Below are positions 1 to 64,000 of a DNA stretch of 64,000 nucleotides, piece after piece. The notes below the pieces were generated by a model. The model did not search any database. It was given only the letters and a program-made list of their open reading frames with translations, and was not told the DNA's origin. The stretch spans positions 64,001-128,000 of the forward strand of contig CAVQJC010000004.1 of the NCBI GenBank assembly GCA_963712745.1, read 5' to 3'. A program made the translations under genes and the position numbers. Numbering within the stretch: the stretch's first letter is position 1; every line of letters begins with the position of its first letter. Source of the stretch: an uncultured Chloroflexia bacterium. GTDB lineage: Bacteria > Chloroflexota > Limnocylindria > Limnocylindrales > CSP1-4.

Positions 1-1
1 T

Positions 2-265
2 GAGTTCCACGCCGCGGCAGTGGTGATGGTGGCCGCGGCCGGCTTGGTCGATGCCGAGTCCCTGGGCCCGGAGGTGACCCTCCTCGAACGCCCTGCCACC
101 GAAGATGCCGACGCCGTCGAGGATGCTGTCGTGGTTGCCGCGGACGATGCCGAGTTCGCTGGTTTCGTGGCTGAATACGCGATCCGGCTTGACCGGGGCG
201 AGAGCCCGGCTTCCGCCTTCTCTGCAGCGCTGGGCGACAGCGCCTGGGAGCCCTCGCTTGAGTGA
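2..265 (+). CDS. Hypothetical protein, 5'-truncated by the window edge
   Basis: Open frame from base 2 to TGA 263-265; the stop overlaps the start of the next gene (TTGAGTGA). Confidence 0.55.
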   Translation, partial: EFHAAAVVMVAAAGLVDAESLGPEVTLLERPATEDADAVEDAVVVAADDAEFAGFVAEYAIRLDRGESPASAFSAALGDSAWEPSLE

Positions 266-1454
266 CGCCTGGCTCGCCGGTCGCGGCGATGTCGCGCTCG
301 CGCCGGAGACGGATGAACCGATCCTCGTCTGGAGCGAGGAGCTCTGCCACTACGACTTCGGACCGGGCCACCCGCTCACGCCGAAACGGTTCGGACCTGG
401 CGTCGATCTGGTGCGAGAGATGGGAGCGCAGCGGATGCTGGAGCCGGTGGAGGCCTCCGACGAGGCCCTGGAGCGGCTGCACGCGCGCCACTACATCGAG
501 CAGGTGCGCTCGTTCTCCGACCACCCCTGGCAGCCAGCCGCGATGGGGGTGGGCACCGGGGACGTCCCTGCTTTCCACGGCATGCACGAAGTCTCCGCGC
601 TCATCGCCGGCGGGTCCATCAGCGGAGTGGAGCGCATCCTCGCGGGCGAGGCGCAGCACGTATTCTCCCCGGCCGGTGGCCTTCACCATGCCATGCGCAC
701 CCGAGCGGCCGGCTTCTGCATCTATAACGATGTGGCGCTGGCCGTGGCAGCCGCGCGAGATGCGGGCCACCGGGTCCTCTACATCGACCTCGACGTGCAC
801 CACGGCGACGGTACCCAGGCGCTGTTCTGGGACGATCCCCAGGTATTGACGTTCTCGGTCCACGAGTCGGGCCGGTCGCTCTTCCCCGGTAGCGGGATGC
901 TCGCCGAGATGGGCGAAGGCAAAGGCAAGGGCTTCGCCGTCAATGCCCCGCTCGATCACGGTGTCGGCGACGAGTCCTGGTGGGCCGTGGTGGACTTCAT
1001 GCTGCCGGTGCTGGCGGACATGTTCAAGCCGTCGTTCATCGTCTCGCAACACGGCTGCGACACGCACGTGCTGGACCCGCTTGCTCACCTGCGCCTGTCG
1101 ACCGCCTCCTACGTGCGCGCCTGCGCGCTGGTCGATGGGCTCGCTCACGAGCACGCGGAAGGTCGCTGGTTCGCCACGGGCGGTGGCGGCTACGACATCT
1201 TCAGCGTGGTGCCGCGCTCGTGGGCCCTGGTGTGGCTGGCACAGGCGCACCGGCCGGTCCCGGCCCACACGCCGGAGGTCTGGCGTGAGCGCTGGGCAGC
1301 GGCCGCGGAGGCCTTCGGCCAGGGGCCGCCCCCGGTCGAGATGGTGGATCCGCCGCGCACGGTGGCGCCTGATCCCGACATCATCGTCTCGCGCAACCTC
1401 ACGCGCGCGCGTGAGTCCCTCCTGCAGTCCTTGCGGCTGCAGACCAAATGCTAA
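258..1454 (+). CDS. acuC: Acetoin utilization protein AcuC / histone deacetylase family Zn-dependent deacylase
   Basis: Motifs YDFGPGHPL, GGLHHA, GFCIYND, YIDLDVHHGDG, GGGGY; TTG start at 258 with GGAG 7 nt upstream. Confidence 0.88.
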   Translation: MSDAWLAGRGDVALAPETDEPILVWSEELCHYDFGPGHPLTPKRFGPGVDLVREMGAQRMLEPVEASDEALERLHARHYIEQVRSFSDHPWQPAAMGVGTGDVPAFHGMHEVSALIAGGSISGVERILAGEAQHVFSPAGGLHHAMRTRAAGFCIYNDVALAVAAARDAGHRVLYIDLDVHHGDGTQALFWDDPQVLTFSVHESGRSLFPGSGMLAEMGEGKGKGFAVNAPLDHGVGDESWWAVVDFMLPVLADMFKPSFIVSQHGCDTHVLDPLAHLRLSTASYVRACALVDGLAHEHAEGRWFATGGGGYDIFSVVPRSWALVWLAQAHRPVPAHTPEVWRERWAAAAEAFGQGPPPVEMVDPPRTVAPDPDIIVSRNLTRARESLLQSLRLQTKC

Positions 1455-2317
1455 GGAGCCGGCCGCCGCTGCATGCGGTCGGGCGCATCGGACGTGGGCA
1501 CGCTGATGATGCCTGCATCCTCGAACGAGCCATCGCCGGTGAACCCCAGGAGCGTCAGTTCCTGCACCGCGCCGTCCGGCATCTGGGGGTTGCCCACGGC
1601 GTTGGTGTCGATGCCCAGCGAGCGACCGTCGTGGTGGAACGTGGGGCCGTGCCACTGCGGCGTGTGACCGAAGACCACGCGCTCGATGCCCGCGGCGCGG
1701 TAGGCCTCGAACTCTCTGCCACCCCAGGGCGTGTCGAAGAAGCCTGAACGGATCCACAGGTGCTCCTCGGTGCGGAGGCCGAGATCGTCAAGGCCATGGC
1801 CCGGCGCCAGCCCCCCGTGGACGAAGAGGACATCACGCCAGCGCACCGCCTGTGGCAGCGAGTCGAACCATTCGAACAGGCCGGGGGCGCAGGTCTCCAT
1901 GGCGGCGACAACGAGTCCCGGGTCGGTCGCGTCCTGGCCCACGCAGCCGTAGGACTCGACGGTCGCCTCGCCGCCGTATTCGAGCCAGGTCTCCAGCCAC
2001 TCATGCTCGCCACGCCGCACCATCAACGGCATCACTTCGTGGTTGCCGCGCGCGAGCAAGGCTGCACCGCTAGCCGCGGCGGCCTCTGCCTGGAGTCGCC
2101 GGAGCAGCGCCACCATGCCGCTGATGTCGCCACCCCGGTCGATGTAGTCGCCACAGCCGACCAGCGCCGTTCGCGGGGGTGCGCTCCAGTGAGTATCTTC
2201 ATCGACGACGCCCGCTTCCTGCAGCGCGCCTATCAGGCCCGACGTGACCCCGTGGGAGTCCGAGAAGGCCCACACGGTCCAGTCGTCGGGGAGATGGGGG
2301 AGGCGGGGATCAAACAT
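1451..2317 (-). CDS. Calcineurin-like metallophosphoesterase (Ser/Thr phosphatase/ApaH-like)
   Basis: DSHG, GDYIDRG, RGNHE, VHGG, FGHT motifs. Confidence 0.88.
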   Translation of the reverse strand: MFDPRLPHLPDDWTVWAFSDSHGVTSGLIGALQEAGVVDEDTHWSAPPRTALVGCGDYIDRGGDISGMVALLRRLQAEAAAASGAALLARGNHEVMPLMVRRGEHEWLETWLEYGGEATVESYGCVGQDATDPGLVVAAMETCAPGLFEWFDSLPQAVRWRDVLFVHGGLAPGHGLDDLGLRTEEHLWIRSGFFDTPWGGREFEAYRAAGIERVVFGHTPQWHGPTFHHDGRSLGIDTNAVGNPQMPDGAVQELTLLGFTGDGSFEDAGIISVPTSDAPDRMQRRPAP

Positions 2318-2340
2318 CGCCTGTGAGTATCGGGCACAGG

Positions 2341-2370
2341 GAAGGGCCCCGCCTCGAGGCGGGGCCCTTC
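2341..2370. terminator. GC-rich hairpin downstream of the ABC substrate-binding gene
   Basis: GAAGGGCCCCGCC-TCGA-GGCGGGGCCCTTC, perfect 13-bp stem. Confidence 0.65.
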
Positions 2371-2405
2371 CTCAGACTTCAAGCGTCCAAGCGCTCGTCA
2401 GCCTG

Positions 2406-3758
2406 TTACCAGGTGCAGACACCATCGTCGTCGCACTCGGCTTCGGACTTGGCTATATCGAGGATCTCGAGGCCCTGCTGGGGATCGAGGTACACGATGT
2501 CACCCTTCGTCCCATCGTCGTTGAAGGGGGTGTACGCCGGGGTCACGGCGTTGACGCCGGTCTCGGTGTAGGTGGCGGGTCCGGTCGCGCCTTCGTAGTT
2601 GATCTCCTTGCCCTCGCGCAGGAGGGCCAGGCAGTCGGCGTACAGGTAGCAGGCCTCGCCAGACTCGTCACCGACCGCGTACATGGCCGGCACCCAGTCA
2701 CTAACGTTGTACGATCCGGCCTGCTCGATGGCCAGAGCCGTATGGACCAGGAGGTCGTAGCCCGAGAACGCGTACGGGGTCGTCGCATCGTAAGGCGGGC
2801 ACTCGGCCACGCCCTCGGTGCAACCCTCCTGCGAGTTCCAAAGCTCCTCGTAGAACTGCCAGCCCGGCGAATCGAAATTGGGCGCGAAGGCGGCGAAGCC
2901 GATGGCCTCCTGCGTGGGGATCGGATCAGTCCCGAGTGAGCCGATGAACTCGGCCTCGCTCCAGCCGGTCTCACCGATCCAGTTGAGCGCCAGGCCGGCC
3001 TCCGCCGCCGCCTTGATCAGGTTGGCGGATTCCACCGATCCCGCCTGGACGAGGACGGCGTCCGGCTCCAGGTCGAAGATCTTCTGGGCCTCGGCCCGGT
3101 ACGACGCCTGCTCGGCCGGGGCGTCGATCCGCTCCAACACGTTCAGGCCGAGGGCCTCCGCAGCCTTCTCCTCCGCGTTCGCCGCCAGCTGGAAGCCCTC
3201 CACCTCGGTGGCAAAGATCACGACGTCCTCGGCGCCGATCGAGTCGGCGTACAGAGCCCCGGCGACGCCGAGCATGTCGTCGACACCCTGGGCTCGGAAG
3301 AGCGGCTCTTCGACGCTTCCGCCGAGGTTGCCCGGGATGGCCCCGCCGTGGATGGTCGGCGCGAGCGGCGCGTCGTTCTCTGCCCACTGCTCGAGCATGT
3401 AGTCACGGTAGTTGCGGTACTGGTGGGCCATGCTCACGATGATCTCGGCACCGTGCTTCTCGATGCACGTCCTCGCCGCCTGACCTTCCATGTCGTCCCC
3501 GATGTCCTCGGAGATGAGCACCCAGGGGCGACCCAGCGGCGGGTCGGTGTTGATGACTTCGTCGATGACGAAGCGCACATCGTTGGTCAGGCTGGGCCCG
3601 TACGACGCGAAGCTTCCGGTGTAATAGGCGAGCTCGCAGACTTCGATCGGATCAGCTTCCTCCTGCGCCGCGACGCCCACGCTGAGCGACGTGGCGAGGA
3701 GGGTCGCTCCGGCGATCGACGCCGCGAGGCGGCCTGCTTGCTTAGTCCTGGAGTTCAT
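2406..3758 (-). CDS. ABC transporter substrate-binding protein, LivJ/K-like (periplasmic binding protein type 1)
   Basis: Signal peptide ending VAAQ; LIV-type features (YTGSFASYGP, SYRAEAQK, INYEGATG); last gene of the LIV-type operon. Confidence 0.82.
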   Translation of the reverse strand: MNSRTKQAGRLAASIAGATLLATSLSVGVAAQEEADPIEVCELAYYTGSFASYGPSLTNDVRFVIDEVINTDPPLGRPWVLISEDIGDDMEGQAARTCIEKHGAEIIVSMAHQYRNYRDYMLEQWAENDAPLAPTIHGGAIPGNLGGSVEEPLFRAQGVDDMLGVAGALYADSIGAEDVVIFATEVEGFQLAANAEEKAAEALGLNVLERIDAPAEQASYRAEAQKIFDLEPDAVLVQAGSVESANLIKAAAEAGLALNWIGETGWSEAEFIGSLGTDPIPTQEAIGFAAFAPNFDSPGWQFYEELWNSQEGCTEGVAECPPYDATTPYAFSGYDLLVHTALAIEQAGSYNVSDWVPAMYAVGDESGEACYLYADCLALLREGKEINYEGATGPATYTETGVNAVTPAYTPFNDDGTKGDIVYLDPQQGLEILDIAKSEAECDDDGVCTW

Positions 3759-3803
3759 GAACGTTATCCTCCTGCTGTGGCCTGGACCGAGGTCATGCGC
3801 GTA

Positions 3804-4520
3804 TCAGATCCGGTAGCCCTCCTTTAGCTGCTGTGTCGTGATGTCTGCGGCGTCTACGACCGCGGTGGATTCTCCAAGATTGAGGACCATGACCCGGTCG
3901 GCTACCTGCAAGGCCTTGGTGGCGTTCTGCTCAGCGAGCACGATCGCGACCCCACGAGAATCGTGCATCTCACGGATCTTGTCCATGAACAGATCGACGT
4001 ACAGGGGCGAGAGGCCCGCCGTCGGCTCGTCGAGGAGCATCACCTTGGGGTCCTGCATCAGGGCACGCCCACAGGCGACCATGCGCGACTCGCCGCCACT
4101 CAGGGTCCCCGCCGACTGCTTGAGCTTGGTCTTGAGATCGGGGAAGAGCTCGAGCACCTCGTCCGTGCGTTCGTCCTGCGAGCGTGTGCCGATCATGGCC
4201 CCCACCTGCAGGTTCTCGAGCACGCTCAGCTCCGGGAAGACGCCCTGCTCCTGGGGGACGTAGGCGATGCCTCGGGCCGCGGTCTCGAACGCGGGGACGT
4301 TCGAGACGTCCTGGCCCAGGAACCGGATCGAGCCGCCCATGAGCGGGATGAGGCGAGCAAGGGTGGCGAGCAGCGTGGTCTTCCCGGCTCCGTTGGCGCC
4401 GAGCACGGTGAAGACCTCGTGGCTGACCTGGAACTCGAGTCCCTTGAGCACTGTCACACCGTGGTAGCCGCTGCGCAGGTCAGCGACCTCGATGAGAGGC
4501 TGCGTAGTGGGATCAGACAT
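3804..4520 (-). CDS. ABC transporter ATP-binding protein, LivF-like
   Basis: Walker A GANGAGKT, signature LSGGE, Walker B LLDEP; start MSDPTT at 4520. Confidence 0.9.
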   Translation of the reverse strand: MSDPTTQPLIEVADLRSGYHGVTVLKGLEFQVSHEVFTVLGANGAGKTTLLATLARLIPLMGGSIRFLGQDVSNVPAFETAARGIAYVPQEQGVFPELSVLENLQVGAMIGTRSQDERTDEVLELFPDLKTKLKQSAGTLSGGESRMVACGRALMQDPKVMLLDEPTAGLSPLYVDLFMDKIREMHDSRGVAIVLAEQNATKALQVADRVMVLNLGESTAVVDAADITTQQLKEGYRI

Positions 4521-5310
4521 GACCCTCTCCCAGGTACTTCTCCACCACCGTGCGATGCTCACGGATCGACTCGGGAGGGCCATCCAGGACGACCTTGCCC
4601 TCGGCCATGAAGTGGACCTTGTCGCACACGCTCCAGATGACGTTGAGGTCGTGTTCGACGATGACCACAGAGGTGCCCTCGGCCGCCAGCCCACGCATCT
4701 CGTCCATGACCTTCTCGGTCAGATCTTCCGGCAATCCCGCGGTCGGTTCGTCCATGAGCAGGAACGTGGGCTTGAGCAGCAGGCAGCGCACGATGTCGAG
4801 CAGCTTCTTCTCGCCTGCCGACAGGGCGTACGTGGTGGGGTCGTCGAAGCCGAAGAGGTCGAGGTAGTAGCGCATCTCCTCCTCGTGCGCTTTGAAGACC
4901 GTCTTCTCCGACAGGATGCGGTAGGGCTGTTCGAAGCTCGACTCGGTCACCGAGAGCAGCAGCGAGTCCCAGATGGTCAGCTTGTCGAAGTCCATGATGA
5001 CCTGGTTGGACTTGACCACGCCATGGTGCGCGATCCGCTGGGCGGGCTGCGATGAGAGCACGACCTGATCTCCGCTCGGGAGGCTGAGCGTGACGCTCCC
5101 CCGGTCGAGGGGGATCGAGTGCATGACCATGCGCATCAGCGTGGTCTTGCCGGCACCGTTGGGCCCGATGAGGCCTTCGATCGGCTGCTCGCCCAGGGTC
5201 AGATCATCGACGTCCACGACTACACGCCCGGAGTAGGACTTGGCTGCGTTCTTCACGTGGATGCGCGGACGCGTGACGGCGGCGGGGGTGGCGACGGCGT
5301 CACTTGCCAT
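4513..5310 (-). CDS. ABC transporter ATP-binding protein, LivG-like
   Basis: GPNGAGKT, LSAGE, LMDEP, VEHD, C-terminal VVEKYLG. Confidence 0.9.
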   Translation of the reverse strand: MASDAVATPAAVTRPRIHVKNAAKSYSGRVVVDVDDLTLGEQPIEGLIGPNGAGKTTLMRMVMHSIPLDRGSVTLSLPSGDQVVLSSQPAQRIAHHGVVKSNQVIMDFDKLTIWDSLLLSVTESSFEQPYRILSEKTVFKAHEEEMRYYLDLFGFDDPTTYALSAGEKKLLDIVRCLLLKPTFLLMDEPTAGLPEDLTEKVMDEMRGLAAEGTSVVIVEHDLNVIWSVCDKVHFMAEGKVVLDGPPESIREHRTVVEKYLGEGHV

Positions 5311-6247
5311 GGAGCTTCCTCATGAGCTTGTCTCGACGCATGTCGCCGAGGACGCCGAGCGGCCGGAAGACCAGGACCACGATGAGGGCCGCACCAAAGA
5401 TCGCCTCCCGCATGACCGGGATGGTCTGCGTGTACCACTCCCGGGGCAGCGGCAGATACGACTGGACCAGGATGTCGAAGAGCCCCACGGTCAGGACGAC
5501 GCCGACCACGGCACCCCAGACGCGCGCGCTCCCGCCCAGCACGAGCCCGACCATCGCTGCCAGGGTCACGCCCACGCCGATCTGACCGACGTCGAGGAAG
5601 CGCAGTTGGACGCCCGCCAGCGCCCCGAGCAGCCCCATCGCGCCCGAGGTGACCGCGAACAGGCCGACCTTGGCGCGGAACGTGGACTTGCCCAGGCTTC
5701 TCGCCAGCGGCTCGTTGGAGCCCATGCCGATGAGCAGTCGGCCGTAGGGCGATCGATGGACCTGTCTGGCGAACAGGAAGATGACGACCACGACCGCAGT
5801 GACCACGAGCAGCCAGGCGAATTCGTCCTCCTTGACCTTGCCCACGTCGAACGGGATACGAAGCCCGCCCAGGCCGCGAGATCCGCCGGTCCACTGGTCC
5901 TCGGTGGTCGCCAGGATCTGGACGGCGGCCGCGAAGCCGAGCGTGGTCACGAGCACGCCGTCGGTGTCCTGGTCAGAGATGAACCAGCCCACGATGACAC
6001 CGGCGATGGCGGTGACGACGGTGGCGATGGCGGTGCACACGAGGAACTGCCAGGGGTCGCCGAAGGGCCAGTCGACCTGGACGTAGAGCACGCCGAACAC
6101 GAACATGCCCAGGCCCCAGAAGCCGACCACGCCGAAGTTGGCGATACGGGTCAGGCCCAGCTGTAGGTGCAGCAGCAACGCCAGGCCGGTGACCATGACG
6201 ACCTGGAAGAGGCCGGTGATCAGGAAGGAGTCGAGCCAGTCGAGCAC
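5300..6247 (-). CDS. Branched-chain amino acid-type ABC permease, LivM-like
   Basis: Multi-TM protein; NFGVVGFWGLG, TGGSRGL, SPYGRLL motifs. Confidence 0.88.
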   Translation of the reverse strand: MLDWLDSFLITGLFQVVMVTGLALLLHLQLGLTRIANFGVVGFWGLGMFVFGVLYVQVDWPFGDPWQFLVCTAIATVVTAIAGVIVGWFISDQDTDGVLVTTLGFAAAVQILATTEDQWTGGSRGLGGLRIPFDVGKVKEDEFAWLLVVTAVVVVIFLFARQVHRSPYGRLLIGMGSNEPLARSLGKSTFRAKVGLFAVTSGAMGLLGALAGVQLRFLDVGQIGVGVTLAAMVGLVLGGSARVWGAVVGVVLTVGLFDILVQSYLPLPREWYTQTIPVMREAIFGAALIVVLVFRPLGVLGDMRRDKLMRKLHGK

Positions 6248-6251
6248 GGCG

Positions 6252-7124
6252 CTACACCTTTACCGTCTCAGCCAGCTTGTGGCCCCGCCACTTGAGCAGG
6301 AGGATGAAGCCGACGATCAACACCAGGTGTGAATAGAGGATGTGTTCGAACGTGAGCGCCATGGCCGTAAGTGCGATGCCAGTGGCGAGGCCCACGGCGA
6401 TGACACCTCCAAGGCCCCACGCACCGCCGACGAGGACCACCAGCAGGATGAACAGGAACTGCTGCCAGCCGAGCAGCGGAGCCACTGACGAGCTGACGCC
6501 GTAGAACGCACCCGCCAGGCCGGCGGCGACGCCGGCCACGAACCAGATGATCATCGTGACCGTCAGGGGCCGGATGCCGCTCACCTGGGCCAGGTTCTCA
6601 TCGGCAGCGAGCGCACGTGCCTGCAGCCCGTATTTCGAGCGCCGGATGAAGAGATAGATCAGCAGCGCCAGGATGATGACGGTCACCAGTGCTACGAGTC
6701 TGAACGATGAGATGCCGACGTCGAGGATGTAGATGGTGTCGGCCGGCGGGACGTCGAAGAAGCGCCGCGGGTAGCCGAAGATGAACTGGAGCCCGTGGCG
6801 CAGGAAGATGGAGAGGCCGAAGGAGATGATGATCATCTCGAGCGCGCCCACCCCGCGCTGCTTGGCCGGGCGGAAGATGAGCAGGTAGGTGGCGACCGAT
6901 AGGATGCCGCTGAGGATGGCGGTGGGGATGAGGACGGCGAAGAAGTCGAGCTCGAAGGTCGTGTTGAGCCACATCCCGAAGTACGCGCCGAGCGTGATCG
7001 TCTCCGAGTAGGCCACGTTGATGAGGCCGGTCAGGCGATAGATCAGCGCGAAGCCGATGGCCGCCAGCACGAGCGGAGCATGCTCGGTGAGGCCGATGAC
7101 GACCGACTGCGCGATGAAGTCCAT
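6252..7124 (-). CDS. Branched-chain amino acid-type ABC permease, LivH-like
   Basis: LAAIGFALIYRLTGLINVA and SKYGLQARALAADENLAQVSGI motifs. Confidence 0.88.
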   Translation of the reverse strand: MDFIAQSVVIGLTEHAPLVLAAIGFALIYRLTGLINVAYSETITLGAYFGMWLNTTFELDFFAVLIPTAILSGILSVATYLLIFRPAKQRGVGALEMIIISFGLSIFLRHGLQFIFGYPRRFFDVPPADTIYILDVGISSFRLVALVTVIILALLIYLFIRRSKYGLQARALAADENLAQVSGIRPLTVTMIIWFVAGVAAGLAGAFYGVSSSVAPLLGWQQFLFILLVVLVGGAWGLGGVIAVGLATGIALTAMALTFEHILYSHLVLIVGFILLLKWRGHKLAETVKV

Positions 7125-7211
7125 CAGCGCTCAGCCCGCTCGCACGCGGTCGATACCGGCCGGAGGTCGCGTGTCTCGTATCGCACCATCTCGGTCACTC
7201 GGTCATCGACC

Positions 7212-8177
7212 TCAATCGCAACTCGTCACCGGTCCGTCGCTGGCAAGCAGTTTGAGCACCCGTTGGGCCACCCGCTCGGCGGAGAGACAGTACATGTCGA
7301 GCAGCTCCTCGTCGGTGGCCGACTCGGTGTAGTGGTCCTGGATGCCGATGCGGTCGACCCGCGTGGGCCGGTGCTCGGACAGCGTCTCTGCCACGGCCCC
7401 GCCGAGGCCGCCGATGACGGTGTGCTCCTCGACGGTCACGACGCGCCCGGTGCGCCCGGCGGCCTCGACGATGCCGGCCACGTCGAGCGGCTTGATGGTG
7501 GGCACGTGCACGACGTGGGCCTCGATGCCGCTCCCCGCGAGGATGTCGGCGGCGTCGACCACGCGCGGGGTCTGGGTGCCGGTACTGATCAAGGTGATGT
7601 CGGAGCCCTCGCGCACGACCTTGACCTTGCCGAACTGGAACTTGTGCCCCGGCGCGAAGAGCTGCTGGGTCACGTCGCGCACGAGACGGATGAAGACCGG
7701 GCCGTCGTACTCGAGCGACCAGGCCAGGACGGCCTTGGTCTCGACCTCGTCGGCGGGGCTGATGACGACCATGCCGGGCATGGCCCGCGCGATGCTGATG
7801 TCGTCGACGATCTGGTGCGTCTTGCCGGCCTTGCCGGTGAAGAGCCCGCAGTAGCCGGCGGTGATCTTGACGTTGGCCCCGGTCTGGGCGATGAGCACGC
7901 GGATCTGGTCCAGCGGCCGATGCAGGGCGAAGGCCACGAAGGTGCTGATGAAGGGCACGAGGCCGACCTTGGCCATGCCCGCGGCCACGCCCAGCATGTT
8001 CTGCTCGGCGATGCCCATCTGGTAGAAGCGATCGGGGTAGGCGTCCTCGAAGAGCTTGGCCTGGGTCGAGCTGCCGAGGTCCCCGTCGAGCACGACGATG
8101 CGCGGATCGCGGGCCGCCAGCTCGGTGACGGTCTCACCGAACACGAGGCGCAGCGGCTTGCCTTCTGGGAGCGTCAT
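7212..8177 (-). CDS. Transketolase, C-terminal (pyrimidine-binding) subunit
   Basis: GIAEQNM, GKTHQ, TIKPLD, VEEH motifs. Confidence 0.93.
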   Translation of the reverse strand: MTLPEGKPLRLVFGETVTELAARDPRIVVLDGDLGSSTQAKLFEDAYPDRFYQMGIAEQNMLGVAAGMAKVGLVPFISTFVAFALHRPLDQIRVLIAQTGANVKITAGYCGLFTGKAGKTHQIVDDISIARAMPGMVVISPADEVETKAVLAWSLEYDGPVFIRLVRDVTQQLFAPGHKFQFGKVKVVREGSDITLISTGTQTPRVVDAADILAGSGIEAHVVHVPTIKPLDVAGIVEAAGRTGRVVTVEEHTVIGGLGGAVAETLSEHRPTRVDRIGIQDHYTESATDEELLDMYCLSAERVAQRVLKLLASDGPVTSCD

Positions 8178-9061
8178 GCAGCACCTCCCTCAGGCTCGCC
8201 GAGCTCGGCCATGGCGATGGCGAACTCCTCGTCGGTGGGCACACCCATGTGCCACTGGTAATTGCCGGCCATGTAGCTGACGCCATAGCCCTTGAGCGTG
8301 TTGGCGATGACCGCGGTCGGGCGGCCGGTGGGCTCAGCGGCGGCCTCGAGCACGCGCACCACCTCGACCATGTCGTTGCCGTCCATCTCTAGCACCCGCC
8401 AGCCGAAGGCTGTGAAGCGGGCCACCAGGTCGCCGGGTTCCTCGGGCGGCAGGCGGTCGGTGGCCGACTCGCCACGCCAGCCGAACTGCTGGAGCCTGTT
8501 GTGGTCGACGATGGCGATGAGGTTGTCCGCCCTGTAGCGCGGCGCCACGTGGGCGGCCTCCCAGACCTGGCCCTCCTGGCACTCGCCGTCACCGAGCAAC
8601 ACGTACGTCAGGAACTCCTGGCCCAGGTGCCTCGCGCCCAGGGCCATGCCCAGACCGGCAGACAGGCCCATGCCCAGCGAGCCGGTCGAGATGTCGATGC
8701 CGGGCAACTTGTTCATGTCGGGATGGCCCTGCAGGCGCGCGCCCTTCTTGTTGAAGGTCGACATCTCCGCGAGCGGGAAATAGCCCGCCAGCGCCATGGC
8801 AGCGTACTGGCCCAGCGCGGAGTGGCCCTTCGACAGGATGAAACGGTCGCGATCTGGCCAGTCGGGCTCGCCGGGGCGGATGCGCAGGATGCGGCCGTAC
8901 AGCGCGGCCAGGATGTCGGCAGCCGAGAGGGGCCCGCCCACGTGGCCGACCTTGCACTCCGCGACGGTACGGATGACCGCCACACGGATGCGCCGGGCCA
9001 TGTCCTCCAAGCGCGCGATCTCGCCGGCCGGCACGCTGCCGGCTGCCATATCGGCGGTCAT
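8174..9061 (-). CDS. Transketolase, N-terminal (ThDP-binding) subunit
   Basis: GHVGG, RDRFILSKGH, LQGHP, STGSLG, GDGE...N ThDP motif; ATGA overlaps with neighbours. Confidence 0.93.
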   Translation of the reverse strand: MTADMAAGSVPAGEIARLEDMARRIRVAVIRTVAECKVGHVGGPLSAADILAALYGRILRIRPGEPDWPDRDRFILSKGHSALGQYAAMALAGYFPLAEMSTFNKKGARLQGHPDMNKLPGIDISTGSLGMGLSAGLGMALGARHLGQEFLTYVLLGDGECQEGQVWEAAHVAPRYRADNLIAIVDHNRLQQFGWRGESATDRLPPEEPGDLVARFTAFGWRVLEMDGNDMVEVVRVLEAAAEPTGRPTAVIANTLKGYGVSYMAGNYQWHMGVPTDEEFAIAMAELGEPEGGAA

Positions 9062-9429
9062 GCCGACCCGTTGCCTTTCTCGTAGGAGCCGGGCACGACG
9101 GGTGGGCTGAAGAAGCAGGCGATCTCGAGCGGCTCGGGCCCGTCCGACTCGGTGGCGTGCGGCGTCCCGGGACTGACCCAGACCGCGACCCCGGGCTCCA
9201 TCTCGGCCACCCCATCGGGCGTGACGATGCGGCCGCGGCCACTGACGCAGTAGATCGTCTCCTCCTGGATGTCGTGTACGTGTCCTTCCGGCGCAGAGCC
9301 TGCGGGGAAGACCGAGACGCCGAATGAGATGCGCTCGGTGGCGATGTTCTCGGGCCCGAGGTACGTATGCCAGTCACGACCGGGGAGGGGATAGACCTCG
9401 GCCTCCCCGCGTGACACGCGCTTCATCAT
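9058..9429 (-). CDS. Cupin domain protein
   Basis: HVHDIQEETIY...G and PGTPH cupin metal motifs; GAGGT SD before ATG 9429. Confidence 0.85.
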   Translation of the reverse strand: MMKRVSRGEAEVYPLPGRDWHTYLGPENIATERISFGVSVFPAGSAPEGHVHDIQEETIYCVSGRGRIVTPDGVAEMEPGVAVWVSPGTPHATESDGPEPLEIACFFSPPVVPGSYEKGNGSA

Positions 9430-9496
9430 CAGTGCACCTCGTTGCATCCCTGTGCCACCTGTTCTCGCAGCGTCGGTCCCTCCACGAACCGTCACA

Positions 9497-9538
9497 ATCG
9501 ATTATCGAGGATACGCTTTTCGGGCAAGCCAATGTCAA
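9497..9538 (-). promoter_or_regulatory. Putative leftward sigma70 promoter (TTGACA/TATCCT) abutting operator TCGATTATCGA
   Basis: Minus-strand TTGACA 9538-9533 and TATCCT 9513-9508 (19-bp spacer, long); palindrome at 9498-9508. Confidence 0.55.
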
Positions 9539-9676
9539 GCGGACCCGCATCGGGGGGCCATCCGGCCCAAGCGTATAGCCGAACCGCAACCGGGCAGGGA
9601 AAAGCGGGCACCGAGCCACGGGCCAAGGGGCCGTCAGGCCCGTCCTCAGCATGACCACGAGCACGGGCACGATTCC

Positions 9677-9726
9677 TTGACGGTCGTAGGCTGGGACGCG
9701 TATGGTCATCGGTAATCGATTATCTA
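9677..9726 (+). promoter_or_regulatory. Putative rightward sigma70 promoter (TTGACG-18-TATGGT) followed by two overlapping imperfect TCGATnATCGA operators
   Basis: TTGACG 9677-9682, TATGGT 9701-9706, TCGGTAATCGA 9709-9719, TCGATTATCTA 9716-9726. Confidence 0.62.
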
Positions 9727-9906
9727 TGAGTCCGGCCCGGCACCGCCCGGGCGGACACAGGGGTGGAGGGTTGCCGCTGGCGCACCTGTCGTGATTCGGC
9801 TCGGGCTGAGGGGCCGGGGCCACGGGCGTACACCATGGCTCGGAGGGAGCCGATGTCAGGGACCGGTCGTGGAGGACGATCGGCATACCAAGGAGGCGAA
9901 CGACAG

Positions 9907-11649
9907 ATGGGATTGATGAACGACGACGTCCTCGGGCAGTTCCTGGGGGACGATTCGTTCCCGATCGAGTGGACGTCCGAGACCGAGAAGCGTCTCTTCT
10001 GGGTCTATGACGACCTGCACTGCCCCAAGCCGCTGAGCCCGATGTACGAGGACATCGGCGGCTGGTGGCTGTCCTGCGACCACATGTTCCGCCGCTTCGG
10101 AACGCCCTTCGCGACCGATTGGATCTACAAGAACATCAACGGCTACCTCTACACCGCGGCCATCCCGGCCGAGGCAGGGATCAACGTCGAGACGCAGGAG
10201 TACAACCTGCGCACCAACCCGATCGTGCCGGAGTCGAGCGACGCCGACTACGCCGAGAAGATCGGCGCGTACCTGAATGCGACCCTCGGCGTCTACGGCC
10301 AGAACTTCGTGACCTGGTGGCGCACGCGCTTCGTGCCCGAGATGCAGCGTAACTTCGACTACATCGAGGGCATGCTCGAGCAGAAGGACGAGCTCAGCCT
10401 GGCCGACCTGGCGGTCCTCCTCGAAGACGCTATCGACATGCATGACCGCCACTGGAAGATCCACTGGATGCTGAACTTCGCGCAGCTGTCTGCGACGCTC
10501 AACCTGCGGGCGGTCATGGAGGAGACGCACGGCGCGGCCGACGAGGTCCTGCTCGGTCGACTGCAGAACTCGGCCAACGACCGCAACTGGGACAAGATCC
10601 GCGCCCTCTGGGAGATGAAGGAGGAGGTCAAGGGCGACGCGGAGATGTCGCAGATCTTCGCTGCCGAGACGGCCATCGAGATCGTACCCGCGCTGCAGGC
10701 CAGCGGCCGCGGCCAGCGCTTCATCGAGGAGCGCGTGGTGCCGTACCAGATGGAGTTCGGGTGGCACGCGGTCTGGAGCCACGAGTTCGTGTTCCCCACC
10801 TTCCGCGAGGACATGACCCCCATCATCCAGCTCATCCGCGACCAGTACGCGTCCGACTACGACTTCAACAAGGCCATCGACGACCTCAAGGCCGATATCG
10901 ACGCGGCCGCAGTGGAGATCCTCGAAGGGCTGGACGGTGAAGCGCTCGAGAAGATGCGAGCCGCCAACGAGATCAACCTCAAGATGGCGCCGCTCACGCC
11001 CGACCACCACTTCTACATCGACCAGGGTGCCAATGCCCACGTCCGCCTGGTGCTCATCGCCATCGGCGAGAAGCTCGTCGAGGCCGGCGCACTGGACAAG
11101 GCCGACGACGTGGTCATGTTCCGCTACAACCAGCTTCGCGCTTTCATCGGGGCTCCTGAGAGCATGGACGGACGCGCCATCGCGGCCGAAGCCTGGGCCA
11201 AGTGGCACGCTGCCGAAGCGGTCCAGCCCAAGGACTGGGTCGGCACCGCCACCGAGGTGCAGCTGGCCTTCCCGTACCTGAACCTGTGGGGCTTCCCCGA
11301 CAAGTTCCATCGCTCCCAGGAGAAGGTGGCCGGCCAGGTCAGCGGCATCGCCGGCTCGCCCGGCGTGATCGAAGGTATCGCGCGCGTGGTCAACTCGGAG
11401 GCCGAGTTCGACAGCCTGCAGGTGGGCGAGATCCTGGTCTGCCAGATGACCAACCCCGCCTGGCAGGTGCTCTACGGCAAGATCATCGCCGTGGTCACCG
11501 ACGCCGGTGGCACCGTCTCGCACCCGGCGGTGCTGGCGCGCGAATACGGCATCCCCGCGGTCGTGGGCACCTCCACCGGTACCTACGACATCAAGACCGG
11601 TGACCGTCTCCGCGTCGACGGCAACGCCGGCGTGGTCGAGATCCTCTAG
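9907..11649 (+). CDS. PEP-utilising enzyme family phosphotransferase: substrate-binding domain plus C-terminal phospho-His swivel domain, no ATP-grasp domain
   Basis: C-terminal GSPGVIEG...GGTVSHPAVLAREYGIPAVVG...DGNAGVVE; no GGKG/VRSS ATP-grasp motifs; AGGAGG SD before ATG 9907. Confidence 0.85.
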   Translation: MGLMNDDVLGQFLGDDSFPIEWTSETEKRLFWVYDDLHCPKPLSPMYEDIGGWWLSCDHMFRRFGTPFATDWIYKNINGYLYTAAIPAEAGINVETQEYNLRTNPIVPESSDADYAEKIGAYLNATLGVYGQNFVTWWRTRFVPEMQRNFDYIEGMLEQKDELSLADLAVLLEDAIDMHDRHWKIHWMLNFAQLSATLNLRAVMEETHGAADEVLLGRLQNSANDRNWDKIRALWEMKEEVKGDAEMSQIFAAETAIEIVPALQASGRGQRFIEERVVPYQMEFGWHAVWSHEFVFPTFREDMTPIIQLIRDQYASDYDFNKAIDDLKADIDAAAVEILEGLDGEALEKMRAANEINLKMAPLTPDHHFYIDQGANAHVRLVLIAIGEKLVEAGALDKADDVVMFRYNQLRAFIGAPESMDGRAIAAEAWAKWHAAEAVQPKDWVGTATEVQLAFPYLNLWGFPDKFHRSQEKVAGQVSGIAGSPGVIEGIARVVNSEAEFDSLQVGEILVCQMTNPAWQVLYGKIIAVVTDAGGTVSHPAVLAREYGIPAVVGTSTGTYDIKTGDRLRVDGNAGVVEIL

Positions 11650-11669
11650 AGGATCGAGCAGCCGCGGCC

Positions 11670-12386
11670 ATGACGGACGACGCCGGGATCACGCGCAGTG
11701 TCCTGAGCGAGCAAGTCAAGGGTCGCCTGCTGCAGGCGATCCTTGACGGTCGCTACCCGCCGGGCGCCCGCATCGTGGAGACCCGCGTGGCCAAGGAGTT
11801 CGGCACCAGCCAGGCTCCGGTGCGCGAGGCTCTGCGAGACCTGGAGGCGCTCGGCGTGGTGGAGACCGCTCCGTTCAAGGGCGCTCGCGTGCGCCAACCG
11901 ACCACTGAGGAGCTGCTGGAGGCTTTCGAGGTTCGCGCCATCCTGGAAGGCCACGGTGCCGTGCTGGCCATGGAGAACGTGACCGAGGAGGAGCTCGCCC
12001 GGCTCAGCGAGCTCATCGAGCTCATGCGCGAGGCAGCCATCGCGGGCGACCCCTTCCGCGAGGCCACCGCCGACACCGAGTTCCACCGGCTGATCATGCG
12101 ACGCTCCGGGAACGCCACCCTCGAGCGCGTCTGGTCGACGCTAGAACCGTTCCTGCGCACGTACATCACGATCGTCTCGCCGGGTGTCGACCGACGCGCG
12201 GTGGCCGATCGGCACATCCCCATCATCGAAGCCCTGCGCCGGCAAAACCCCGTCCTTATCGAGGAGGCCTTCCGGGTCCACTTCGAGGCTGCCGCGGCGG
12301 CCCTGGCCGAGGTCTGGCCGAACCACAGTGGCGACCAGACCACCGATACCCGCACGCCGGACCAGATGCCGGCCATCGCCATCTAG
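11670..12386 (+). CDS. GntR family transcriptional regulator (FCD domain)
   Basis: wHTH YPPGARIVE...GTSQAPVREAL; FCD motif DTEFHRLI...SGN. Confidence 0.93.
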   Translation: MTDDAGITRSVLSEQVKGRLLQAILDGRYPPGARIVETRVAKEFGTSQAPVREALRDLEALGVVETAPFKGARVRQPTTEELLEAFEVRAILEGHGAVLAMENVTEEELARLSELIELMREAAIAGDPFREATADTEFHRLIMRRSGNATLERVWSTLEPFLRTYITIVSPGVDRRAVADRHIPIIEALRRQNPVLIEEAFRVHFEAAAAALAEVWPNHSGDQTTDTRTPDQMPAIAI

Positions 12387-12408
12387 CCCCAGTACGCGAA
12401 AGGACACC

Positions 12409-13299
12409 ATGAGCCCAGAGCTTGTACTCAGCCAGGAGATGTCGGCGGGTCCGGCGCGACTCCGCGTAGACGTGCTCGGCGGCCCGGCCCGCGAAAGCAT
12501 CGTCGACGACATGGACTTCCTCAACTACCGCCTGGCTGCGGTGACCATGGAAGACGCCGTGACCCTCGCCGAGCCGGACGTGCTCTGGGATGTCGGGGCC
12601 GACAAGGAGATCGGCTACGACGGCCACACCATGCGCCTGTCGGGGGACTGGAGCGTGGGCGCTATCCAGAAGGTGCTGGTCACGATGCTGGCCCTGCGCC
12701 TGGAGGCGAAGGGATTGCATCCCTCACATTCCTCGGCGGTGCGGTACCAGGACAAGTCGATCCTCTTCCTGGGCGGCGAGTCGAACCACGGCAAGTCGAT
12801 GGGCCAGATCGAGGCCTGCCGGCGCGGCGGCCTGCTCATCAGCACCGAGACCACCATCATCGACGAGGACGTGCAGGCGGTCATGGGCTCCAAGTCGGTC
12901 TTTCTGCGCGAGAAGCGGGCCAAGGGCACCGAGCGTGCTGACAAGGCCGCTCCGACCCAGGGCGTGAACAAGTTCTGGGGCGACATGCCCACCTGGAACG
13001 AGTATCCAGACGTCAGCGAGATCGATGTGGTGGTGCTGCCGGCCATCGACGGCAACTTCGACCCCAGCACCAAGGAGCTGGGCGAGTTCGAGTCGCAGTT
13101 CCAGGCGTTGCACTCGCTGCAGAACTACTTCCTCACCAATGAGCTGCTGGCGCCGGGTTTCCCCATGCCGCTGACCGATACCGAAGCGCTGCGGCGGGAC
13201 CGAGCCCGGTTCGTTCAGAAGTTCGGTGACCGGCCCTTCTACTTCGTCCGCGCAGCCACCCCGCAGGTGCTCATGGACGAGGTCGACAGGGTCCTCTAG
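12409..13299 (+). CDS. Hypothetical protein with HprK-related P-loop kinase-like motif
   Basis: HSSAVRYQDKSILFLGGESNHGKS resembles the LHASAV...GxSGxGKS motif of HprK-related kinases. Confidence 0.55.
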   Translation: MSPELVLSQEMSAGPARLRVDVLGGPARESIVDDMDFLNYRLAAVTMEDAVTLAEPDVLWDVGADKEIGYDGHTMRLSGDWSVGAIQKVLVTMLALRLEAKGLHPSHSSAVRYQDKSILFLGGESNHGKSMGQIEACRRGGLLISTETTIIDEDVQAVMGSKSVFLREKRAKGTERADKAAPTQGVNKFWGDMPTWNEYPDVSEIDVVVLPAIDGNFDPSTKELGEFESQFQALHSLQNYFLTNELLAPGFPMPLTDTEALRRDRARFVQKFGDRPFYFVRAATPQVLMDEVDRVL

Positions 13300-13319
13300 G
13301 CAGATCCCGGAACAGGCCG

Positions 13320-14189
13320 ATGCGCAGGTTCGCCTACGAGCGTCCCAGGACGCTGGCCGAAGCGACCCGACTCCTGGCGGAGGCGGGCGCGGAGGCGCGC
13401 ATCCTCGCGGGCGGCACCGATCTGGTGGTGGGCCTGCGCGACGGATCCATCAAGCCGGCCGTGGTGGTCGACCTCAAGTGGGTCGAGGACCTCGCCGACC
13501 CGCCGATCGTGGCGGGCGACGGGGCGATCACCTTCGGCGCCCTGGCCACGATGAGCCAGATCGAGCACGATGCGGGGGTGCTGCGCCGCCTGCCGGCCCT
13601 GGCCGAGGCCGCGCGGGTGGTGGGCTCGGTCCAGATCCGCAACCGCGCCACGCTCGCGGGCAACATCTGCAACGGGTCCCCGGCCGCGGATACGACACCG
13701 CCCCAGCTGGTGTACGGCGCGACCGTGGTGGTGGCCGGCCCGGATGGGGAGCGGCGTGTGCCCATCGATGAGTTCGTGCTCGGCCCCAGGCAGGTGGACC
13801 TGCGGCTCGGCGAGCTCGTGGCCGCCATCGAGGTCCCGCTCCCGAAGCCCGGTCTCGGGGCCGCCTACACGCGCCTTGTGCGACGGCGCGGCACCGACCT
13901 GGCCTCGGTCACGATGGCCGTCTCGGTCGACGGGGAAGGGACTGCCCAGCTGGCCTACGGCAGCGTCGGCCCGCGCGCCTTCCTGGTGCGTGACGATAGC
14001 GGGACTCTCGCCGATCCCGACGCGGCGCCTGGGGCCCGGGCCGCCGTGCTGGAAGAGCTGTTGAGCCAGGCCACGCCCTCGCCACGCTCGATCCGGGCCA
14101 GTCCCGACTACCGCCTGGCCATGCTGCGCGTGCTCGCCATGCGCGCACTCGGCTCCGCCATCGAACGCCGCTCGGGGAGTACCGCCTGA
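13320..14189 (+). CDS. Xanthine dehydrogenase-family Mo-hydroxylase, FAD-binding subunit
   Basis: AGGTDL, QIRNRATLAGNICNGSPAAD, RASPDYR. Confidence 0.93.
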   Translation: MRRFAYERPRTLAEATRLLAEAGAEARILAGGTDLVVGLRDGSIKPAVVVDLKWVEDLADPPIVAGDGAITFGALATMSQIEHDAGVLRRLPALAEAARVVGSVQIRNRATLAGNICNGSPAADTTPPQLVYGATVVVAGPDGERRVPIDEFVLGPRQVDLRLGELVAAIEVPLPKPGLGAAYTRLVRRRGTDLASVTMAVSVDGEGTAQLAYGSVGPRAFLVRDDSGTLADPDAAPGARAAVLEELLSQATPSPRSIRASPDYRLAMLRVLAMRALGSAIERRSGSTA

Positions 14190-14665
14190 TGGCCGATCGC
14201 CTCACCATCAACCTCACCATCAACGCTCGCGCGCGCGAGCTGGACGTCGCCGTCCACCACACGCTGCTGGAGGTACTGCGCGACGAGGTCGGCCTGACCG
14301 GCACCAAGGAGTGCTGCGTGGTCGGCGAGTGCGGCGCCTGCACGGTGCTGGTCGACGGGCGTTCGGTCAACTCGTGTCTGATGCTGGCCGTGGAGGCCGA
14401 TGGGGCGGAGGTGCTGACCGTCGAAGGGCTGGCCGAGGATGGCGAGTTGAGTCCGCTGCAGGAAGCCTTCCTCGACGAGGGCGCGGCCCAGTGCGGCTTC
14501 TGTATCCCCGGCCAGTTGATGTCGGCCACGGCCCTGCTCGAGACGGTCGACGATCCGAGCGACGATCAGATCCAGGAGGCGCTGGCGGGCAACCTCTGCC
14601 GCTGCGCCGGCTACGAGCAGATCTTCGCAGCCGTGCGCCAGGCCGCACGCGAGGCGCGGGCATGA
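14189..14665 (+). CDS. Xanthine dehydrogenase-family (2Fe-2S) subunit
   Basis: GTKECCVVGECGACTV, QCGFC, GNLCRCAGY. Confidence 0.95.
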   Translation: MADRLTINLTINARARELDVAVHHTLLEVLRDEVGLTGTKECCVVGECGACTVLVDGRSVNSCLMLAVEADGAEVLTVEGLAEDGELSPLQEAFLDEGAAQCGFCIPGQLMSATALLETVDDPSDDQIQEALAGNLCRCAGYEQIFAAVRQAAREARA

Positions 14666-16935
14666 GCGACCTCCTCATCGGTACCTCGCCCCACCGCGTC
14701 GGTGGCTACGAGCGGGTCACCGGCGCCCAGGCCTATCTGGCCGACATCCACTTCGCCGACGTGCTGCATGCCAAGCTCGTCACGGTCCCGGTCGGCCGGG
14801 CCCGCATCATCAGCATCGACACGCGCGATGCGAAGGCTGTGCCCGGCGTGCGGCTGGTCATGACCGCGGACGACCTGCCCCAGCCGGTCCCGCGCTACGG
14901 GCCGCAGTACCAGGACCGGCCCGTGCTGGCAGTCGGCGAGACGAAGTTCCACGGCGAGCCGGTGGCCGCGGTGGCCGCCGACAGCAGGGACGTGGCCGAG
15001 GAAGCGGCGCGCCTGGTCAGGGTCGAGTACGAAGAGCTGCCCGGCGTCTATACCGTGGCGCAGGCGCTGGCGGCCGATGCGCCGCTCGTGCGCGAACCGG
15101 AGCTGCGCCCCGCGGACGATCCACTGCGGGACAGCAACGTGCTCACCACGCGCGTCTACGGCTGGGGTGACGTGGAGGCGGCCGAGACAGAAGCGGCCTG
15201 CGTCATCGACGAGACCTACTCGTTCCCCATGATCACGCACTTCGCCATCGAGCCGCACGCCTTCGCGGCCGCACCCGATGAGGACGGCATCGCCATCTGG
15301 TCGACCATCCAGCATCCGTACCTGTTGCAGAAGCTGATGGCCCGCCTGCTCGATCTGCCCCTGTCCAAGGTACGGGTCTACGCTCCCGACCCCGGCGGCG
15401 GGTTCGGTGGCAAGCAGAACATCAAGCTCGAACCGCTGGTCGCGTTCATGGCGCTCGACACGGGCCGGCCGGTTCGGCTCGTGCTCAGCCTCGACGAGTC
15501 CTTCCAGGCCGCTCGTCGAGTCTCGGCGGAGGTGCGGGTCCGCACGGGCTTCAGCCCCGATGGCCGTCTGCTCTTCGAGGACATCCGAAGCGACTACCTG
15601 CTGGGTGCCTACGCCGACATCGCCGAACGGGTGGTGGCCAAGAGCCAGTACACCGCAGCCGGCCCCTACAAGGTGCCAAACGTGCGCATCAGCGCGCGCT
15701 CGATCCTCTCCCACACCACGCCGGCCTGTGCCTTCCGTGGCTTCGGCACGCCCCAGGTCAACTGGGCCGTGGAGTCGAACGTGGACGCCGGCGCGCGGGC
15801 ACTGGGCATCGACCGCGCCGAGATCCGCTTGCGCAACCTCGCCACACGCGGCGAGGAAGTGGTGCCTAACGACACGCCCGCCGACGGCCTCTGGCCCGAG
15901 ACCGTGGAGAAGGCCATGGATCTCATCGGCTGGGAGTCGCCGCTGCCGGAGGGCCACGGACGCGGCATCGCCGTGGGCATCAAGTCGAGTGCGACTACGG
16001 GCCTGTCGTATTCGACCGTGCGCTTGCTGGCCGACGGCAGCGTGGTGGTCTACGCGGGCACCAGCGACATGGGCCAGGGAGCCCGCACCATCTTCGCCCA
16101 GGTCGCGGCCAACGAACTGGGCGCACCGCTCGAGTGGGTCAACGTGATCATGGGCGACACCGCCGTCGTGCCCTACGACCAGCAGACCTCGGCCAGCCGC
16201 TCGACCGTCTTCATGGGCAACGCCATCATGCGCGCCTGCCGCGACATCCAGGCCCAGGTTCGGACCATGGCCTCCGCCGCGGAGAGCGTGCCCGAGAGCC
16301 AGATCGTGGTGGCTGAGGGCGTCGTCAGCCTGCCCGATCGCGATGTAACGATGCTGGAGGTGGCGAGGGCCGGCCTGGGCAAGCTGGGTGGTGAGCTCAT
16401 CGGCAACGGCATGTACCGCAAGGAGGTCGAGCCGGACCACCCGCTCGGCGGCAGCCCGGCGTTCTACGAGTTCAACTGCACAGCCATCGAGCTGTCGGTG
16501 GACGAGGACACCGGCCACATCACCATCCACAAGCACGTCATCGTGGGTGACACGGGCAAGTCGCTGAACCCGGGCCAGGTGACGGGCCAGGACGAGGGTG
16601 CGGCCATCATGGGCCTCGGCCACACGCTTATGGAGCACATCATCCTCGACGAGAACGGCGCCATCCGGAACCTCGGTGCCATCGACTACCGCATCCCCAC
16701 CTCCATGGACCTGCCCAGGCACATGGAGAGCGCCGCCATCGAGAACGAGGACGGGCCGGGACCGTACGGGTCCAAGGGCGTGAGCGAGGGCGGACTGCTC
16801 TCGGTCCAGTCTGCGGTGGGCGCAGCCTTGGCCGATGCCACGGGCGTCGTCATCCGGGAGCTGCCCCTCACACCGGAGCACGTGTGGCGGTGCCTGCGGG
16901 ACGCGCGCACGGACCAAGGCGGGACCCGCACCTAG
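14662..16935 (+). CDS. Xanthine dehydrogenase-family molybdopterin-binding subunit
   Basis: GGGFGGK, AFRGFGTPQ, DMGQG, TSASRS, GPYGSKGVSE with catalytic Glu; ATGA overlap at 14662. Confidence 0.94.
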   Translation: MSDLLIGTSPHRVGGYERVTGAQAYLADIHFADVLHAKLVTVPVGRARIISIDTRDAKAVPGVRLVMTADDLPQPVPRYGPQYQDRPVLAVGETKFHGEPVAAVAADSRDVAEEAARLVRVEYEELPGVYTVAQALAADAPLVREPELRPADDPLRDSNVLTTRVYGWGDVEAAETEAACVIDETYSFPMITHFAIEPHAFAAAPDEDGIAIWSTIQHPYLLQKLMARLLDLPLSKVRVYAPDPGGGFGGKQNIKLEPLVAFMALDTGRPVRLVLSLDESFQAARRVSAEVRVRTGFSPDGRLLFEDIRSDYLLGAYADIAERVVAKSQYTAAGPYKVPNVRISARSILSHTTPACAFRGFGTPQVNWAVESNVDAGARALGIDRAEIRLRNLATRGEEVVPNDTPADGLWPETVEKAMDLIGWESPLPEGHGRGIAVGIKSSATTGLSYSTVRLLADGSVVVYAGTSDMGQGARTIFAQVAANELGAPLEWVNVIMGDTAVVPYDQQTSASRSTVFMGNAIMRACRDIQAQVRTMASAAESVPESQIVVAEGVVSLPDRDVTMLEVARAGLGKLGGELIGNGMYRKEVEPDHPLGGSPAFYEFNCTAIELSVDEDTGHITIHKHVIVGDTGKSLNPGQVTGQDEGAAIMGLGHTLMEHIILDENGAIRNLGAIDYRIPTSMDLPRHMESAAIENEDGPGPYGSKGVSEGGLLSVQSAVGAALADATGVVIRELPLTPEHVWRCLRDARTDQGGTRT

Positions 16936-16961
16936 CCAGCACCAGGACGAGGAGGAGAGAG

Positions 16962-17870
16962 ATGCCCAGGCCAGAAGAGATGCCCAGGCCGGGGGAGGTC
17001 GGTCCCATCAAGGACATGCCCGCGGAGCAGGTGGTCAAGGCCGCCGCCATGATCAAGCAGGGCAGGATGATCTCGCTGGCGGCAACGCGATTCGATGGCA
17101 TGCCGCTGTTCCCCGGACACCCGCCCTTCCAGGTACTCAACGCGGTCAGCCCGCGCGGCATCGTCAACCAGGGTCGCCAGCCCTGGGGGCCGGTCAACGA
17201 GGCCAACCTCGGCTACATGGCCGAGTACCTGATGTGCACCTCGCACTCGGGTGCCCACATCGACGGTCTCGCCCACATGACCATCGGCGAGGACATGCAC
17301 TGGTATGGCGGCGGCCAGGCGGACAAGCACCTCACCGACCACGGTCCCAACTTCGGCGATGCCAGCAAGATGCCCCCGTTCTTCACCCGCGGCATCTTCC
17401 TCGATGTGCCCAACCATCGCGGTGTCCCGCACCTCAAGCACGGCGAGGTCGTGGATGCGGCCGAGCTGGAGGACATCGCCAAGGCGCAGGGCGTCGAGGT
17501 CCGCCAGTGGGACGTGGTCGTCATCCGCACCGGCTACATGAGCCTGTGGCCGGACTTCGACGCGATGATGGCCAACAAGACCGCCGGCCCGGACATCAGC
17601 GCGGCGGACTGGCTGCTCAAGAAAGGCGTCGTCGCGACCGGCACCGATACCGAGACCTACGAGGTCCAGCCGGCGCCCGACCTGGGCCCCGAGGGCAATC
17701 CGCAGCCGGTCCACAAGCACCTGCTCATCGACAACGGCATCTATCTCATGGAAAGCCTCGACCTCGAGGAGCTGGCTCGCGAGAAACTCTACGAGTTCGC
17801 CTTCATCGCGCTGCCCATCAAGATCAAGGGCGCGACCGCATCCATGGTCGATCCCGTCGCCGCCATCTAG
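16962..17870 (+). CDS. Cyclase family metal-dependent amidohydrolase (kynurenine formamidase/isatin hydrolase-like)
   Basis: HSGAHIDGLAH (HxGxHxDxxxH), IRTG, PVHKHLL...GIYLMESL, GATAS. Confidence 0.9.
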   Translation: MPRPEEMPRPGEVGPIKDMPAEQVVKAAAMIKQGRMISLAATRFDGMPLFPGHPPFQVLNAVSPRGIVNQGRQPWGPVNEANLGYMAEYLMCTSHSGAHIDGLAHMTIGEDMHWYGGGQADKHLTDHGPNFGDASKMPPFFTRGIFLDVPNHRGVPHLKHGEVVDAAELEDIAKAQGVEVRQWDVVVIRTGYMSLWPDFDAMMANKTAGPDISAADWLLKKGVVATGTDTETYEVQPAPDLGPEGNPQPVHKHLLIDNGIYLMESLDLEELAREKLYEFAFIALPIKIKGATASMVDPVAAI

Positions 17871-17901
17871 CCCAGTCCAGCCAGTCGAACCCGGAAGGAG
17901 C

Positions 17902-19532
17902 CGCCCCGTGACCGAGACCATGCAGGCACTCGTCGTGCTTGGACCCGAGAAGTTCGAGATCGGGGAGGTCCCGGTCCCCGAGCCCGGCCCGATGGAAGTG
18001 CTCTGCCGGGTCAAGGCGGTGTCGATCTGCGGCACCGACTCGCACCTCATCGCCGGCGACTACCCCGGCTTCTGGCCGCCGGCCTTCCCCATCATCCCCG
18101 GGCACGAGTGGTCCGGTGAGATCGTCAAGCTGGGCCCGGGAGCGGAGAAGGCCGGCTGGCAGCTGGGTGACCGCGTGGCCGGCACGAGCCACGACGCCTG
18201 TGGTGTCTGCCAACCGTGCGTCGAGGGCCGCTACAACCTGTGCGAGAACTACGGCGTGATGGACCTCCATCGCCAGTACGGCCACAACTACCAGGGGGCC
18301 GACGCCGAGTACGTGGTCCACGGCGTCAAATGCATCTTCCCCCTGCCCGACACGGTCAGCTGGGAGGAGGGTGCGGTCATCGACCCCGCATCCATCGCGC
18401 TGCACGTGGCCAACCGTGCCCAGATCCAGCCGGGCGACAACGTCGGCATCATGGGCGGGGGTGCCATCGGCCTGCTCGGCGGCGAGGCCGCCAAGATCCG
18501 CGGCGCCGGCCGGGTCATCATCGTCGAGCCGCTCGAGCTGCGCCGCCAGAAGGCCCTGGACATGGGTTTCGAGGTCATCGACTCCACGGCCGGGGACGCC
18601 GGCGCCAGGCTGCGTGAGATGACCGGGGGCATCGGCGTGGACAAGATCATCGAGGCCGCGGGAGTGCCCATCACCGTGAGGTGGTCCCTGGCGGCGCTGC
18701 GCAAGGGCGGCCGCATCGCGGCCGTCGGTATCCCCAGCAAGGGTGTCGAGATCGACATGCGCGATCTCGTGCTCTACGAGCTCGAGATCGCCGGCTCGCG
18801 CGCCTCGGCCGGCGAGATGCGCCGGGTCATGCCACACGTGGCCGACGGCCGCATGCGGCTGCGGGAGGTCATGAGCCACGAGTTCGCCCTGGCCGACTAT
18901 GCCCATGCCCTGGCCACGTTCCGAGACCCAGGCAGCGGTGCTATCAAGATCATCATCAAGCCCTGACGCGGTCTCGCGCCGTCCGCCCGCTGCCGACCAG
19001 GCCGCCCCCCGCCTGCGCTGGAGTCAGACCATGACCACGATCGCCCCGTGACCGAGACCATGCAGGCACTCGTCGTGCTTGGACCCGAGAAGTTCGAGAT
19101 CGGGGAGGTCCCGGTCCCCGAGCCCGGCCCGATGGAAGTGCTCTGCCGGGTCAAGGCGGTGTCGATCTGCGGCACCGACTCGCACCTCATCGCCGGCGAC
19201 TACCCCGGCTTCTGGCCGCCGGCCTTCCCCATCATCCCCGGGCACGAGTGGTCCGGTGAGATCGTCAAGCTGGGCCCGGGAGCGGAGAAGGCCGGCTGGC
19301 AGCTGGGTGACCGCGTGGCCGGCACGAGCCACGACGCCTGTGGTGTCTGCCAACCGTGCGTCGAGGGCCGCTACAACCTGTGCGAGAACTACGGCGTGAT
19401 GGACCTCCATCGCCAGTACGGCCACAACTACCAGGGGGCCGACGCCGAGTACGTGGTCCACGGCGTCAAATGCATCTTCCCCCTGCCCGACACGGTCAGC
19501 TGGGAGGAGGGTGCGGTCATCGACCCCGCATC
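17902..19532 (+). repeat. 491-bp identical direct repeat (17902-18392 = 19042-19532, offset 1140)
   Basis: Line-by-line identity from CGCCCCGTGACCGAG to GACCCCGCATC. Confidence 0.92.
17908..18966 (+). CDS. Zinc-binding (MDR) alcohol/polyol dehydrogenase, copy 1
   Basis: SICGTD, GHEWSG, CxxCxxC...C structural Zn, GGGAIG Rossmann motif. Confidence 0.92.
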   Translation: MTETMQALVVLGPEKFEIGEVPVPEPGPMEVLCRVKAVSICGTDSHLIAGDYPGFWPPAFPIIPGHEWSGEIVKLGPGAEKAGWQLGDRVAGTSHDACGVCQPCVEGRYNLCENYGVMDLHRQYGHNYQGADAEYVVHGVKCIFPLPDTVSWEEGAVIDPASIALHVANRAQIQPGDNVGIMGGGAIGLLGGEAAKIRGAGRVIIVEPLELRRQKALDMGFEVIDSTAGDAGARLREMTGGIGVDKIIEAAGVPITVRWSLAALRKGGRIAAVGIPSKGVEIDMRDLVLYELEIAGSRASAGEMRRVMPHVADGRMRLREVMSHEFALADYAHALATFRDPGSGAIKIIIKP

Positions 19533-20103
19533 GCTGGCTCTCCATTGCGCCCGGCGGGGCGGCATCTGCCCCGGCGACAGCGTGGTCGTCATGGGCGCCG
19601 GGCCGGTCGGTCTCCTGGCGGCTGACGCGGCCCTGGCCGTGGGCGCGGGCCGGGTCATCGTGGTCGGACGCGGGCCGCGTCTGCAGAAGGCTCTGCAGAT
19701 GGGTTTCATCGGCCTGGACAGCAACGCGGTGGAGCCGGCAGAGGCGGTGCGTGAGCTCACGCACGGGTTCGGCGCGGACGTCGTCATCGAGGCGGCCGGT
19801 ACGCCGACCACGCTGCAGTGGTCCCTGGCGGCCCTGCGCAAGGGTGGCCGCATCGCCGCGGTCGGCATCCCCGCGGAAGGCGTTACGATCGACATGCGAG
19901 AGCTCGTGCTCTACGAACTCGAGATCGCCGGCTCGCGCGCCTCTGCCGGTGAGATGCGCCGGGTGATGCCGCTCATCGCTGATGGGCGCATCCGTTTGCG
20001 CGAGATCATGACCCACCAGTTCGCGCTGGCTGACTTCGGCGAGGCCCTGGCCACATTCCGAGATCGCTCCAGCGGGGCGATCAAGATCACCATCAAGCCG
20101 TAG
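19048..20103 (+). CDS. Zinc-binding (MDR) alcohol/polyol dehydrogenase, copy 2
   Basis: N-terminus identical to copy 1; GAGPVG Rossmann motif; divergent C-terminal half. Confidence 0.9.
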   Translation: MTETMQALVVLGPEKFEIGEVPVPEPGPMEVLCRVKAVSICGTDSHLIAGDYPGFWPPAFPIIPGHEWSGEIVKLGPGAEKAGWQLGDRVAGTSHDACGVCQPCVEGRYNLCENYGVMDLHRQYGHNYQGADAEYVVHGVKCIFPLPDTVSWEEGAVIDPASLALHCARRGGICPGDSVVVMGAGPVGLLAADAALAVGAGRVIVVGRGPRLQKALQMGFIGLDSNAVEPAEAVRELTHGFGADVVIEAAGTPTTLQWSLAALRKGGRIAAVGIPAEGVTIDMRELVLYELEIAGSRASAGEMRRVMPLIADGRIRLREIMTHQFALADFGEALATFRDRSSGAIKITIKP

Positions 20104-20123
20104 CAGGGGAGCACGAGCTGGAC

Positions 20124-22256
20124 ATGAACTGGTCGTTCGCATTCGATCGTCCGCCGCAGTTGAGCGCCGACGAGCTGAGAGCCTTGCTCGGCGGCAAGGG
20201 TGCGAACCTCGCGGTGATGACGACCGAGCTGGGCCTGCCGGTGCCACCCGGTTTCGTCATCTCCACCGACGCCTGCAAGGCCTACATGCGCGATGGCTGG
20301 CCCCCCGGCCTCGACGATGAGCTGCGAGTACAGATGGCGCGCATCGAGCAGCAGGTGGGCCGTCGTTTCGGCGACGCGGGCGATCCCCTGCTGGTGAGCG
20401 TGCGCTCGGGGGCGCCGGTATCGATGCCGGGCATGCTCGATACCATCCTCAACCTCGGGCTCAACGACCAGACCACGGCCGGTCTCGGGCAAGCCGCCGG
20501 TGACGTTGAGTTCGCAGGTGCCTGCCGGAAGCGACTCGAGGCCATGTACCGTGACATCGTCGGGGTCGAGGAGGTGCCGGCCGATCCGTGGGCCCAGCTG
20601 CGTGCCGCCGTGGAGTCCGTGTTCCGCAGCTGGGACAGCGACCGGGCGCGCAGCTATCGCGAACGCGAGTCCATCGCGCCCGACCTGGGTACCGCCGTGG
20701 TCGTGCAGGCCATGGTCTTCGGCAACCGCGGGCCCGACTCCGCGACCGGTGTGCTCTTCACGCGCAACCCGGCCACGGGCGAGAACACGCTCTACGGCGA
20801 CCTGCTGTTCGGTGCCCAAGGCGAGGACGTCGTCGCCGGCACGCACGCGACCGAACCGATCTCGGCGCTCGAAACGCGGCTGCCCGGCGTGGCCATGGAG
20901 CTGCGTTCCTACGCCGACCAGCTCGAGCATCACTACGGCGACATCTGCGACATCGAGTTCACCATCGAAGAAGGTCGCCTGTGGATGCTCCAGAACCGCA
21001 TCGGCAAGCGCACCGCGCAGGCAGCCTGCCGCGCCGCGGTCGAGATGGCCGAGGACGAGGCCTTCCCGTTGTCACGACCGGAGGCGGTCGAACGCGTGCG
21101 GGAGATCCTGGTGGATCCGCCGGTCATCGCCGCCGAGATGAGCGGCAACGTCGAGATCGTGGCGGCCGGGCTGGGAGCCTCGCCGGGGCTGGCGACCGGC
21201 GCTATCGCCACCACTCCCGAAGCTGCCGTTCGCATGGCCGCGGCCGGCACGGACGTGCTGCTGGTCCGCGCGGAGACCTCGCCGGACGATGTGCACGGCA
21301 TGGCCAAGTCGGTGGGCATCCTGACCTCAACCGGCGGCCTTGCCTCTCACGCGGCCGTGGTCGCTCGTGGCTGGGACATCCCGGCCGTGGTCGGCGCGAT
21401 CGGCGTGGTCGTGGGCGAAGGCGGCGTCGCCATCGCCGATACGCTCTACCGAGAAGGGGACGTCATCAGCATCGACGGCAGCACCGGGGAGGTCTACGGA
21501 GGCCCGGTCGAGTCGATGACGACGGTGGTGCCCGAAGCTGCCATGCTCATCGCCTGGGCCCGGGAGCTGGGCATCGAGATCGCACAGCCACATGAGTCGG
21601 AGGAGGGCAGCGCCGTGGTCTCTGCAGGTGAGGGCGATGTGGCAGCCGAGGATGTCGTTCGCGTGCTCGCGATCAAGGGCTATGTGATGCCTGACATGCT
21701 GGCGCCTGCGCTGGGCGTCAGCGCCGATGAGACACAGCAGCAGCTTGACCGGCTGGCAGCGGACGGCATCGTCAAGGAATCCGGTGGCATGTTTAGCCTG
21801 ACCGATGACGGCAAGGCCCTGGGAACCGAGATGATCGCGGCCGACCGCGAGGCCTGGGGTGCGGAGAATGCGCTCGCCGCGCTCGATGCCTTCCTTGTGC
21901 TCGACAGCCAGATGAAGACGATCGTGACCGCCTGGCAGATGAAGGAGGTCGGCGGTGAACAGGTGCTCAACGATCACACCGACGCCGAGTACGACGCGGG
22001 CGTCCTCTCGCAGCTGGCCGCGCTCCACGTCGAGGCCACGGCCTGGATCGCGCCGCTCTATGCCGGGCTGGCCCGGCTGGTGGCCTACGGCAAGCGGCTG
22101 GACGTAGCGGCAGAGGCGGCTGCCGCCGGCGACGGGATGTACATCGCCTCACCGCGGGTCGACAGCTACCACGGGGTCTGGTTCGAACTGCACGAGGATC
22201 TCATCCGCCTGGCCGGCCGCACGCGCGAGGACGAAGTCGCGGCCGGCCGCGCCTGA
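20124..22256 (+). CDS. Truncated pyruvate,phosphate dikinase-like protein (ATP-grasp + phospho-His domain) fused to a C-terminal wHTH/helical domain
   Basis: LLGGKGANLA, VSVRSGAPVSMPGMLDT, QAMVFGN, QGEDVVAG, DIEFT, GGLASHAAVVARG; no pyruvate-binding TIM barrel; ends DSYHGVWFELHEDL. Confidence 0.85.
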   Translation: MNWSFAFDRPPQLSADELRALLGGKGANLAVMTTELGLPVPPGFVISTDACKAYMRDGWPPGLDDELRVQMARIEQQVGRRFGDAGDPLLVSVRSGAPVSMPGMLDTILNLGLNDQTTAGLGQAAGDVEFAGACRKRLEAMYRDIVGVEEVPADPWAQLRAAVESVFRSWDSDRARSYRERESIAPDLGTAVVVQAMVFGNRGPDSATGVLFTRNPATGENTLYGDLLFGAQGEDVVAGTHATEPISALETRLPGVAMELRSYADQLEHHYGDICDIEFTIEEGRLWMLQNRIGKRTAQAACRAAVEMAEDEAFPLSRPEAVERVREILVDPPVIAAEMSGNVEIVAAGLGASPGLATGAIATTPEAAVRMAAAGTDVLLVRAETSPDDVHGMAKSVGILTSTGGLASHAAVVARGWDIPAVVGAIGVVVGEGGVAIADTLYREGDVISIDGSTGEVYGGPVESMTTVVPEAAMLIAWARELGIEIAQPHESEEGSAVVSAGEGDVAAEDVVRVLAIKGYVMPDMLAPALGVSADETQQQLDRLAADGIVKESGGMFSLTDDGKALGTEMIAADREAWGAENALAALDAFLVLDSQMKTIVTAWQMKEVGGEQVLNDHTDAEYDAGVLSQLAALHVEATAWIAPLYAGLARLVAYGKRLDVAAEAAAAGDGMYIASPRVDSYHGVWFELHEDLIRLAGRTREDEVAAGRA

Positions 22257-22285
22257 CACGCACGAGCCGCTACGCTGGGAGAACC

Positions 22286-23578
22286 ATGCCGACGCAAGCA
22301 GAGCTCGAAGTCGCGACGCTGGGGTCCGCCCGCTTCGATTCGCCGCTCGTGGCCAGGGGCCGGCGACTCCCGGACCCTGAGTTGCGTGTCCGCTACCAGG
22401 CCCGAGAGGGTTCGGCCGAACTGGAGGGAGAGGACCTCTTCCTCGAGAAGGCCGGACCACGCGAGAAGCTGTACTTCGACCCAGCCGGGACGACGGCTGC
22501 TTTCGTCACCTGTGGCGGTCTCGCCCCGGGCCTGAACAACACCATCCGCTCGGGTTTCTACGAGCTCCTTCACAACTACGGCGTCAAGCGCGTCCTCGGC
22601 ATCCGCAACGGCTACCAGGGCCTGGTGCTGTCCGAGGGCCTTGAGCCCATCGTGCTCACGCCAGACATGGTCGATGACATCAACGACCTGGGCGGGACGG
22701 TGCTGGGAACCTCGCGTGGCGGCCGCGACCCAGCAGAGATCGTCGACTTCCTCGAGGCGCACGCCATCGACATCCTCTTCTGCATCGGCGGTGACGGCAC
22801 CCAGCGTGGTGCCCACAGCATCGAGCAGGAGGTGCGCGCTCGCGGCGGGAAGCGTTCCATCGTGGGCATCCCCAAGACCATCGACAACGACGTGCCCTTC
22901 GTCTACACCAGCTTCGGCTACGCGACCGCGCTCGAGGAGGCAGCGCAGATCCTGCGAGGCGCGCACGTGGAGGCCAAGAGCCACAGAAGCGGGATCGGCC
23001 TGGTCAAACTCATGGGCCGGGACGCCGGCTTCATCACGGCCGGCGCCGCCATCGCCAGCCAGGAGGCCAACTTCGTGCTGGTCCCGGAGGTCCCCTTTCC
23101 GCTCGACGGCCCCTCCGGCTTCCTCGAGGTGCTCGAGCGACGCATGATCGAGCGGGACCACGCGGTCGTGGCCGTGGCCGAGGGGGCCGGTCAGCACCTG
23201 TTCGAGAGCGGCGACGCCACGGTCGATGCCTCGGGCAACCGCCGCTATCGGGATATCGGCGTCTTCCTGCGCGACCGCATCCGCCAGCACTTCCGTGAGC
23301 GGGAGATGCCGGTCACGGTCAAGTATTTCGATCCCAGCTACGCCATCCGCAGTGTGCCGCCCAATGCCTTCGACCGCATCCTCACCGACCGCATGGCGCG
23401 CAACGCCGTGCACGCGGCCATGGCCGGCAAGACCGACGTGATGGTGGGCTCGTGGAACCAGGCCACGATCTGGGTGCCCATCGCTGCTGCGGTCGCCGAA
23501 CGTAAGAACATGTCACCCGACGGCGACATCTGGCGCGCGGTCCTCGCCACGACCGGCCAGCCGAACTGGGGCGGTTGA
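22286..23578 (+). CDS. pfkA: 6-phosphofructokinase, long PfkA clade, probably ATP-dependent
   Basis: TCGGLAPGLN, GGDGT, PKTIDND, MGRDAG, DPSYAIRS; Gly in GGDG suggests ATP use. Confidence 0.88.
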   Translation: MPTQAELEVATLGSARFDSPLVARGRRLPDPELRVRYQAREGSAELEGEDLFLEKAGPREKLYFDPAGTTAAFVTCGGLAPGLNNTIRSGFYELLHNYGVKRVLGIRNGYQGLVLSEGLEPIVLTPDMVDDINDLGGTVLGTSRGGRDPAEIVDFLEAHAIDILFCIGGDGTQRGAHSIEQEVRARGGKRSIVGIPKTIDNDVPFVYTSFGYATALEEAAQILRGAHVEAKSHRSGIGLVKLMGRDAGFITAGAAIASQEANFVLVPEVPFPLDGPSGFLEVLERRMIERDHAVVAVAEGAGQHLFESGDATVDASGNRRYRDIGVFLRDRIRQHFREREMPVTVKYFDPSYAIRSVPPNAFDRILTDRMARNAVHAAMAGKTDVMVGSWNQATIWVPIAAAVAERKNMSPDGDIWRAVLATTGQPNWGG

Positions 23579-23719
23579 AGCGGGCCTCATCGCATCGCCC
23601 TTCGAGGAAGCGTCTTTGAGCCGCCGTCGCATCGCCGCGCGTCAACCGTCAATGACGGACTGCCCTCCGCGTGCAGCGAGACTCGCGCACCGGACGCGGT
23701 GATTGAGCGGGCGTCCTGA

Positions 23720-23983
23720 ATGGGTACGTCTGGAACGCTCGCTGCCGATGGGATCGCCATCTCCACCGAGACGAACGCCATCGAGAACGAGGGCGGCACC
23801 CGGCGCTGCATCCAGCAGTTCGGCGAGACAGCAGCCCCCATCGAGGAGGGGACGCACTCTCTTCTGCTCTCGGGGGAAGGAGGCGATGAAGGGCTGACGG
23901 CGGTCATCGTCTACACGGGGCCTGGGACCGCCACGGGTGCCATCCTGTCGCGTCCGATCCCTGGGCCGGCGGGATCGCAGTAG
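23720..23983 (+). pseudogene. Decayed fragment of the 'ENDDG...GEGAYEGL' extracellular domain family
   Basis: IENEGGTR and LSGEGGDEGLTAVI resemble VENDDGAW/GEDAYEGLS (26178 ORF) and TNDDGYW/GRGAYEGLS (35303 gene). Confidence 0.45.
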
Positions 23984-24117
23984 CTCCGGTCAACGATCTC
24001 CGACTGCCGACTGGCGCCGCACCGTGCCGGCTGGACCAAGCCAGCTCCACGAGGGCCGGACCTCCCGTGTGTCGATGAGAGTCGTCGCACGGACACCACC
24101 ACCGAGCACTCAGGATA

Positions 24118-24149
24118 TGAAGAAGCCCCGCCGGATGGACCGGCGGGGC
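24118..24149 (-). terminator. Intrinsic terminator for the SDR-MBL unit
   Basis: GCCCCGCCGG-ATGGA-CCGGCGGGGC stem (24125-24149) followed by TTCTTC on the minus strand. Confidence 0.7.
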
Positions 24150-24184
24150 GGTGCGCTGGGGCCACTGGGGCGTGGAGGTGAGTA

Positions 24185-25054
24185 TCAGTCCTTCTTGTCG
24201 GTCATCTGGTCCCAGAGGGCGCCGGCGTTGTGGGACATGATGTAGTCCATCATGTACTCCTGACCGATGTCGACCGGAAAGCGCTCCTTGAGGTTGACGC
24301 GCTCCTGGGTCTCCTCGCGGGAGAGGCCTTCGGCCACGGCCGCAGCGACGCGTGACTTCCACTCCAGCAGGATGGCGCGCTGGTCATCGAGCGACGAGCG
24401 GTCGGTCAGCGGTCCGTGGCCCGGCACCAGGTGATCGAAGTCGAGCGCGCGGATGGTCTCCAGCGCGGCCAGCCAGCCGTCCACATCGGATGTCATCAGC
24501 CACGTCTGACACTGGTTGAAGATGGTGTCACCGGTGAAGACGACGCCCTCCTCGGGCACATGCACGGCGATCTGGCCCGGCGTGTGGCCAGCCACGTGGA
24601 TGAGGTCGAAGTGGGTATCGCCCACCCGCAGCTTCAGATCGCCGGTGAAGACGATGGCGCCGTCGTTGGGCTCGCGGTAGTACTCCTCGCGCTCGGGGAA
24701 GATGGCCACGCCCTCGGGGTCGTCGGTCGGAAGGGCCTCCTCGGCATAGGCGAAGGGGTCCAGGATCGGCGCGACCACCATGTAGTTGTCGGCCACGCCC
24801 TTGTGGTGGACCACAGGCACCGGCTTGAAGTAGTAGTTGCCGAAGATGTGGTCGACGTGGTGCTCGGTGTTGATGACGTAGCGGATGGGGCCGTGCGTTT
24901 CGGCCTGCTCGCGCATGGCCACCGCCTTGGTCGGCAGCTGAGGGGTGTCGACCACGACGACCCCGTCCGAGGTGACCACGTAGCTGGGGTTGCAGCCACG
25001 GATCCTGGTGTTCGAGTAGACGTTGGCAGTGACCTGCTCCATGGGCGGCTTCAA
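24185..25054 (-). CDS. MBL-fold metallo-hydrolase (cyclase-like subgroup)
   Basis: VVVDTP, NTEHHVDHIFGN, GHTPG, FTGD, VPGHG. Confidence 0.9.
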   Translation of the reverse strand: MKPPMEQVTANVYSNTRIRGCNPSYVVTSDGVVVVDTPQLPTKAVAMREQAETHGPIRYVINTEHHVDHIFGNYYFKPVPVVHHKGVADNYMVVAPILDPFAYAEEALPTDDPEGVAIFPEREEYYREPNDGAIVFTGDLKLRVGDTHFDLIHVAGHTPGQIAVHVPEEGVVFTGDTIFNQCQTWLMTSDVDGWLAALETIRALDFDHLVPGHGPLTDRSSLDDQRAILLEWKSRVAAAVAEGLSREETQERVNLKERFPVDIGQEYMMDYIMSHNAGALWDQMTDKKD

Positions 25055-25100
25055 GGTCGCGGTTCCTCCCCGGGGGTATGTACTGAGTTGGCCCGGCGCG

Positions 25101-25886
25101 CTACTGGGTCGCGGTCAGTCCGCCGTCGATGCCCAGGATCTGGCCGGTGATGAACGATGACGCGTCAGAGACCAGGAAGATGGCCGCGCCCACGAGGTCG
25201 CTCGTGCCACCCACGCGCCCGAGCGGGATGCGTGCCACCACGCCCTTCTTGAACTCTGGATCCTCGAGCAACATGGCCACCTGTGGCGTGTCCACGAAGG
25301 TGGGACTGATGGCGTTGACGTTGATGCCGTACTTGGCCCACTCGGTGGCCCACTGGCGCGTGAGCGAGCTGATGGCGCCCTTGGCCGCGACATACGCCGA
25401 GTAGCCGGCGTTGATGCCGAGGGCGGCCCGCACCGAACTGATATTGAGCACCTTGCCGCCGTTGCCCGCCTCGATCATGGCCTTGACCGCGGCCTGGGTG
25501 GGCACGAGCGTGCAGCGCACGTTGATGTCGTAGATCCAGTCCCAGGCGTCGTCGGGGTAGTCCTGGGCCTCGAAGAGGACCTTCCCGGCGCCGCCGCCGA
25601 TAGCGTTGACCATGATGTCGAGCCTGCCCAGGTGGTTCACCACCTCGTCGACGACCGCGTCCGCTTCGTCGCGCTTGGTCATGTCGCCAGCGACGGCAAG
25701 GCATTCGCCACCGACCGCCTCCACCCTGGCCCTGGTGGCATCGACCAGCTCCTGGCTGATGTCGGTCACGGCGATCTTCGCACCGGCCTCTGCGAGGGCG
25801 ACGGCCATGGCGCCACCGATAGCCCCGCCTCCGCCACCGATGAACGCGACCTGGCCATCGAGCTTGAACCTGTCCAGCTGACCCAT
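25101..25886 (-). CDS. SDR family oxidoreductase (gluconate 5-dehydrogenase/KduD-like)
   Basis: GGGGAIG, NISS, YVAAK, NAISP, ITGQILGIDGG; GGAGG SD before ATG 25886. Confidence 0.9.
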   Translation of the reverse strand: MGQLDRFKLDGQVAFIGGGGGAIGGAMAVALAEAGAKIAVTDISQELVDATRARVEAVGGECLAVAGDMTKRDEADAVVDEVVNHLGRLDIMVNAIGGGAGKVLFEAQDYPDDAWDWIYDINVRCTLVPTQAAVKAMIEAGNGGKVLNISSVRAALGINAGYSAYVAAKGAISSLTRQWATEWAKYGINVNAISPTFVDTPQVAMLLEDPEFKKGVVARIPLGRVGGTSDLVGAAIFLVSDASSFITGQILGIDGGLTATQ

Positions 25887-25946
25887 GCTGGTTCCTCCAT
25901 GCGCATGTCCGCGTTGCCCGGCGGGCAAGGGGTGCGGTGTCCTTCA

Positions 25947-25965
25947 ATCATCGATTATCGACGAT
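25947..25965. promoter_or_regulatory. Palindromic operator ATCATCGATTATCGACGAT upstream of the SDR gene
   Basis: Same TCGATTATCGA core as at 9498-9508. Confidence 0.65.
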
Positions 25966-26120
25966 ATGGAAGGCGCCTGTGTGGGCGGGACGTTGCCCGA
26001 AAGCCCGGAGATGCCCTCGCTCGGGGGCGTCCGTGGACCAGCGGAGCTCACGGGCGGCCCTCGATCCGATGGACCCAGCATGCCGAGGGAAGGTTTCGGG
26101 CTGGCCGAGGCGTCGTATAG

Positions 26121-26468
26121 CCGGCCGAGGACGGGGTCGCCACGCTCCAGGGACACATCAGTGATGCCACGCCGGAGATGAGCGACCCTCGAGTCGGCGG
26201 TACGTACCGATACACCCAGAACGCCCACGACCACGGCGGCATGGGACCGAACTGGGGCACCATGAGGGTCGAGAACGACGACGGTGCTTGGGAAGGACCC
26301 GTCAGCGGCTACTGGTACGGCAGCAACACGTACATGTCGGGCTGCCTCAAGGGCGAAGACGCCTACGAGGGCCTCTCGTACTGTCTCCGGGGCTCGACCG
26401 ATGGCGGGCCCAACTTCATCGAGTTCGACGGTCTCATCTACCAGGGGGACCCGCCACCGCTCCAGTAG
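26121..26468 (+). pseudogene. 5'-truncated copy of the 'SDPR...ENDDG...GEGAYEGL' extracellular domain family
   Basis: Frame open from 26121 after TAG 26118; no signal peptide; C-terminal motifs match the 35303 gene (DGLIYQGDPPP vs EGIIFPGELPE). Confidence 0.55.
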
Positions 26469-26482
26469 ACACCAGGAGCGTC

Positions 26483-26514
26483 GCGCCCGCGGGCCAGCCG
26501 CGGCCCGCGGGCGC
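26483..26514. terminator. Hairpin between convergent genes
   Basis: GCGCCCGCGGGCC-AGCCGC-GGCCCGCGGGCGC perfect 13-bp stem. Confidence 0.6.
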
Positions 26515-26519
26515 TCGGA

Positions 26520-27134
26520 CTACTCCAGCATGCCCTGCTCGACGATGAAGTCGGCCACCTTTCTCAACCCGTCGCCACCCTTGAGGTTGGTGAAGACGTA
26601 GGGCCGGTCCTGGCGCACGGCGATGGCATCGCGCTCCATGTTCATCAGCGATGCGCCCACCGCGGGGGCGAGGTCGCTCTTGTTGATGACCAGAAGGTCG
26701 CTCTCGGAGATGCCAGGGTTGCCGCGGCGGACGGCCTTCTCGCCGGCGGCGACATCGATGACATAGAGCACCAGATCGGTCAGCTCAGGGTCGAACGTGG
26801 AGCCGCCCAGGTCATCGCCACCCTCTACGAAGACGACCTCCAGGCCGGCGTGCCGGGCGATGAGCTCGTCGACCGCGGCCAGGTTCATGGCCGCGTCGTC
26901 GCCCACCGTCGTGTGTGGGCACGAACCGGCATCGAGCCCGATGATGCGATCGTCCGCCAGCAGGCCCGTTCTAGCGAGCATCCGGGCGTCCTCGTGCGCG
27001 TTGACGTCGTTGGTCACCACCGCCAGCTCGAAGCGATCCCGCAGCAGCTCACAGAGCGAAGCCACCAGCGTGGTCTTGCCCGAACCGACCGGTCCGCCGA
27101 TGCCGACACGCAGGGTGGGTCTGGAGTGAGTCAC
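26520..27134 (-). CDS. ureG: Urease accessory GTPase UreG (divergent)
   Basis: [16 protein letters not shown] metal motif, [23 protein letters not shown]. Confidence 0.88.
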
Positions 27135-27139
27135 GCCGG

Positions 27140-27610
27140 CTAGGAGGCGAGGTCATGATCACGGATGTGGTACTTCGTGCCGCGCTCGGGCTCGAACGGG
27201 ACCTCCTCTACGACGACTTCTGCCCCCAGCTTGCGCACGAGCTCGTCGATGGCTCGGTCGTGGCGATAGCGGATGAGGCCCGGCCCGACCTGGGTGCGTA
27301 CGTGCCGGTTGCCAAGGTGATAGGCCACGCGCGCGAGCAGCACTGCGTCCGGGGAGGCGATGGTGGAGACGTCTTCTGCCGCGGCTTCCACGGTGATGAC
27401 GGTCCCGTCCGAGACACGAAGCAGGCTGCCCTCGAGAAGGATCGTCCCCCGTGGCAGGAACAGACCGATGGGCCTGCCCTTCGCGGTGGTGGCTTTGAGG
27501 CGGCTCTTTCGGCGCTGCTCCCAGCTCAGCGGGAGCCGATCGATCGGCTCCCCGGCGGCGGTCAGCTCGTGGACCTCAAGCATCGTCTGCGGTTCCTCCT
27601 CCGGCGTCAT
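27140..27610 (-). CDS. ureE: Urease accessory nickel metallochaperone UreE
   Basis: [28 protein letters not shown]. Confidence 0.85.
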
Positions 27611-27696
27611 CCGGTTCGACGGTAGCGGAGGCCTCGGTCCGAATGACGACGTAGGGCGGTGACCTTTGCGTTGCCCTTCTGTTGCGGGGTTCGAAC

Positions 27697-27722
27697 CCAG
27701 CAAGCAAGCATGCTGGTATCCT
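27697..27722 (+). promoter_or_regulatory. Putative TA operator (CCAGCA-N8-TGCTGG) abutting a -10 TATCCT, leaderless start
   Basis: Inverted repeat 27697-27716; TATCCT 27717-27722 lies 6 nt before ATG 27729. Confidence 0.55.
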
Positions 27723-27728
27723 GTCACA

Positions 27729-28001
27729 ATGAAGGTAACGGTGGATCTCGATGAGCAGCTCTATCGCGCGGTCAAGGTAGAGGCGGCCCGGAACGATCGC
27801 AGTGTGCGCGACCTCATCGCGGAAGCCATCGAGCGCTGGCTGGAGCACCGGGAGGACGAGGAGGACCTGCGCTCGGCGCAGGCCGCGCTCGAAGAGTATC
27901 GGCGCGATGGCGGGGAGTCCGCGGCGGTTGTCTACCGGCACCTGGCGGCGGAGGCACGGGCACGCTACGGCGCAGATGAGGAGGAGTCCTCGGAGGTGTG
28001 A
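27729..28001 (+). CDS. Ribbon-helix-helix antitoxin
   Basis: MKVTVDLDEQLYRAVKVEAA...SVRDLIAEAIERWL RHH pattern; acidic C-terminus; GTGA overlap with the toxin. Confidence 0.8.
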   Translation: MKVTVDLDEQLYRAVKVEAARNDRSVRDLIAEAIERWLEHREDEEDLRSAQAALEEYRRDGGESAAVVYRHLAAEARARYGADEEESSEV

Positions 28002-28282
28002 ACGAAGCCGAGTCACACGTCGTCGAGTACTCAGCGGCAGCCGAACGCGAGCTCCGTCGACTACCGCCAGGCGACGCGGCGAGGACGCGTGGGCCAGTGT
28101 TGGCTCTCGGCCTCGAGCCACGACCATTTGGCGCCGTGCGAGTGCGGGGCACGGACTTCTGGCGCATCCGCGTAGGGCACCTGCGAGTGATATATGTCAT
28201 CGACGAGACGGAGCGTCGGGTCGTCGTCCTGCGTGTCGCCAGACGTTCGGAGTCGACCTACCGTCGCCTGCGCGACGAGTAG
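27998..28282 (+). CDS. Type II toxin, RelE/ParE family
   Basis: 94 aa basic; AERELRRL, PRPFG, WRIRVGHLRVIYVID, VLRVARR. Confidence 0.88.
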   Translation: MNEAESHVVEYSAAAERELRRLPPGDAARTRGPVLALGLEPRPFGAVRVRGTDFWRIRVGHLRVIYVIDETERRVVVLRVARRSESTYRRLRDE

Positions 28283-28288
28283 GCTGAC

Positions 28289-28960
28289 CTACCAGCCAGC
28301 ACCCGGGATGGCGTAGCCGTTGGGGTACTCGGCGCTGACCTGATACTCGGCCACCCGCTCCGCGAGCTTGAGGCAGGCGATGCCGTCCTCCGCGAGCGGT
28401 CGGAGCTGGGCACCATGGGCGCGCTCTCGATGGTGCAGCGAGGTGTTGACGAATTTGCCCATCTCGAGATGCTTGGTGGCCTCGAACACGAGCTTGATGC
28501 CGCGCGTCTCCGCGTGCTCGCCCATGCGCCGGAGGGAATCGACCGCGACGGCAGTCGCGTCGTCGACGTTGTCAGGCGTGATGGGCGCATGGATAGCCGT
28601 GCGATGGTCACCGACAGGGCCCCCAGCTCGGCCGCGAAATCGATGGTCGACCTCGTCTCCAAGACGGCCAGCTCGGCCGTCTTGGGCTCGGTCAGAGTCT
28701 TGTAGTCGGGGGAGTAGGGGTCCCACATCTGGCCCCAGCACTCGTTGACATTGGAGACCTCGAGGTCGAAGTCCGCCTTCAGTTGCTGGTGTGTCGCGAG
28801 GTAGTCCTCCATCGAGACACCCAGGCCGTAGCGGCCCCTGGGCGGGCAGATCTCGCTGGCGTCATAGCCGCAGCGCTTCAGCCGCTCGGACGTGACATGG
28901 GGCGACTTGTAGGCCTCTTCCTGGCCGAACGTGAGCTGGAAGTAGCTGAACTTGAACGGT
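28289..28960 (-). pseudogene. Fragmented sugar phosphate isomerase/epimerase (xylose isomerase-like TIM barrel)
   Basis: Two frames: GYDASEI...STIDFAAELGA then DSLRRMGEHAETRGIKLVFEA; the middle metal-binding part appears deleted. Confidence 0.6.
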
Positions 28961-29038
28961 GCACGTGAACTCGACTTGGGCCTCCCTCCTGGTCCGAGCA
29001 CAGACCGCTCGCATGGCCGGGACATCTCCCGGCAACCC

Positions 29039-29054
29039 TAGAACGGATGTGCTA
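29039..29054. promoter_or_regulatory. Putative LexA (SOS) box upstream of lhr
   Basis: TAGAACGGATGTGCTA, one mismatch to TAGAAC-N4-GTTCTA. Confidence 0.62.
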
Positions 29055-29086
29055 TTCACGCCCGATGGTGGTAGCATGCCGGTCCC

Positions 29087-33770
<4,684 letters not shown>

Positions 33771-33986
33771 CGCCCGAGCGCGACACGCTCTGCCGCACCG
33801 TGCGCCAGAGCTTCCCGGCCTCGGCGCTGATGGTGCTTGGGCGGTGCGGTGGGGTTAGTCATGGTTAGGAGGCCTCAGGGGTTGCACGGTGGCACCGAGT
33901 ACTGATGAGAGCGCCTTGTGGAGTCGTCCAGACGGGGTGAGGCTGGTGACACGGTTGAAGCTGTGGAGGAGTGCAGTCTCAGCCAA

Positions 33987-34162
33987 GGGATGGGACCGCG
34001 GAGAAGAGCGGTCCCATCCCGCCCAACACGACTGGTCACCGGACCAACCGGCGCCACGCGCGTGCGCGCTGGCGCTGGACAGTGGTGTTGGGGCGAGGCG
34101 CGTTCGATCTGGCGGCCAACCTTGAAGGTGGCCACCGGATCACCATGCCCGATGCCTCGGGC
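33987..34162. other. Cluster of consecutive hairpins in the lhr/glycosyltransferase intergenic region (candidate structured RNA)
   Basis: Stems at 33987-34020 (13 bp perfect), 34022-34092, 34106-34141 and 34147-34162. Confidence 0.4.
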
Positions 34163-34256
34163 GCCCGCCCGGCCCCATCTGGTTCCGGCTCACGCAACCG
34201 CGAACGCCGGGTCTACGGGCGGAGGGGCCGTCCGGGCCGGCGCTGCGGCTCGGCGA

Positions 34257-35189
34257 TCAGGTCGAGGTCGATCGGGCGGCTTCCGCGACGCCTGTACTGG
34301 AGTCCTCGGTGCCAGGCCGGACGTCGTCGCTATCGAGGCCGAAGAAGTGGCGGCCCTGATGGATGCCCGCCTCCTGGGCGCTCGCGAGTCGGCGCGGTGA
34401 GTGCCACCAGACCTCGACGGCACCGGTCACGATGTCGGCGATCTCGCGAATCTGCACACCCCAGGTGCGCCACTCGAACCAGCGTGGATGCGCCCACAGC
34501 CAGGGGACGGCCGCCCAGATGAGCAGGACGTAGTCGATGCGGAGAGGCCGCGGGAAGTTGATGACCAGTTCGAGCTGGCGTACGACCTCTGGCCAGACCG
34601 CCAAGGTGAGGATGCCGAACAGCAGCATCCAGGCGGCGCCCCAGAGCCGTGCACGCGGCGGCAGGATGAGGAAGAGCACGAGCGGGAACCACTTCAACAC
34701 CGCGGCCAGCGCCCACATGAACCCACCCAGGCGTGGCCCCACGAAGTGCGCAGCCCAGATGCCCATGGCGCAGAGGAGCGTGATGTTGCCGGTGTCCAGG
34801 GTGGCGGCCAGCGGGATCGTGATGATGGCCACGAGGATCGCTGTCGCAAGCGGGCGCTGGCGGTAGGCCCAGGCCACACTCCAGGCGAAGATGAGGATGT
34901 TGGCGGCCCGATAGACGAACCACGCGGTCTCCCAGGGCAGGGCCGCCCAGGGTGTGAACAGGGGCAGGGACCAGGACCAGTAGACATAGGGCATGTAGGG
35001 CGGCGGAGGGTTCAAGGGGTCGCCGCCACTGAGCCACAGCCGTACACCGCCCCAGTAGGCTCGGGCGTCTGCACCTACGAGGTCACCCCTTACGATGATC
35101 CAGACCGCGATGGCCGAGCCGCAGGCCACCAGGATGAGGATGGCGAGGAGGCGTCCCGGGTCACGCAGGAAGCTCACGTCTTGGCGCAT
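34257..35189 (-). CDS. Glycosyltransferase family 87 (GT-C, DUF2029-like) membrane protein
   Basis: DARAYW, PYVYW, LDTGNIT, LKWFP motifs; multi-TM. Confidence 0.75.
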   Translation of the reverse strand: MRQDVSFLRDPGRLLAILILVACGSAIAVWIIVRGDLVGADARAYWGGVRLWLSGGDPLNPPPPYMPYVYWSWSLPLFTPWAALPWETAWFVYRAANILIFAWSVAWAYRQRPLATAILVAIITIPLAATLDTGNITLLCAMGIWAAHFVGPRLGGFMWALAAVLKWFPLVLFLILPPRARLWGAAWMLLFGILTLAVWPEVVRQLELVINFPRPLRIDYVLLIWAAVPWLWAHPRWFEWRTWGVQIREIADIVTGAVEVWWHSPRRLASAQEAGIHQGRHFFGLDSDDVRPGTEDSSTGVAEAARSTST

Positions 35190-35302
35190 CGCTGCGCATG
35201 CTACCGCCGGGCGAGGGCGGCGGGCCGGACCACACAGCACAGGCGTCTATGGAGGGGAGCAGCGTCGCCCCTCGAACGACGCTGCCCGCTGCGCTGCTGC
35301 TG

Positions 35303-36148
35303 TCATTCGGCGGCTAGTGCCGCCTCGATGGGCGGCTCCGGCGCCTCGGGAAGCTCGCCGGGGAAGATGATTCCCTCGAGGTCCATGTTGAGGCCCCACG
35401 CGTCCTGCGACAGGATCGTAAGGGCCGACAGGCCCTCGTAGGCCCCCCTACCACGCCACTGCATCGCGTAGGCCATGGTTCCGTCCTCGGGCTGCTGGTA
35501 GCCCCAGTCCGTCGTCGACACCCAGTACCCGTCGTCGTTGGTGAGCACGGCACTGACATTGCGCACACCCCACGTGGGTAAGCCGGCGTACTTGTAGTAG
35601 TCGTGCACCGAGTACATGTTGCCGGTGAATCGGTGGTCGCCGACTTCCACAGGGCAGTGTGAGTAGGTCTCGCCCTCCACGACCGAGCCCCAGTCGGTCG
35701 GCGAGGTAGTCCCGTATTCCCCCTGGCGACACTTCATCGTGCCGGTGAAGCCTCCGAAGTCGGCAGGATCGATGTCGTGCATGGAAGCCCCGGGGAGAGG
35801 CGCGCGACCCTCCGGGGTGGGAACGGCCACGACGGCCAGGCCGCTGACCAATGCCAGGATGGCCATCGCGGCGACGATGCGGGCGACTGTGAACATGGAC
35901 TTGGATCTCCCTTCTGGTCGTGGGTCCTTCGCGTCGGCGCTACGCGTCGCGCCGATCCCGAAGGGGAACCACCTGAATGGCCACCAGCGCCGGCGCTGGG
36001 GCGTGCCAGAGAGTCGACTCAGGACGTCCGATCGGATAGGCGAGGGGAGCTCGCTCCTGTCCGGAAGCTCTTCGATGGAGTGCTCCAGCCAATCGCTGAG
36101 GTCGCGGCCGAGGGTTCGGTCGGTGCGTTCGTCGGTCACGTGATTCAT
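35303..36148 (-). CDS. Putative anti-sigma factor: cytoplasmic N-domain, single TM, extracellular beta-rich domain
   Basis: ATGA overlap with the ECF sigma stop; LSDWL...TPQRRRWWP N-terminus; hydrophobic segment IVAAMAILALVSGLAVVAV. Confidence 0.65.
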   Translation of the reverse strand: MNHVTDERTDRTLGRDLSDWLEHSIEELPDRSELPSPIRSDVLSRLSGTPQRRRWWPFRWFPFGIGATRSADAKDPRPEGRSKSMFTVARIVAAMAILALVSGLAVVAVPTPEGRAPLPGASMHDIDPADFGGFTGTMKCRQGEYGTTSPTDWGSVVEGETYSHCPVEVGDHRFTGNMYSVHDYYKYAGLPTWGVRNVSAVLTNDDGYWVSTTDWGYQQPEDGTMAYAMQWRGRGAYEGLSALTILSQDAWGLNMDLEGIIFPGELPEAPEPPIEAALAAE

Positions 36149-36720
36149 CGCGTGGCCTCCTGTTTGACCGGTGACGGCGGGCACTGGAGCACCAGTGCCC
36201 GCTCATCAGCGTCTATGGCCGCATGCAGTGAGTGCAGGGCACGGTGGAGCCGGGAGTGGACCGTGCCCACGGGCATCCCCAGTTGATCGGCGATGACCGC
36301 CGGTGGCAGATCGAGGTAGAAGTTGAGGACGACGAGCAGGCGCTGGTCCACGTTGAGCCGCCGGAAACCCCGCTCGATCCGGTCTCGAGCGATCACCGTG
36401 GCCGTGTCGTCGGCCACGGATGGCTCGGGCATGGGACGCTCGAGGGAGATCGGCAGCCAGTGACTGGCACGACGCGCCTCCGCGTGGCAGTTGCGCACCA
36501 GGATGCGGCAGGTCCAGGCCTCGAACCGATCGGGGTCACGCAGGCGCGGCAGGTCCTGCCACGCGGTCAGCAGTGTCTGTTGGGTCGCATCGCGGGCCAG
36601 CTCCCGATCGCGCAGGACGCTGTAGGCGATGGCATGGAGACGCCCGCCGATGGCATCGACGAGGTCGCTGAAGGCTCCGCGATCCCCCTGCTGTGCCCGG
36701 ACCACCAGACTGCTGTCCAT
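36145..36720 (-). CDS. ECF (sigma-70 group 4) RNA polymerase sigma factor
   Basis: RAQQGDRGAF, ARDATQQTLLTAWQDLPRLRDPDRFEAW, IADQLGMPVGTVHSRLHRA. Confidence 0.92.
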   Translation of the reverse strand: MDSSLVVRAQQGDRGAFSDLVDAIGGRLHAIAYSVLRDRELARDATQQTLLTAWQDLPRLRDPDRFEAWTCRILVRNCHAEARRASHWLPISLERPMPEPSVADDTATVIARDRIERGFRRLNVDQRLLVVLNFYLDLPPAVIADQLGMPVGTVHSRLHRALHSLHAAIDADERALVLQCPPSPVKQEATR

Positions 36721-36794
36721 GCCCCCACTCGCTCACGGCGGTCGAGCGCCGCCTCTACATGGTATGTGTCCCGAGAAGGGGCTCCGCTTCCATC

Positions 36795-37129
36795 TTCAGG
36801 GTCCGCGACAGCGGCATAGGCGTCTCGTGGTGCACCGACGTCGGTGTCGCTCGATTCGACCTCGAGAAGCTGTCTGGATTTCCGCGCCATCGCGTAGCAG
36901 ACGCACACCAGCAAGCGACAGACCAGGCGTCGAAGCGAGCTGGATCGCGCAGGCGGGGCAGATCTTGTCACGTGTGGAGCAGCCCCTGCTGGACGGCATC
37001 CTCGGCGAGCGCCACGTCTCGCAGGATGCGGTAGGCGACCGCGTGGAAGCGTGCCCCGACCTCGACGGCCAGCATGGCGAACGCCGCCTGGTCGCCCTCT
37101 TGCGCCCGGATCACGAGCTCTTCGTCCAT
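36795..37129 (-). pseudogene. ECF sigma factor pseudogene, paralog of the adjacent gene
   Basis: MDEELVIRAQEGDQAAF...AEDAVQQGLLHT*QDLPRLRDPARFDAWS, with TGA at 36970-36968 replacing Trp, then a frameshift to CRLLV; region 4 absent. Confidence 0.8.
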
Positions 37130-37254
37130 CCGCCTTCGCGTCGCCGCTGCTGCGGCTTCTGCTCAGTACGGGGACGTCTCAGCCGAACGTGGGTCAAGGT
37201 CTTGCGATCCCGGCCCACCTTGCCCACGAGGTAGGGCGATCTCAGTGCCGGAGG

Positions 37255-37545
37255 TCAGCGGGGGAAGGTACTCCCGCATGTGTCGCAGACGGTGTAGAGG
37301 CCATGTCGCTCGCGGTTGTAGCCCACGATGTGCAGCCGGCCCTCGATGCAGGCTGGGCAGACCCATGTCCACCACTTGACCGGAGCCCCGTTCTCGCCGG
37401 GATCGGACTCACCCAGCGGGGATGCCTCTGCGGCGACCCGGTCCTCGAGGCCTTCGTTGTCAGAGAACGCCTGCGCGACGGCGGCCGCGCGTTCATCCTC
37501 CGATTCGCTGCTGTAGGGGTAGCTCTGGCTGACGTTCGAACTCAA
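37255..37545 (-). CDS. Small hypothetical protein with a C-terminal zinc ribbon
   Basis: CPAC...CDTC; AGGAG SD before TTG 37545. Confidence 0.65.
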   Translation of the reverse strand: MSSNVSQSYPYSSESEDERAAAVAQAFSDNEGLEDRVAAEASPLGESDPGENGAPVKWWTWVCPACIEGRLHIVGYNRERHGLYTVCDTCGSTFPR

Positions 37546-37634
37546 TGGACGGTGGCTCCTGGGCTGTGGGAACGGCCAGCCGTGAGGGCTGCGCGCTGCG
37601 CGACCGGCCAGGTCTCGAGTATAGATGGTGGCCT

Positions 37635-39290
37635 TCACCAGGCGGCGGCGGACCCCTCCGAGCGTGGGTCGGCCGCGGCGGCATACGAGGCCACCTCATC
37701 GTGCTCGTCGCGGATGATCTCGATGGCGTGAGCATGGCCCATTGAGGGTGCCCAGGGCTCGACCACGATGACCTCGTGCCCCTTCGAGGAGAGCGCGGCC
37801 GGGACCGCCGGGTGGACGCGCGACTCGATCTCGGCCAGGTCCGCCGGTCCGAGATGCGAACGCATCATGGCGGCCCAGCGTGGAGCGGCCACCGCGGTCG
37901 CTACGTCGGCCCCACCGTCCACCACCGCCGACACGAACTGGGCGAAGACTTGAGGCTGGATCTCCCCACCCATCGAGCCATGCACCATCCAGGGATGGCC
38001 ATCCCGTAGCAGCATGCCCGGCGCGAGCGTATGCGTCGGACGCTTGCCCGGGGCCAGCGCGTTGGGGTGGGCCCGATCGAGGCGGAAGAACGCGCCGCGG
38101 TCGTGGAAGGCGATGCCGGTGGCGGGATCGACCAGGCCAGAGCCGAACCCCTGGTAGTTCGACTGCAGGAGGCTGACCGCGTTGCCCCACTGGTCGGTGG
38201 CGGCGATGTACACGGTGCCGCCACCTCTCGGCAACGTCCCGGGTGGGAGTGAGCGGACGCGCGCTGGATCGATCCGACCGGCCAGGCGGTCGAGACGATC
38301 TGCGGTGAGCATGGCCTGCACCTCGCCGGCGGCCATGTGCGCCGCGTCGGTGACCCAAGTGTCGCGCTCGGTGAGGGCCAGCCTTGAGGCCTCCAGCCCA
38401 AGGTGGATCCATCCGGCATCGGCCCAGCCATGTCCGTCCCAGGCAGACCGGTCCGGTGCGGCGAAGCGGCCGAGCATGCCCAGGGTCTGCAGGGCCACCA
38501 CGCCGACGCTGTTCGGCGGGTGGCTGAGTGAGGTCACGCCGCGGTAGTCGACGGCCAGGGGCACGTCCCAGTCGGACGTGTGCGCGGCCAGGTCACCAGC
38601 CGTGATGGGCACGCCGCACGAGGCGAAGTAGGCCATGGTGTCCTGGGCCACGGAGCCGGTGTACGCAGCCTCCGCCCCTTCGGCGAACAGCCGGCGCAGC
38701 GTCCCCTCCAGCGCGGGCAGATGAACGCGTCGGCCGGGTCGCAGGGCCCGATCATCGGGCCGGTACACGGCTGCCCAGTCGCCCTCGGTACCGAAGACGT
38801 GCGCGGAGTGCTCCACCGCATCGAGCCAGCCCTGAGAAGCCGGAAAGCCAGAGGCCAGGTCGATGGCCGGTGTCAGCAGGAAGCTCCAGTCAAGCCGGCC
38901 GTAGCGCCTGTGTGCTTCGCCCCACGAGTGGACAGCGCCCGGAACCGTGACCGACCACGGCCCGCGCTCGGGCATGGTCGCGAAACCCGCTTCGGCGGCA
39001 GCTTCGATGGTGGCCGCGCTCCCAGCGCGGCCGCTGCCGTTGAGGGTCAGCGCCTCGGCGCGGCCTGCATCCCAGATGATCCAGAAGGCATCGCCCCCCA
39101 GCCCACAACTGTGGCCGGCCACCACGGAGAGCGCCGCGTTCGTGGCGATAGCGGCGTCGACGGCAGAGCCACCGGTGCGGAGCACGAGCAATCCGGCCTG
39201 GGTGGCGAGGTGGTGGGGGCTGGCCACGGCACCGTGCTTTCCCCGTACGGGCCTGGCCGGGACGGTGGCCGGTTCGCGTGGTGCGCTCAC
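37635..39290 (-). CDS. ggt: Gamma-glutamyltransferase family protein
   Basis: GGSAVDAAIA, GLGGDAF, TVPG, autocleavage T in GGTVYIAA, PGKRPTHTL, GSMGGEIQPQ, AADPRSEG. Confidence 0.9.
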   Translation of the reverse strand: MSAPREPATVPARPVRGKHGAVASPHHLATQAGLLVLRTGGSAVDAAIATNAALSVVAGHSCGLGGDAFWIIWDAGRAEALTLNGSGRAGSAATIEAAAEAGFATMPERGPWSVTVPGAVHSWGEAHRRYGRLDWSFLLTPAIDLASGFPASQGWLDAVEHSAHVFGTEGDWAAVYRPDDRALRPGRRVHLPALEGTLRRLFAEGAEAAYTGSVAQDTMAYFASCGVPITAGDLAAHTSDWDVPLAVDYRGVTSLSHPPNSVGVVALQTLGMLGRFAAPDRSAWDGHGWADAGWIHLGLEASRLALTERDTWVTDAAHMAAGEVQAMLTADRLDRLAGRIDPARVRSLPPGTLPRGGGTVYIAATDQWGNAVSLLQSNYQGFGSGLVDPATGIAFHDRGAFFRLDRAHPNALAPGKRPTHTLAPGMLLRDGHPWMVHGSMGGEIQPQVFAQFVSAVVDGGADVATAVAAPRWAAMMRSHLGPADLAEIESRVHPAVPAALSSKGHEVIVVEPWAPSMGHAHAIEIIRDEHDEVASYAAAADPRSEGSAAAW

Positions 39291-39297
39291 GTCGCCA

Positions 39298-40820
39298 TCA
39301 CGCCGCACCGAGCCTGCCTGCGGTCGGCGGAGCCATCGTTGCGGCCGGGAAGCGCACGCCTACCCGGGCGCCCTTGTCTACCACGTTCTCGGCGAACACT
39401 TGACCGCCGAGGGCTTCCGCCAGGTCACGCACGATGGCCAGGCCCAAGCCGGAACCACGGTTGGTGCGCGAGGGGTCACCCCGGTAGAAGCGGTCGAACA
39501 CGTGGGGGAGGGCGGCACTGGGGATGCCGGGGCCGTCATCCAACACCGCCAGCGTGATTCCCCCGCTGACGCCGTCAGCTCCAGCGTGACGTGCCCGCCC
39601 GGCGCCGGGGCATGGCGCAGCGCGTTGTCGATGAGGTTGCCGAGGATGCGATCGAGAGCGTCGCGGTCCGCGGTCAGGGTGCCTCCGGCGGCATCATCAG
39701 CGACCAGCAGCTGCTGGTCGCGGCTCTCGGCCTCTGCCGCGAATCGATCCACGGCCGCTCGAGCGACCTCGAGGCTGTCGACGGATTCGACACGCAGTGG
39801 CGGGCTGGCCACGCCCGGGACGGTGAGATGGTCGAGATCATCGAGCATCCGCTCGAGGCGGCCGGCTTCGTCGGAGATGGCCTCGGCCGCCCTCACGGCG
39901 GACTCGCCGCTGGCGGTCCCATCCCGGAGTGCTTCGGAGAAGCCAGCGATGACGGTCAGGGGCGTGCGCAGGTCGTGGCGGATGTCGGCCAGCAGCTGTC
40001 GCTGCGCCTCGCGGGTCGCATCCACCTCGGCGGCCATGGCATTGAAGGCGGTGCTGGCCTCGGCGACCTCGAGTGGGCCGCTCGTCGGCAGCGGCTCAGG
40101 CACCTTGCCGGCGGCCACGTCGGCGGTGGCGGCGGAGAGTCGTCGCAGCGGTCGCGTGACCGAGCGGCTCAGGCCCACGGCCATGGGGATGCCGACCACC
40201 AGCAACACGAGGCCGGCCAGCGTGAGCGCACGGACCAGGTCGGCCGTGGCCAGGGCCGCCGAATTGTCCTCGCGCATGAGGACCAGCACCGGCAGCTCGC
40301 GGTCCGCGCGTGGGCGGCGGATGGAGGTGGCTGCGTACAGCACCGGGCCGATCTCGGCCATCTGGCTCTTGCCCGTGACGACTTCGCCGCCAGACTCGGG
40401 CAACGTCAGGGGCGAGAGGTCATCGACGATGCCGATCTCACCACTGGCCGGCGAACGAACCACGGACGAGCCGTCCTGGACCAGCATCACGGTGATACCC
40501 GCGGCGTCGATCTCGTCCTGCGCCTCACGCACGAAGGCGGTGAACTCGGCGATCGCGCGCCCTCCCGCCTGGCTGTCGCGGAGCCAGTCGACGACCTCCC
40601 GCGTGGGCCGATCGTTCGGACTGCGCCGACGGAGCGCCTCGGCCGGGAGTTGCTGTCCGGCCCGCACCGCATAGGGGATGGTCAGCTCGGCCAGGGCGCC
40701 CGCGGCCGCGTCCTGGTGCAGGTCGCGCAGGGAGACCCAGACCGCTCCACCCATGGCCATGAGCGTGACCAGTGCGAAGACCAGCAGGGTGAGCCCGATG
40801 CGGCCGCGGAGGGTCCTCAC
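39298..40820 (-). CDS. HAMP-domain sensor histidine kinase; apparent 1-nt frameshift in a G-run near 39560
   Basis: 2 TM + HAMP, HDLRTPL, NLIDNALRH; the other frame supplies DDGPGI, FDRFYRGD, GSGLGL. Confidence 0.87.
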
Positions 40821-41506
40821 CCGGGGCGCGCCCGGGGTGGTGGCACGAGGCGATAGCCGATGCCCTTGACGGTCTCGATGGGAGGGGCATCATCCCCGAG
40901 CTTGCGCCGAAGCTCGGAGATGTGGACGTCGACGGTGCGGGTCTCGCCGGGGAAGTCCGTGCCCCACACCGATGAGAGCAGGTCGTCCCGGCTCCAGACC
41001 ACGCCCGGATCCCGTGCGAGGGCGGCCAGGAGGTCGAACTCGCGGGGCCGCAGTTCGAGCCGGCGTTCGCCCACGTAGGCCTCGCGGCGGCGGGGATCGA
41101 CCCGCAGGTTGCCGACGTCCATCGGCCGGGAGCCGCGCAGGGCCGGATCGGCACGCCGAAGGATGGCCTTGACCCGGGCCACCATCTCGCGCGGATTGAA
41201 CGGCTTGGTCAGGTAATCATCCGCGCCCAGCTCCAGGCCGACGATGCGGTCGATGTCCTCGCTGCGGGCGGTGAGCATGAGGATCGGGGTCTCCCCGCGC
41301 CGGCGGACCTCACGCGTCACCTCCATGCCGTCGAGCTTGGGCATCATCAGGTCGAGCACGATGAGATCGGGGTCGATGCGATCGTGCTGGTCGAGCGCTT
41401 CCTGGCCATCGCGCGCCTCGACCACCTTGTATCCGGCTTGTTCGAGGTAGAGGCGCTCGAGTTCGATGATGTTGCGTTCGTCATCGACGACGAGGATGGT
41501 CTTCAC
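40817..41506 (-). CDS. OmpR/PhoB family response regulator
   Basis: ILVVDDE, LDLMMP, LTAR, GADDYLTKPF, RTVDVHI, TVKGIGY. Confidence 0.94.
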   Translation of the reverse strand: MKTILVVDDERNIIELERLYLEQAGYKVVEARDGQEALDQHDRIDPDLIVLDLMMPKLDGMEVTREVRRRGETPILMLTARSEDIDRIVGLELGADDYLTKPFNPREMVARVKAILRRADPALRGSRPMDVGNLRVDPRRREAYVGERRLELRPREFDLLAALARDPGVVWSRDDLLSSVWGTDFPGETRTVDVHISELRRKLGDDAPPIETVKGIGYRLVPPPRARPG

Positions 41507-41591
41507 CGCGGGAGCATAGCCGCGGTGATGCGGCGCATGTCCGCGCTGGATGTCAGCACCATGTAAGTGCCCCACCCGCTACGCTCGGGTC

Positions 41592-42455
41592 ATGGGAACG
41601 TGGGGGCCGGCCGAACCGGATGCGCTTCGGCCGAGCGAGGCTGCAGCGTCGGAGGCGTGGAGCCGGCGTGTGGGCGCTCAGCGCGAGCAGCTGCACCGCC
41701 TGCGCGAGGTCGAGGATCCCGACGACTTCTACGCGCCCATGGCCAAGCGTTTCGGCCAGGATCCCCACCGCACCGATGAGCCGGCCCTGGAGGTCCTGCG
41801 CGGGATGGCACGGCCGGGTGAGACCTGGCTGGATATCGGGTCCGGCGGTGGCCGGTACTCTCTGCCGCTGGCGCTGCTGGCGCGGCGCGTCCTGGCCGTG
41901 GAGCCATCCCCGTCGATGCTCGCTGTCCTGCGCCAGGGCATGCTGGAGCACGGCCTTGACAACATCGACATCTACGAGGGTCACTGGCCACTCGAGCGCG
42001 AGTGCCCGCCGGCCGACGTCGCACTGATGGCCCACGTCGGCTACGACATCGAGGGCTTCCCGGCGTTCCTCGACGCGGCCGAGGCCGCGGTATCCGGCCG
42101 ATGCCTCGCCATCATGCGCTGCAGCAGTGCGACCGCTGCGGGGCATCTGCTGTGGCACGAGATCCATGGCGAACCGCGCATCGCCTACCCGATGCTCGAG
42201 GAGCTGGTCACGCTCCTGTTCGCTCGGGGCGTGGTTCCGGAAGTCACCCTCACCCAGCGCGGCACCTGGGGCTACGACACACGTGCAGAACTGCTCGAAG
42301 CCGCGCGAAGGCAGCTATGGCTGCGACCCGGTTCGGCCAAGGACCGGCGCCTCGTGCGGCTGATCGAGGAGCGCTCCACCGAGCGCGACCACCAATGGGC
42401 GCTCGACTGGTCCTCGATGCAGGATGGCATCGTGGCCTGGACCCCACGCGCCTGA
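41592..42455 (+). CDS. Class I SAM-dependent methyltransferase
   Basis: WLDIGSGGG, AVEPSPSM. Confidence 0.82.
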   Translation: MGTWGPAEPDALRPSEAAASEAWSRRVGAQREQLHRLREVEDPDDFYAPMAKRFGQDPHRTDEPALEVLRGMARPGETWLDIGSGGGRYSLPLALLARRVLAVEPSPSMLAVLRQGMLEHGLDNIDIYEGHWPLERECPPADVALMAHVGYDIEGFPAFLDAAEAAVSGRCLAIMRCSSATAAGHLLWHEIHGEPRIAYPMLEELVTLLFARGVVPEVTLTQRGTWGYDTRAELLEAARRQLWLRPGSAKDRRLVRLIEERSTERDHQWALDWSSMQDGIVAWTPRA

Positions 42456-42551
42456 GCTACGCGAGACGCTGGGCACCGCGTTCGAGCATGCCCGTGCACG
42501 CATCGCGCGGGGGGCGGGTTCGTGCCCGCTTCGCGCTCGATCCAGGGCGAT

Positions 42552-43304
42552 TCAGCCGGTGACGACTCCCGGTTCAGGAACCAGCACGTTGACGTCGCCT
42601 AATCCCAGGTGCTCGAGCTCCTCGCGCAGTTCGGCGGGCGTCCCGGCCAGGACCGGGAACGTGCCGTAGTGGATGGGAACGACCGTGGAGCAGCCGAGCA
42701 GTTCCACGGCGCGGGCCGCAGCCGGGGGATCCATGGTGAAGTGACCGCCGATGGGCAGGAAGGCCACGTCGGGCCGGTGCAGCTCACCGATCAGGCGCAT
42801 GTCGCCGAAGAGTGCGGTATCGCCCGCGTGGTACACACGCGTACCGTTCTCGAGCTCGATGACGAAGCCCACCGCTTCACCCAGATAGAGCGGGACGCCA
42901 TCGTCCGGCAGGAGGTCCCCCGCGGAGTGGTCGGCATGGACCATGCTCACGCGCACGTCACCGAGCTGCACCGATCCGCCCTTGTTCATGCCCATGACGT
43001 CCGCGCCTGTCTCCTGGGCACCGAGCCACAGACTCAACTCGTGGATGCAGGGCCAGGCCGGCCGCGTACGCCGCGCGATGGTCAGGGCATCGGCGGACGC
43101 CACCTCGCCGGGCATGGACCCGAGATGGTCGTGGTGGCCGTGCGTGACGAGCATCACGTCGCACCGATCGATGGCCTCCGGCCCCGCAGGCGAGCGGGGA
43201 TTGCCGAGCCACGGATCGATGAGGATGCGCGTCCCGGCGGCGGTCTCGAGATGGACGGCCGAATGACCGTACCAGGTGAATCGGAACCCTAGATCCTCGC
43301 TCAT
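42552..43304 (-). CDS. Metal-dependent hydrolase, MBL fold (UPF0173-like)
   Basis: WYGHS, IDPW, THGHHDH, HAGDT, PIGGHFTM, PIHYGTF. Confidence 0.9.
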   Translation of the reverse strand: MSEDLGFRFTWYGHSAVHLETAAGTRILIDPWLGNPRSPAGPEAIDRCDVMLVTHGHHDHLGSMPGEVASADALTIARRTRPAWPCIHELSLWLGAQETGADVMGMNKGGSVQLGDVRVSMVHADHSAGDLLPDDGVPLYLGEAVGFVIELENGTRVYHAGDTALFGDMRLIGELHRPDVAFLPIGGHFTMDPPAAARAVELLGCSTVVPIHYGTFPVLAGTPAELREELEHLGLGDVNVLVPEPGVVTG

Positions 43305-43387
43305 CGGTCTCCTCCGGTCGCGCTCAGGGATGACATGAGCATCCTAGCCACTCAAGACGCTGGCCTGCAGTCGCTATGCTGGCGGGC

Positions 43388-44026
43388 ATGAAGGTGCTGC
43401 GACTGACCACCGGGCCGGTGGGTACGAACGTCTGGGTCCTTGGTGATCTGCGCACACGCGAGGCCATCGCCGTCGATACGGCCACGCCGTCCGTCCGTTG
43501 GCTTACCCAGACCCTTGGCGACGAGGGCTGGAGTCTGCGATATATCGTGACCACACACAGCCATTGGGACCACATCGGCGACAACGCCGAGGCCGTCATC
43601 GCGACCGGTGCCACGCTGGCGGTCCACCGCGCGGACCGCCCGGGTCTCGAGCGGCCCGACCCCATGGCCGCCCCGTTCCCCATCCCGCCCAGCCTACCTG
43701 CCCTCGACCTGGCCGAGGGTTCGCGCATCAGGTTCGGCGATGTCGATCTCCAAGTGCTGCACACGCCGGGGCACACCGAGGGCTCGGTCTGCCTCGTCAG
43801 CCACGACGAGCGTGTGCTGCTTTCTGGCGACACCCTCTTCGCGGGCGCCTGGGGCCGGACCGACCTGCCCGGCGGGGATGCCGAGGCGATGGTCGATTCG
43901 CTCTCGCGCCTGGCGACGCTCGAGGACGGGCTGACCGTGCTGCCCGGACATGGTCCGGAAACGACGATCGGCCGCGAGCGCGCGTGGCTGCAAACGGTAG
44001 CGCAAGAGCACAAGCTGCCCTTCTAG
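43388..44026 (+). CDS. MBL-fold metallo-hydrolase (glyoxalase II-like)
   Basis: THSHWDH, HTPGHTEGS, SGDTLF, GRTDLPGG, PGHG. Confidence 0.9.
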   Translation: MKVLRLTTGPVGTNVWVLGDLRTREAIAVDTATPSVRWLTQTLGDEGWSLRYIVTTHSHWDHIGDNAEAVIATGATLAVHRADRPGLERPDPMAAPFPIPPSLPALDLAEGSRIRFGDVDLQVLHTPGHTEGSVCLVSHDERVLLSGDTLFAGAWGRTDLPGGDAEAMVDSLSRLATLEDGLTVLPGHGPETTIGRERAWLQTVAQEHKLPF

Positions 44027-44080
44027 TCAGCAGCGCAGCCGGGGCTTGGCAGCGCGGCCGCAGGCCCGTTCGGAGAGGCG

Positions 44081-45193
44081 TCAGGCGAACCGGCCCGAGG
44101 CCTCCGAGTCCAGCGAGTAGACGTGCTGGGTCCCGAACCCCTTGACCTCGACCTCGCCAAGGTCACTGCAGGCGAACTCGTCCCTGATGAGCGCCCAGGT
44201 GTCCGCGCTCAACACGATCTGCATGGGGTCGGCCAGGGTCTCCATGCGGGCGGCCATGTTCACGCCAGGCCCGAAGATGTCGTAGACGTACTTCTGCACG
44301 CCCACGACCGAGCCGATGATCGGGCCGCTGTGGAGACCGATGCGACAACGCCAGGCCTCGGGGTGGGCGGCGTTGCGCCGCTCGATGTAGCGGCGCATGC
44401 GCAGCGCCACCTTGGCCAGGTTCGCGGCATGGTCGGGGTTGGACTCGGGTAGGCCCGAGACTGCCATGTAGGCATCTCCCATCGTCTTGAGGCGCTCGCA
44501 GCCATAGAGCTCGACGATACGGTCAAAGGCACTGAAGATGTCGTTCAGCTCGGCGATGGTCGAGGTAGGGTCGTTGGCGACGGCCATGTTGGTGAAGCCG
44601 ACGAAGTCGAGCAGCAGCACACTGGCCGACTCGAAACGCTGGGGCGTGGTGGATCCGTAGTCGCGCAGCTCCTCGTACACTGCGCGCGGCATGATGTTGA
44701 GCAGGAGCTTCTCCGCACGCTCCTTCTCGCGCTGCAGGTCGCGCGCGTTCTTCTCCGCCATGCGCGAGTACGAGTCGAGCAGGTACTCCGCCTCCTTGCG
44801 CTTGCTGATGTTGCGGGCCTCGACCAGGGCCACCTCGCGGTCTTCGTGCTTGAGCCGCCGAACCTCGATCTCCGTGGTCACGGTGCGGGCGCCGCTGGTG
44901 ACATCGGTCTCCCAGCTGAAACGACGACCCTTCTCGAGCTTGCCCGTGACCGCGTCGAGGTCGAGTCCGGGCATGCGCTCGCCCAGCGGGGCATCGACGT
45001 CCGCCTCAGGCCCGAACCACTCGAAGAACAGCCCGTTCTCGTAGAGGATCGCCCAGCTCGAAGGGTCCACGATGGCGACCGCGCTGCCGATGGAGCGTAG
45101 AGCCAGGTCGGACAGCGAGATGGGCTCGGAGGACTGGGCCAGTTCGGCTGCCTGCTCGCTGGCCGTCGTGTCGACCGGCTGCTCGGTGGTCAT
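44081..45193 (-). CDS. Class III adenylate/guanylate cyclase with N-terminal PAS-like domain and coiled coil
   Basis: LLLNIMP, DFVGFT, LKTMGDAYM, RIGLHSGP, YDIFGPGVNMAARME, VKGFG. Confidence 0.92.
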   Translation of the reverse strand: MTTEQPVDTTASEQAAELAQSSEPISLSDLALRSIGSAVAIVDPSSWAILYENGLFFEWFGPEADVDAPLGERMPGLDLDAVTGKLEKGRRFSWETDVTSGARTVTTEIEVRRLKHEDREVALVEARNISKRKEAEYLLDSYSRMAEKNARDLQREKERAEKLLLNIMPRAVYEELRDYGSTTPQRFESASVLLLDFVGFTNMAVANDPTSTIAELNDIFSAFDRIVELYGCERLKTMGDAYMAVSGLPESNPDHAANLAKVALRMRRYIERRNAAHPEAWRCRIGLHSGPIIGSVVGVQKYVYDIFGPGVNMAARMETLADPMQIVLSADTWALIRDEFACSDLGEVEVKGFGTQHVYSLDSEASGRFA

Positions 45194-45549
45194 GCGGTCA
45201 CGACGAGGTGTTCGCGGATGACGATCTCGTGCATCACGGTGGCCACATCGGCCGGAGGCATGTCATGGTCCTCCATGGCTTCCTTGAGCAGGCTACTCAT
45301 GACCACGAAGGCCTCGTGTGTGATGCCCAGCCGGGCATGGACCCGCTGCAGATGATCGTCGCTGTAGGAGCCCGGGCCGCCCATCACCGTGGAGATGAAC
45401 TTCGACTGATGGTCGATCTGCCGGCGCATGTCGATGCCTGCGAAGTAGGGCGCCATGACCTCATCCTCGAGGACGTAATCGTAGAAGGTCGACACGACCT
45501 TGCGCACGGTCGCGAAGCCGCCGTTGCGCTCGAAGATCGTCTGCTGCAT
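45190..45549 (-). CDS. Group I truncated haemoglobin (2/2 globin)
   Basis: IFERNGG, VVSTFYDYVL, YFAGIDM, HQSKF, MGGPGSY, proximal His in RVHARLGI. Confidence 0.88.
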   Translation of the reverse strand: MQQTIFERNGGFATVRKVVSTFYDYVLEDEVMAPYFAGIDMRRQIDHQSKFISTVMGGPGSYSDDHLQRVHARLGITHEAFVVMSSLLKEAMEDHDMPPADVATVMHEIVIREHLVVTA

Positions 45550-45623
45550 GTTCTGACCTCGAATGGGTCCGCGGAACCGGCCAAGCCTACACGCTCCGGC
45601 CCCGCCCGCGCGATAGACGCCCA

Positions 45624-46631
45624 TCAGGGCGCGAGAGGCATGTGCCACTCGGTGGCGATGCGGTCCGCGACGAACCCGTGGCGCTCATAGAGGGTCAGGG
45701 CCTGGTTGGCGTTCTCGGTGTCTACGTCGAGTTGGGCCGAGGTCATCCCGCGCTCCCGCAGCCGGAGGAGCGCTCGGGCGAGCAACGCCGACGCGAGTCC
45801 GCGTCGGCGCCACGGCCGGCGCACGTAGACCGGGTCCAGCCAGCCGCGCAGATAGCTGTTGGACTCGTTCTCCGCAGCATGGACCTCTCCGTGCACGCCG
45901 CCAGCGATCTGGTGCCCATCGAAGGCGATGATCATCAGCGACGGTTCGGTGGTCGGGCTCTCGACCCAGGCGCGAAAGCTCTCCTCGCTGGTGTCCTCGG
46001 CGCCGAAGTGGTCGCGAAAGGCCTCGATCAAGGCGTCCCAGATCGCCCGCAGGTGTACGTCGGACACCGGCCGAACCTCCAGGCCGGCCGGCATCGGTGG
46101 GACCTCGATGTCCTCGAGCCGCCCGCGGGTCAGGTGGCGATAGAGGCGCACCTGCCGATATCCCAGGCGGCGGGCGAGGGCGATGCCTCCGCTGTCGCCG
46201 CCTCTGAGCCAGGGCACTGTCAGCAGCCTCTCACCCGCGAGATCGTGGCCGGCCGCGATGGACGTGAGCCGATCGATGTTGCGCCGCCACATGGCGGTCC
46301 CGATGCCGCGCCGCCGCCAGCTGGGATGGACGTCTCCCCACGACTGGTAGTAGCGGGCGCGGCCGTCGGGTGTGTCGGCCCAGGTCAACTGGGACCGGGC
46401 CACGAGGCGGTCGCCGATGAAGCCCAGGATCAGGTCCTGGCTGGGGTCGACGTTGGTCAGGTGGCGTGTCTCGACCCTGAGCTGTTCGGGTTCGACGCGA
46501 GTAGTGTCACCATCCGCGGCGAAGCTGACAGACATCAGTTCGGCCATCGCGGGGATGTCCGCCTCGTCACGGTACGGACGGAAGTGGAGGCCGGGAACGG
46601 CCCGGACGCGGGGCAGCAGAGGCTCAGTCAT
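45624..46631 (-). CDS. Tandem-GNAT acetyltransferase (MshD-like), paralog 1
   Basis: Two GNAT motif A copies (VHPSWRRRGIG, RRPWRRRGLA); LDVDTENANQALTLYE. Confidence 0.85.
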   Translation of the reverse strand: MTEPLLPRVRAVPGLHFRPYRDEADIPAMAELMSVSFAADGDTTRVEPEQLRVETRHLTNVDPSQDLILGFIGDRLVARSQLTWADTPDGRARYYQSWGDVHPSWRRRGIGTAMWRRNIDRLTSIAAGHDLAGERLLTVPWLRGGDSGGIALARRLGYRQVRLYRHLTRGRLEDIEVPPMPAGLEVRPVSDVHLRAIWDALIEAFRDHFGAEDTSEESFRAWVESPTTEPSLMIIAFDGHQIAGGVHGEVHAAENESNSYLRGWLDPVYVRRPWRRRGLASALLARALLRLRERGMTSAQLDVDTENANQALTLYERHGFVADRIATEWHMPLAP

Positions 46632-47646
46632 CGCCCAACGGCAGGGGTTTGTGCCACTCGGACGCCGAACGGTCGACCGCGTAGCGGTGGCGTTGGTAGA
46701 GGGTCAGGGCGTTGTTGGCGTTCTCGGAGTCGACGCCCAGCTGGGCAGAGGTCATGCCCCGATCCTTCAGCTGGCGCAGCGAGCGCCCGAGCAGGGCATA
46801 GGCCAGTCCCCGCCGGCGCCACTGGCGCCGGGTGAACACGGGGTCGGTCCATCCGCGCAGGTATCCGTTGGCCTCGTTCTCGTCGGGATCGATGGCTCCC
46901 TGGACGCCCGCCGCGATCTCATCTGCATCGAAGGCGATGACCAGCAGCTCCGGCTCCATCAGCGGGTCCTCTGCCCATCGCCGGTACGCTCCGGCGGAGA
47001 AGTCGTGTCCGCCGAAATGATCACGGAAGGCCTCGCTCGCGGCGGCCCAGATCTGCGGCAGCATGGCGCGCGTGATCGGCCGCACCTCGATGCCGTCCGG
47101 CAGCGGTGCCACCTCGATGTCCTCCATGTCCGGCCGCGTCATGTGGTGGTAGACACGCACCTTGCGGTATCCGCGCTGCCGGGCCAGCTCGATGCCGCCG
47201 GTGTTGGGATCGTCGAGCCAGGTGGTGAGCTTGCACGGCCCGGGGTACGCCTGACGGGCCGCGAGGTCTCGTAATCGCGTCTCGGCCTGGGCCATCATCG
47301 CTCGACCAAGCCCTCGGCGTCGCCAGTCCGGGTGCATGATCCCGAGGCTTCGGTAGTGGCGCTCGCCGTCGGCGGTATCGGCGTACTCGATCGACGAATA
47401 GGCCACCAGGCGGTCGCCGACGAAGGCGAGCACCATCGCCTCTCCCGGACCCACGTGCGAGGGACTGCCCAGCTCGTTCCGCATCATCTCGACGCTCCAG
47501 CGTTCGGTCTCACCGTTGGCCTCGTTGAAGGCATTGGCGACCTCGACCATGGCCGGGATGTCGGCCTCGCCGCCATAGGCACGCAAGCGGAGACCAGGGA
47601 TAGGGGGCGCATCGGGGATGTCGAGCCGGGTGCTGGTCTTGTCCAT
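46624..47646 (-). CDS. Tandem-GNAT acetyltransferase (MshD-like), paralog 2
   Basis: HPDWRRRGLG, RRQWRRRGLA, LGVDSENANNALTLY. Confidence 0.85.
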   Translation of the reverse strand: MDKTSTRLDIPDAPPIPGLRLRAYGGEADIPAMVEVANAFNEANGETERWSVEMMRNELGSPSHVGPGEAMVLAFVGDRLVAYSSIEYADTADGERHYRSLGIMHPDWRRRGLGRAMMAQAETRLRDLAARQAYPGPCKLTTWLDDPNTGGIELARQRGYRKVRVYHHMTRPDMEDIEVAPLPDGIEVRPITRAMLPQIWAAASEAFRDHFGGHDFSAGAYRRWAEDPLMEPELLVIAFDADEIAAGVQGAIDPDENEANGYLRGWTDPVFTRRQWRRRGLAYALLGRSLRQLKDRGMTSAQLGVDSENANNALTLYQRHRYAVDRSASEWHKPLPLGDD

Positions 47647-47650
47647 CGTC

Positions 47651-48757
47651 TCAGTACTTCCCACCCTTGCGCTGCTTGAGCTCCCTCTTGTGCTGCTTGA
47701 AGAACTTGCCCAGCTTGCGGTCGGCTTCGCGACGGGCGCGCGCGTCCGCACGGAGCTCCGCGCTGTACCGCTCGGCTTCGAGCTTCTGATGGCTCGACAG
47801 CCGCTCCGGCGACAGGGTACCGGCCTTCATCGCGGCTCGGACCGCGCAGCCCGGCTCGGTCTCATGGCGGCAATCGGAGAATCGACAGGCGCGAGCGAGG
47901 GTCTCGACCTCCTCGAAGGTGGCCTGCACCGACCCGCTCTCGCCGAGGATCCCGACGGTGCGGAGTCCGGGGGTATCGATGACCAGGCCACCGCCGGGCA
48001 GGACGAACAGCTCGCGGCGCGTCGTGGTGTGGCGGCCCCTGCTGTCGTCTTCGCGCAGCTCTCGAGTGACCTGGCGGTCCTCGTCCAGAAGGGCATTCGT
48101 GATGGTCGATTTACCCACCCCGGACGAGCCCAGCAGGCAGGCAGTGAGGCCGGGCGACAGGTACTCACGCAACTCCTCGAGACCGGTGCGGTCGATAGCG
48201 CTGGTGACCACGACCCGGGTGCCGGCGGCGACCGAATGCACATCGGACACGGCTCGCTGCAGGTCACGGGCGATGTCGACCTTGTTGAGCACGACCACCG
48301 GGGTCACGCCGCCGTCGAGCGCGAGTACGAGATAGCGCTCGATGCGGCGCAGGTTCAGATCGTGGTCGAGGCCCGAGACGAGGAAGGCTACGTCCACGTT
48401 GGCAGCCAGGACCTGGGGCCGGCCGTCGGAGGGACGCTGGCGCATGAAGGTGCCGCCGCGAGGCAGCACCGCACGCAGTGCCGTCTGTGGTGGGTGTTCT
48501 GACAGTGGCTCGAGGGCCAGCCAGTCACCCACCGCCGGCAGGGAGGTTCGGTCGCCCGCCTCCCGGGCGAAGCGGCGCTGGACGATGACCTCGGTGGGGC
48601 CGGGCTCGATCACGGCCAGGGTCGTGCCGCCAGTGCTGATGACCCGCCCCGGCAGCAGACCGACGGCCGCGTGGGGGGCGAAGCTCCTGGCGCGGTCCGC
48701 CGTCCAGCCCAGACTGGAGAAGGCAGGTACGACCGGGTCCATACGCTCAGTGTCCAT
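47651..48757 (-). CDS. rsgA: Ribosome small subunit-dependent GTPase A
   Basis: PAVGDW, AANVD, NKVD, GSSGVGKS, GRHTTT, DTPG, CRFSDCRHETEPGC. Confidence 0.93.
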   Translation of the reverse strand: MDTERMDPVVPAFSSLGWTADRARSFAPHAAVGLLPGRVISTGGTTLAVIEPGPTEVIVQRRFAREAGDRTSLPAVGDWLALEPLSEHPPQTALRAVLPRGGTFMRQRPSDGRPQVLAANVDVAFLVSGLDHDLNLRRIERYLVLALDGGVTPVVVLNKVDIARDLQRAVSDVHSVAAGTRVVVTSAIDRTGLEELREYLSPGLTACLLGSSGVGKSTITNALLDEDRQVTRELREDDSRGRHTTTRRELFVLPGGGLVIDTPGLRTVGILGESGSVQATFEEVETLARACRFSDCRHETEPGCAVRAAMKAGTLSPERLSSHQKLEAERYSAELRADARARREADRKLGKFFKQHKRELKQRKGGKY

Positions 48758-49005
48758 CAGCCGACCCGCTTGCACATGCCGGGCGGCTGATGGGCGAGTC
48801 GGGCAGCCAGCAGTGGCATGGTGGCCTTAGCGTATCCGCTGTGCCGCGATAGGGGCGCTCTGTGACGCCGAGGACCGGCCGAAATGTGTGGCGATGCTCG
48901 AGCCAGCCGAAGGCTGGGGCGTGGACGCCGTCCATGCCTGGGGCCAGTGGATCTGACCGCATCGTTCGGTGGCCGGGTCGAACCGATGTGGCTGATACTT
49001 GCGCC

Positions 49006-49740
49006 ATGGATGCGCCCAACGCTGCCGCGCTGCTCCAGCGCGGCGCCCTCGCCCCCGGAACGGCCGCGTTGGTCTGGCTGCTGGTCGACGGTGGCGTGCC
49101 CCTGCTGGTGGCCGGGCACTCGCCGCGAACCGAACGGGTGCAGCTGGCGGCGGCATTGCTGGCGGTCGACCCGTCCCGCAAGTGGATCGTGCTCGATGGA
49201 GATGCCGACGACATCTCCACGCATCGGTTGTCGGCCATCATGCGTGGAGGCGTGGCCCTCGGCATCACCCTGGCGGCGAGTCGTCTTGAAGATGTCATCG
49301 ACCGGTTGGAGGCAGGTGGGTTGCCCCAAGACGCGGTGCGCCGGCTAGGCGTGGTCGTCATCGCCGAGGAGACGACGGTCGGCCTGCGCTGCCGGGTCGT
49401 GCACTATCTGCGGCCGACCGAACGTGACGCACAGGGCCATGTCCAGCGCCGTCCTCCGGCCGTCCTGTCCGCCTGGGACCCGGGCGCAGACGCCCATGAA
49501 GACTTCGCGTGGGGCATCACCCCGGAGCTGGCTGACCGAGTCGACCGCTCCCAGGCGGACCTGGAGGAACGGCAGGCGGACCGCGCCCGCCTGCTCGAGG
49601 GCCTGGTCCGGAGTGTCCCGGTCGACTTCGGGGTGCGGGTCTCGGCATATCTCGCGACCGAGCCCCCGCGAGTCCCGGCTCCGAAGCATCCCCCGGCCCG
49701 ATCTTCGCCGTTCCACGGCGGCCTCACAGATCCCCACTAG
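49006..49740 (+). CDS. Hypothetical protein resembling the C-terminal half of VirB11/CpaF-type ATPases with a degenerate Walker A
   Basis: LLQRGALAPGTAALVWLLVDGGVPLLVAG precedes the usual P-loop position, but GKT is absent. Confidence 0.45.
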   Translation: MDAPNAAALLQRGALAPGTAALVWLLVDGGVPLLVAGHSPRTERVQLAAALLAVDPSRKWIVLDGDADDISTHRLSAIMRGGVALGITLAASRLEDVIDRLEAGGLPQDAVRRLGVVVIAEETTVGLRCRVVHYLRPTERDAQGHVQRRPPAVLSAWDPGADAHEDFAWGITPELADRVDRSQADLEERQADRARLLEGLVRSVPVDFGVRVSAYLATEPPRVPAPKHPPARSSPFHGGLTDPH

Positions 49741-49784
49741 CAGGCCCTGCTGCTGGTCAGGGCCCAGCCCCCGTGGGCGCCTTC

Positions 49785-50984
49785 CTAGGGGCCGGTCGGC
49801 GCCTTCAGACGGGCAACCACGCGACCGCGTGCATCGAGGAAGCGCAACTGGGCTTGGTCGCGGTCGAGCAGGACGGTCGCCCGGAGCGCAGCCAGGATGT
49901 TCTTCTCGGCCTCTGCAGCGGCACAGTCCACGTCGCCGGCGCCGCTGATGTCCGCGAAGGTGAGGAACAGCCCATCGGACACGTACGATCCCGAGATCGG
50001 GCCACACGGTCCTTCGCCGCCGGCGGTCCCGCCATCGAACCAGAGCGCCACGGGCGTCCCTGAGCCTGTGGCCCGCGACTTGGCAAGCACCCAGGTGGAA
50101 CCCTCGAGCGGCTGGGTACTGACGTACTCGAGCGTATCGCCGCTGTCAGCCGAGGTGAGGCGAAGATGGTCCGGCCTGAGCTCGACCCGCAGGGCCGTCG
50201 CGTCGAGGACGGCCACGATCGCGTCTTCCTGTGCCTGTGCCGTCTCGGAGCAGGGAGCGCCGGTGCTGTCGAGCTCGCCGAGGCTCATGACGTCGGCGTG
50301 GCGGAAGAACTCGCCAACGATGGCATTGCAGCCGCTCGAGGCGCTCAGTCGGCCCGAGCTGTAGCGTCGCGCCTCGTTCTCCTTCGCGACCCGGAAGGAC
50401 GCGACCGCCGGCAGGTCCGTCATGGCTGCGACGCGTGCTCCGCCAGTGGTGTAGGACTCCAGCCGCCACTCGGCCGCACCGAGGGCCCCGATCTCGTCGA
50501 GGCCGAATCGCAGCAGTTCCTGACCGCTCGCGTCGCGCAGCACCAGCTCGTCTTCACCAGCGCCGGGGGCTCGGCGGATCTCGTAGCTGGCAGCCTTGCG
50601 CAGGCCGTCCTGCAGGCCCAATTGGACGACGGTGGTCTGCTCGGCGCAGTCGTTCTTCTGCAGGCGCTTGAGCGAGAACGAGATGGCTGCGCCGACCTGG
50701 CCGTAGTTGCCGCGGAACGCCGTGCACCCGCCGGAGGCCTCCAGCCGGCCATCGGCGAGGGTCATACGTGCGGCAACCTCGGGACCGGGCTCGCGGTCGA
50801 TGCCTTTGTAGCGGTAGGCGCGCAGGCGCCAGGGGGTGCCCTCCAAGGGGAGCGCACCGTCCGGTCGTCGGGCCATGGGCGCGGCCCCACGCGTCCCCTC
50901 ATCGGACTGCGCTGCGGCGGTGGCCGGGAGGCCGACCAGGGCCAGGGTCACCATCAGCAGCACGAGCGTCCGTAGGGGTCGCAT
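49785..50984 (-). CDS. Secreted protein with three META (HslJ-like) domains
   Basis: Signal peptide; repeats LEGTPW...SGGC, AAEWRL...SSGCN, LEGSTW...GPC, each with a second Cys. Confidence 0.8.
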   Translation of the reverse strand: MRPLRTLVLLMVTLALVGLPATAAAQSDEGTRGAAPMARRPDGALPLEGTPWRLRAYRYKGIDREPGPEVAARMTLADGRLEASGGCTAFRGNYGQVGAAISFSLKRLQKNDCAEQTTVVQLGLQDGLRKAASYEIRRAPGAGEDELVLRDASGQELLRFGLDEIGALGAAEWRLESYTTGGARVAAMTDLPAVASFRVAKENEARRYSSGRLSASSGCNAIVGEFFRHADVMSLGELDSTGAPCSETAQAQEDAIVAVLDATALRVELRPDHLRLTSADSGDTLEYVSTQPLEGSTWVLAKSRATGSGTPVALWFDGGTAGGEGPCGPISGSYVSDGLFLTFADISGAGDVDCAAAEAEKNILAALRATVLLDRDQAQLRFLDARGRVVARLKAPTGP

Positions 50985-51154
50985 TAGGGGGCAAGTATCG
51001 GTCCCGGCCGGAAGTCACGCCAGCGTCGTACACGTTCGTGACCGCTGGACCGACTCGAGCGGGTCAACGGGCACGGGTGTGACTAGGTTGCAGGGAGTAG
51101 CATCGACACCAGAAAGCACATTTGCGTCTGCTCGACGCCCACTGGAGGTTCCAC

Positions 51155-52549
51155 ATGACCGCCCCTCGTGTCGCCGCGTCCGTCGGCGAACTCGTCTCCT
51201 GTCTCGACGGCATATGCCATCTCGAGGGCGAGCGCCTCGTCATCGACGACGTCGAGACCTTCCGCGCCTCCGGTATCAAGGACGTGGCCTGGAGCGCTAC
51301 CTTCAGCCAGGATGAGGCCGTCGTCGAGGCCGCCCGCTGGATCGTCTGGGAAGCCTCCCAGGAGCTCGGTTGCCCGTCTGCCAGCATCCACGAGCTGTAC
51401 ATGGCGCGTTCGCGCGATGAGTACAGCGGCTGGACGGAGCCGGCCATCAACCTGCGCACGCAGGTCTTCGACATGGCTGCCGCGGGCTGTCGGGCGGCGA
51501 TGAAGCTCGGCGCCGGCTCGCCCATCTGGGAACTCGCCCGCTCGGAGCAGGCCTACACGTACCAGCGTCCCGGTGAGTACATCACCAGCGTCCTCGCCGG
51601 CGCCATCCACGCCGGCTGGGAAGGTCCCATCTTCATCCAGGGTGACCACTACCAGTGGAACGCCAAGAACTACGCCCAGGACCCCGGCAAGGTCACCGGT
51701 GCGCTGCATGAAGCGACCCTCGATGCCTTGTCGGTCGGGTACGGCAACATCGACATCGACTCCTCCACGCTCGTGGACTTGTCGTTCGGCTCGCTCGACG
51801 AGCAGCAGAAGGAGAACTACACCCGCGCCGCCGAGCTGGCGGCCATCATCCGCGAGAACGAGGAGCTCGTCATCTCCATCGGCGGCGAGATCGGCGAGGT
51901 CGGCAAGGACAACTCCACGCCGGATGAGCTGCGCGCCTATCTCGATGGCTTCAACAAGGAGTTCAAGGCTCGCGCCGGCGACGACGCCATCGGCCTCTCC
52001 AAGGTCAGCGTGCAGACCGGTACCTCCCACGGTGGCGTGCCCACCGCGGATGGCAAGGTCGCCGAGGTGAAGCTCGATTTCGAGGTCCTGCGTGAACTGG
52101 GTGTCGTGGCCCGCGAATACGGTCTTGCCGGGGCGGTCCAGCACGGTGCCTCAACGTTGCCCGATGAGCTATTCCATCGCTTCCCCGAGGCCGAGACGGC
52201 CGAGATCCATCTGGCCACCGGTTTCCAGAACGCGCTTTACGAGCACCCCGCCTTCCCGGCCGAGCTGTACGCGAAGGTCGAGCAGTACTGCTTCGACAAC
52301 CTGAGCGACGAGCGTTCCGAGGGCCAGACCGACGCCCAGTTCGTGTACAAGACGCGCAAGAAGGCGCTCGGTGAGATCAAGCGCGAGCTGTGGGACCTCG
52401 AGACCAAGGACGAGATCATCGCCAGCCAGCAGGCCAAGATGAAGTACCTCTTCGAGCAGCTCGGCATCCCCGGCAACAGGGCCACCGTGGAGAAGTACAT
52501 CTCCGCCCCCGAGCGCCACAAGCCGGTCCCGGCCGCGCTGAAGGCCTAG
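51155..52549 (+). CDS. Class II fructose-bisphosphate aldolase family protein, long form
   Basis: FIQGDH, IDIDSS, GGEIGEVG, QTGTSHGG, VQHGAS. Confidence 0.82.
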   Translation: MTAPRVAASVGELVSCLDGICHLEGERLVIDDVETFRASGIKDVAWSATFSQDEAVVEAARWIVWEASQELGCPSASIHELYMARSRDEYSGWTEPAINLRTQVFDMAAAGCRAAMKLGAGSPIWELARSEQAYTYQRPGEYITSVLAGAIHAGWEGPIFIQGDHYQWNAKNYAQDPGKVTGALHEATLDALSVGYGNIDIDSSTLVDLSFGSLDEQQKENYTRAAELAAIIRENEELVISIGGEIGEVGKDNSTPDELRAYLDGFNKEFKARAGDDAIGLSKVSVQTGTSHGGVPTADGKVAEVKLDFEVLRELGVVAREYGLAGAVQHGASTLPDELFHRFPEAETAEIHLATGFQNALYEHPAFPAELYAKVEQYCFDNLSDERSEGQTDAQFVYKTRKKALGEIKRELWDLETKDEIIASQQAKMKYLFEQLGIPGNRATVEKYISAPERHKPVPAALKA

Positions 52550-52719
52550 CTCGGGATCCGGCGGTACCATAGAGAACAAGGCGCGCCCTTGCGGCGCGAC
52601 GTCGAGCAGCATCGCCGCCGGGGTCCTTCGGGGTCCCGGCGGCGACCTGTCCCCACGCCTGATGGCAGCCTTCAGGGGCGTTCACGCGTCAATCCCGACC
52701 GCGTAGGTAAGATATCCAC

Positions 52720-53790
52720 ATGCTCAACGACACCACCATCACCGAGGCTCTTCGGAGTGTCCAGGATCCGGAGCTCCATCGCGACATCGTGAGCCTGGAC
52801 ATGGTCAAGGAGATCAGGGTCGACGGGACGGCCGTGGCCCTGAAGGTCGACCTGACCACACCGGCCTGCCCGCTCAAGGACCAGATAGGGGCCGACATCG
52901 AGGAGAAGCTCCAGGCGCTCGGTGCCACAGAGATCGATCTGACCTGGGGTGCCTCGGTGCGGCGTGCGGTCCCCGGCAAGCAGGAAGGCAACCTCGTTCC
53001 CGGCGTCAAGAACATCATCGCCGTGGCCTCGGGCAAGGGCGGTGTGGGCAAGAGCAGCGTCTCGGTCAACCTGGCCACTTCGCTCGCGCTCGAGGGCGCC
53101 AGCGTGGGCCTGCTCGACGCCGACATCACGGGCCCCAACATCCCCCAGATGATGGGCATCGAGGGACAGCCGTCGGCTACGCCGGAGGGCAAGATCAAGC
53201 CCCTTGAGCGCTACGGCGTCAAGGTCATCTCCATCCAGTTCTTCGTGCCCCAGGGCCAGCCCATCGTGTGGCGCGGTCCGCTCGTCGGCGGGGCCATCCA
53301 GCAGTTCCTGCGCGACGTGGACTGGGGCGACCTCGACTACCTCGTGGTCGACATGCCCCCGGGCACCTCAGATGCCCAACTCACCCTGGCCCAGTCGGTG
53401 CCCGTGACCGGCTCGGTGCTGGTGACCACGCCGCAGGACGTCGCCCTCGCTGACGTGGAGAAGGCACTCAACATGTTCGAGCGCATGTCGGTTCCGATCC
53501 TCGGCATCGTCGAGAACATGAGCGCCTTCATCTGCCCGCACTGCGGCGAAGCCACCGAGATCTTCGGCCGCGGCGGCGCCGAGCGCTTCGCGAAGGCGCA
53601 TGGTCTGCACTTCTTCGGCGGCATCCCGCTCGACGTGAAGATGCGGCAGGGTGGTGATGCCGGCGTCCCGGCAGTGGCCCAGCGTGAGCCGGGTCCCGCG
53701 GCGGAGGTGCTACGGGAGGTGGCGCGGGCCGTGGCCGGCCGCGTCTCGATGCAAGCCACGGTGGAGACCCCCACCCTCACCATCACTTGA
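52720..53790 (+). CDS. mrp: Mrp/ApbC Fe-S cluster carrier ATPase
   Basis: N-terminal DUF59 (DPEL, TTPACP), SGKGGVGKS, WRGP, DMPPGTSD, ENMS...CPHC. Confidence 0.93.
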   Translation: MLNDTTITEALRSVQDPELHRDIVSLDMVKEIRVDGTAVALKVDLTTPACPLKDQIGADIEEKLQALGATEIDLTWGASVRRAVPGKQEGNLVPGVKNIIAVASGKGGVGKSSVSVNLATSLALEGASVGLLDADITGPNIPQMMGIEGQPSATPEGKIKPLERYGVKVISIQFFVPQGQPIVWRGPLVGGAIQQFLRDVDWGDLDYLVVDMPPGTSDAQLTLAQSVPVTGSVLVTTPQDVALADVEKALNMFERMSVPILGIVENMSAFICPHCGEATEIFGRGGAERFAKAHGLHFFGGIPLDVKMRQGGDAGVPAVAQREPGPAAEVLREVARAVAGRVSMQATVETPTLTIT

Positions 53791-53796
53791 GGCGAC

Positions 53797-54966
53797 CTAC
53801 TGGCCGAGGCGCCGCCAGAGCTCGGCGATGGCGGCATTGGCGGAGCGCCGGCGCCCCGCTTCACCACCTCTGAAGGCGGTCCGCTCGACCGATGTGATGG
53901 TGCCCTCGATGTCGAGTCCGACCATGACAGTCATGTCATCACCCGCCTCGCGACACACCGCCGCGAGGCCGATGTCCGACCCATGTCGACGGCGCACCGC
54001 GGTCGCGAGTTCGACCGCACTCGCCCCCCCGACCGGGCGCAGCTCGGCATGGAGCAGGAACGCGCCGGTGCCGAGGAGCAGGGCCAGGTAGCCGCCGCTG
54101 CCGACCTCGACCGTGGCCAGGGTGCGACCGCCGAGGCGCGGGGTCAGGGCGCTGACCCAGTCGTCGCCCTCGTCCCGCCCGAAGACGTAGGGGTCGATGC
54201 GTGGGCTGAGCGACGCGATGGCGGTCTCGACCATCTCAACGGCCTCCCGCTCCCCCTCGGCCACTGCGCTCACGCGCAGGTCCACGAAGTCGAGACGCGC
54301 GTACGTGGCCATGCGCGGGTTCGCCGTCTCCAGCAGCTGCCGGCCCACCAGGTCCACGACCGCCGACTCGCCTATGCCGGTGAGATGCAGCGTACGCGCA
54401 GCACGGTCAAGACCCAGCCCGCGGGCCCTGAGCCGCGGGAGAACGTGGTCGCGCCACATGGGATGGAGTTCTCGTGGCGGTCCGGGCAGGGCCACGACGA
54501 CCTTGCCCTCCTGCTCGACCCACCAGCCAGGTGCGGTGCCATTGGGGTTGGGCAGGGGAGCGGCGCTGGGGATGAGCCAGGCTTGTTTGAGGTTGACTTC
54601 GGAGAAGGGCAGCCCGCGCCGGGCCCAAAGCCCACGCAGCCAGGACTCCAGCTCGGGATCGACCCGCGCCTGCTCGCCGAGCGTGGAAGCGATCGCTTCC
54701 CGGGTGAGGTCGTCGGGGGTCGGGCCCAGGCCGCCCGTGGTGACCACCAGGTCGACCCGCGCCAGTGCGTCGCGCAGCGCCTCGCCGACGCTGGTGAGAT
54801 CGTCGGGCAGCTGGCTCATGCGCGCCACCTCGACGCCGAGCGCGCTCAGCTCGCGCGCGATGTCGCCGCTGTTGGTGTCGCGTGTCTCGCCTACCAGCAG
54901 CTCGGCGCCGATGGCCAGCATCTCCGCGGTGGCGATGCGAGTTGGCGTCGGGTGATGATCAGGCAT
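53797..54966 (-). CDS. cinA: CinA family competence/damage-inducible protein
   Basis: IGAELLVGETRDTN, GGLGPTPDDLT, NPNGTAPG, LPGPPREL; degenerate C-terminal deamidase domain. Confidence 0.85.
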   Translation of the reverse strand: MPDHHPTPTRIATAEMLAIGAELLVGETRDTNSGDIARELSALGVEVARMSQLPDDLTSVGEALRDALARVDLVVTTGGLGPTPDDLTREAIASTLGEQARVDPELESWLRGLWARRGLPFSEVNLKQAWLIPSAAPLPNPNGTAPGWWVEQEGKVVVALPGPPRELHPMWRDHVLPRLRARGLGLDRAARTLHLTGIGESAVVDLVGRQLLETANPRMATYARLDFVDLRVSAVAEGEREAVEMVETAIASLSPRIDPYVFGRDEGDDWVSALTPRLGGRTLATVEVGSGGYLALLLGTGAFLLHAELRPVGGASAVELATAVRRRHGSDIGLAAVCREAGDDMTVMVGLDIEGTITSVERTAFRGGEAGRRRSANAAIAELWRRLGQ

Positions 54967-55058
54967 GTCCAGCGAGTCTACCGGCCGACGCCTTGCGGGG
55001 AGGAGCCGGGCCCTCCTTGGGCCTGAGGTCGAATCGCCGGCCACGAGACACCCGCCGG

Positions 55059-55108
55059 TTGACGCAGCACGGCAATCTGTGTTATCACTCTATCACTGAG
55101 AGTGCTAA
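55059..55108 (+). promoter_or_regulatory. groEL promoter with CIRCE (HrcA operator)
   Basis: TTGACG 55059-55064; TTATCACTC-N9-GAGTGCTAA at 55082-55108, one mismatch to the CIRCE consensus. Confidence 0.9.
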
Positions 55109-55229
55109 CCACCGCGCAGGAGCGACCTCACGTTCCTGCCAAGGGGTCACCAAACCGGCGCGAAGACGTCGCCTGCCAGCGTGACGGCACGTGGCAGACC
55201 GGCGCACGACGCGCAACACAGGAGGAACG

Positions 55230-56882
<1,653 letters not shown>

Positions 56883-56918
56883 CCGGACTGCCGGGAGCTA
56901 CGGCTTCACTTCCATCCC

Positions 56919-56956
56919 CAGCAGCAGGCCCGGCCACTTGGCCGGGCCTGCTGCTG
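56919..56956 (+). terminator. Hairpin downstream of groEL
   Basis: CAGCAGCAGGCCCGGCC-ACTT-GGCCGGGCCTGCTGCTG. Confidence 0.7.
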
Positions 56957-57171
56957 TCATGCTCGGGTATGCTGGACGGGTACACCGGGGGAGACGTGCC
57001 GACCCCGGACCTGGCCCGAGCCGCAGACGAGGCTGACCGCTGACCGCGACACCCGATCCAACAGACCCTCCTCGCGACGACGCTGACGCGACGGCCGGTG
57101 GCGGCAGCGCGCCCGACAGCGGCCGCGAAGACGAGTCGGCCAAACCCGGCGTCGGTGAGGCCATCGGCGGC

Positions 57172-57978
57172 GTGCGTGCGGCGTTCAGGCGCATGCTCGA
57201 GGCCCACCTCGGTCTGCTGCGCGCCGAGCTCGAGCTCACCGGCAAGGAACTGGCCATCATCGTCGGCCTCGCGGTCGGCGCGCTGGCGATCGCCATCCTG
57301 GTCGGGATCCTGCTGTATGTCGGTGGCTTCCTGTTCTTCGGAGAGCTGCTCTTCGGCTCCATGGGCTGGGGCATCATCCACGGCACGCTCATCGGCGCCG
57401 CCGTCATCGTGTACGTGGGCCTGAACCTGGCCGGCGGAGAGGTCCGTGGCTACGGCTGGGGCGCACTCATCGGCGTCATCGTCACCGTCGCCCTGGCCAT
57501 CCTGTTGCTCAGCAACGTGGGCAACGAGAGCGGGGAGTGGGTGCGGCGCTTCCTGGTGGAGGAATTCCAGACAGACGACCTGCCCTTCGGCGACGAGTGG
57601 CTGGTCTTCCTGAGCGGGTTGGTCCTCGGCGGCCTGATCGGTCTCGCGGGCGGCCTCATCGTGGCTTGGCGAGCAAGCCTGGATGGCAGGGCTCGTCTGT
57701 GGGCCGTGGTAGGCCTCATCCTGACCTTCGCATTGGTGGGAGCCATCTACCTCCCCACCCGTTACGACGCGCCGGACGGCGTGCTCGGCCTGGCCATCAT
57801 GATCGGCCTGATCGTGTGGATCGCTACCGGCGCCTGGCTGACCGCTCGCAACGGCTTCGACCCGGAGGCCCGCTATGCCAACCTGCTGCCGCGTGAATCG
57901 ATCGCCGCCTTCAGCCGGACCAAGGAGTTCGTCTTCGAGCAGTGGGAGCGCCAGAAGAGCAGGATGATGGGCCGATGA
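57172..57978 (+). CDS. Membrane protein with phage-holin-like (YqjE/DUF1469-type) N-terminus; frame open upstream to a CTG at 57040
   Basis: LEAHLGLLRAEL followed by multiple TM helices; ATGA overlap with the next gene. Confidence 0.6.
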   Translation: MRAAFRRMLEAHLGLLRAELELTGKELAIIVGLAVGALAIAILVGILLYVGGFLFFGELLFGSMGWGIIHGTLIGAAVIVYVGLNLAGGEVRGYGWGALIGVIVTVALAILLLSNVGNESGEWVRRFLVEEFQTDDLPFGDEWLVFLSGLVLGGLIGLAGGLIVAWRASLDGRARLWAVVGLILTFALVGAIYLPTRYDAPDGVLGLAIMIGLIVWIATGAWLTARNGFDPEARYANLLPRESIAAFSRTKEFVFEQWERQKSRMMGR

Positions 57979-58606
57979 CCGAGGACGTGACCAGTCGCCG
58001 GGAGTCCGACGACGATGAAGCTTTCGAGCGCATGCTGGCCAAGCACGACGAGCCGACGCCTGAGGTGGTGGACGCCATGTCCGAGGTGGAGGCCGCCCGG
58101 GCCGGCCTTGCCGACTCGCTCGACGACCTCGTGGCCGCTGCGCAGTCGGCACTCGACATCCCGGCCAAGGTCAGGCGCAACCCGGTCAGGACGGCGGCCC
58201 TCGTCGGCGGCACCGGTTTCGTGCTGGTGGGAGGCCCCCGACGTGTGGTGCGTATGGTCGGTCGCCGGATCCGCCCACAGCGTCCCGATCCCCATGCAGG
58301 ATCCTCCCGCCGGAGATCGAGAAGGTCCTGAAGGACTCGGGCGTGGCCAAGGATCCCGAGATCCGCCGAGCGCTCAACGCGGACTTCGCGGAGTACCTCA
58401 AGAAGAAGGGTACACGCAAGGACGAGCCCAACCCGGCAGCCAGCTTCTGGCGGACCTTCGACAAGGTGGCCGGACCACTGGGCACGGCCGGTGCTCGGAT
58501 CATGGTCGGCCGGCTGATGGAGGCCGATCGGGACCGGGCCCGAGCTCGCGCGGAGCTGCGTGAGCGCCAGATCGAGCGCGCCGAGGCCAGGAAGAACGCC
58601 ACCTGA
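57975..58606 (+). CDS. Hypothetical protein, DUF3618-like N-terminus; apparent 1-nt frameshift near 58300
   Basis: EVEAARAGLADSLDDL...VRRNP; adding one G at GCAGG^ATC joins it to ILPPEIEKVL...RKNAT. Confidence 0.6.
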
Positions 58607-58667
58607 ACCCGAGCGCCTCCCACCAGGTGCGCGCCCGTGGGTGTCAGCCATAATGGGCCGCGTTCTC

Positions 58668-58753
58668 GCGGGCGTGGCGGAACGGTAGACGCGGCAGCCT
58701 TAGGAGCTGTTGACCGAAAGGTCGTGGAGGTTCGAGTCCTCTCGCCCGCACCA
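58668..58753 (+). tRNA. tRNA-Leu(TAG)
   Basis: GCGGGCG acceptor stem, anticodon arm GCAGC-CTTAGGA-GCTGT, long variable arm, GGTTCGAGTCC, encoded CCA; CATAAT -10 upstream. Confidence 0.96.
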
Positions 58754-58878
58754 CGCACCGATCTGGTGCCCCGACCACACCGGGTCGCTGAGATCCGAGG
58801 GCTGGGCGCCACGTCGACGCCGTCGCGTCCGTATACTCGTGCGGCACTCTCCAAAAACAACCGACCGACAAGGAACCC

Positions 58879-60339
58879 GTGAACACCGACATCCGCGAAG
58901 CGGGCCAGAGCACCATCCTGCTCGAGGTCCAGATCACCGACAAGGAACTCCAGGGCGCCATCAACGAGGGTGTCCGTCATCTCGCGCGCCGTACGCGGGT
59001 CCCCGGCTTCCGCCCGGGCAAGGCACCCCGCAAGATCGTCGAGCGCGCCCTTGGCGTGGACCGCACCGATCCTGACGCCCCCGATCCCGTCTACGACGAG
59101 GCTCGCGAGCACCTCTACCAGCGCACCGTCATCACGGCCGTGACCGAATCGGGCAGGGACGTACTTGAACTGCCGCGCGAGCCGGAGTGGACCCAGTTCG
59201 AGGAAGGCGTCGGCGCCACGTACCAGGTAACGCTTCCCGTTCGCCCTGAGGTGGAGCTCGGCGATTACACCGATTACCCGTTCGAACCGGAGATCGAAGA
59301 GGTCACCGAAGATCAGATCGACCAGGTGGTCGAACAACTGCGTGATCAGCAGGCCTCGCTCATCCCGGTCGAGGACCGCGGCGCCGAGAACGATGACTAT
59401 GCCGTCATCAGCTTCCAAGGCCGGCGCGACGGTGAACCTGTCGAGGGCGCCCAGTCGGACCGCTTCCCGCTGATCGTGGGCAAGGAACGCATGATCCCCG
59501 GCTTCGAGGCCAACCTCCTGGGCATGAAGGAGGCGGAGGAGCGCACCTTCAGCGTGACCTTCCCCGAGGACTACGCCGAGGAGTCGCTGCAGGGTGCGGA
59601 GGTCGAGTTCACGGCCACGCTGCTGGAGCTCCGCGAGCGCAAGCTGCCCCAGGCCGATGATGACTTCGCCGGGATGGTGGGTCCGTACGATGACATGGCG
59701 GCGCTGCGGGCGGATCTCGATGAGCGCATGAGGATCAACGCGCTCGACCGGGCCCGCCACCACTTCGTGGACCGCATCATCGAGTACGCCAACGGCAACG
59801 CCACCGTGACCCTGCCGGAGATCCTGGTCGAGCGCGAGATCGGCGTGATGATCGATGAGCTCAAGGTGCGTACCGCCGAGCAGGGCATCGCCTACGAGGA
59901 CTACCTGCGGGTGACCGAGAAGGACGAGGCCGCCTTGCGCGAGGAATACCGCGAAGGTGCGGAGCAGCGCGTGAAGACGCTGCTGGTGCTGGGCGCGATC
60001 GCCGACAAGGAGGAGGTCACGGTCGCGGACGAAGACATCCAGGCTGAGATCGACCGGGTCCTGGTCGATCCCAACGCCAGTGACTCGATCAAGGAGTACC
60101 TCGACTCCGACCGCGGCCGCGACTACATCCGGTCACAACTGCGCCGGTCACAGACCGTCGAGATGCTGGCTGACCGCTGGATCGAAGCACATCCGGAGTA
60201 CGAGAGCGTGCAGCACCAGCACGGCCACAGCCATGACGAGGAAGAGGAGGGCGAGGAGACCGCGGTCGACCCGGTCGCCGAGGTCGTCGAGGAGGTCACC
60301 GAAGAGGGGGCGACTGCCGCGCGGAGGGACGAGGCATGA
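58879..60339 (+). CDS. tig: Trigger factor
   Basis: [10 protein letters not shown] ribosome-binding motif; FKBP domain MIPGFE...VTFPEDY. Confidence 0.95.
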
Positions 60340-61016
60340 CCCGACACCCGAGCATCCCCAGCGCCTCGCAAGCGGCTGAGGCAGCCCGCCAGACCACGGC
60401 CATGCTCGTGCCCATGGTCATCGAGTCCTCGAGCCGAGGCGAACGCGCCTACGACATCTACAGTCGGCTGCTCAAGGACCGCATCATCTTCCTGGGTGAC
60501 CAGATCGAGGACCACATGGCCAACCTCATCATCGCCCAGCTGCTCTTCCTCGAAGCCGAGGATCCTGACCGCGACATCAGCCTGTACATCAACTCGCCCG
60601 GTGGCGTGGTCACCTCCGGCCTGGCCATCTACGACACGATGCAGTACCTGCGCGCACCGGTGAGCACGATCTGCATCGGCATGGCCGCCTCCATGGCCTC
60701 GGTGCTCCTGGCTGCCGGCGCCCAGGGCAAGCGCTACGCGTTGCCCAACAGCCGCATCATGATCCACCAGGGTTCGGGCGGCTTCCGTGGCTCGACGCCG
60801 GATGTGCTCATCCAGGTCAAGGAGCTCGAGGACCTCAACCAGCGACTCCATCAGATCCTCGCCCGCCATACCGGCCAGACGGCCAAGAAGGTGGCCAGGG
60901 ACACCGAGCGTGACAACTTCATGGCTCCGGACGAGGCCAAGGCCTACGGCATCATCGACGAGGTCTACGCTGAACGCTCTGAGTCGCTCATCAGCGAGTC
61001 GAAGAGCAAGGGCTAG
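60336..61016 (+). CDS. clpP: ATP-dependent Clp protease proteolytic subunit
   Basis: [35 protein letters not shown]. Confidence 0.97.
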
Positions 61017-61051
61017 GTCCAGAGAGAGCATTCGAGAAGGAGAGCGGATCC

Positions 61052-62352
<1,301 letters not shown>

Positions 62353-62356
<4 letters not shown>

Positions 62357-63129
62357 CCCGACGCCTGCCGCGGTCGGGCAGCGATGAACTCGAGCACCTC
62401 GCTCCAGGCGGCGGCCGCAGCCGCGGCGTGTGCAGGCTCCCGCCGGTCGAAGAACGAGTGCGGCGCATCCTCGTAGACCACGACGCGATGGTCGATCTGC
62501 GCAGCTCGCAACGCCGCCTCGAACGAGGCCACGTCGTCCGCCGTGATCTTGGGGTCAGCTCCTCCGAAGATGGCCAGCAGGGGCGATCGGATGTCGCCCG
62601 CTACGTCGGCCGGGGCCGGCAGGTCGTTGAGGAACGGCCCCGCGGGCCAGCCGTAGAAGCCGATCACACCGGCCAGGTCGAGTTCGGGCAGTGTGGCCAG
62701 CAGAAAGGACGTGCGCCCGCCGAAGCAGAAGCCGATGGAGAAGAGGGCATCGAGGTCGCGCTCGGCACGCAGAGCGGCAGCCGCGGCGATGATGTCCGAC
62801 CGCAGGTCGGTCCAGGTCGTCTGCCGCGCGTGCCTGACGTGGTCGAACGTCCGCTCGCGTGGCGGTAGCGCAGCAGTGCGACCGTAGTAGTCCAGCGCCA
62901 TCGCGTCCATGCCGGCCTCCGCGAACCGGAGCGCGAGCTGCTCATAGAACCCGCTCAGGCCGCCGTAGTCGGGCAGGACAAGGACGCCGAGGTTGCGTGG
63001 CTCGAGCGCTTCGGCTCGAAAGACGGCGAAGTCGTTCCCGTCGGCCGCACGGAGCTGTAGACGCAGGCCCCGCGCCGACCGCCCTCGCGCGGGCTCGACA
63101 GGTGGCTGACTTGCGGGGTCGGAGCACAT
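62353..63129 (-). CDS. Dienelactone hydrolase family protein
   Basis: GFCFGG nucleophile, FGGAD, APHSFF. Confidence 0.88.
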
Positions 63130-63296
63130 GGTTCTGGAGCCTCCTCGACACGAGTGGGATCGCAAGTCTGCGCTAGACTCGATGACCGCGGCACGCTCGA
63201 CACCGTGGCGATTCGATGGCAGCAACTCATCCGGGGCCTCGTTCGTTCGATGGGACGATCGAGGCCGTCCGTATGGCAGGCAGGGGAAGGGCAGGC

Positions 63297-64000
63297 ATGG
63301 GCGAAGCGGCTCCGAATGGGACGTCACCGATGGCGAAGGCATACCAGCCTGCCGAGGTAGAGCCGGCCGTCTACCAGCGGTGGCTGGATGCGGACGTGTT
63401 CGCTCCCGACGGCGTCGGCTCCCGCGCGAGCTCCACGGCCGAACCGTTCACCATCATCATGCCTCCGCCCAATGTCACGGGCGCGCTGCACCTGGGCCAT
63501 GCGGCCCGCTCCGCCACCGAGGACCTCATGATCCGTCGCGCGCGGATGCAGTATCGACCGGCCCTGTGGCTGCCGGGCGTGGATCATGCATCGATCGCAG
63601 CCCAGTGGGTGTTGCGCCGCGTGCTCGCTGATGAAGGCACGACGCCCGAGGATCTCGGTCGGGAGAAGTACCTCGAGCGCATGTGGCGCTTCATGGATGA
63701 GACGCGGCCGGTCATCATGGGCCAGCAGCGTCGGCTGGGCATCTCGGCGGACTGGAGCCGCGAGCGCTTCACCATGGACGACCGTTCCGCTCACGCGGTC
63801 CGGGTCGCCTTCAAGCGGCTGTACGAGGATGGGCTCGCATACCGCGGCCAGAAGCTCATCAACTGGTGTCCCGGCTGCGGTACCAGCGTCTCAGACCTCG
63901 AGGTCATCGGCACTCCCGAAGACGGCAAGCTGTGGTCGGTGCGCTACCACCTGCTGCCTGAAGGCGCGGCAGCGGGATCCGCGCCCAGCCCGGACGAGAC
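63297..64000 (+). CDS. valS: Valine--tRNA ligase, 3'-truncated by the window edge
   Basis: AKAYQPAEVE, PPPNVTGALHLGH, PGVDHASIA, DWSRERFTMD, NWCPGCGTSVSDLEV. Confidence 0.95.
   Translation, partial: MGEAAPNGTSPMAKAYQPAEVEPAVYQRWLDADVFAPDGVGSRASSTAEPFTIIMPPPNVTGALHLGHAARSATEDLMIRRARMQYRPALWLPGVDHASIAAQWVLRRVLADEGTTPEDLGREKYLERMWRFMDETRPVIMGQQRRLGISADWSRERFTMDDRSAHAVRVAFKRLYEDGLAYRGQKLINWCPGCGTSVSDLEVIGTPEDGKLWSVRYHLLPEGAAAGSAPSPDE

Follow-up and report, generated by a model that had tools for sequence, protein, structure and literature searches.

Gene content of the locus

The window, by which we mean the whole 64,000-nucleotide stretch analysed, comes from a freshwater/soil Ca. Limnocylindria (Chloroflexota) bacterium and carries the genes and operator copies listed in Table 1. 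Every gene named in the original prediction, from a LIV-type importer to a 6-phosphofructokinase (PFK) and a distal SDR and MBL pair, was recovered by Pfam and NCBIfam scans of the window, the P-loop protein being the one soft assignment. The ORFs at 23587-24362, between the PFK and MBL genes, lack the coding GC3 signature.

Table 1. Genes and operator copies of the locus (positions in the window)
Feature	Position	Strand	Basis
Metallophos, calcineurin-like phosphoesterase	1451-2317	-	Pfam PF00149, E 1.3e-9
Substrate-binding protein, LIV-type ABC importer	2406-3758	-	Pfam Peripla_BP_6, E 2e-17
Two ABC ATPases	3804-5310 (ORFs 3804-4694, 4513-5310)	-	Pfam ABC_tran
Two LIV-type permeases	5300-7124 (5300-6247, 6252-7124)	-	Pfam BPD_transp_2
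Transketolase C-half	7212-8177	-	Pfam Transket_pyr + Transketolase_C
Transketolase N-half	8174-9061	-	Pfam Transketolase_N
Cupin	9058-9432	-	Pfam Cupin_2, E 2.5e-11
Operator copy 1, ATCGATTATCGAg	9497-9509		upstream of cupin operon
Operator copies 2 and 3, overlapping	9708-9727		~180 nt upstream of PpsA-like start
PpsA/HpeH-like dikinase component (predicted)	9907-11649	+	Pfam PEP-utilizers, C-terminus
GntR/FadR-type (FCD) regulator	11670-12386	+	Pfam GntR + FCD
P-loop protein, 296 aa	12409-13299	+	GESNHGKS motif
XDH FAD subunit	13320-14189	+	Pfam
XDH 2Fe-2S subunit	14189-14665	+	Pfam
XDH Mo subunit	14662-16935	+	Pfam
Cyclase-family metal hydrolase	about 16962-17870	+	Pfam PF04199, E 8.3e-23
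Two Zn-dependent dehydrogenases	17908-18966, 19048-20103	+	Pfam ADH_N + ADH_zinc_N
PPDK-derived ATP-grasp + swivel protein	20124-22256	+	Pfam PPDK_N + PEP-utilizers only
ATP-dependent 6-phosphofructokinase (PFK)	22286-23578	+	NCBIfam NF005301
MBL-fold hydrolase	24185-25054	-	Pfam Lactamase_B
SDR oxidoreductase	25101-25886	-	Pfam adh_short_C2
Operator copy 4, ATCGATTATCGAc	25950-25962		64 nt upstream of SDR start

For comparison we used 80 related loci, which span four phyla or more; 41 of them have full 10-kb flanks. The importer's binding protein had no PDB relative at E<=0.001, and its homologues occur in 10 of the 80 loci. Because the longest ORFs of the two ABC ATPases overlap, the true start of the first gene is probably internal. 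The Metallophos protein is a candidate phosphatase whose membership of the regulon is possible but weak. Its gene follows that of the binding protein, 89 nt downstream; homologues were found in 4/80 loci, one of them (L040) with the gene adjoining that for the PPDK-like protein.

The cupin gene is the first of the leftward operon, and its translation contains a readable HxH...E motif; the product, a small metal-binding protein, may be an isomerase or a dioxygenase. The transketolase halves are separate genes, present in 11-12/80 loci, and the window transketolase scores below the cut-offs of the full-length NCBIfam models. Both Zn-dehydrogenases are matched best by the NCBIfam model for scyllo-inosose 3-dehydrogenase IolM (205-221 bits, below cut-off). 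Their genes share 491 identical nucleotides (17902-18392 and 19042-19532) and relatives have a single copy; the second gene is a window-specific duplicate. The SDR, whose best PDB matches are 2-deoxy-D-gluconate 3-dehydrogenase and gluconate 5-dehydrogenase, is predicted to be of the KduD/gluconate-5-dehydrogenase type.

Two hydrolases complete the set. The cyclase-family protein, encoded in 24/80 loci and closest to the uncharacterised PDB entry 5ibz, is a candidate ring-opening enzyme acting by C-N or C-C hydrolysis; PMC10470551 describes ring opening by a cyclase-family enzyme through retro-Claisen hydrolysis. The MBL-fold protein (25/80 loci), matching the unnamed MBL structure 8d2z at E 5.7e-15, could be a lactonase, a phosphoesterase or another hydrolase.

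PFK, at 573.6 bits, clears its model's cut-off of 400, and its gene is probably co-transcribed. None of the 80 related loci encodes it, however, and L019 and L008, the nearest relatives, lack it between the PPDK-like and MBL genes, which in L019 lie 92 nt apart (PPDK-like C-terminus at 21180, MBL match at 21272). Thus PFK, originally counted as part of the system, is a window-specific insertion outside the conserved set.

A conserved core under a shared operator

A core consisting of the PpsA/HpeH-like swivel component, its ATP-grasp partner, the XDH trio and GntR with the operator travels together across the 80 loci. Among the 41 full-flank loci, XDH subunits occur in 38-40, GntR in 36 and the ATP-grasp partner in 36, as a PPDK-like form (23) or a PPDK_N-only form (13) but never as both in one locus. 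Co-conservation of the core genes, in 36-40 of these 41 neighbourhoods, supports this part of the original prediction.

The operator sequence ATCGATTATC matches exactly at 9497, 9715 and 25950 of the window, so the distal SDR and MBL pair indeed shares it with the main locus; an additional copy with one mismatch lies at 9711(-). The window sites precede the cupin, PpsA-like and SDR genes. Allowing up to one mismatch, ATCGATTATCGAT occurs at 130 sites in 1,399,936 nt, compared with 0.2 in mononucleotide shuffles; in 50 of 81 sequences such a site lies ahead of the gene for the PpsA-like protein. In related genomes it was also found upstream of transaldolase (TAL; 14 loci), SDR (12), cupin (9) and ABC permease (6) genes. 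The GntR/FCD protein, encoded in 63/80 loci, is the presumed binder of this ATCGAT-T-ATCGAT operator. Since the same operator is kept ahead of the PpsA-like, cupin-transketolase, transaldolase, ABC-importer and SDR-MBL units, the data support a single regulon, as originally claimed.

Around the core, the loci vary. TAL is encoded in 29/80 loci, and the adjoining ALDH gene, in the one copy scanned (L015), scored 617 bits against a cut-off of 448.5 as a CoA-acylating methylmalonate-semialdehyde dehydrogenase (MMSDH); TAL and MMSDH are both missing from this window. Genes for histidine phosphatases are present in 7 related loci, those for GMC oxidoreductases in 5/80 and a xylose-isomerase-like TIM barrel in L035, while some loci add PfkB and Cgl0159-like, GFO/IDH/MocA, DeoC or GMC genes. 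What we call type B loci keep kinase, XDH and operator and carry FAH, ABM and a short cyclase in place of the sugar enzymes. No glycosidase, nucleoside hydrolase/nucleosidase, phosphorylase or C-glycoside lyase was found among labelled, recurrent regulon members. The coupling of the core to transketolase, and in relatives also to TAL and (methyl)malonate-semialdehyde dehydrogenase, is new.

Predicted split dikinase, molybdenum enzyme and P-loop protein

The PpsA-like protein (580 residues) carries the T/SxxGGxxxH motif defined in PMC12167813 as TDAGGTVSH, 41 residues before its C-terminus, with G534, G535 and His539 invariant. Its residues 380-580, a substrate-binding-domain/swivel region, match the rifampin phosphotransferase entries 5fbs/5hv1 in the PDB. 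NCBIfam matches to PRK08296, PigC/RedH and RPH all fell below cut-off, and identity to Hpe-type plasmid proteins reaches at most ~35%, over only the C-terminal 34-58%. We predict a PpsA/HpeH-like dikinase component comprising a substrate-binding domain and a C-terminal phosphohistidine swivel domain.

True PPDK structures match the PPDK-derived protein (388 bits) only up to residue 481, covering ATP-grasp and swivel (His at about 409), and Pfam detected no PEP/pyruvate-binding barrel. Residues from about 481 to 710 comprise a winged helix, matching DtxR/MarR-like wHTH at E 1e-4, and a conserved helical domain; this C-terminal part recurs in 34 related loci. It is 38% identical to a free-standing Diaphorobacter plasmid protein (E 1e-36). 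The fusion of a PPDK-derived ATP-grasp and swivel protein to a winged-helix/helical domain is new.

Phenolic OH groups are phosphorylated by the two-component dikinases HpeHI, CreHI and PpsAB (PMC12167813). When orf9/orf10 of the Ensifer 3hpd cluster, annotated as PPDK and PEP-utilizing, were deleted or omitted, the Mo hydroxylase HpdA no longer converted 3-hydroxypyridine (preprint 10.1101/2020.01.08.898148). The predicted dikinase-type activation thus has direct precedents, and the core too is not without precedent. The assertion that this was not a described pathway was too strong: phenolic dikinases of two components were already characterised, and the Ensifer 3-hydroxypyridine system has a PEP-utilizing/PPDK-type kinase pair beside its Mo hydroxylase, together with GntR and an ABC importer, as does this locus. 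The window has neither an SRPBCC/CoxG subunit nor, by Pfam and NCBIfam, maleamate-pathway genes. The ATP-grasp partner here has its own swivel histidine, unlike HpeI and PpsB; the route of phosphotransfer between the PPDK-like and PpsA-like proteins is therefore ambiguous, and the former might serve a different function.

Among solved structures, the Mo subunit is most closely related to 4-hydroxybenzoyl-CoA reductase (4-HBCR) alpha (313.6 bits), followed by quinoline 2-oxidoreductase (233 bits) as the next-best in the PDB; aldehyde oxidoreductases reach about 176-187 bits. 4-HBCR alpha is also its best NCBIfam match, at 454.6 bits below the cut-off of 994.55. The FAD subunit (289 aa) fits XdhB at 171 bits versus 113 bits, in two stretches, for the beta subunit of 4-HBCR, which carries an extra 4Fe-4S insertion. 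The gamma subunit matches the NCBIfam models for glyceraldehyde-dehydrogenase gamma (192.9 bits) and XdhC equally well. The nearest plasmid XDH relative (39.7% identity) lies in a cluster encoding an SRPBCC protein, FAD monooxygenase, isochorismatase, alpha/beta hydrolase and aminopeptidase-like protein, which we read as pyridine/maleamate-type.

The P-loop gene lies directly upstream of that for the XDH FAD subunit, with a gap of 6-47 nt in 37 of the 41 loci carrying it. Its presence was correctly foreseen but the label HprK-like was not upheld: neither Pfam nor NCBIfam gave a match for the protein, and its signals, all weak although mutually consistent, point to ATP-PEPCK (P-loop region by PDB profile, E 0.12; hhalign, E 0.014 at 3% probability; the Pfam model PEPCK_ATP, matching 4 of the 21 family members with E 0.088 at best). 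A PEPCK/HprK fold is possible. All 2909 homologues are unnamed or "hypothetical", and this uncharacterised gene immediately ahead of the XDH genes is a new element.

A proposed pathway and its alternatives

We tentatively propose, with a probability of roughly 0.45, that GntR controls a regulon for the breakdown of a small ring compound bearing an acidic hydroxyl of phenol or enol type; a hydroxylated N-heteroaromatic is the likeliest candidate. The compound would enter through the LIV-type ABC system (step 1), and its ring hydroxyl would be phosphorylated by the split small-molecule dikinase (step 2): ATP would bind in the PPDK-derived protein's ATP-grasp domain, and swivel histidines would carry the phosphoryl group on to the PpsA/HpeH-like protein's substrate-binding domain. 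We infer this mechanism by analogy with HpeHI, PpsAB and RPH from the domains and motifs found here. Once the electron-donating phenolate had become an aryl phosphate, the XDH-family Mo enzyme could hydroxylate a ring carbon beside the heteroatom nucleophilically (step 3); this presumed activation would account for the genetic dependence of the Ensifer 3-hydroxypyridine hydroxylase on its kinase pair. We judge steps 2 and 3, in which a kinase assists a Mo hydroxylase that acts on a compound with a ring hydroxyl, to be more likely than not.

Phosphate would then be removed (step 4), with the MBL or Metallophos protein, the histidine phosphatases of relatives or the P-loop protein as candidates; PMC9618137 shows such phosphorylation, transformation and dephosphorylation for the Hpe pathway. 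The SDR and Zn-dehydrogenase would adjust the redox state, and the cyclase-family hydrolase would open the ring (step 5). Ketol or dihydroxyacetone transfer, by the split transketolase and cupin here and a dedicated transaldolase as well in relatives, would cleave the resulting omega-hydroxy-keto acid (step 6) into sugar phosphates and (methyl)malonate semialdehyde, the latter oxidised in relatives by the adjacent CoA-acylating MMSDH. As written, steps 5 and 6 are doubtful.

Some observations speak against this proposal. The PpsA-like protein is distant from characterised kinases; the window lacks an SRPBCC/CoxG subunit, maleamate-pathway genes, TAL and MMSDH; the ATP-grasp partner has a swivel histidine of its own; 4-HBCR, the solved structure nearest to XDH, catalyses reductive dehydroxylation, and glyceraldehyde-dehydrogenase models score well; SDR, Zn-dehydrogenase, transketolase and TAL are typical sugar enzymes, and a sugar or cyclitol substrate is possible.

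In a sugar, sugar-acid or cyclitol pathway free of any aromatic ring, the dikinase would act on a ketose or enol, XDH would be a glyceraldehyde-dehydrogenase-type aldehyde oxidoreductase, and transketolase/TAL would cleave a (phospho)ketose. The IolM-like Zn-dehydrogenases, the evenly matched gamma subunit, the structures closest to the SDR, TAL and transketolase under the shared operator, and the PfkB and other genes added in some loci agree with this, as does MMSDH beside TAL, reminiscent of IolA in inositol catabolism. Nevertheless, we consider it unlikely: for all characterised relatives of the PpsA-like component the target is a ring hydroxyl, aromatic or enolic (in phenols, rifampin and prodigiosin precursors; PMC12167813, NCBIfam), aldehyde oxidoreductases are further from the Mo subunit than 4-HBCR and quinoline oxidoreductase are, the importer is LIV-type rather than sugar-type, and type B loci exchange the sugar enzymes while keeping kinase, XDH and operator. 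Transketolase, TAL, KduD-like SDR, IolM-like Zn-dehydrogenase and the MMSDH of relatives can equally well be read as processing an opened ring.

The reading first put forward, a heterocycle joined to a sugar or polyol (nucleoside-like, flavin or other glycoconjugate) and degraded by two enzyme sets under one regulator, would account for XDH and cyclase sharing an operator with transketolase, TAL, Zn-dehydrogenase and SDR across many genomes. GMC oxidoreductases and xylose-isomerase-like proteins, encoded in a few loci, belong to families used on glycosides. Yet the recurrent members include no enzyme to split such a conjugate among the glycosidase, nucleoside hydrolase, phosphorylase and C-glycoside lyase classes, PFK is not conserved, type B loci manage without any sugar enzyme, and the importer is of neither sugar nor nucleoside type, all of which make this reading improbable.

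Less credible still is reductive chemistry, in which the phosphorylated hydroxyl would serve as a leaving group removed by the XDH-family enzyme as in 4-HBCR, the ring then being reduced and hydrolytically opened. The Mo subunit's preference for 4-HBCR alpha, in both PDB and NCBIfam, fits this, and the SDR and cyclase pair mirrors phloroglucinol reductase and dihydrophloroglucinol cyclohydrolase as presented in PMC10470551. Against it, the FAD subunit favours XdhB, the regulon contains no genes for ferredoxin or another low-potential donor, and the sole genetic precedent joining kinase and XDH is a hydroxylation (preprint 10.1101/2020.01.08.898148). Finally, unrelated neighbouring operons with no common pathway can practically be dismissed, for although PFK, the second Zn-dehydrogenase and the positions of the transketolase and ABC genes differ between genomes, the operator is common to the units and conserved across phyla and the core genes stay together.

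If the proposed ring-hydroxyl pathway is correct, tagging a ring hydroxyl with phosphate for oxidation by a Mo enzyme would be a little-studied strategy common to several phyla.

Gene content, conservation and regulation of the locus

Scans of the window with Pfam and NCBIfam, on which the gene calls of the locus rest, confirmed all of the genes named in the original prediction. The sole soft point was the label 'HprK-like' for the protein encoded at 12409-13299, referred to here as the P-loop protein, which gave no match to the C-terminal catalytic domain of HprK. The G+C content of the window is 65-73%, and the window outside the locus is ordinary chromosome, with genes for an Lhr helicase, GroEL, trigger factor, ClpP/ClpX and a tRNA synthetase. 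The Lhr-type helicase gene (29087-33770) appears to be split into two overlapping ORFs, with the last winged-helix domain, WH4_Lhr, in the second frame (32637-33770); an error in sequencing or a frameshift may account for this. A gene of the histone-deacetylase family (acetylpolyamine/acetoin-type amidohydrolase, 105-1454) bounds the cluster on the left and is convergent with a Metallophos gene. Directly past the regulon lie UreG/CobW-like and UreE genes (26520-27727); no urease structural genes were found among the window ORFs scanned with Pfam.

Features of the locus, in window coordinates
Feature	Position	Strand	Unit	Basis
Peripla_BP_6 binding protein	2406-3758	-	leftward operon	Pfam/NCBIfam
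LIV-type permeases (two) and ABC ATPases (two)		-	leftward operon	Pfam/NCBIfam
Split transketolase (TK)	N-half 8174-9061, C-half 7212-8177	-	leftward operon	Pfam/NCBIfam
Cupin	9058-9432	-	leftward operon	Pfam/NCBIfam
PpsA-like protein, 580 aa, terminal PEP-utilizers swivel domain	9907-11649	+	rightward operon	
GntR/FCD regulator	11670-12386	+	rightward operon	
P-loop protein, 296 aa	12409-13299	+	rightward operon	
XDH FAD, 2Fe-2S and Mo subunits	13320-16935	+	rightward operon	
Cyclase, PF04199	~16962-17870	+	rightward operon	
Zn-dehydrogenases (two)	17908-20103	+	rightward operon	
PPDK-like protein, 710 aa, PPDK_N and swivel domains, without PEP/pyruvate barrel	20124-22256	+	rightward operon	
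PFK	22286-23578	+	rightward operon	above NCBIfam cut-off
Metallo-beta-lactamase-fold (MBL) hydrolase	24185-25054	-	beyond rightward operon	
SDR	25101-25886	-	beyond rightward operon	

A profile built from an alignment of the PpsA-like protein (A2) and run against one genome per species matched at least 599 stretches. At least 529 matches were confirmed as relatives, and the best 80 of these were kept for neighbourhood analysis. By record titles these 80 loci, and with them the regulon, belong to Chloroflexota (about 49), Actinomycetota (24), Pseudomonadota (3) and Bacteroidota (1), with 3 unplaced. The nearest homologues of the PpsA-like and P-loop proteins are 80-94% identical to them, and the named ones come from Chloroflexota MAGs, mostly Candidatus Limnocylindrales.

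Gene-presence matrices, obtained by tblastn with the window proteins and neighbour proteins from the loci as queries, revealed two gene sets among these best 80 loci. Type A, in which the XDH Mo subunit has 50% or more identity to that of the window, comprises 44 loci with the gene order PpsA-like, GntR, P-loop, XDH FAD/FeS/Mo, an optional cyclase and Zn-dehydrogenase, then PPDK-like; MBL and SDR genes lie mostly within 10 kb. Divergent upstream stand genes for a transaldolase (TAL; 21/44, with an aldehyde dehydrogenase), a cupin (12/44), a split TK (10/44) and a LIV importer (8/44). Type B, in which the Mo subunit is less than 50% identical to the window's, comprises 15 loci from Gaiellales, Solirubrobacterales, Thermoleophilia, Thermogemmatispora, Devosia and others; the Thermomicrobium roseum megaplasmid offers another instance. 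Type B loci retain GntR, an XDH and the PpsA-like gene, the last at about 55% identity, and add to them a short cyclase (13/15), an ATP-grasp partner of the PPDK_N-only form (13/15), ABM (9/15) and FAH (8/15). CoxG/SRPBCC genes were present in six loci, all of type B; eleven loci encode a DUF4202-like protein, and seven, some of them of type A, encode histidine phosphatases. On the T. roseum megaplasmid (L001, 7490-9593), an uncharacterised phospho-related pair encoding Tm-1-like UPF0261 ATP-binding and PEP-hydrolase-like proteins lies between the ABC importer and the GntR gene of the type B cluster.

The neighbourhood check upheld the co-conservation of the core genes. Among the 41 of the best 80 loci that have complete 10-kb flanks, XDH subunits were present in 38-40 and GntR in 36. 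The PPDK-like partner was found in 23 of these 41 and the PPDK_N-only partner in 13 (17 of the 80), with no locus of the 41 carrying both. The P-loop gene occurred in 20 of the 41, and together with the PPDK_N-only form in none of the loci examined.

PFK, an ATP-dependent 6-phosphofructokinase of the PRK06830 type (NF005301, 573.6 bits against a cut-off of 400), had been counted as a component of the system and has to be withdrawn from it, being absent from all 41 full-flank loci and from all of the best 80. In L019 and L008, the closest relatives among the 80, the MBL gene directly follows the PPDK-like gene (after 92 nt in L019), and L019 has one Zn-dehydrogenase copy. Therefore, PFK and the second Zn-dehydrogenase are window-specific insertions. 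The two Zn-dehydrogenase genes of the window share 491 identical nucleotides in their 5' parts (17902-18392 and 19042-19532); their 3' halves have diverged, with 24-42 of 50 residues identical per block, and relatives are single-copy. The identical ends suggest that the genes were recently duplicated or underwent gene conversion, unless they are an artefact of the assembly. The gap of about 600 nt between PFK and MBL (23579-24184) holds no ORF showing the genome's coding GC3 signature; this non-coding spacer apparently came with the PFK insertion or was left by it.

The prediction that the locus is under one regulator was supported by a shared operator, which precedes PpsA-like, TAL, SDR, cupin and ABC units across genomes. 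The 10-mer ATCGATTATC has exact copies at 9497, 9715 and 25950, and a copy with one mismatch at 9711 on the opposite strand. The 13-mer ATCGATTATCGAT, allowing up to one mismatch, occurs at 130 sites in 1,399,936 nt (the window and 80 loci), compared with a mean of 0.2 sites in mononucleotide shuffles, and just 5 of the 130 sites fall inside labelled genes. The total includes the window's own four sites, which hold by construction because the pattern was derived from the window. Sites were assigned to genes when located at most 450 nt upstream, in 81 sequences (the window and the best 80 loci). The PpsA-like gene was preceded by the operator in 50 of the 81; further sites were upstream of genes for TAL (14), SDR (12), cupin (9), ABC permease (6), an unannotated 260-aa ORF (6), a second GntR (5) and the PPDK-like protein (4), and sites were common to type A and type B loci. 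The shared operator thus makes both the cupin-TK-ABC operon and the distal pair of SDR and MBL genes part of the system, and its co-occurrence with GntR suggests that GntR is the protein that binds it.

The 260-aa ORF (L015:8884-9666) recurs beside the system in 10 loci (for example L019:1489-2037 and L008:1045-1743); it has no Pfam or NCBIfam match and was not found in the window. In several Limnocylindria (L003, L011, L014, L038, L045, L078) a second paralogue of GntR occurs with the cupin-TK operon, its gene adjoining that for the TK C-half or, in L011, an aldehyde dehydrogenase gene; the window cluster has a single GntR.

A candidate split dikinase

In the Hpe kinase, as described in PMC12167813, HpeI is the ATP-grasp component and HpeH the RIF-binding-like and swivel component, and the beta-phosphate of ATP reaches the phenolic hydroxyl via the swivel His. 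CreHI and PpsAB are presented there as homologues of HpeHI, and the hallmark of the H component is a C-terminal swivel domain with the motif T/SxxGGxxxH. The PpsA-like protein carries this motif within the roughly 50 C-terminal residues typical of an H-type component: in TDAGGTVSH, His539 of 580 lies 41 residues before the C-terminus. Its residues 380-580 match structures of rifampin phosphotransferase (RPH; PDB 5fbs/5hv1), aligning to RPH 682-866. The PigC, RedH and PRK08296 models match longer stretches, those of PigC and RedH starting at residue ~160-180, with every score below the NCBIfam cut-off, and for the N-terminal part there is the precomputed PF27448 only.

The PpsA-like protein shares with HpeHI, CreHI and PpsAB a C-terminal swivel, combined with a separate ATP-binding component, and may share with them a substrate domain resembling the rifampin-binding domain of RPH (PMC12167813; PMC9618137). 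Whereas the characterised phenolic dikinases are about 45% identical among themselves (PMC12167813; PMC9618137), the window protein and the Hpe-type plasmid proteins of Rhodococcus and Rhizobium align over the C-terminal 34-58%, with 30-38% identity. The PpsA-like protein bears the hallmarks of an H component, yet is only distantly related to the Hpe-type clade. Unlike the partner in HpeHI, CreHI and PpsAB, the ATP-grasp partner in the window is of PPDK type rather than PEP-synthase type and retains a swivel His, and the next enzyme is a Mo hydroxylase instead of a carboxylase or P450. The same three modules (ATP-grasp, substrate-binding and swivel-His) make up RPH, but there they form one chain that serves antibiotic resistance, whereas in the window they would be split over two proteins in a catabolic regulon. 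Plasmid pRlBT01c of Rhizobium leguminosarum (L085) carries at 10894-20053 a complete Hpe-like set, encoding a PEP-utilizing enzyme, a PPDK_N protein, biotin carboxyl carrier, biotin carboxylase, a hypothetical protein, a HAD hydrolase and a CoA ligase, which looks like a hydroxyphenylethanone pathway on a rhizobial plasmid.

Up to residue ~481, the PPDK-like protein matches the ATP-grasp and swivel domains of PPDK structures in the PDB (388 bits); it scores 483 bits with NF004531 (cut-off 456) and has a swivel motif of its own, TSTGGLASH. Pfam gives PPDK_N and PEP-utilizers only, with no PEP/pyruvate-binding TIM barrel. In place of the barrel of PPDK there is a C-terminal extension of 230 aa, composed of a DtxR/MarR-like winged helix (E 1e-4) and a helical domain with invariant NDHxD and DSxHxxWFELHE motifs, with a conserved AxGRA at the C-terminus. 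This extension is kept in the PPDK-like genes of 34 related loci. It also has a counterpart with 38% identity (E 1e-36) that stands alone as a 206-aa protein on a plasmid of Diaphorobacter sp. HDW4B (NZ_CP049906.1; L082). There, genes for DUF7065, a PEP-utilizing enzyme, the 206-aa protein and a 506-aa truncated PPDK follow one another at 10212-15012, so that the 206-aa protein is encoded between the two kinase parts; they sit among genes for aromatic ring-hydroxylating dioxygenases, with no XDH. Therefore, a three-part kinase exists outside the lineage of the window.

An ATP-grasp-only I-type component of about 40 kDa was not found in the window, where the candidate partner combines PPDK_N, swivel and extra domains in 710 aa. 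The case for the PPDK-like protein as the partner that binds ATP for the PpsA-like protein rests mainly on the mutual exclusivity of the PPDK-like and PPDK_N-only genes, which makes this pairing probable. The regulatory Thr of PPDK and PEP synthase, two residues before the His, is replaced by Ala in the PPDK-like motif and by Val in the PpsA-like one, as it is by Met in HpeH (PMC12167813). With the Thr missing from both window motifs, PDRP-type control of the swivel domains is therefore unlikely.

The molybdenum hydroxylase and its P-loop neighbour

Pfam finds Ald_Xan_dh_C with MoCoBD_1/2, FAD_binding_5 with CO_deh_flav_C, and Fer2 with Fer2_2 in the XDH trio. Among solved structures, the Mo subunit matches best the alpha subunit of 4-hydroxybenzoyl-CoA reductase (313.6 bits), followed by quinoline 2-oxidoreductase (233 bits) and then by XDH, 6-hydroxypseudooxynicotine dehydrogenase and nicotinate dehydrogenase, with aldehyde oxidoreductases lower. 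Its best plasmid-borne relative, from Variovorax (39.7% identity), neighbours genes for SRPBCC, FAD-subunit, 2Fe-2S, FAD-monooxygenase, isochorismatase, alpha/beta-hydrolase and 'leucyl aminopeptidase' proteins, which we take to be a pyridine-carboxylate/maleamate cluster. A second relative, from Alicycliphilus, adjoins a LIV-type ABC importer.

Genetic precedent for coupling a kinase to such a hydroxylase is provided by the 3hpd cluster of Ensifer adhaerens HP1, in which HpdA1-4 converts 3-hydroxypyridine to 2,5-dihydroxypyridine only with orf9 ('pyruvate-phosphate dikinase') and orf10 ('PEP-utilizing protein mobile subunit'). Knock-outs of orf9 and of orf10 both lose growth on 3-hydroxypyridine, and the preprint leaves the role of the kinase genes open (10.1101/2020.01.08.898148). 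Clusters related to 3hpd are described there from Gaiella, Solirubrobacterales, Thermoleophilia and proteobacteria, the same groups from which our type B loci come. Like 3hpd, the window combines genes for a multi-subunit XDH-family hydroxylase with a gene pair annotated as PPDK and PEP-utilizing, an arrangement kept in 36-40 of the 41 full-flank loci, and both clusters contain GntR and ABC transporter genes; this likeness is judged by annotation (10.1101/2020.01.08.898148). Whereas 3hpd has an SRPBCC subunit and maleamate genes, tblastn with two CoxG queries found no such fourth component in the window (matches were confined to the six type B loci), and Pfam and NCBIfam scans of the whole window found no maleamate-pathway genes (2,5-dihydroxypyridine dioxygenase, deformylase, amidase, isomerase). 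Unlike 3hpd, the window has a 710-aa PPDK-derived partner with its own swivel and an extra C-terminal domain, a P-loop gene before the XDH genes, and genes for TK, cupin, Zn-dehydrogenases, SDR and MBL. We propose that the split dikinase would phosphorylate a ring hydroxyl before the XDH-family enzyme hydroxylates the ring: once the hydroxyl is esterified its strong electron donation would be lost, so that Mo-OH could attack the ring.

The P-loop protein (motif LFLGGESNHGKSMGQIEACRRGG) has 2909 homologues, none of them named, and gave no match in Pfam or NCBIfam, including the HprK catalytic domain, even at E<=1 to 10. Three weak signals converge on one part of ATP-PEPCK, its P-loop region. 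Of the 41 loci with a P-loop gene, 37 have it ending 6-47 nt before the gene for the XDH FAD subunit; the other four have no same-strand XDH_FAD match, and three of them are short contigs. In several type B loci a DUF4202-like ORF holds the same position. These two observations together favour a role with the hydroxylase, and we therefore lean towards the P-loop protein being either a fourth component that would handle the phosphate ester or a maturation factor. That it regulates the kinase appears less likely. An hhalign comparison of its family with the PDRP-type PpsR of E. coli found no similarity (E 0.33). BLASTP likewise found no similarity to the 304-aa protein encoded upstream of the Diaphorobacter kinase genes, and a tblastn search of plasmids with the P-loop protein as query returned no matches. 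A search for longer, fused forms returned eight proteins, several with the neighbouring-gene domains FCD and/or FAD_binding_5 and each from one contig, which we treated as gene-call read-throughs.

Downstream enzymes and the proposed route

Enzymes of the cyclase family hydrolyse ring amides, for example in isatin. The best PDB match of the window's PF04199 protein is the uncharacterised 5ibz, with arylformamidase at E 6e-5, and it has no close relative among the characterised cyclase-family ring hydrolases. It does share PF04199, and placement in a catabolic operon beside dehydrogenases, with dihydrophloroglucinol cyclohydrolase, isatin hydrolase and kynurenine formamidase; the first of these opens a carbocyclic 1,3-dione by retro-Claisen cleavage (PMC10470551). 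The Zn-dehydrogenases resemble IolM and threonine dehydrogenase, below the NCBIfam cut-off, and the SDR resembles KduD and gluconate 5-dehydrogenases.

A vitamin B6-type substrate, that is, a 3-hydroxypyridine on which SDR and MBL would act as pyridoxal dehydrogenase and pyridoxolactonase, was set aside as too weakly supported. GMC oxidases are present in five loci. The MBL protein reaches 23 bits (E 4.7e-5) against the 4-pyridoxolactonase cut-off of 325, and pyridoxal 4-dehydrogenase is not named among the 60 matches listed for the SDR, headed by KduD and gluconate 5-dehydrogenase. A role of MBL as an HpeD-like phosphatase was also rejected, HpeD being of HAD/NagD type (PMC9618137).

In relatives, the aldehyde dehydrogenase paired with TAL is a CoA-acylating (methyl)malonate-semialdehyde dehydrogenase (MMSDH), as judged from the one copy scanned, that of L015, which scores 617 bits against a cut-off of 448.5, and copies at least 60% identical to it occur in 9 of the best 80 loci. 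The TAL paralogue scores far below canonical transaldolase cut-offs, and in four loci it stands alongside a second, more conserved TAL. Neither TAL nor MMSDH was found in the window by tblastn. Unusual ketoses are cleaved by TK and TAL in the sulfo-TK and sulfo-TAL pathways, and inositol catabolism includes the IolB, IolJ and IolA steps. The split TK and small cupin (a possible isomerase) of the window recall these pathways, as do the dedicated TAL and aldehyde dehydrogenase under the same regulator in relatives, and the MMSDH/IolA-type enzyme would imply (methyl)malonate semialdehyde as a product. Unlike those pathways, the system has no sulfoquinovosidase, sulfonate exporter or inositol dehydrogenase/dehydratase set, and the tie to them is an analogy by logic only. 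A TAL or TK releasing (methyl)malonate semialdehyde would need a substrate of the form HOCH2-CO-CHOH-(CHOH)-CH2-COO-. That this could be an opened, partly reduced five- or six-carbon ring is a chemically attractive idea at which we arrive entirely by inference.

Taken jointly, these elements could form a widespread, undescribed route for a hydroxylated heteroaromatic or enolic ring, a reading to which we assign a probability of roughly one in four. A new three-part dikinase, made of a PPDK-derived ATP-grasp/swivel unit, the winged-helix/helical domain and the PpsA-like substrate component, would enable Mo-dependent hydroxylation. The PEPCK/HprK-like P-loop protein would be a fourth, phosphate-handling partner of the XDH and might regain the phosphate by phosphorolysis. 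The ring would then be opened hydrolytically, without a ring-cleaving oxygenase, and TK/TAL would feed the carbon skeleton into the pentose-phosphate pool, leaving (methyl)malonate semialdehyde.

The claim of an undescribed system has to be narrowed, since there is published genetic precedent for its core of kinase and Mo hydroxylase, and the biochemistry of the kinase family has been characterised. What stands as new is the type A architecture, with its PPDK-derived partner bearing a novel domain and its P-loop gene locked to XDH, the coupling to TK, TAL and MMSDH, and the breadth and conservation of the regulon. No account of the type A gene set turned up in the open-access literature, which is weak evidence of absence.

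Phosphorylation of a phenolic hydroxyl as the first catabolic step is a strategy recognised only recently, and the regulon makes testable why a Mo hydroxylase needs a kinase, a question that the sole genetic study, the 3hpd preprint, did not answer. With at least 529 relatives, the best 80 of which were examined, it constitutes a large, conserved natural data set. It also offers a sharp operator, a regulator and a binding protein through which the ligand may be found, and two uncharacterised families, the P-loop protein and the PPDK C-terminal domain. The link of ring catabolism with transketolase and transaldolase is unexpected. Finally, Limnocylindria are abundant in fresh water and soil, and among them the system shows 80-91% conservation, so that its substrate may be a relevant constituent of dissolved organic matter.

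Follow-up and report, generated by a model that had tools for sequence, protein, structure and literature searches.

The window, a 64-kb stretch of DNA, holds a run of genes from 9907 to 23578 on one strand, with gaps of no more than 81 bp and no terminator-like site found on that strand of the run. Two of its genes, encoding the proteins that we call A and B, each specify a swivel domain with a phosphorylatable His. An earlier, sequence-only reading had placed the two in one operon, and the layout of the run bears this out. The genes of the run that concern us and their neighbors, in window coordinates, are as follows.

7212..9061, minus strand: split transketolase, N-terminal half at 8174-9061 and C-terminal half at 7212-8177 (Pfam, NCBIfam, synteny)
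9058..9495, minus strand: cupin, first gene of a divergent operon (Pfam Cupin_2)
9907..11649, plus strand: protein A, predicted acceptor component of a split dikinase (Pfam, NCBIfam, RPH profile match, invariant His539)
11670..12386, plus strand: GntR/FCD transcription regulator (Pfam GntR and FCD; synteny)
12409..13299, plus strand: unk1, Walker-A protein (GESNHGKS) with a predicted PEP-carboxykinase/HPr-kinase-like fold (predicted model, Foldseek)
13320..14189, plus strand: FAD subunit of a molybdenum hydroxylase/aldehyde oxidoreductase (Pfam FAD_binding_5 and CO_deh_flav_C)
14189..14665, plus strand: 2Fe-2S subunit of the same enzyme (Pfam Fer2_2 and Fer2)
14662..16935, plus strand: molybdopterin-binding large subunit (Pfam Ald_Xan_dh_C, MoCoBD_1, and MoCoBD_2; start codon read)
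16962..17870, plus strand: cyclase-family hydrolase, kynurenine-formamidase-like (codon-position GC; Pfam PF04199, E 8.3e-23)
17908..18966, plus strand: Zn-dependent alcohol dehydrogenase 1 (Pfam ADH_N and ADH_zinc_N)
19048..20103, plus strand: Zn-dependent alcohol dehydrogenase 2 (Pfam ADH_N and ADH_zinc_N)
20124..21563, plus strand: protein B residues 1-480, ATP-grasp (about 1-340) and swivel His409 (Pfam, NF004531, PPDK structures)
21564..22256, plus strand: protein B residues 481-710, linker, winged helix, and all-helical domain (predicted model, conservation; no family match)
24185..25928, minus strand: metallo-beta-lactamase-fold hydrolase (24185-25054) and SDR (25101-25928) (Pfam; synteny)

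The operon is catabolic and centers on a molybdenum aldehyde oxidoreductase. In its large-subunit gene, the ATG (14662) shares bases with the stop codon that ends the Fe-S gene. The hydrolase gene at 16962-17870 has a start codon with a Shine-Dalgarno-like GGAGGAG; an ORF at 16835-17911 was rejected as the wrong frame because codon-position GC and PF04199 point to 16962-17870 instead. We found no Pps- or Hpe-pathway carboxylase in the window, and none of the window ORFs scanned was prpC- or prpD-like, so the methylcitrate-cycle link of VadK-type proteins is not seen here. For comparison, we kept 80 loci out of 601 confirmed relatives, with up to 10 kb on each side of A per locus. The GntR/FCD regulator gene follows A in most related loci. 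unk1, which matched no Pfam or NCBIfam model, is an accessory cluster member found in 19 of the 80; its predicted model (pLDDT 88.0, pTM 0.86) had PEPCK 1oen as the best Foldseek match in the PDB (E 2.4e-8) and also matched HprK 1knx (E 4.1e-5). Among the flanking genes, the split transketolase likewise adjoins A relatives in L001, L025, and L024, the archaeal locus L029 also has a cupin, and the hydrolase and SDR pair is again beside the cluster in L005, L008, L019, and L026.

When all six frames of the window were scanned with profiles, a single ATP-grasp, two swivel domains, and a single A-type binding domain were detected, and thus protein B does carry the only ATP-grasp in the window, as had been claimed. 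The Pfam domain scan that the sequence-only reading had proposed found PPDK_N only in B, PEP-utilizers in both proteins, and PEP-utilizers_C in neither. Protein A is 580 amino acids long, and its sole Pfam domain is PEP-utilizers (PF00391; residues 506-575, E 5.3e-21), with the swivel His segment GGTVSHPAVLARE. Pfam did not find PPDK_N in it, and its first ~500 residues matched none of the local Pfam models. With NCBIfam, the section of PigC, RedH, and RPH-type "PEP synthases" that covers the binding and swivel domains aligned with residues 141-580 (103 to 140 bits for the RPH/PigC-type models, against cutoffs of 999 to 1350), and the whole of NF006153 aligned with residues 24-580 (161 bits, against a cutoff of 578); protein A also scored under the cutoff of every PRK08296 model. 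Using a profile built from 28 relatives of protein A, we found that chain residues 496-878 of Listeria RPH (5hv2, 5fbs) match profile positions 190-575 (E 5e-46). His539 is invariant in all 28. Protein A is, as predicted from these matches, an RPH/PigC/HpeH-like binding domain (about residues 1-470) followed by a C-terminal phospho-His swivel with His539 as the catalytic residue. This is the acceptor layout of a two-component dikinase, with no ATP-grasp on the same chain, and it agrees with the earlier description of a large N-terminal domain plus a swivel His. It is not the layout of RPH and PigC, in which grasp, binding, and swivel domains share one polypeptide. The separate, swivel-less, grasp-only protein that sits beside the acceptor in two-component dikinases was not found in the 64-kb window.

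Protein B (710 amino acids) has PPDK_N (E 3.1e-50) and PEP-utilizers at residues 377-455 (E 3.4e-20), with the swivel His segment GGLASHAAVVARG, and the PEP/pyruvate TIM barrel (PEP-utilizers_C) was absent both from it and from the window by Pfam. The Pfam result agrees with the earlier description of an ATP-grasp and a swivel His without a pyruvate-binding barrel. Solved PPDKs match residues 17-481, and PPDK residues 13-529 align with the first 480 residues of B (E 1e-114 in each case). The truncated-PPDK model NF004531 scored 483.4 bits, above its curated cutoff of 456, over model positions 19-467 of 534. Residues K25, R94, D276, E278, Q290, and R292, which align with the PPDK nucleotide site, and the swivel residue H409 are invariant in 12 of 12 orthologues, which makes autophosphorylation of B with ATP and Mg plausible. 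Two residues ahead of the catalytic His, where PPDK has its regulatory Thr, B has Ala; 1ggo, the best match in the PDB, likewise reads GGMASH in the alignment. Judged by these alignments, residues 1-480 are a VadK-like truncated PPDK. Members of that family have two domains, about 490 to 534 residues, and nothing after the swivel, whereas B continues to residue 710.

The sequence-only reading had overlooked this extension, a conserved C-terminal domain of 230 residues (about 480-710). Pfam gave only weak winged-helix matches, NCBIfam gave none, and by these searches the domain is outside every known family. Its predicted model has a pLDDT of 94.7, and Foldseek against the PDB returned no match at an E value of 0.001 or below, only local matches to a MarR/DtxR-type winged helix at the start of the domain; the best whole-domain rows were GntR/FCD regulators at E 0.018 to 0.05 only. 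In the all-helical part, the motifs NDHxDxxYD and SYHxxW...HE are invariant, and the invariant polar set of the domain comprises N, D, H, D, Y, D, H, S, Y, H, W, H, and E. The domain is kept in all B orthologues. Outside protein B, it was seen only as a stand-alone archaeal ORF in L029, divergent from and adjoining an A that has no grasp nearby, and with no swivel beside it except A's. It may dock B onto A, or it may couple the system to regulation.

Next, we considered which partner accompanies A. Among the 18 loci with A at at least 59% identity (the A clade plus loci with a frameshifted or cut A at 59 to 84% identity), a B-type gene was present in 15 and a stand-alone grasp gene in none, within flanks of up to 10 kb. 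The sequence ends too early to score B in L006 and L007, and the 10.6-kb contig of L018 carries the complete plus-strand operon but no B and no grasp gene. In the 15 nearest outgroup loci (A at 39 to 58% identity) the pattern was reversed: 12 had a stand-alone small PPDK_N gene, checked by Pfam for L015 and L024, and none had a B-type gene. More distantly, 26 of 47 loci had a stand-alone, ATP-grasp-only partner, and the grasp-partnered relatives there are 24 to 33% identical to protein A. The sequence-only reading had named, as evidence that would count against it, orthologues of A that normally pair with a different PPDK_N gene elsewhere; pairing with another PPDK_N gene is the rule at 39 to 58% identity and is not seen at 59% and above. 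The partnership that it proposed for A and B is partly supported, through comparative genomics: the pairing within the clade agrees with it, whereas 12 of the 15 loci at 39 to 58% identity have another grasp gene.

The A proteins partnered with B form one clade (SH-aLRT 100), which covers Chloroflexota and two Acidimicrobiia metagenome-assembled genomes, and protein A is 80 to 91% identical among its best 119 database relatives. The site of the B gene varies; most loci have it last in the operon, L008 and L010 have it next to A in divergent orientation, and in L012 it immediately precedes A. An exchange of B for the grasp gene between clades is as expected if B took over the ATP-grasp role. 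Because the displacement lies on a single branch of the A tree, it counts as one evolutionary event and not as 15 independent ones. A single non-orthologous displacement, in which a VadK-like truncated PPDK took the place of the grasp subunit, is consistent with the pattern.

On these grounds, we give about an even chance to A and B together being an ATP-dependent small-molecule dikinase in two components, of the PpsAB/CreHI/HpeHI kind, with B in place of the grasp-only subunit. The PPDK-type site of B would bind ATP, as its conserved residues suggest, and the phosphoryl group would pass to His539 of A by one of two routes: either the swivel of A docks on the grasp of B in the fashion of PpsA on PpsB, or His409 of B serves as an intermediate carrier. 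The swivel of A would then move back onto A's binding domain, where, by homology with RPH and HpeH, a hydroxyl or enol of a pathway intermediate would be phosphorylated. A single grasp that serves two or more swivel modules has natural precedents in L041 and L075, each of which combines two A paralogues with a single grasp gene, and in the fused proteins P0177, P0191, and P0253, which have one PPDK_N and two swivel domains and in which A matches a second region beyond the first. Against a dikinase made of A and B, the tethered swivel His of B should outcompete A's swivel at B's ATP site, the known grasp partners are swivel-less, the L018 operon lacks both B and a grasp gene in its contig, a stand-alone grasp gene may lie beyond the flanks of up to 10 kb, and a winged helix opens B's extra domain. 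VadK, the only studied truncated PPDK, is moreover described as a regulator (PMC13400623).

If the second route is followed to its end, VadK-kind truncated PPDKs would be detachable ATP-charging modules, with phosphate moving from His409 of B to His539 of A to substrate and the C-terminal domain acting as a docking adaptor. We think this relay unlikely. Were it true, a small-molecule kinase would be supplied by a swivel-to-swivel His phosphorelay. If the chemistry were of the PPDK type (Pi in, PPi out), this step might run in both directions and conserve energy. The stand-alone adaptor beside the grasp-less archaeal A would then recruit a housekeeping dikinase.

Winged helices are typical of DNA-binding regulators, and divergent placement, as of the archaeal stand-alone domain beside A, is common for their genes. 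Given its own swivel His and the winged-helix start of its extra domain, B could be a VadK-like regulatory autokinase and not A's partner, in which case A would draw its phosphate from a stand-alone ATP-grasp whose gene is in another part of the genome. The phosphorylation state of B, reporting on ATP, AMP, Pi, and PPi, would then control its winged-helix/helical domain or a pathway enzyme. The NF004531 score, the MarR/DtxR-type helix with its GntR/FCD rows at marginal E values, the L018 operon without B, and the regulatory autokinase activity reported for VadK (PMC13400623) all point this way. However, a GntR/FCD regulator is already in the cluster, the loss of the grasp gene and the gain of B on the same branch must be counted as coincidence, and the helical part, with its invariant His, Asp, Glu, and Tyr, does not significantly match any regulator. 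We regard a regulatory B as possible but doubtful.

It is improbable, in our judgment, that B is instead a self-contained dikinase of a new kind, its swivel His phosphorylating a substrate on the C-terminal helical domain, with A and B catalyzing separate steps and no phosphate passing between them. B does have a three-part layout like that of PPDK, the barrel being exchanged for another conserved domain after the same linker; its His409 is invariant, and the polar cluster of the C-terminal domain resembles a binding or catalytic site. However, A would be left without an ATP source in the cluster, compared with one in 12 of the 15 outgroup loci, the archaeal stand-alone domain has no adjacent grasp and no swivel but A's, and the C-terminal fold matches no enzyme. 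That A in this clade works without any ATP-grasp, as a phosphotransferase between two metabolites via His539, is very improbable: HpeH alone reportedly moves phosphate from 4-phosphoacetophenone to acetovanillone (PMC12167813), and L018, L016, L029, and L030 have A and no grasp in their available flanks, but these loci are short or have limited flanks, a grasp gene is kept in the nearest outgroups and B in 15 of the 18 clade loci, and no phospho-donor-forming enzyme was identified.

A full-text literature search turned up the papers on VadK and on HpeHI but none that pairs a truncated PPDK with an HpeH-like protein. Two-component small-molecule dikinases were reportedly recognized as a subfamily only in 2025, and VadK, a truncated PPDK, is said to have been described in 2025-26. 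The cluster joins these two groups, gives a testable candidate acceptor for a VadK-like protein, and suggests a possible purpose for cut-down dikinases. If the dikinase of A and B is confirmed, the cluster would be a natural case of one ATP-grasp type being exchanged for another in a modular kinase, widening the ways in which swivel-His enzymes can be built from parts. It would also offer a working hypothesis for many barrel-less "pyruvate, phosphate dikinase" annotations and flag a widespread, highly conserved catabolic operon in soil Chloroflexota.

By its domains, protein A belongs to the known two-component small-molecule dikinases. PpsAB, CreHI, and HpeHI are described as such a subfamily, in which the usual partner of the acceptor is a small, ATP-grasp-only protein and, for HpeH/HpeI and PpsA/PpsB, the acceptor His is charged in trans (PMC12167813). 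The analogy that had been drawn with phenylphosphate synthase, which splits its ATP-binding and His/substrate subunits, holds. Like their acceptors, A combines an RPH-like binding domain with a swivel His at the C-terminus and carries no ATP-grasp, and the ATP-binding function is on a second polypeptide from the same cluster, in a catabolic setting. Their partner, however, is a grasp-only protein of 270 to 350 residues of the PEP-synthase/RPH type, whereas B is of the PPDK type, has 710 residues, and includes both a swivel His and an extra domain. The class phosphorylates small molecules with ATP via a phospho-His, yielding AMP, and A and B may do the same.

Like VadK (Rv1127c) and NF004531 proteins, B has a PPDK ATP-grasp and a swivel His, has lost the barrel, and keeps the catalytic His and ATP-site residues. 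The swivel His of VadK is autophosphorylated with ATP and Mg, and it is described with no known acceptor protein (PMC13400623). B differs in its added 230-residue winged-helix/helical domain, in clustering with an HpeH-like acceptor and a molybdenum oxidoreductase and not with methylcitrate-cycle genes, and in coming from Chloroflexota, whereas VadK is from actinomycete pathogens. The first 480 residues of B are like pyruvate phosphate dikinase (EC 2.7.9.1), the PEP/pyruvate TIM barrel of which B lacks. Finally, A aligns with the binding and swivel parts of rifampin phosphotransferase and PigC/RedH/HapC (PMC4844700), and the swivel mechanism is presumably shared; those enzymes are one chain with one swivel, whereas A and B are two chains with two swivels and a PPDK-type grasp.

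A plus-strand gene run at 9907-23578, with gaps of at most 81 bp and without a terminator-like site on that strand, encodes both halves of the proposed split dikinase: A, a 580-residue protein, and B, a 710-residue protein. The G+C content of the window is ~68%, and the closest relatives of its proteins are found in the Chloroflexota, class Candidatus Limnocylindria.

Genes of the run and of the divergent operon
9907-11649, plus: A (Pfam, NCBIfam)
11670-12386, plus: GntR/FCD regulator
12409-13299, plus: unk1, protein without a Pfam or NCBIfam match
13320-16935, plus: molybdenum hydroxylase, three subunits
16962-17870, plus: cyclase-family hydrolase (PF04199), with GGAGGAG 5' of the gene
17908-20103, plus: two Zn alcohol dehydrogenases
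20124-22256, plus: B (Pfam, NCBIfam)
22286-23578, plus: phosphofructokinase (PFK; NF005301, 573.6 bits against a cutoff of 400)
minus strand: divergent operon of cupin, split transketolase and Liv-type ABC transporter

An ORF at 16835-17911 (plus strand), with a product rich in Arg, Gly and Pro, was rejected as a wrong frame because its GC3 is 0.47, versus 0.90 for the frame of 16884-17870. One promoter-like site was found (9677-9706), no more than expected from shuffles. The Rfam scan of the whole window yielded no riboswitch that could name the substrate; its sole match was a tRNA at 58668-58750 (plus strand), which precedes the genes for trigger factor, ClpP and ClpX. The PFK gene starts 29 bp after B. 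None of the best 80 of 601 related loci carries a counterpart, so we rejected the gene as a member of the system; by this comparison it is probably a neighbor specific to this lineage.

Pfam assigns A one domain, the PEP-utilizers swivel (the phospho-His domain), which spans residues 506-575 and carries the motif GGTVSHPAVLARE, and no PPDK_N. In NCBIfam, residues 141-580 align with the part of PigC, RedH and RPH-type proteins that binds the substrate, and a 28-sequence A profile matched chain residues 496-878 of the solved Listeria rifampin phosphotransferase at an E value of 5e-46. The sequence-only reading had described A as having a large N-terminal domain and an intact swivel His and lacking an ATP-grasp domain, and these results bear it out on each point. 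A precomputed annotation places the N-terminal domain in PF27448. Conservation of A is unusually high: the best 119 database relatives, the window's own protein aside, are 80 to 91% identical to it, compared with 57 to 63% for B orthologues and the window's B.

In B, Pfam finds PPDK_N, the ATP-grasp (hereafter grasp), and a swivel at residues 377-455 with the motif GGLASHAAVVARG, and PEP-utilizers_C is absent. A six-frame profile scan of the 64 kb detected the grasp once, the swivel twice and the A-type binding domain once. The same reading had given B a grasp and a swivel His but no pyruvate barrel and had called it the only ATP-grasp in the window; both statements hold. Residues 17-481 align with solved PPDKs at an E value of 1e-114, and B scores 483.4 bits against NF004531, the NCBI truncated "pyruvate, phosphate dikinase" model (curated cutoff, 456). 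K25, R94, D276, E278, Q290, R292 and H409 are invariant in 12 B orthologues that are 57 to 63% identical to the window's B. They map to the GGKG, SVRSGA, D-x-EFTIE and LQ-x-R motifs and the catalytic His of PPDK 1ggo, and we take the aligned PPDK residues to be nucleotide and phosphate binding. Two positions before the catalytic His, B has Ala at what is presumably the regulatory Thr position of PPDK.

To survey the loci of A relatives (designated L001 and so on), we built an alignment of A and nine diverse relatives, drawn from 1.84 billion representative proteins by a sequence search, and scanned GTDB species genomes with it. There were 603 pattern matches, 601 of them confirmed. We retained the best 80 loci, each with flanks of up to 10 kb. 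Window genes were mapped onto these loci by BLASTP, and the grasp, swivel, A-binding, unk1 and B C-terminal domains were sought by iterated profile searches over all locus ORFs. A maximum-likelihood tree was built from 70 intact A-type sequences; the ten loci in which A is cut or frameshifted were left out, L041 and L075 contributed two rows each, and the window contributed one. The window's A falls in a clade of 15 rows (SH-aLRT, 100), 12 of which come from loci with a B-type gene. Such a gene is lacking in three rows: L006 and L007, where the contigs stop 1.8 and 1.6 kb past A, and L018. The last carries the entire plus-strand operon on a 10.6-kb contig, without B or a grasp in the 0.7 kb on either side. 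Four loci with a frameshifted or cut A of 59 to 84% identity (L001, L019, L021 and L025) were counted with this clade because each of the four has a B-type gene.

ATP-grasp partners in three groups of loci, together the best 80 of 601 confirmed relatives
A's own clade, 18 loci: B-type 15, stand-alone grasp 0, fused 0, none seen 3
Nearest outgroups (A 33-58% identical), 15 loci: B-type 0, stand-alone grasp 12, fused 0, none seen 3 (L016, L029, L030)
Distant loci, 47 loci: B-type 0, stand-alone grasp 26, fused 5, none seen 16

For L010, only the grasp part of B is visible, the gene being cut by the contig end. The nearest outgroups belong to Thermoleophilia, other Actinomycetes, Ktedonobacteria, Alphaproteobacteria, Anaerolineae, Thermomicrobia, Bacillota and Acidobacteriota, with one archaeon besides. 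In these loci the stand-alone PPDK_N gene is 270 to 350 codons long and is often found between the GntR gene and those of the molybdenum enzyme; it was confirmed by Pfam in L015 and L024 and is frameshifted in L032 and L033. With the L027 grasp as the query, the best 120 matches were all at least 55% identical, the few named ones belonging to Actinomycetota or Gaiellaceae. In six loci (L001, L019, L025, L032, L033 and L073), the A-type, B-type or grasp genes are split between at least two frames; because most of these contigs are "MFD" assemblies, frameshifts from sequencing are a likelier cause than pseudogene formation.

The position of B varies: it is last but one in the window's cluster, in L008 and L010 it adjoins A and diverges from it, and in L012 it immediately precedes A. 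The A-B association outlasts these rearrangements, and it also occurs in two Acidimicrobiia MAGs. A and B identities correlate (Spearman, 0.71; 45 pairs of 10 taxa), as those of any two co-inherited genes would, and the correlation was given no weight as evidence. Read from these neighborhoods, the family normally pairs an acceptor with a small grasp; on one branch this grasp is lost from the cluster, and a PPDK-derived protein arrives and is retained. The simplest account is nonorthologous displacement of the ATP subunit by B, which is one event, seen in neighborhoods only, and not many.

The earlier proposal went further, in that B charges A, which then phosphorylates a pathway intermediate. 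The displacement pattern supports this proposal in part; as limits, the displacement is a single event, and L018 shows that B is not obligatory in the cluster. We give B about an even chance of being the ATP-charging partner of A. The analysis shows the domain makeup of the two proteins, the conservation of both His residues and of the ATP-site residues, and the association of the genes; beyond this, we infer that B would charge A directly, with A's swivel phosphorylated on the grasp of B in the manner of PpsAB and HpeHI, or alternatively through B's own His409. The weak point of this reading is the competition expected between the swivel tethered to B and that of A. A complex prediction of A, B residues 1-340 and ATP, run with no controls, gave no support (score 0.00 twice, with a mark of 0.32), which by the rule of the method weighs neither for nor against binding. 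Natural precedents exist for one grasp with two swivel modules. L041:6831-11629 and L075:8981-14844 each hold two tandem A-type paralogues and one stand-alone grasp gene, suggesting that a single grasp can serve two acceptor proteins. The others are putative fused proteins found as A relatives (P0177, P0191 and P0253), with one PPDK_N and two swivels, in which A matches a second region beyond the first. Further putative long concatenations were seen among the A relatives (P0136, P0155 and P0192): P0136 (1123 amino acids) has two swivel domains with the grasp absent, and two proteins of 1832 and 2648 amino acids have five and six swivel domains.

The main rival is that B is a VadK-like regulator and that A's partner is encoded elsewhere. 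The sequence-only reading overlooked that B extends 230 residues past the swivel region. This extra domain is kept in all B orthologues. Its winged-helix part is variable; its helical part is strongly conserved, and N, D, H, D, Y, D, H, S, Y, H, W, H and E are invariant there. Its predicted model (pLDDT, 94.7; pTM, 0.89) had no PDB match at an E value of ≤0.001. Superposition on MarR/DtxR-type winged helices is limited to the first 60 to 80 residues, and the best whole-length structures were GntR/FCD regulators (E, ~0.02; TM, ~0.2). Searched against a large protein collection, the domain returned nearly all B-orthologue fragments among the best 120 rows, and these included neither a precomputed Pfam family over the domain nor an informative stand-alone relative. 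Atlas look-alikes were ~200-residue actinobacterial "MarR-like" clusters (score, 0.83), which serve as a lead only.

Over the best 80 of 601 loci and the window, the domain profile found only B-type genes and one stand-alone ORF of 207 codons. This homologue lies at L029:7779-8402 (minus strand) in a Desulfurococcaceae MAG, divergent from an A relative of 33% identity (L029:8535-10352, plus strand), with no ATP-grasp in the 20 kb covered at this locus. The domain is seen only where a dedicated grasp is missing, which fits an adaptor role and fits a regulator role too. We consider the regulator reading less likely than B as A's charging partner; the remaining probability lies with other readings.

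Two roles were considered for unk1. This 296-residue protein has a Walker-A motif, an invariant flexible loop (167-182) with low pLDDT and no match in Pfam or NCBIfam. Its model (pLDDT, 88.0) has the PEP-carboxykinase/HPr-kinase fold, with PEPCK 1oen matched at an E value of 2.4e-8, so that unk1 is predicted to fold as a half-size PEP carboxykinase or HPr kinase; atlas look-alikes auto-named "PEP carboxykinase family" (score, 0.98) agreed with the fold search. It occurs near A-type genes in 19 of the best 80 of 601 loci, one archaeon included, and with either kind of grasp partner. That fold and its co-occurrence with stand-alone grasps in L020, L023, L024 and L028 led us to reject unk1 as the missing ATP-grasp. 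A role for unk1 as a PDRP-like kinase acting next to the catalytic His is unlikely, as 28 relatives have no conserved Ser/Thr near His539 of A. A PEPCK-like protein beside a PEP-synthase-like dikinase hints at phosphorylation followed by a carboxylation or transfer step. In L029, two tungsten aldehyde:ferredoxin oxidoreductases (5921-7801, minus strand; 10754-12643, plus strand) and a 4Fe-4S ferredoxin (12650-13132, plus strand) stand where bacteria carry the three-subunit molybdenum hydroxylase, and the cupin, cyclase-family and unk1 genes beside them are the same. This replacement suggests that the oxidoreductase step of the pathway is aldehyde oxidation.

Both proteins have counterparts in known systems. 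As described in PMC12167813, PpsAB, CreHI and HpeHI form a subfamily of two-component small-molecule dikinases in which one component is an ATP-grasp only and the other combines an RPH-like binding domain with a swivel His charged in trans; that paper reports no stable complex between HpeH and HpeI. According to PMC13400623, VadK (Rv1127c) is a PPDK without its barrel whose swivel His is autophosphorylated with ATP and Mg; it is proposed there to regulate methylcitrate-cycle enzymes, and its phosphate acceptor is given as not known. A resembles the HpeH/PpsA-type acceptor in having an RPH-like binding domain and a swivel His and no grasp, and B resembles a VadK-type protein with an extra domain.
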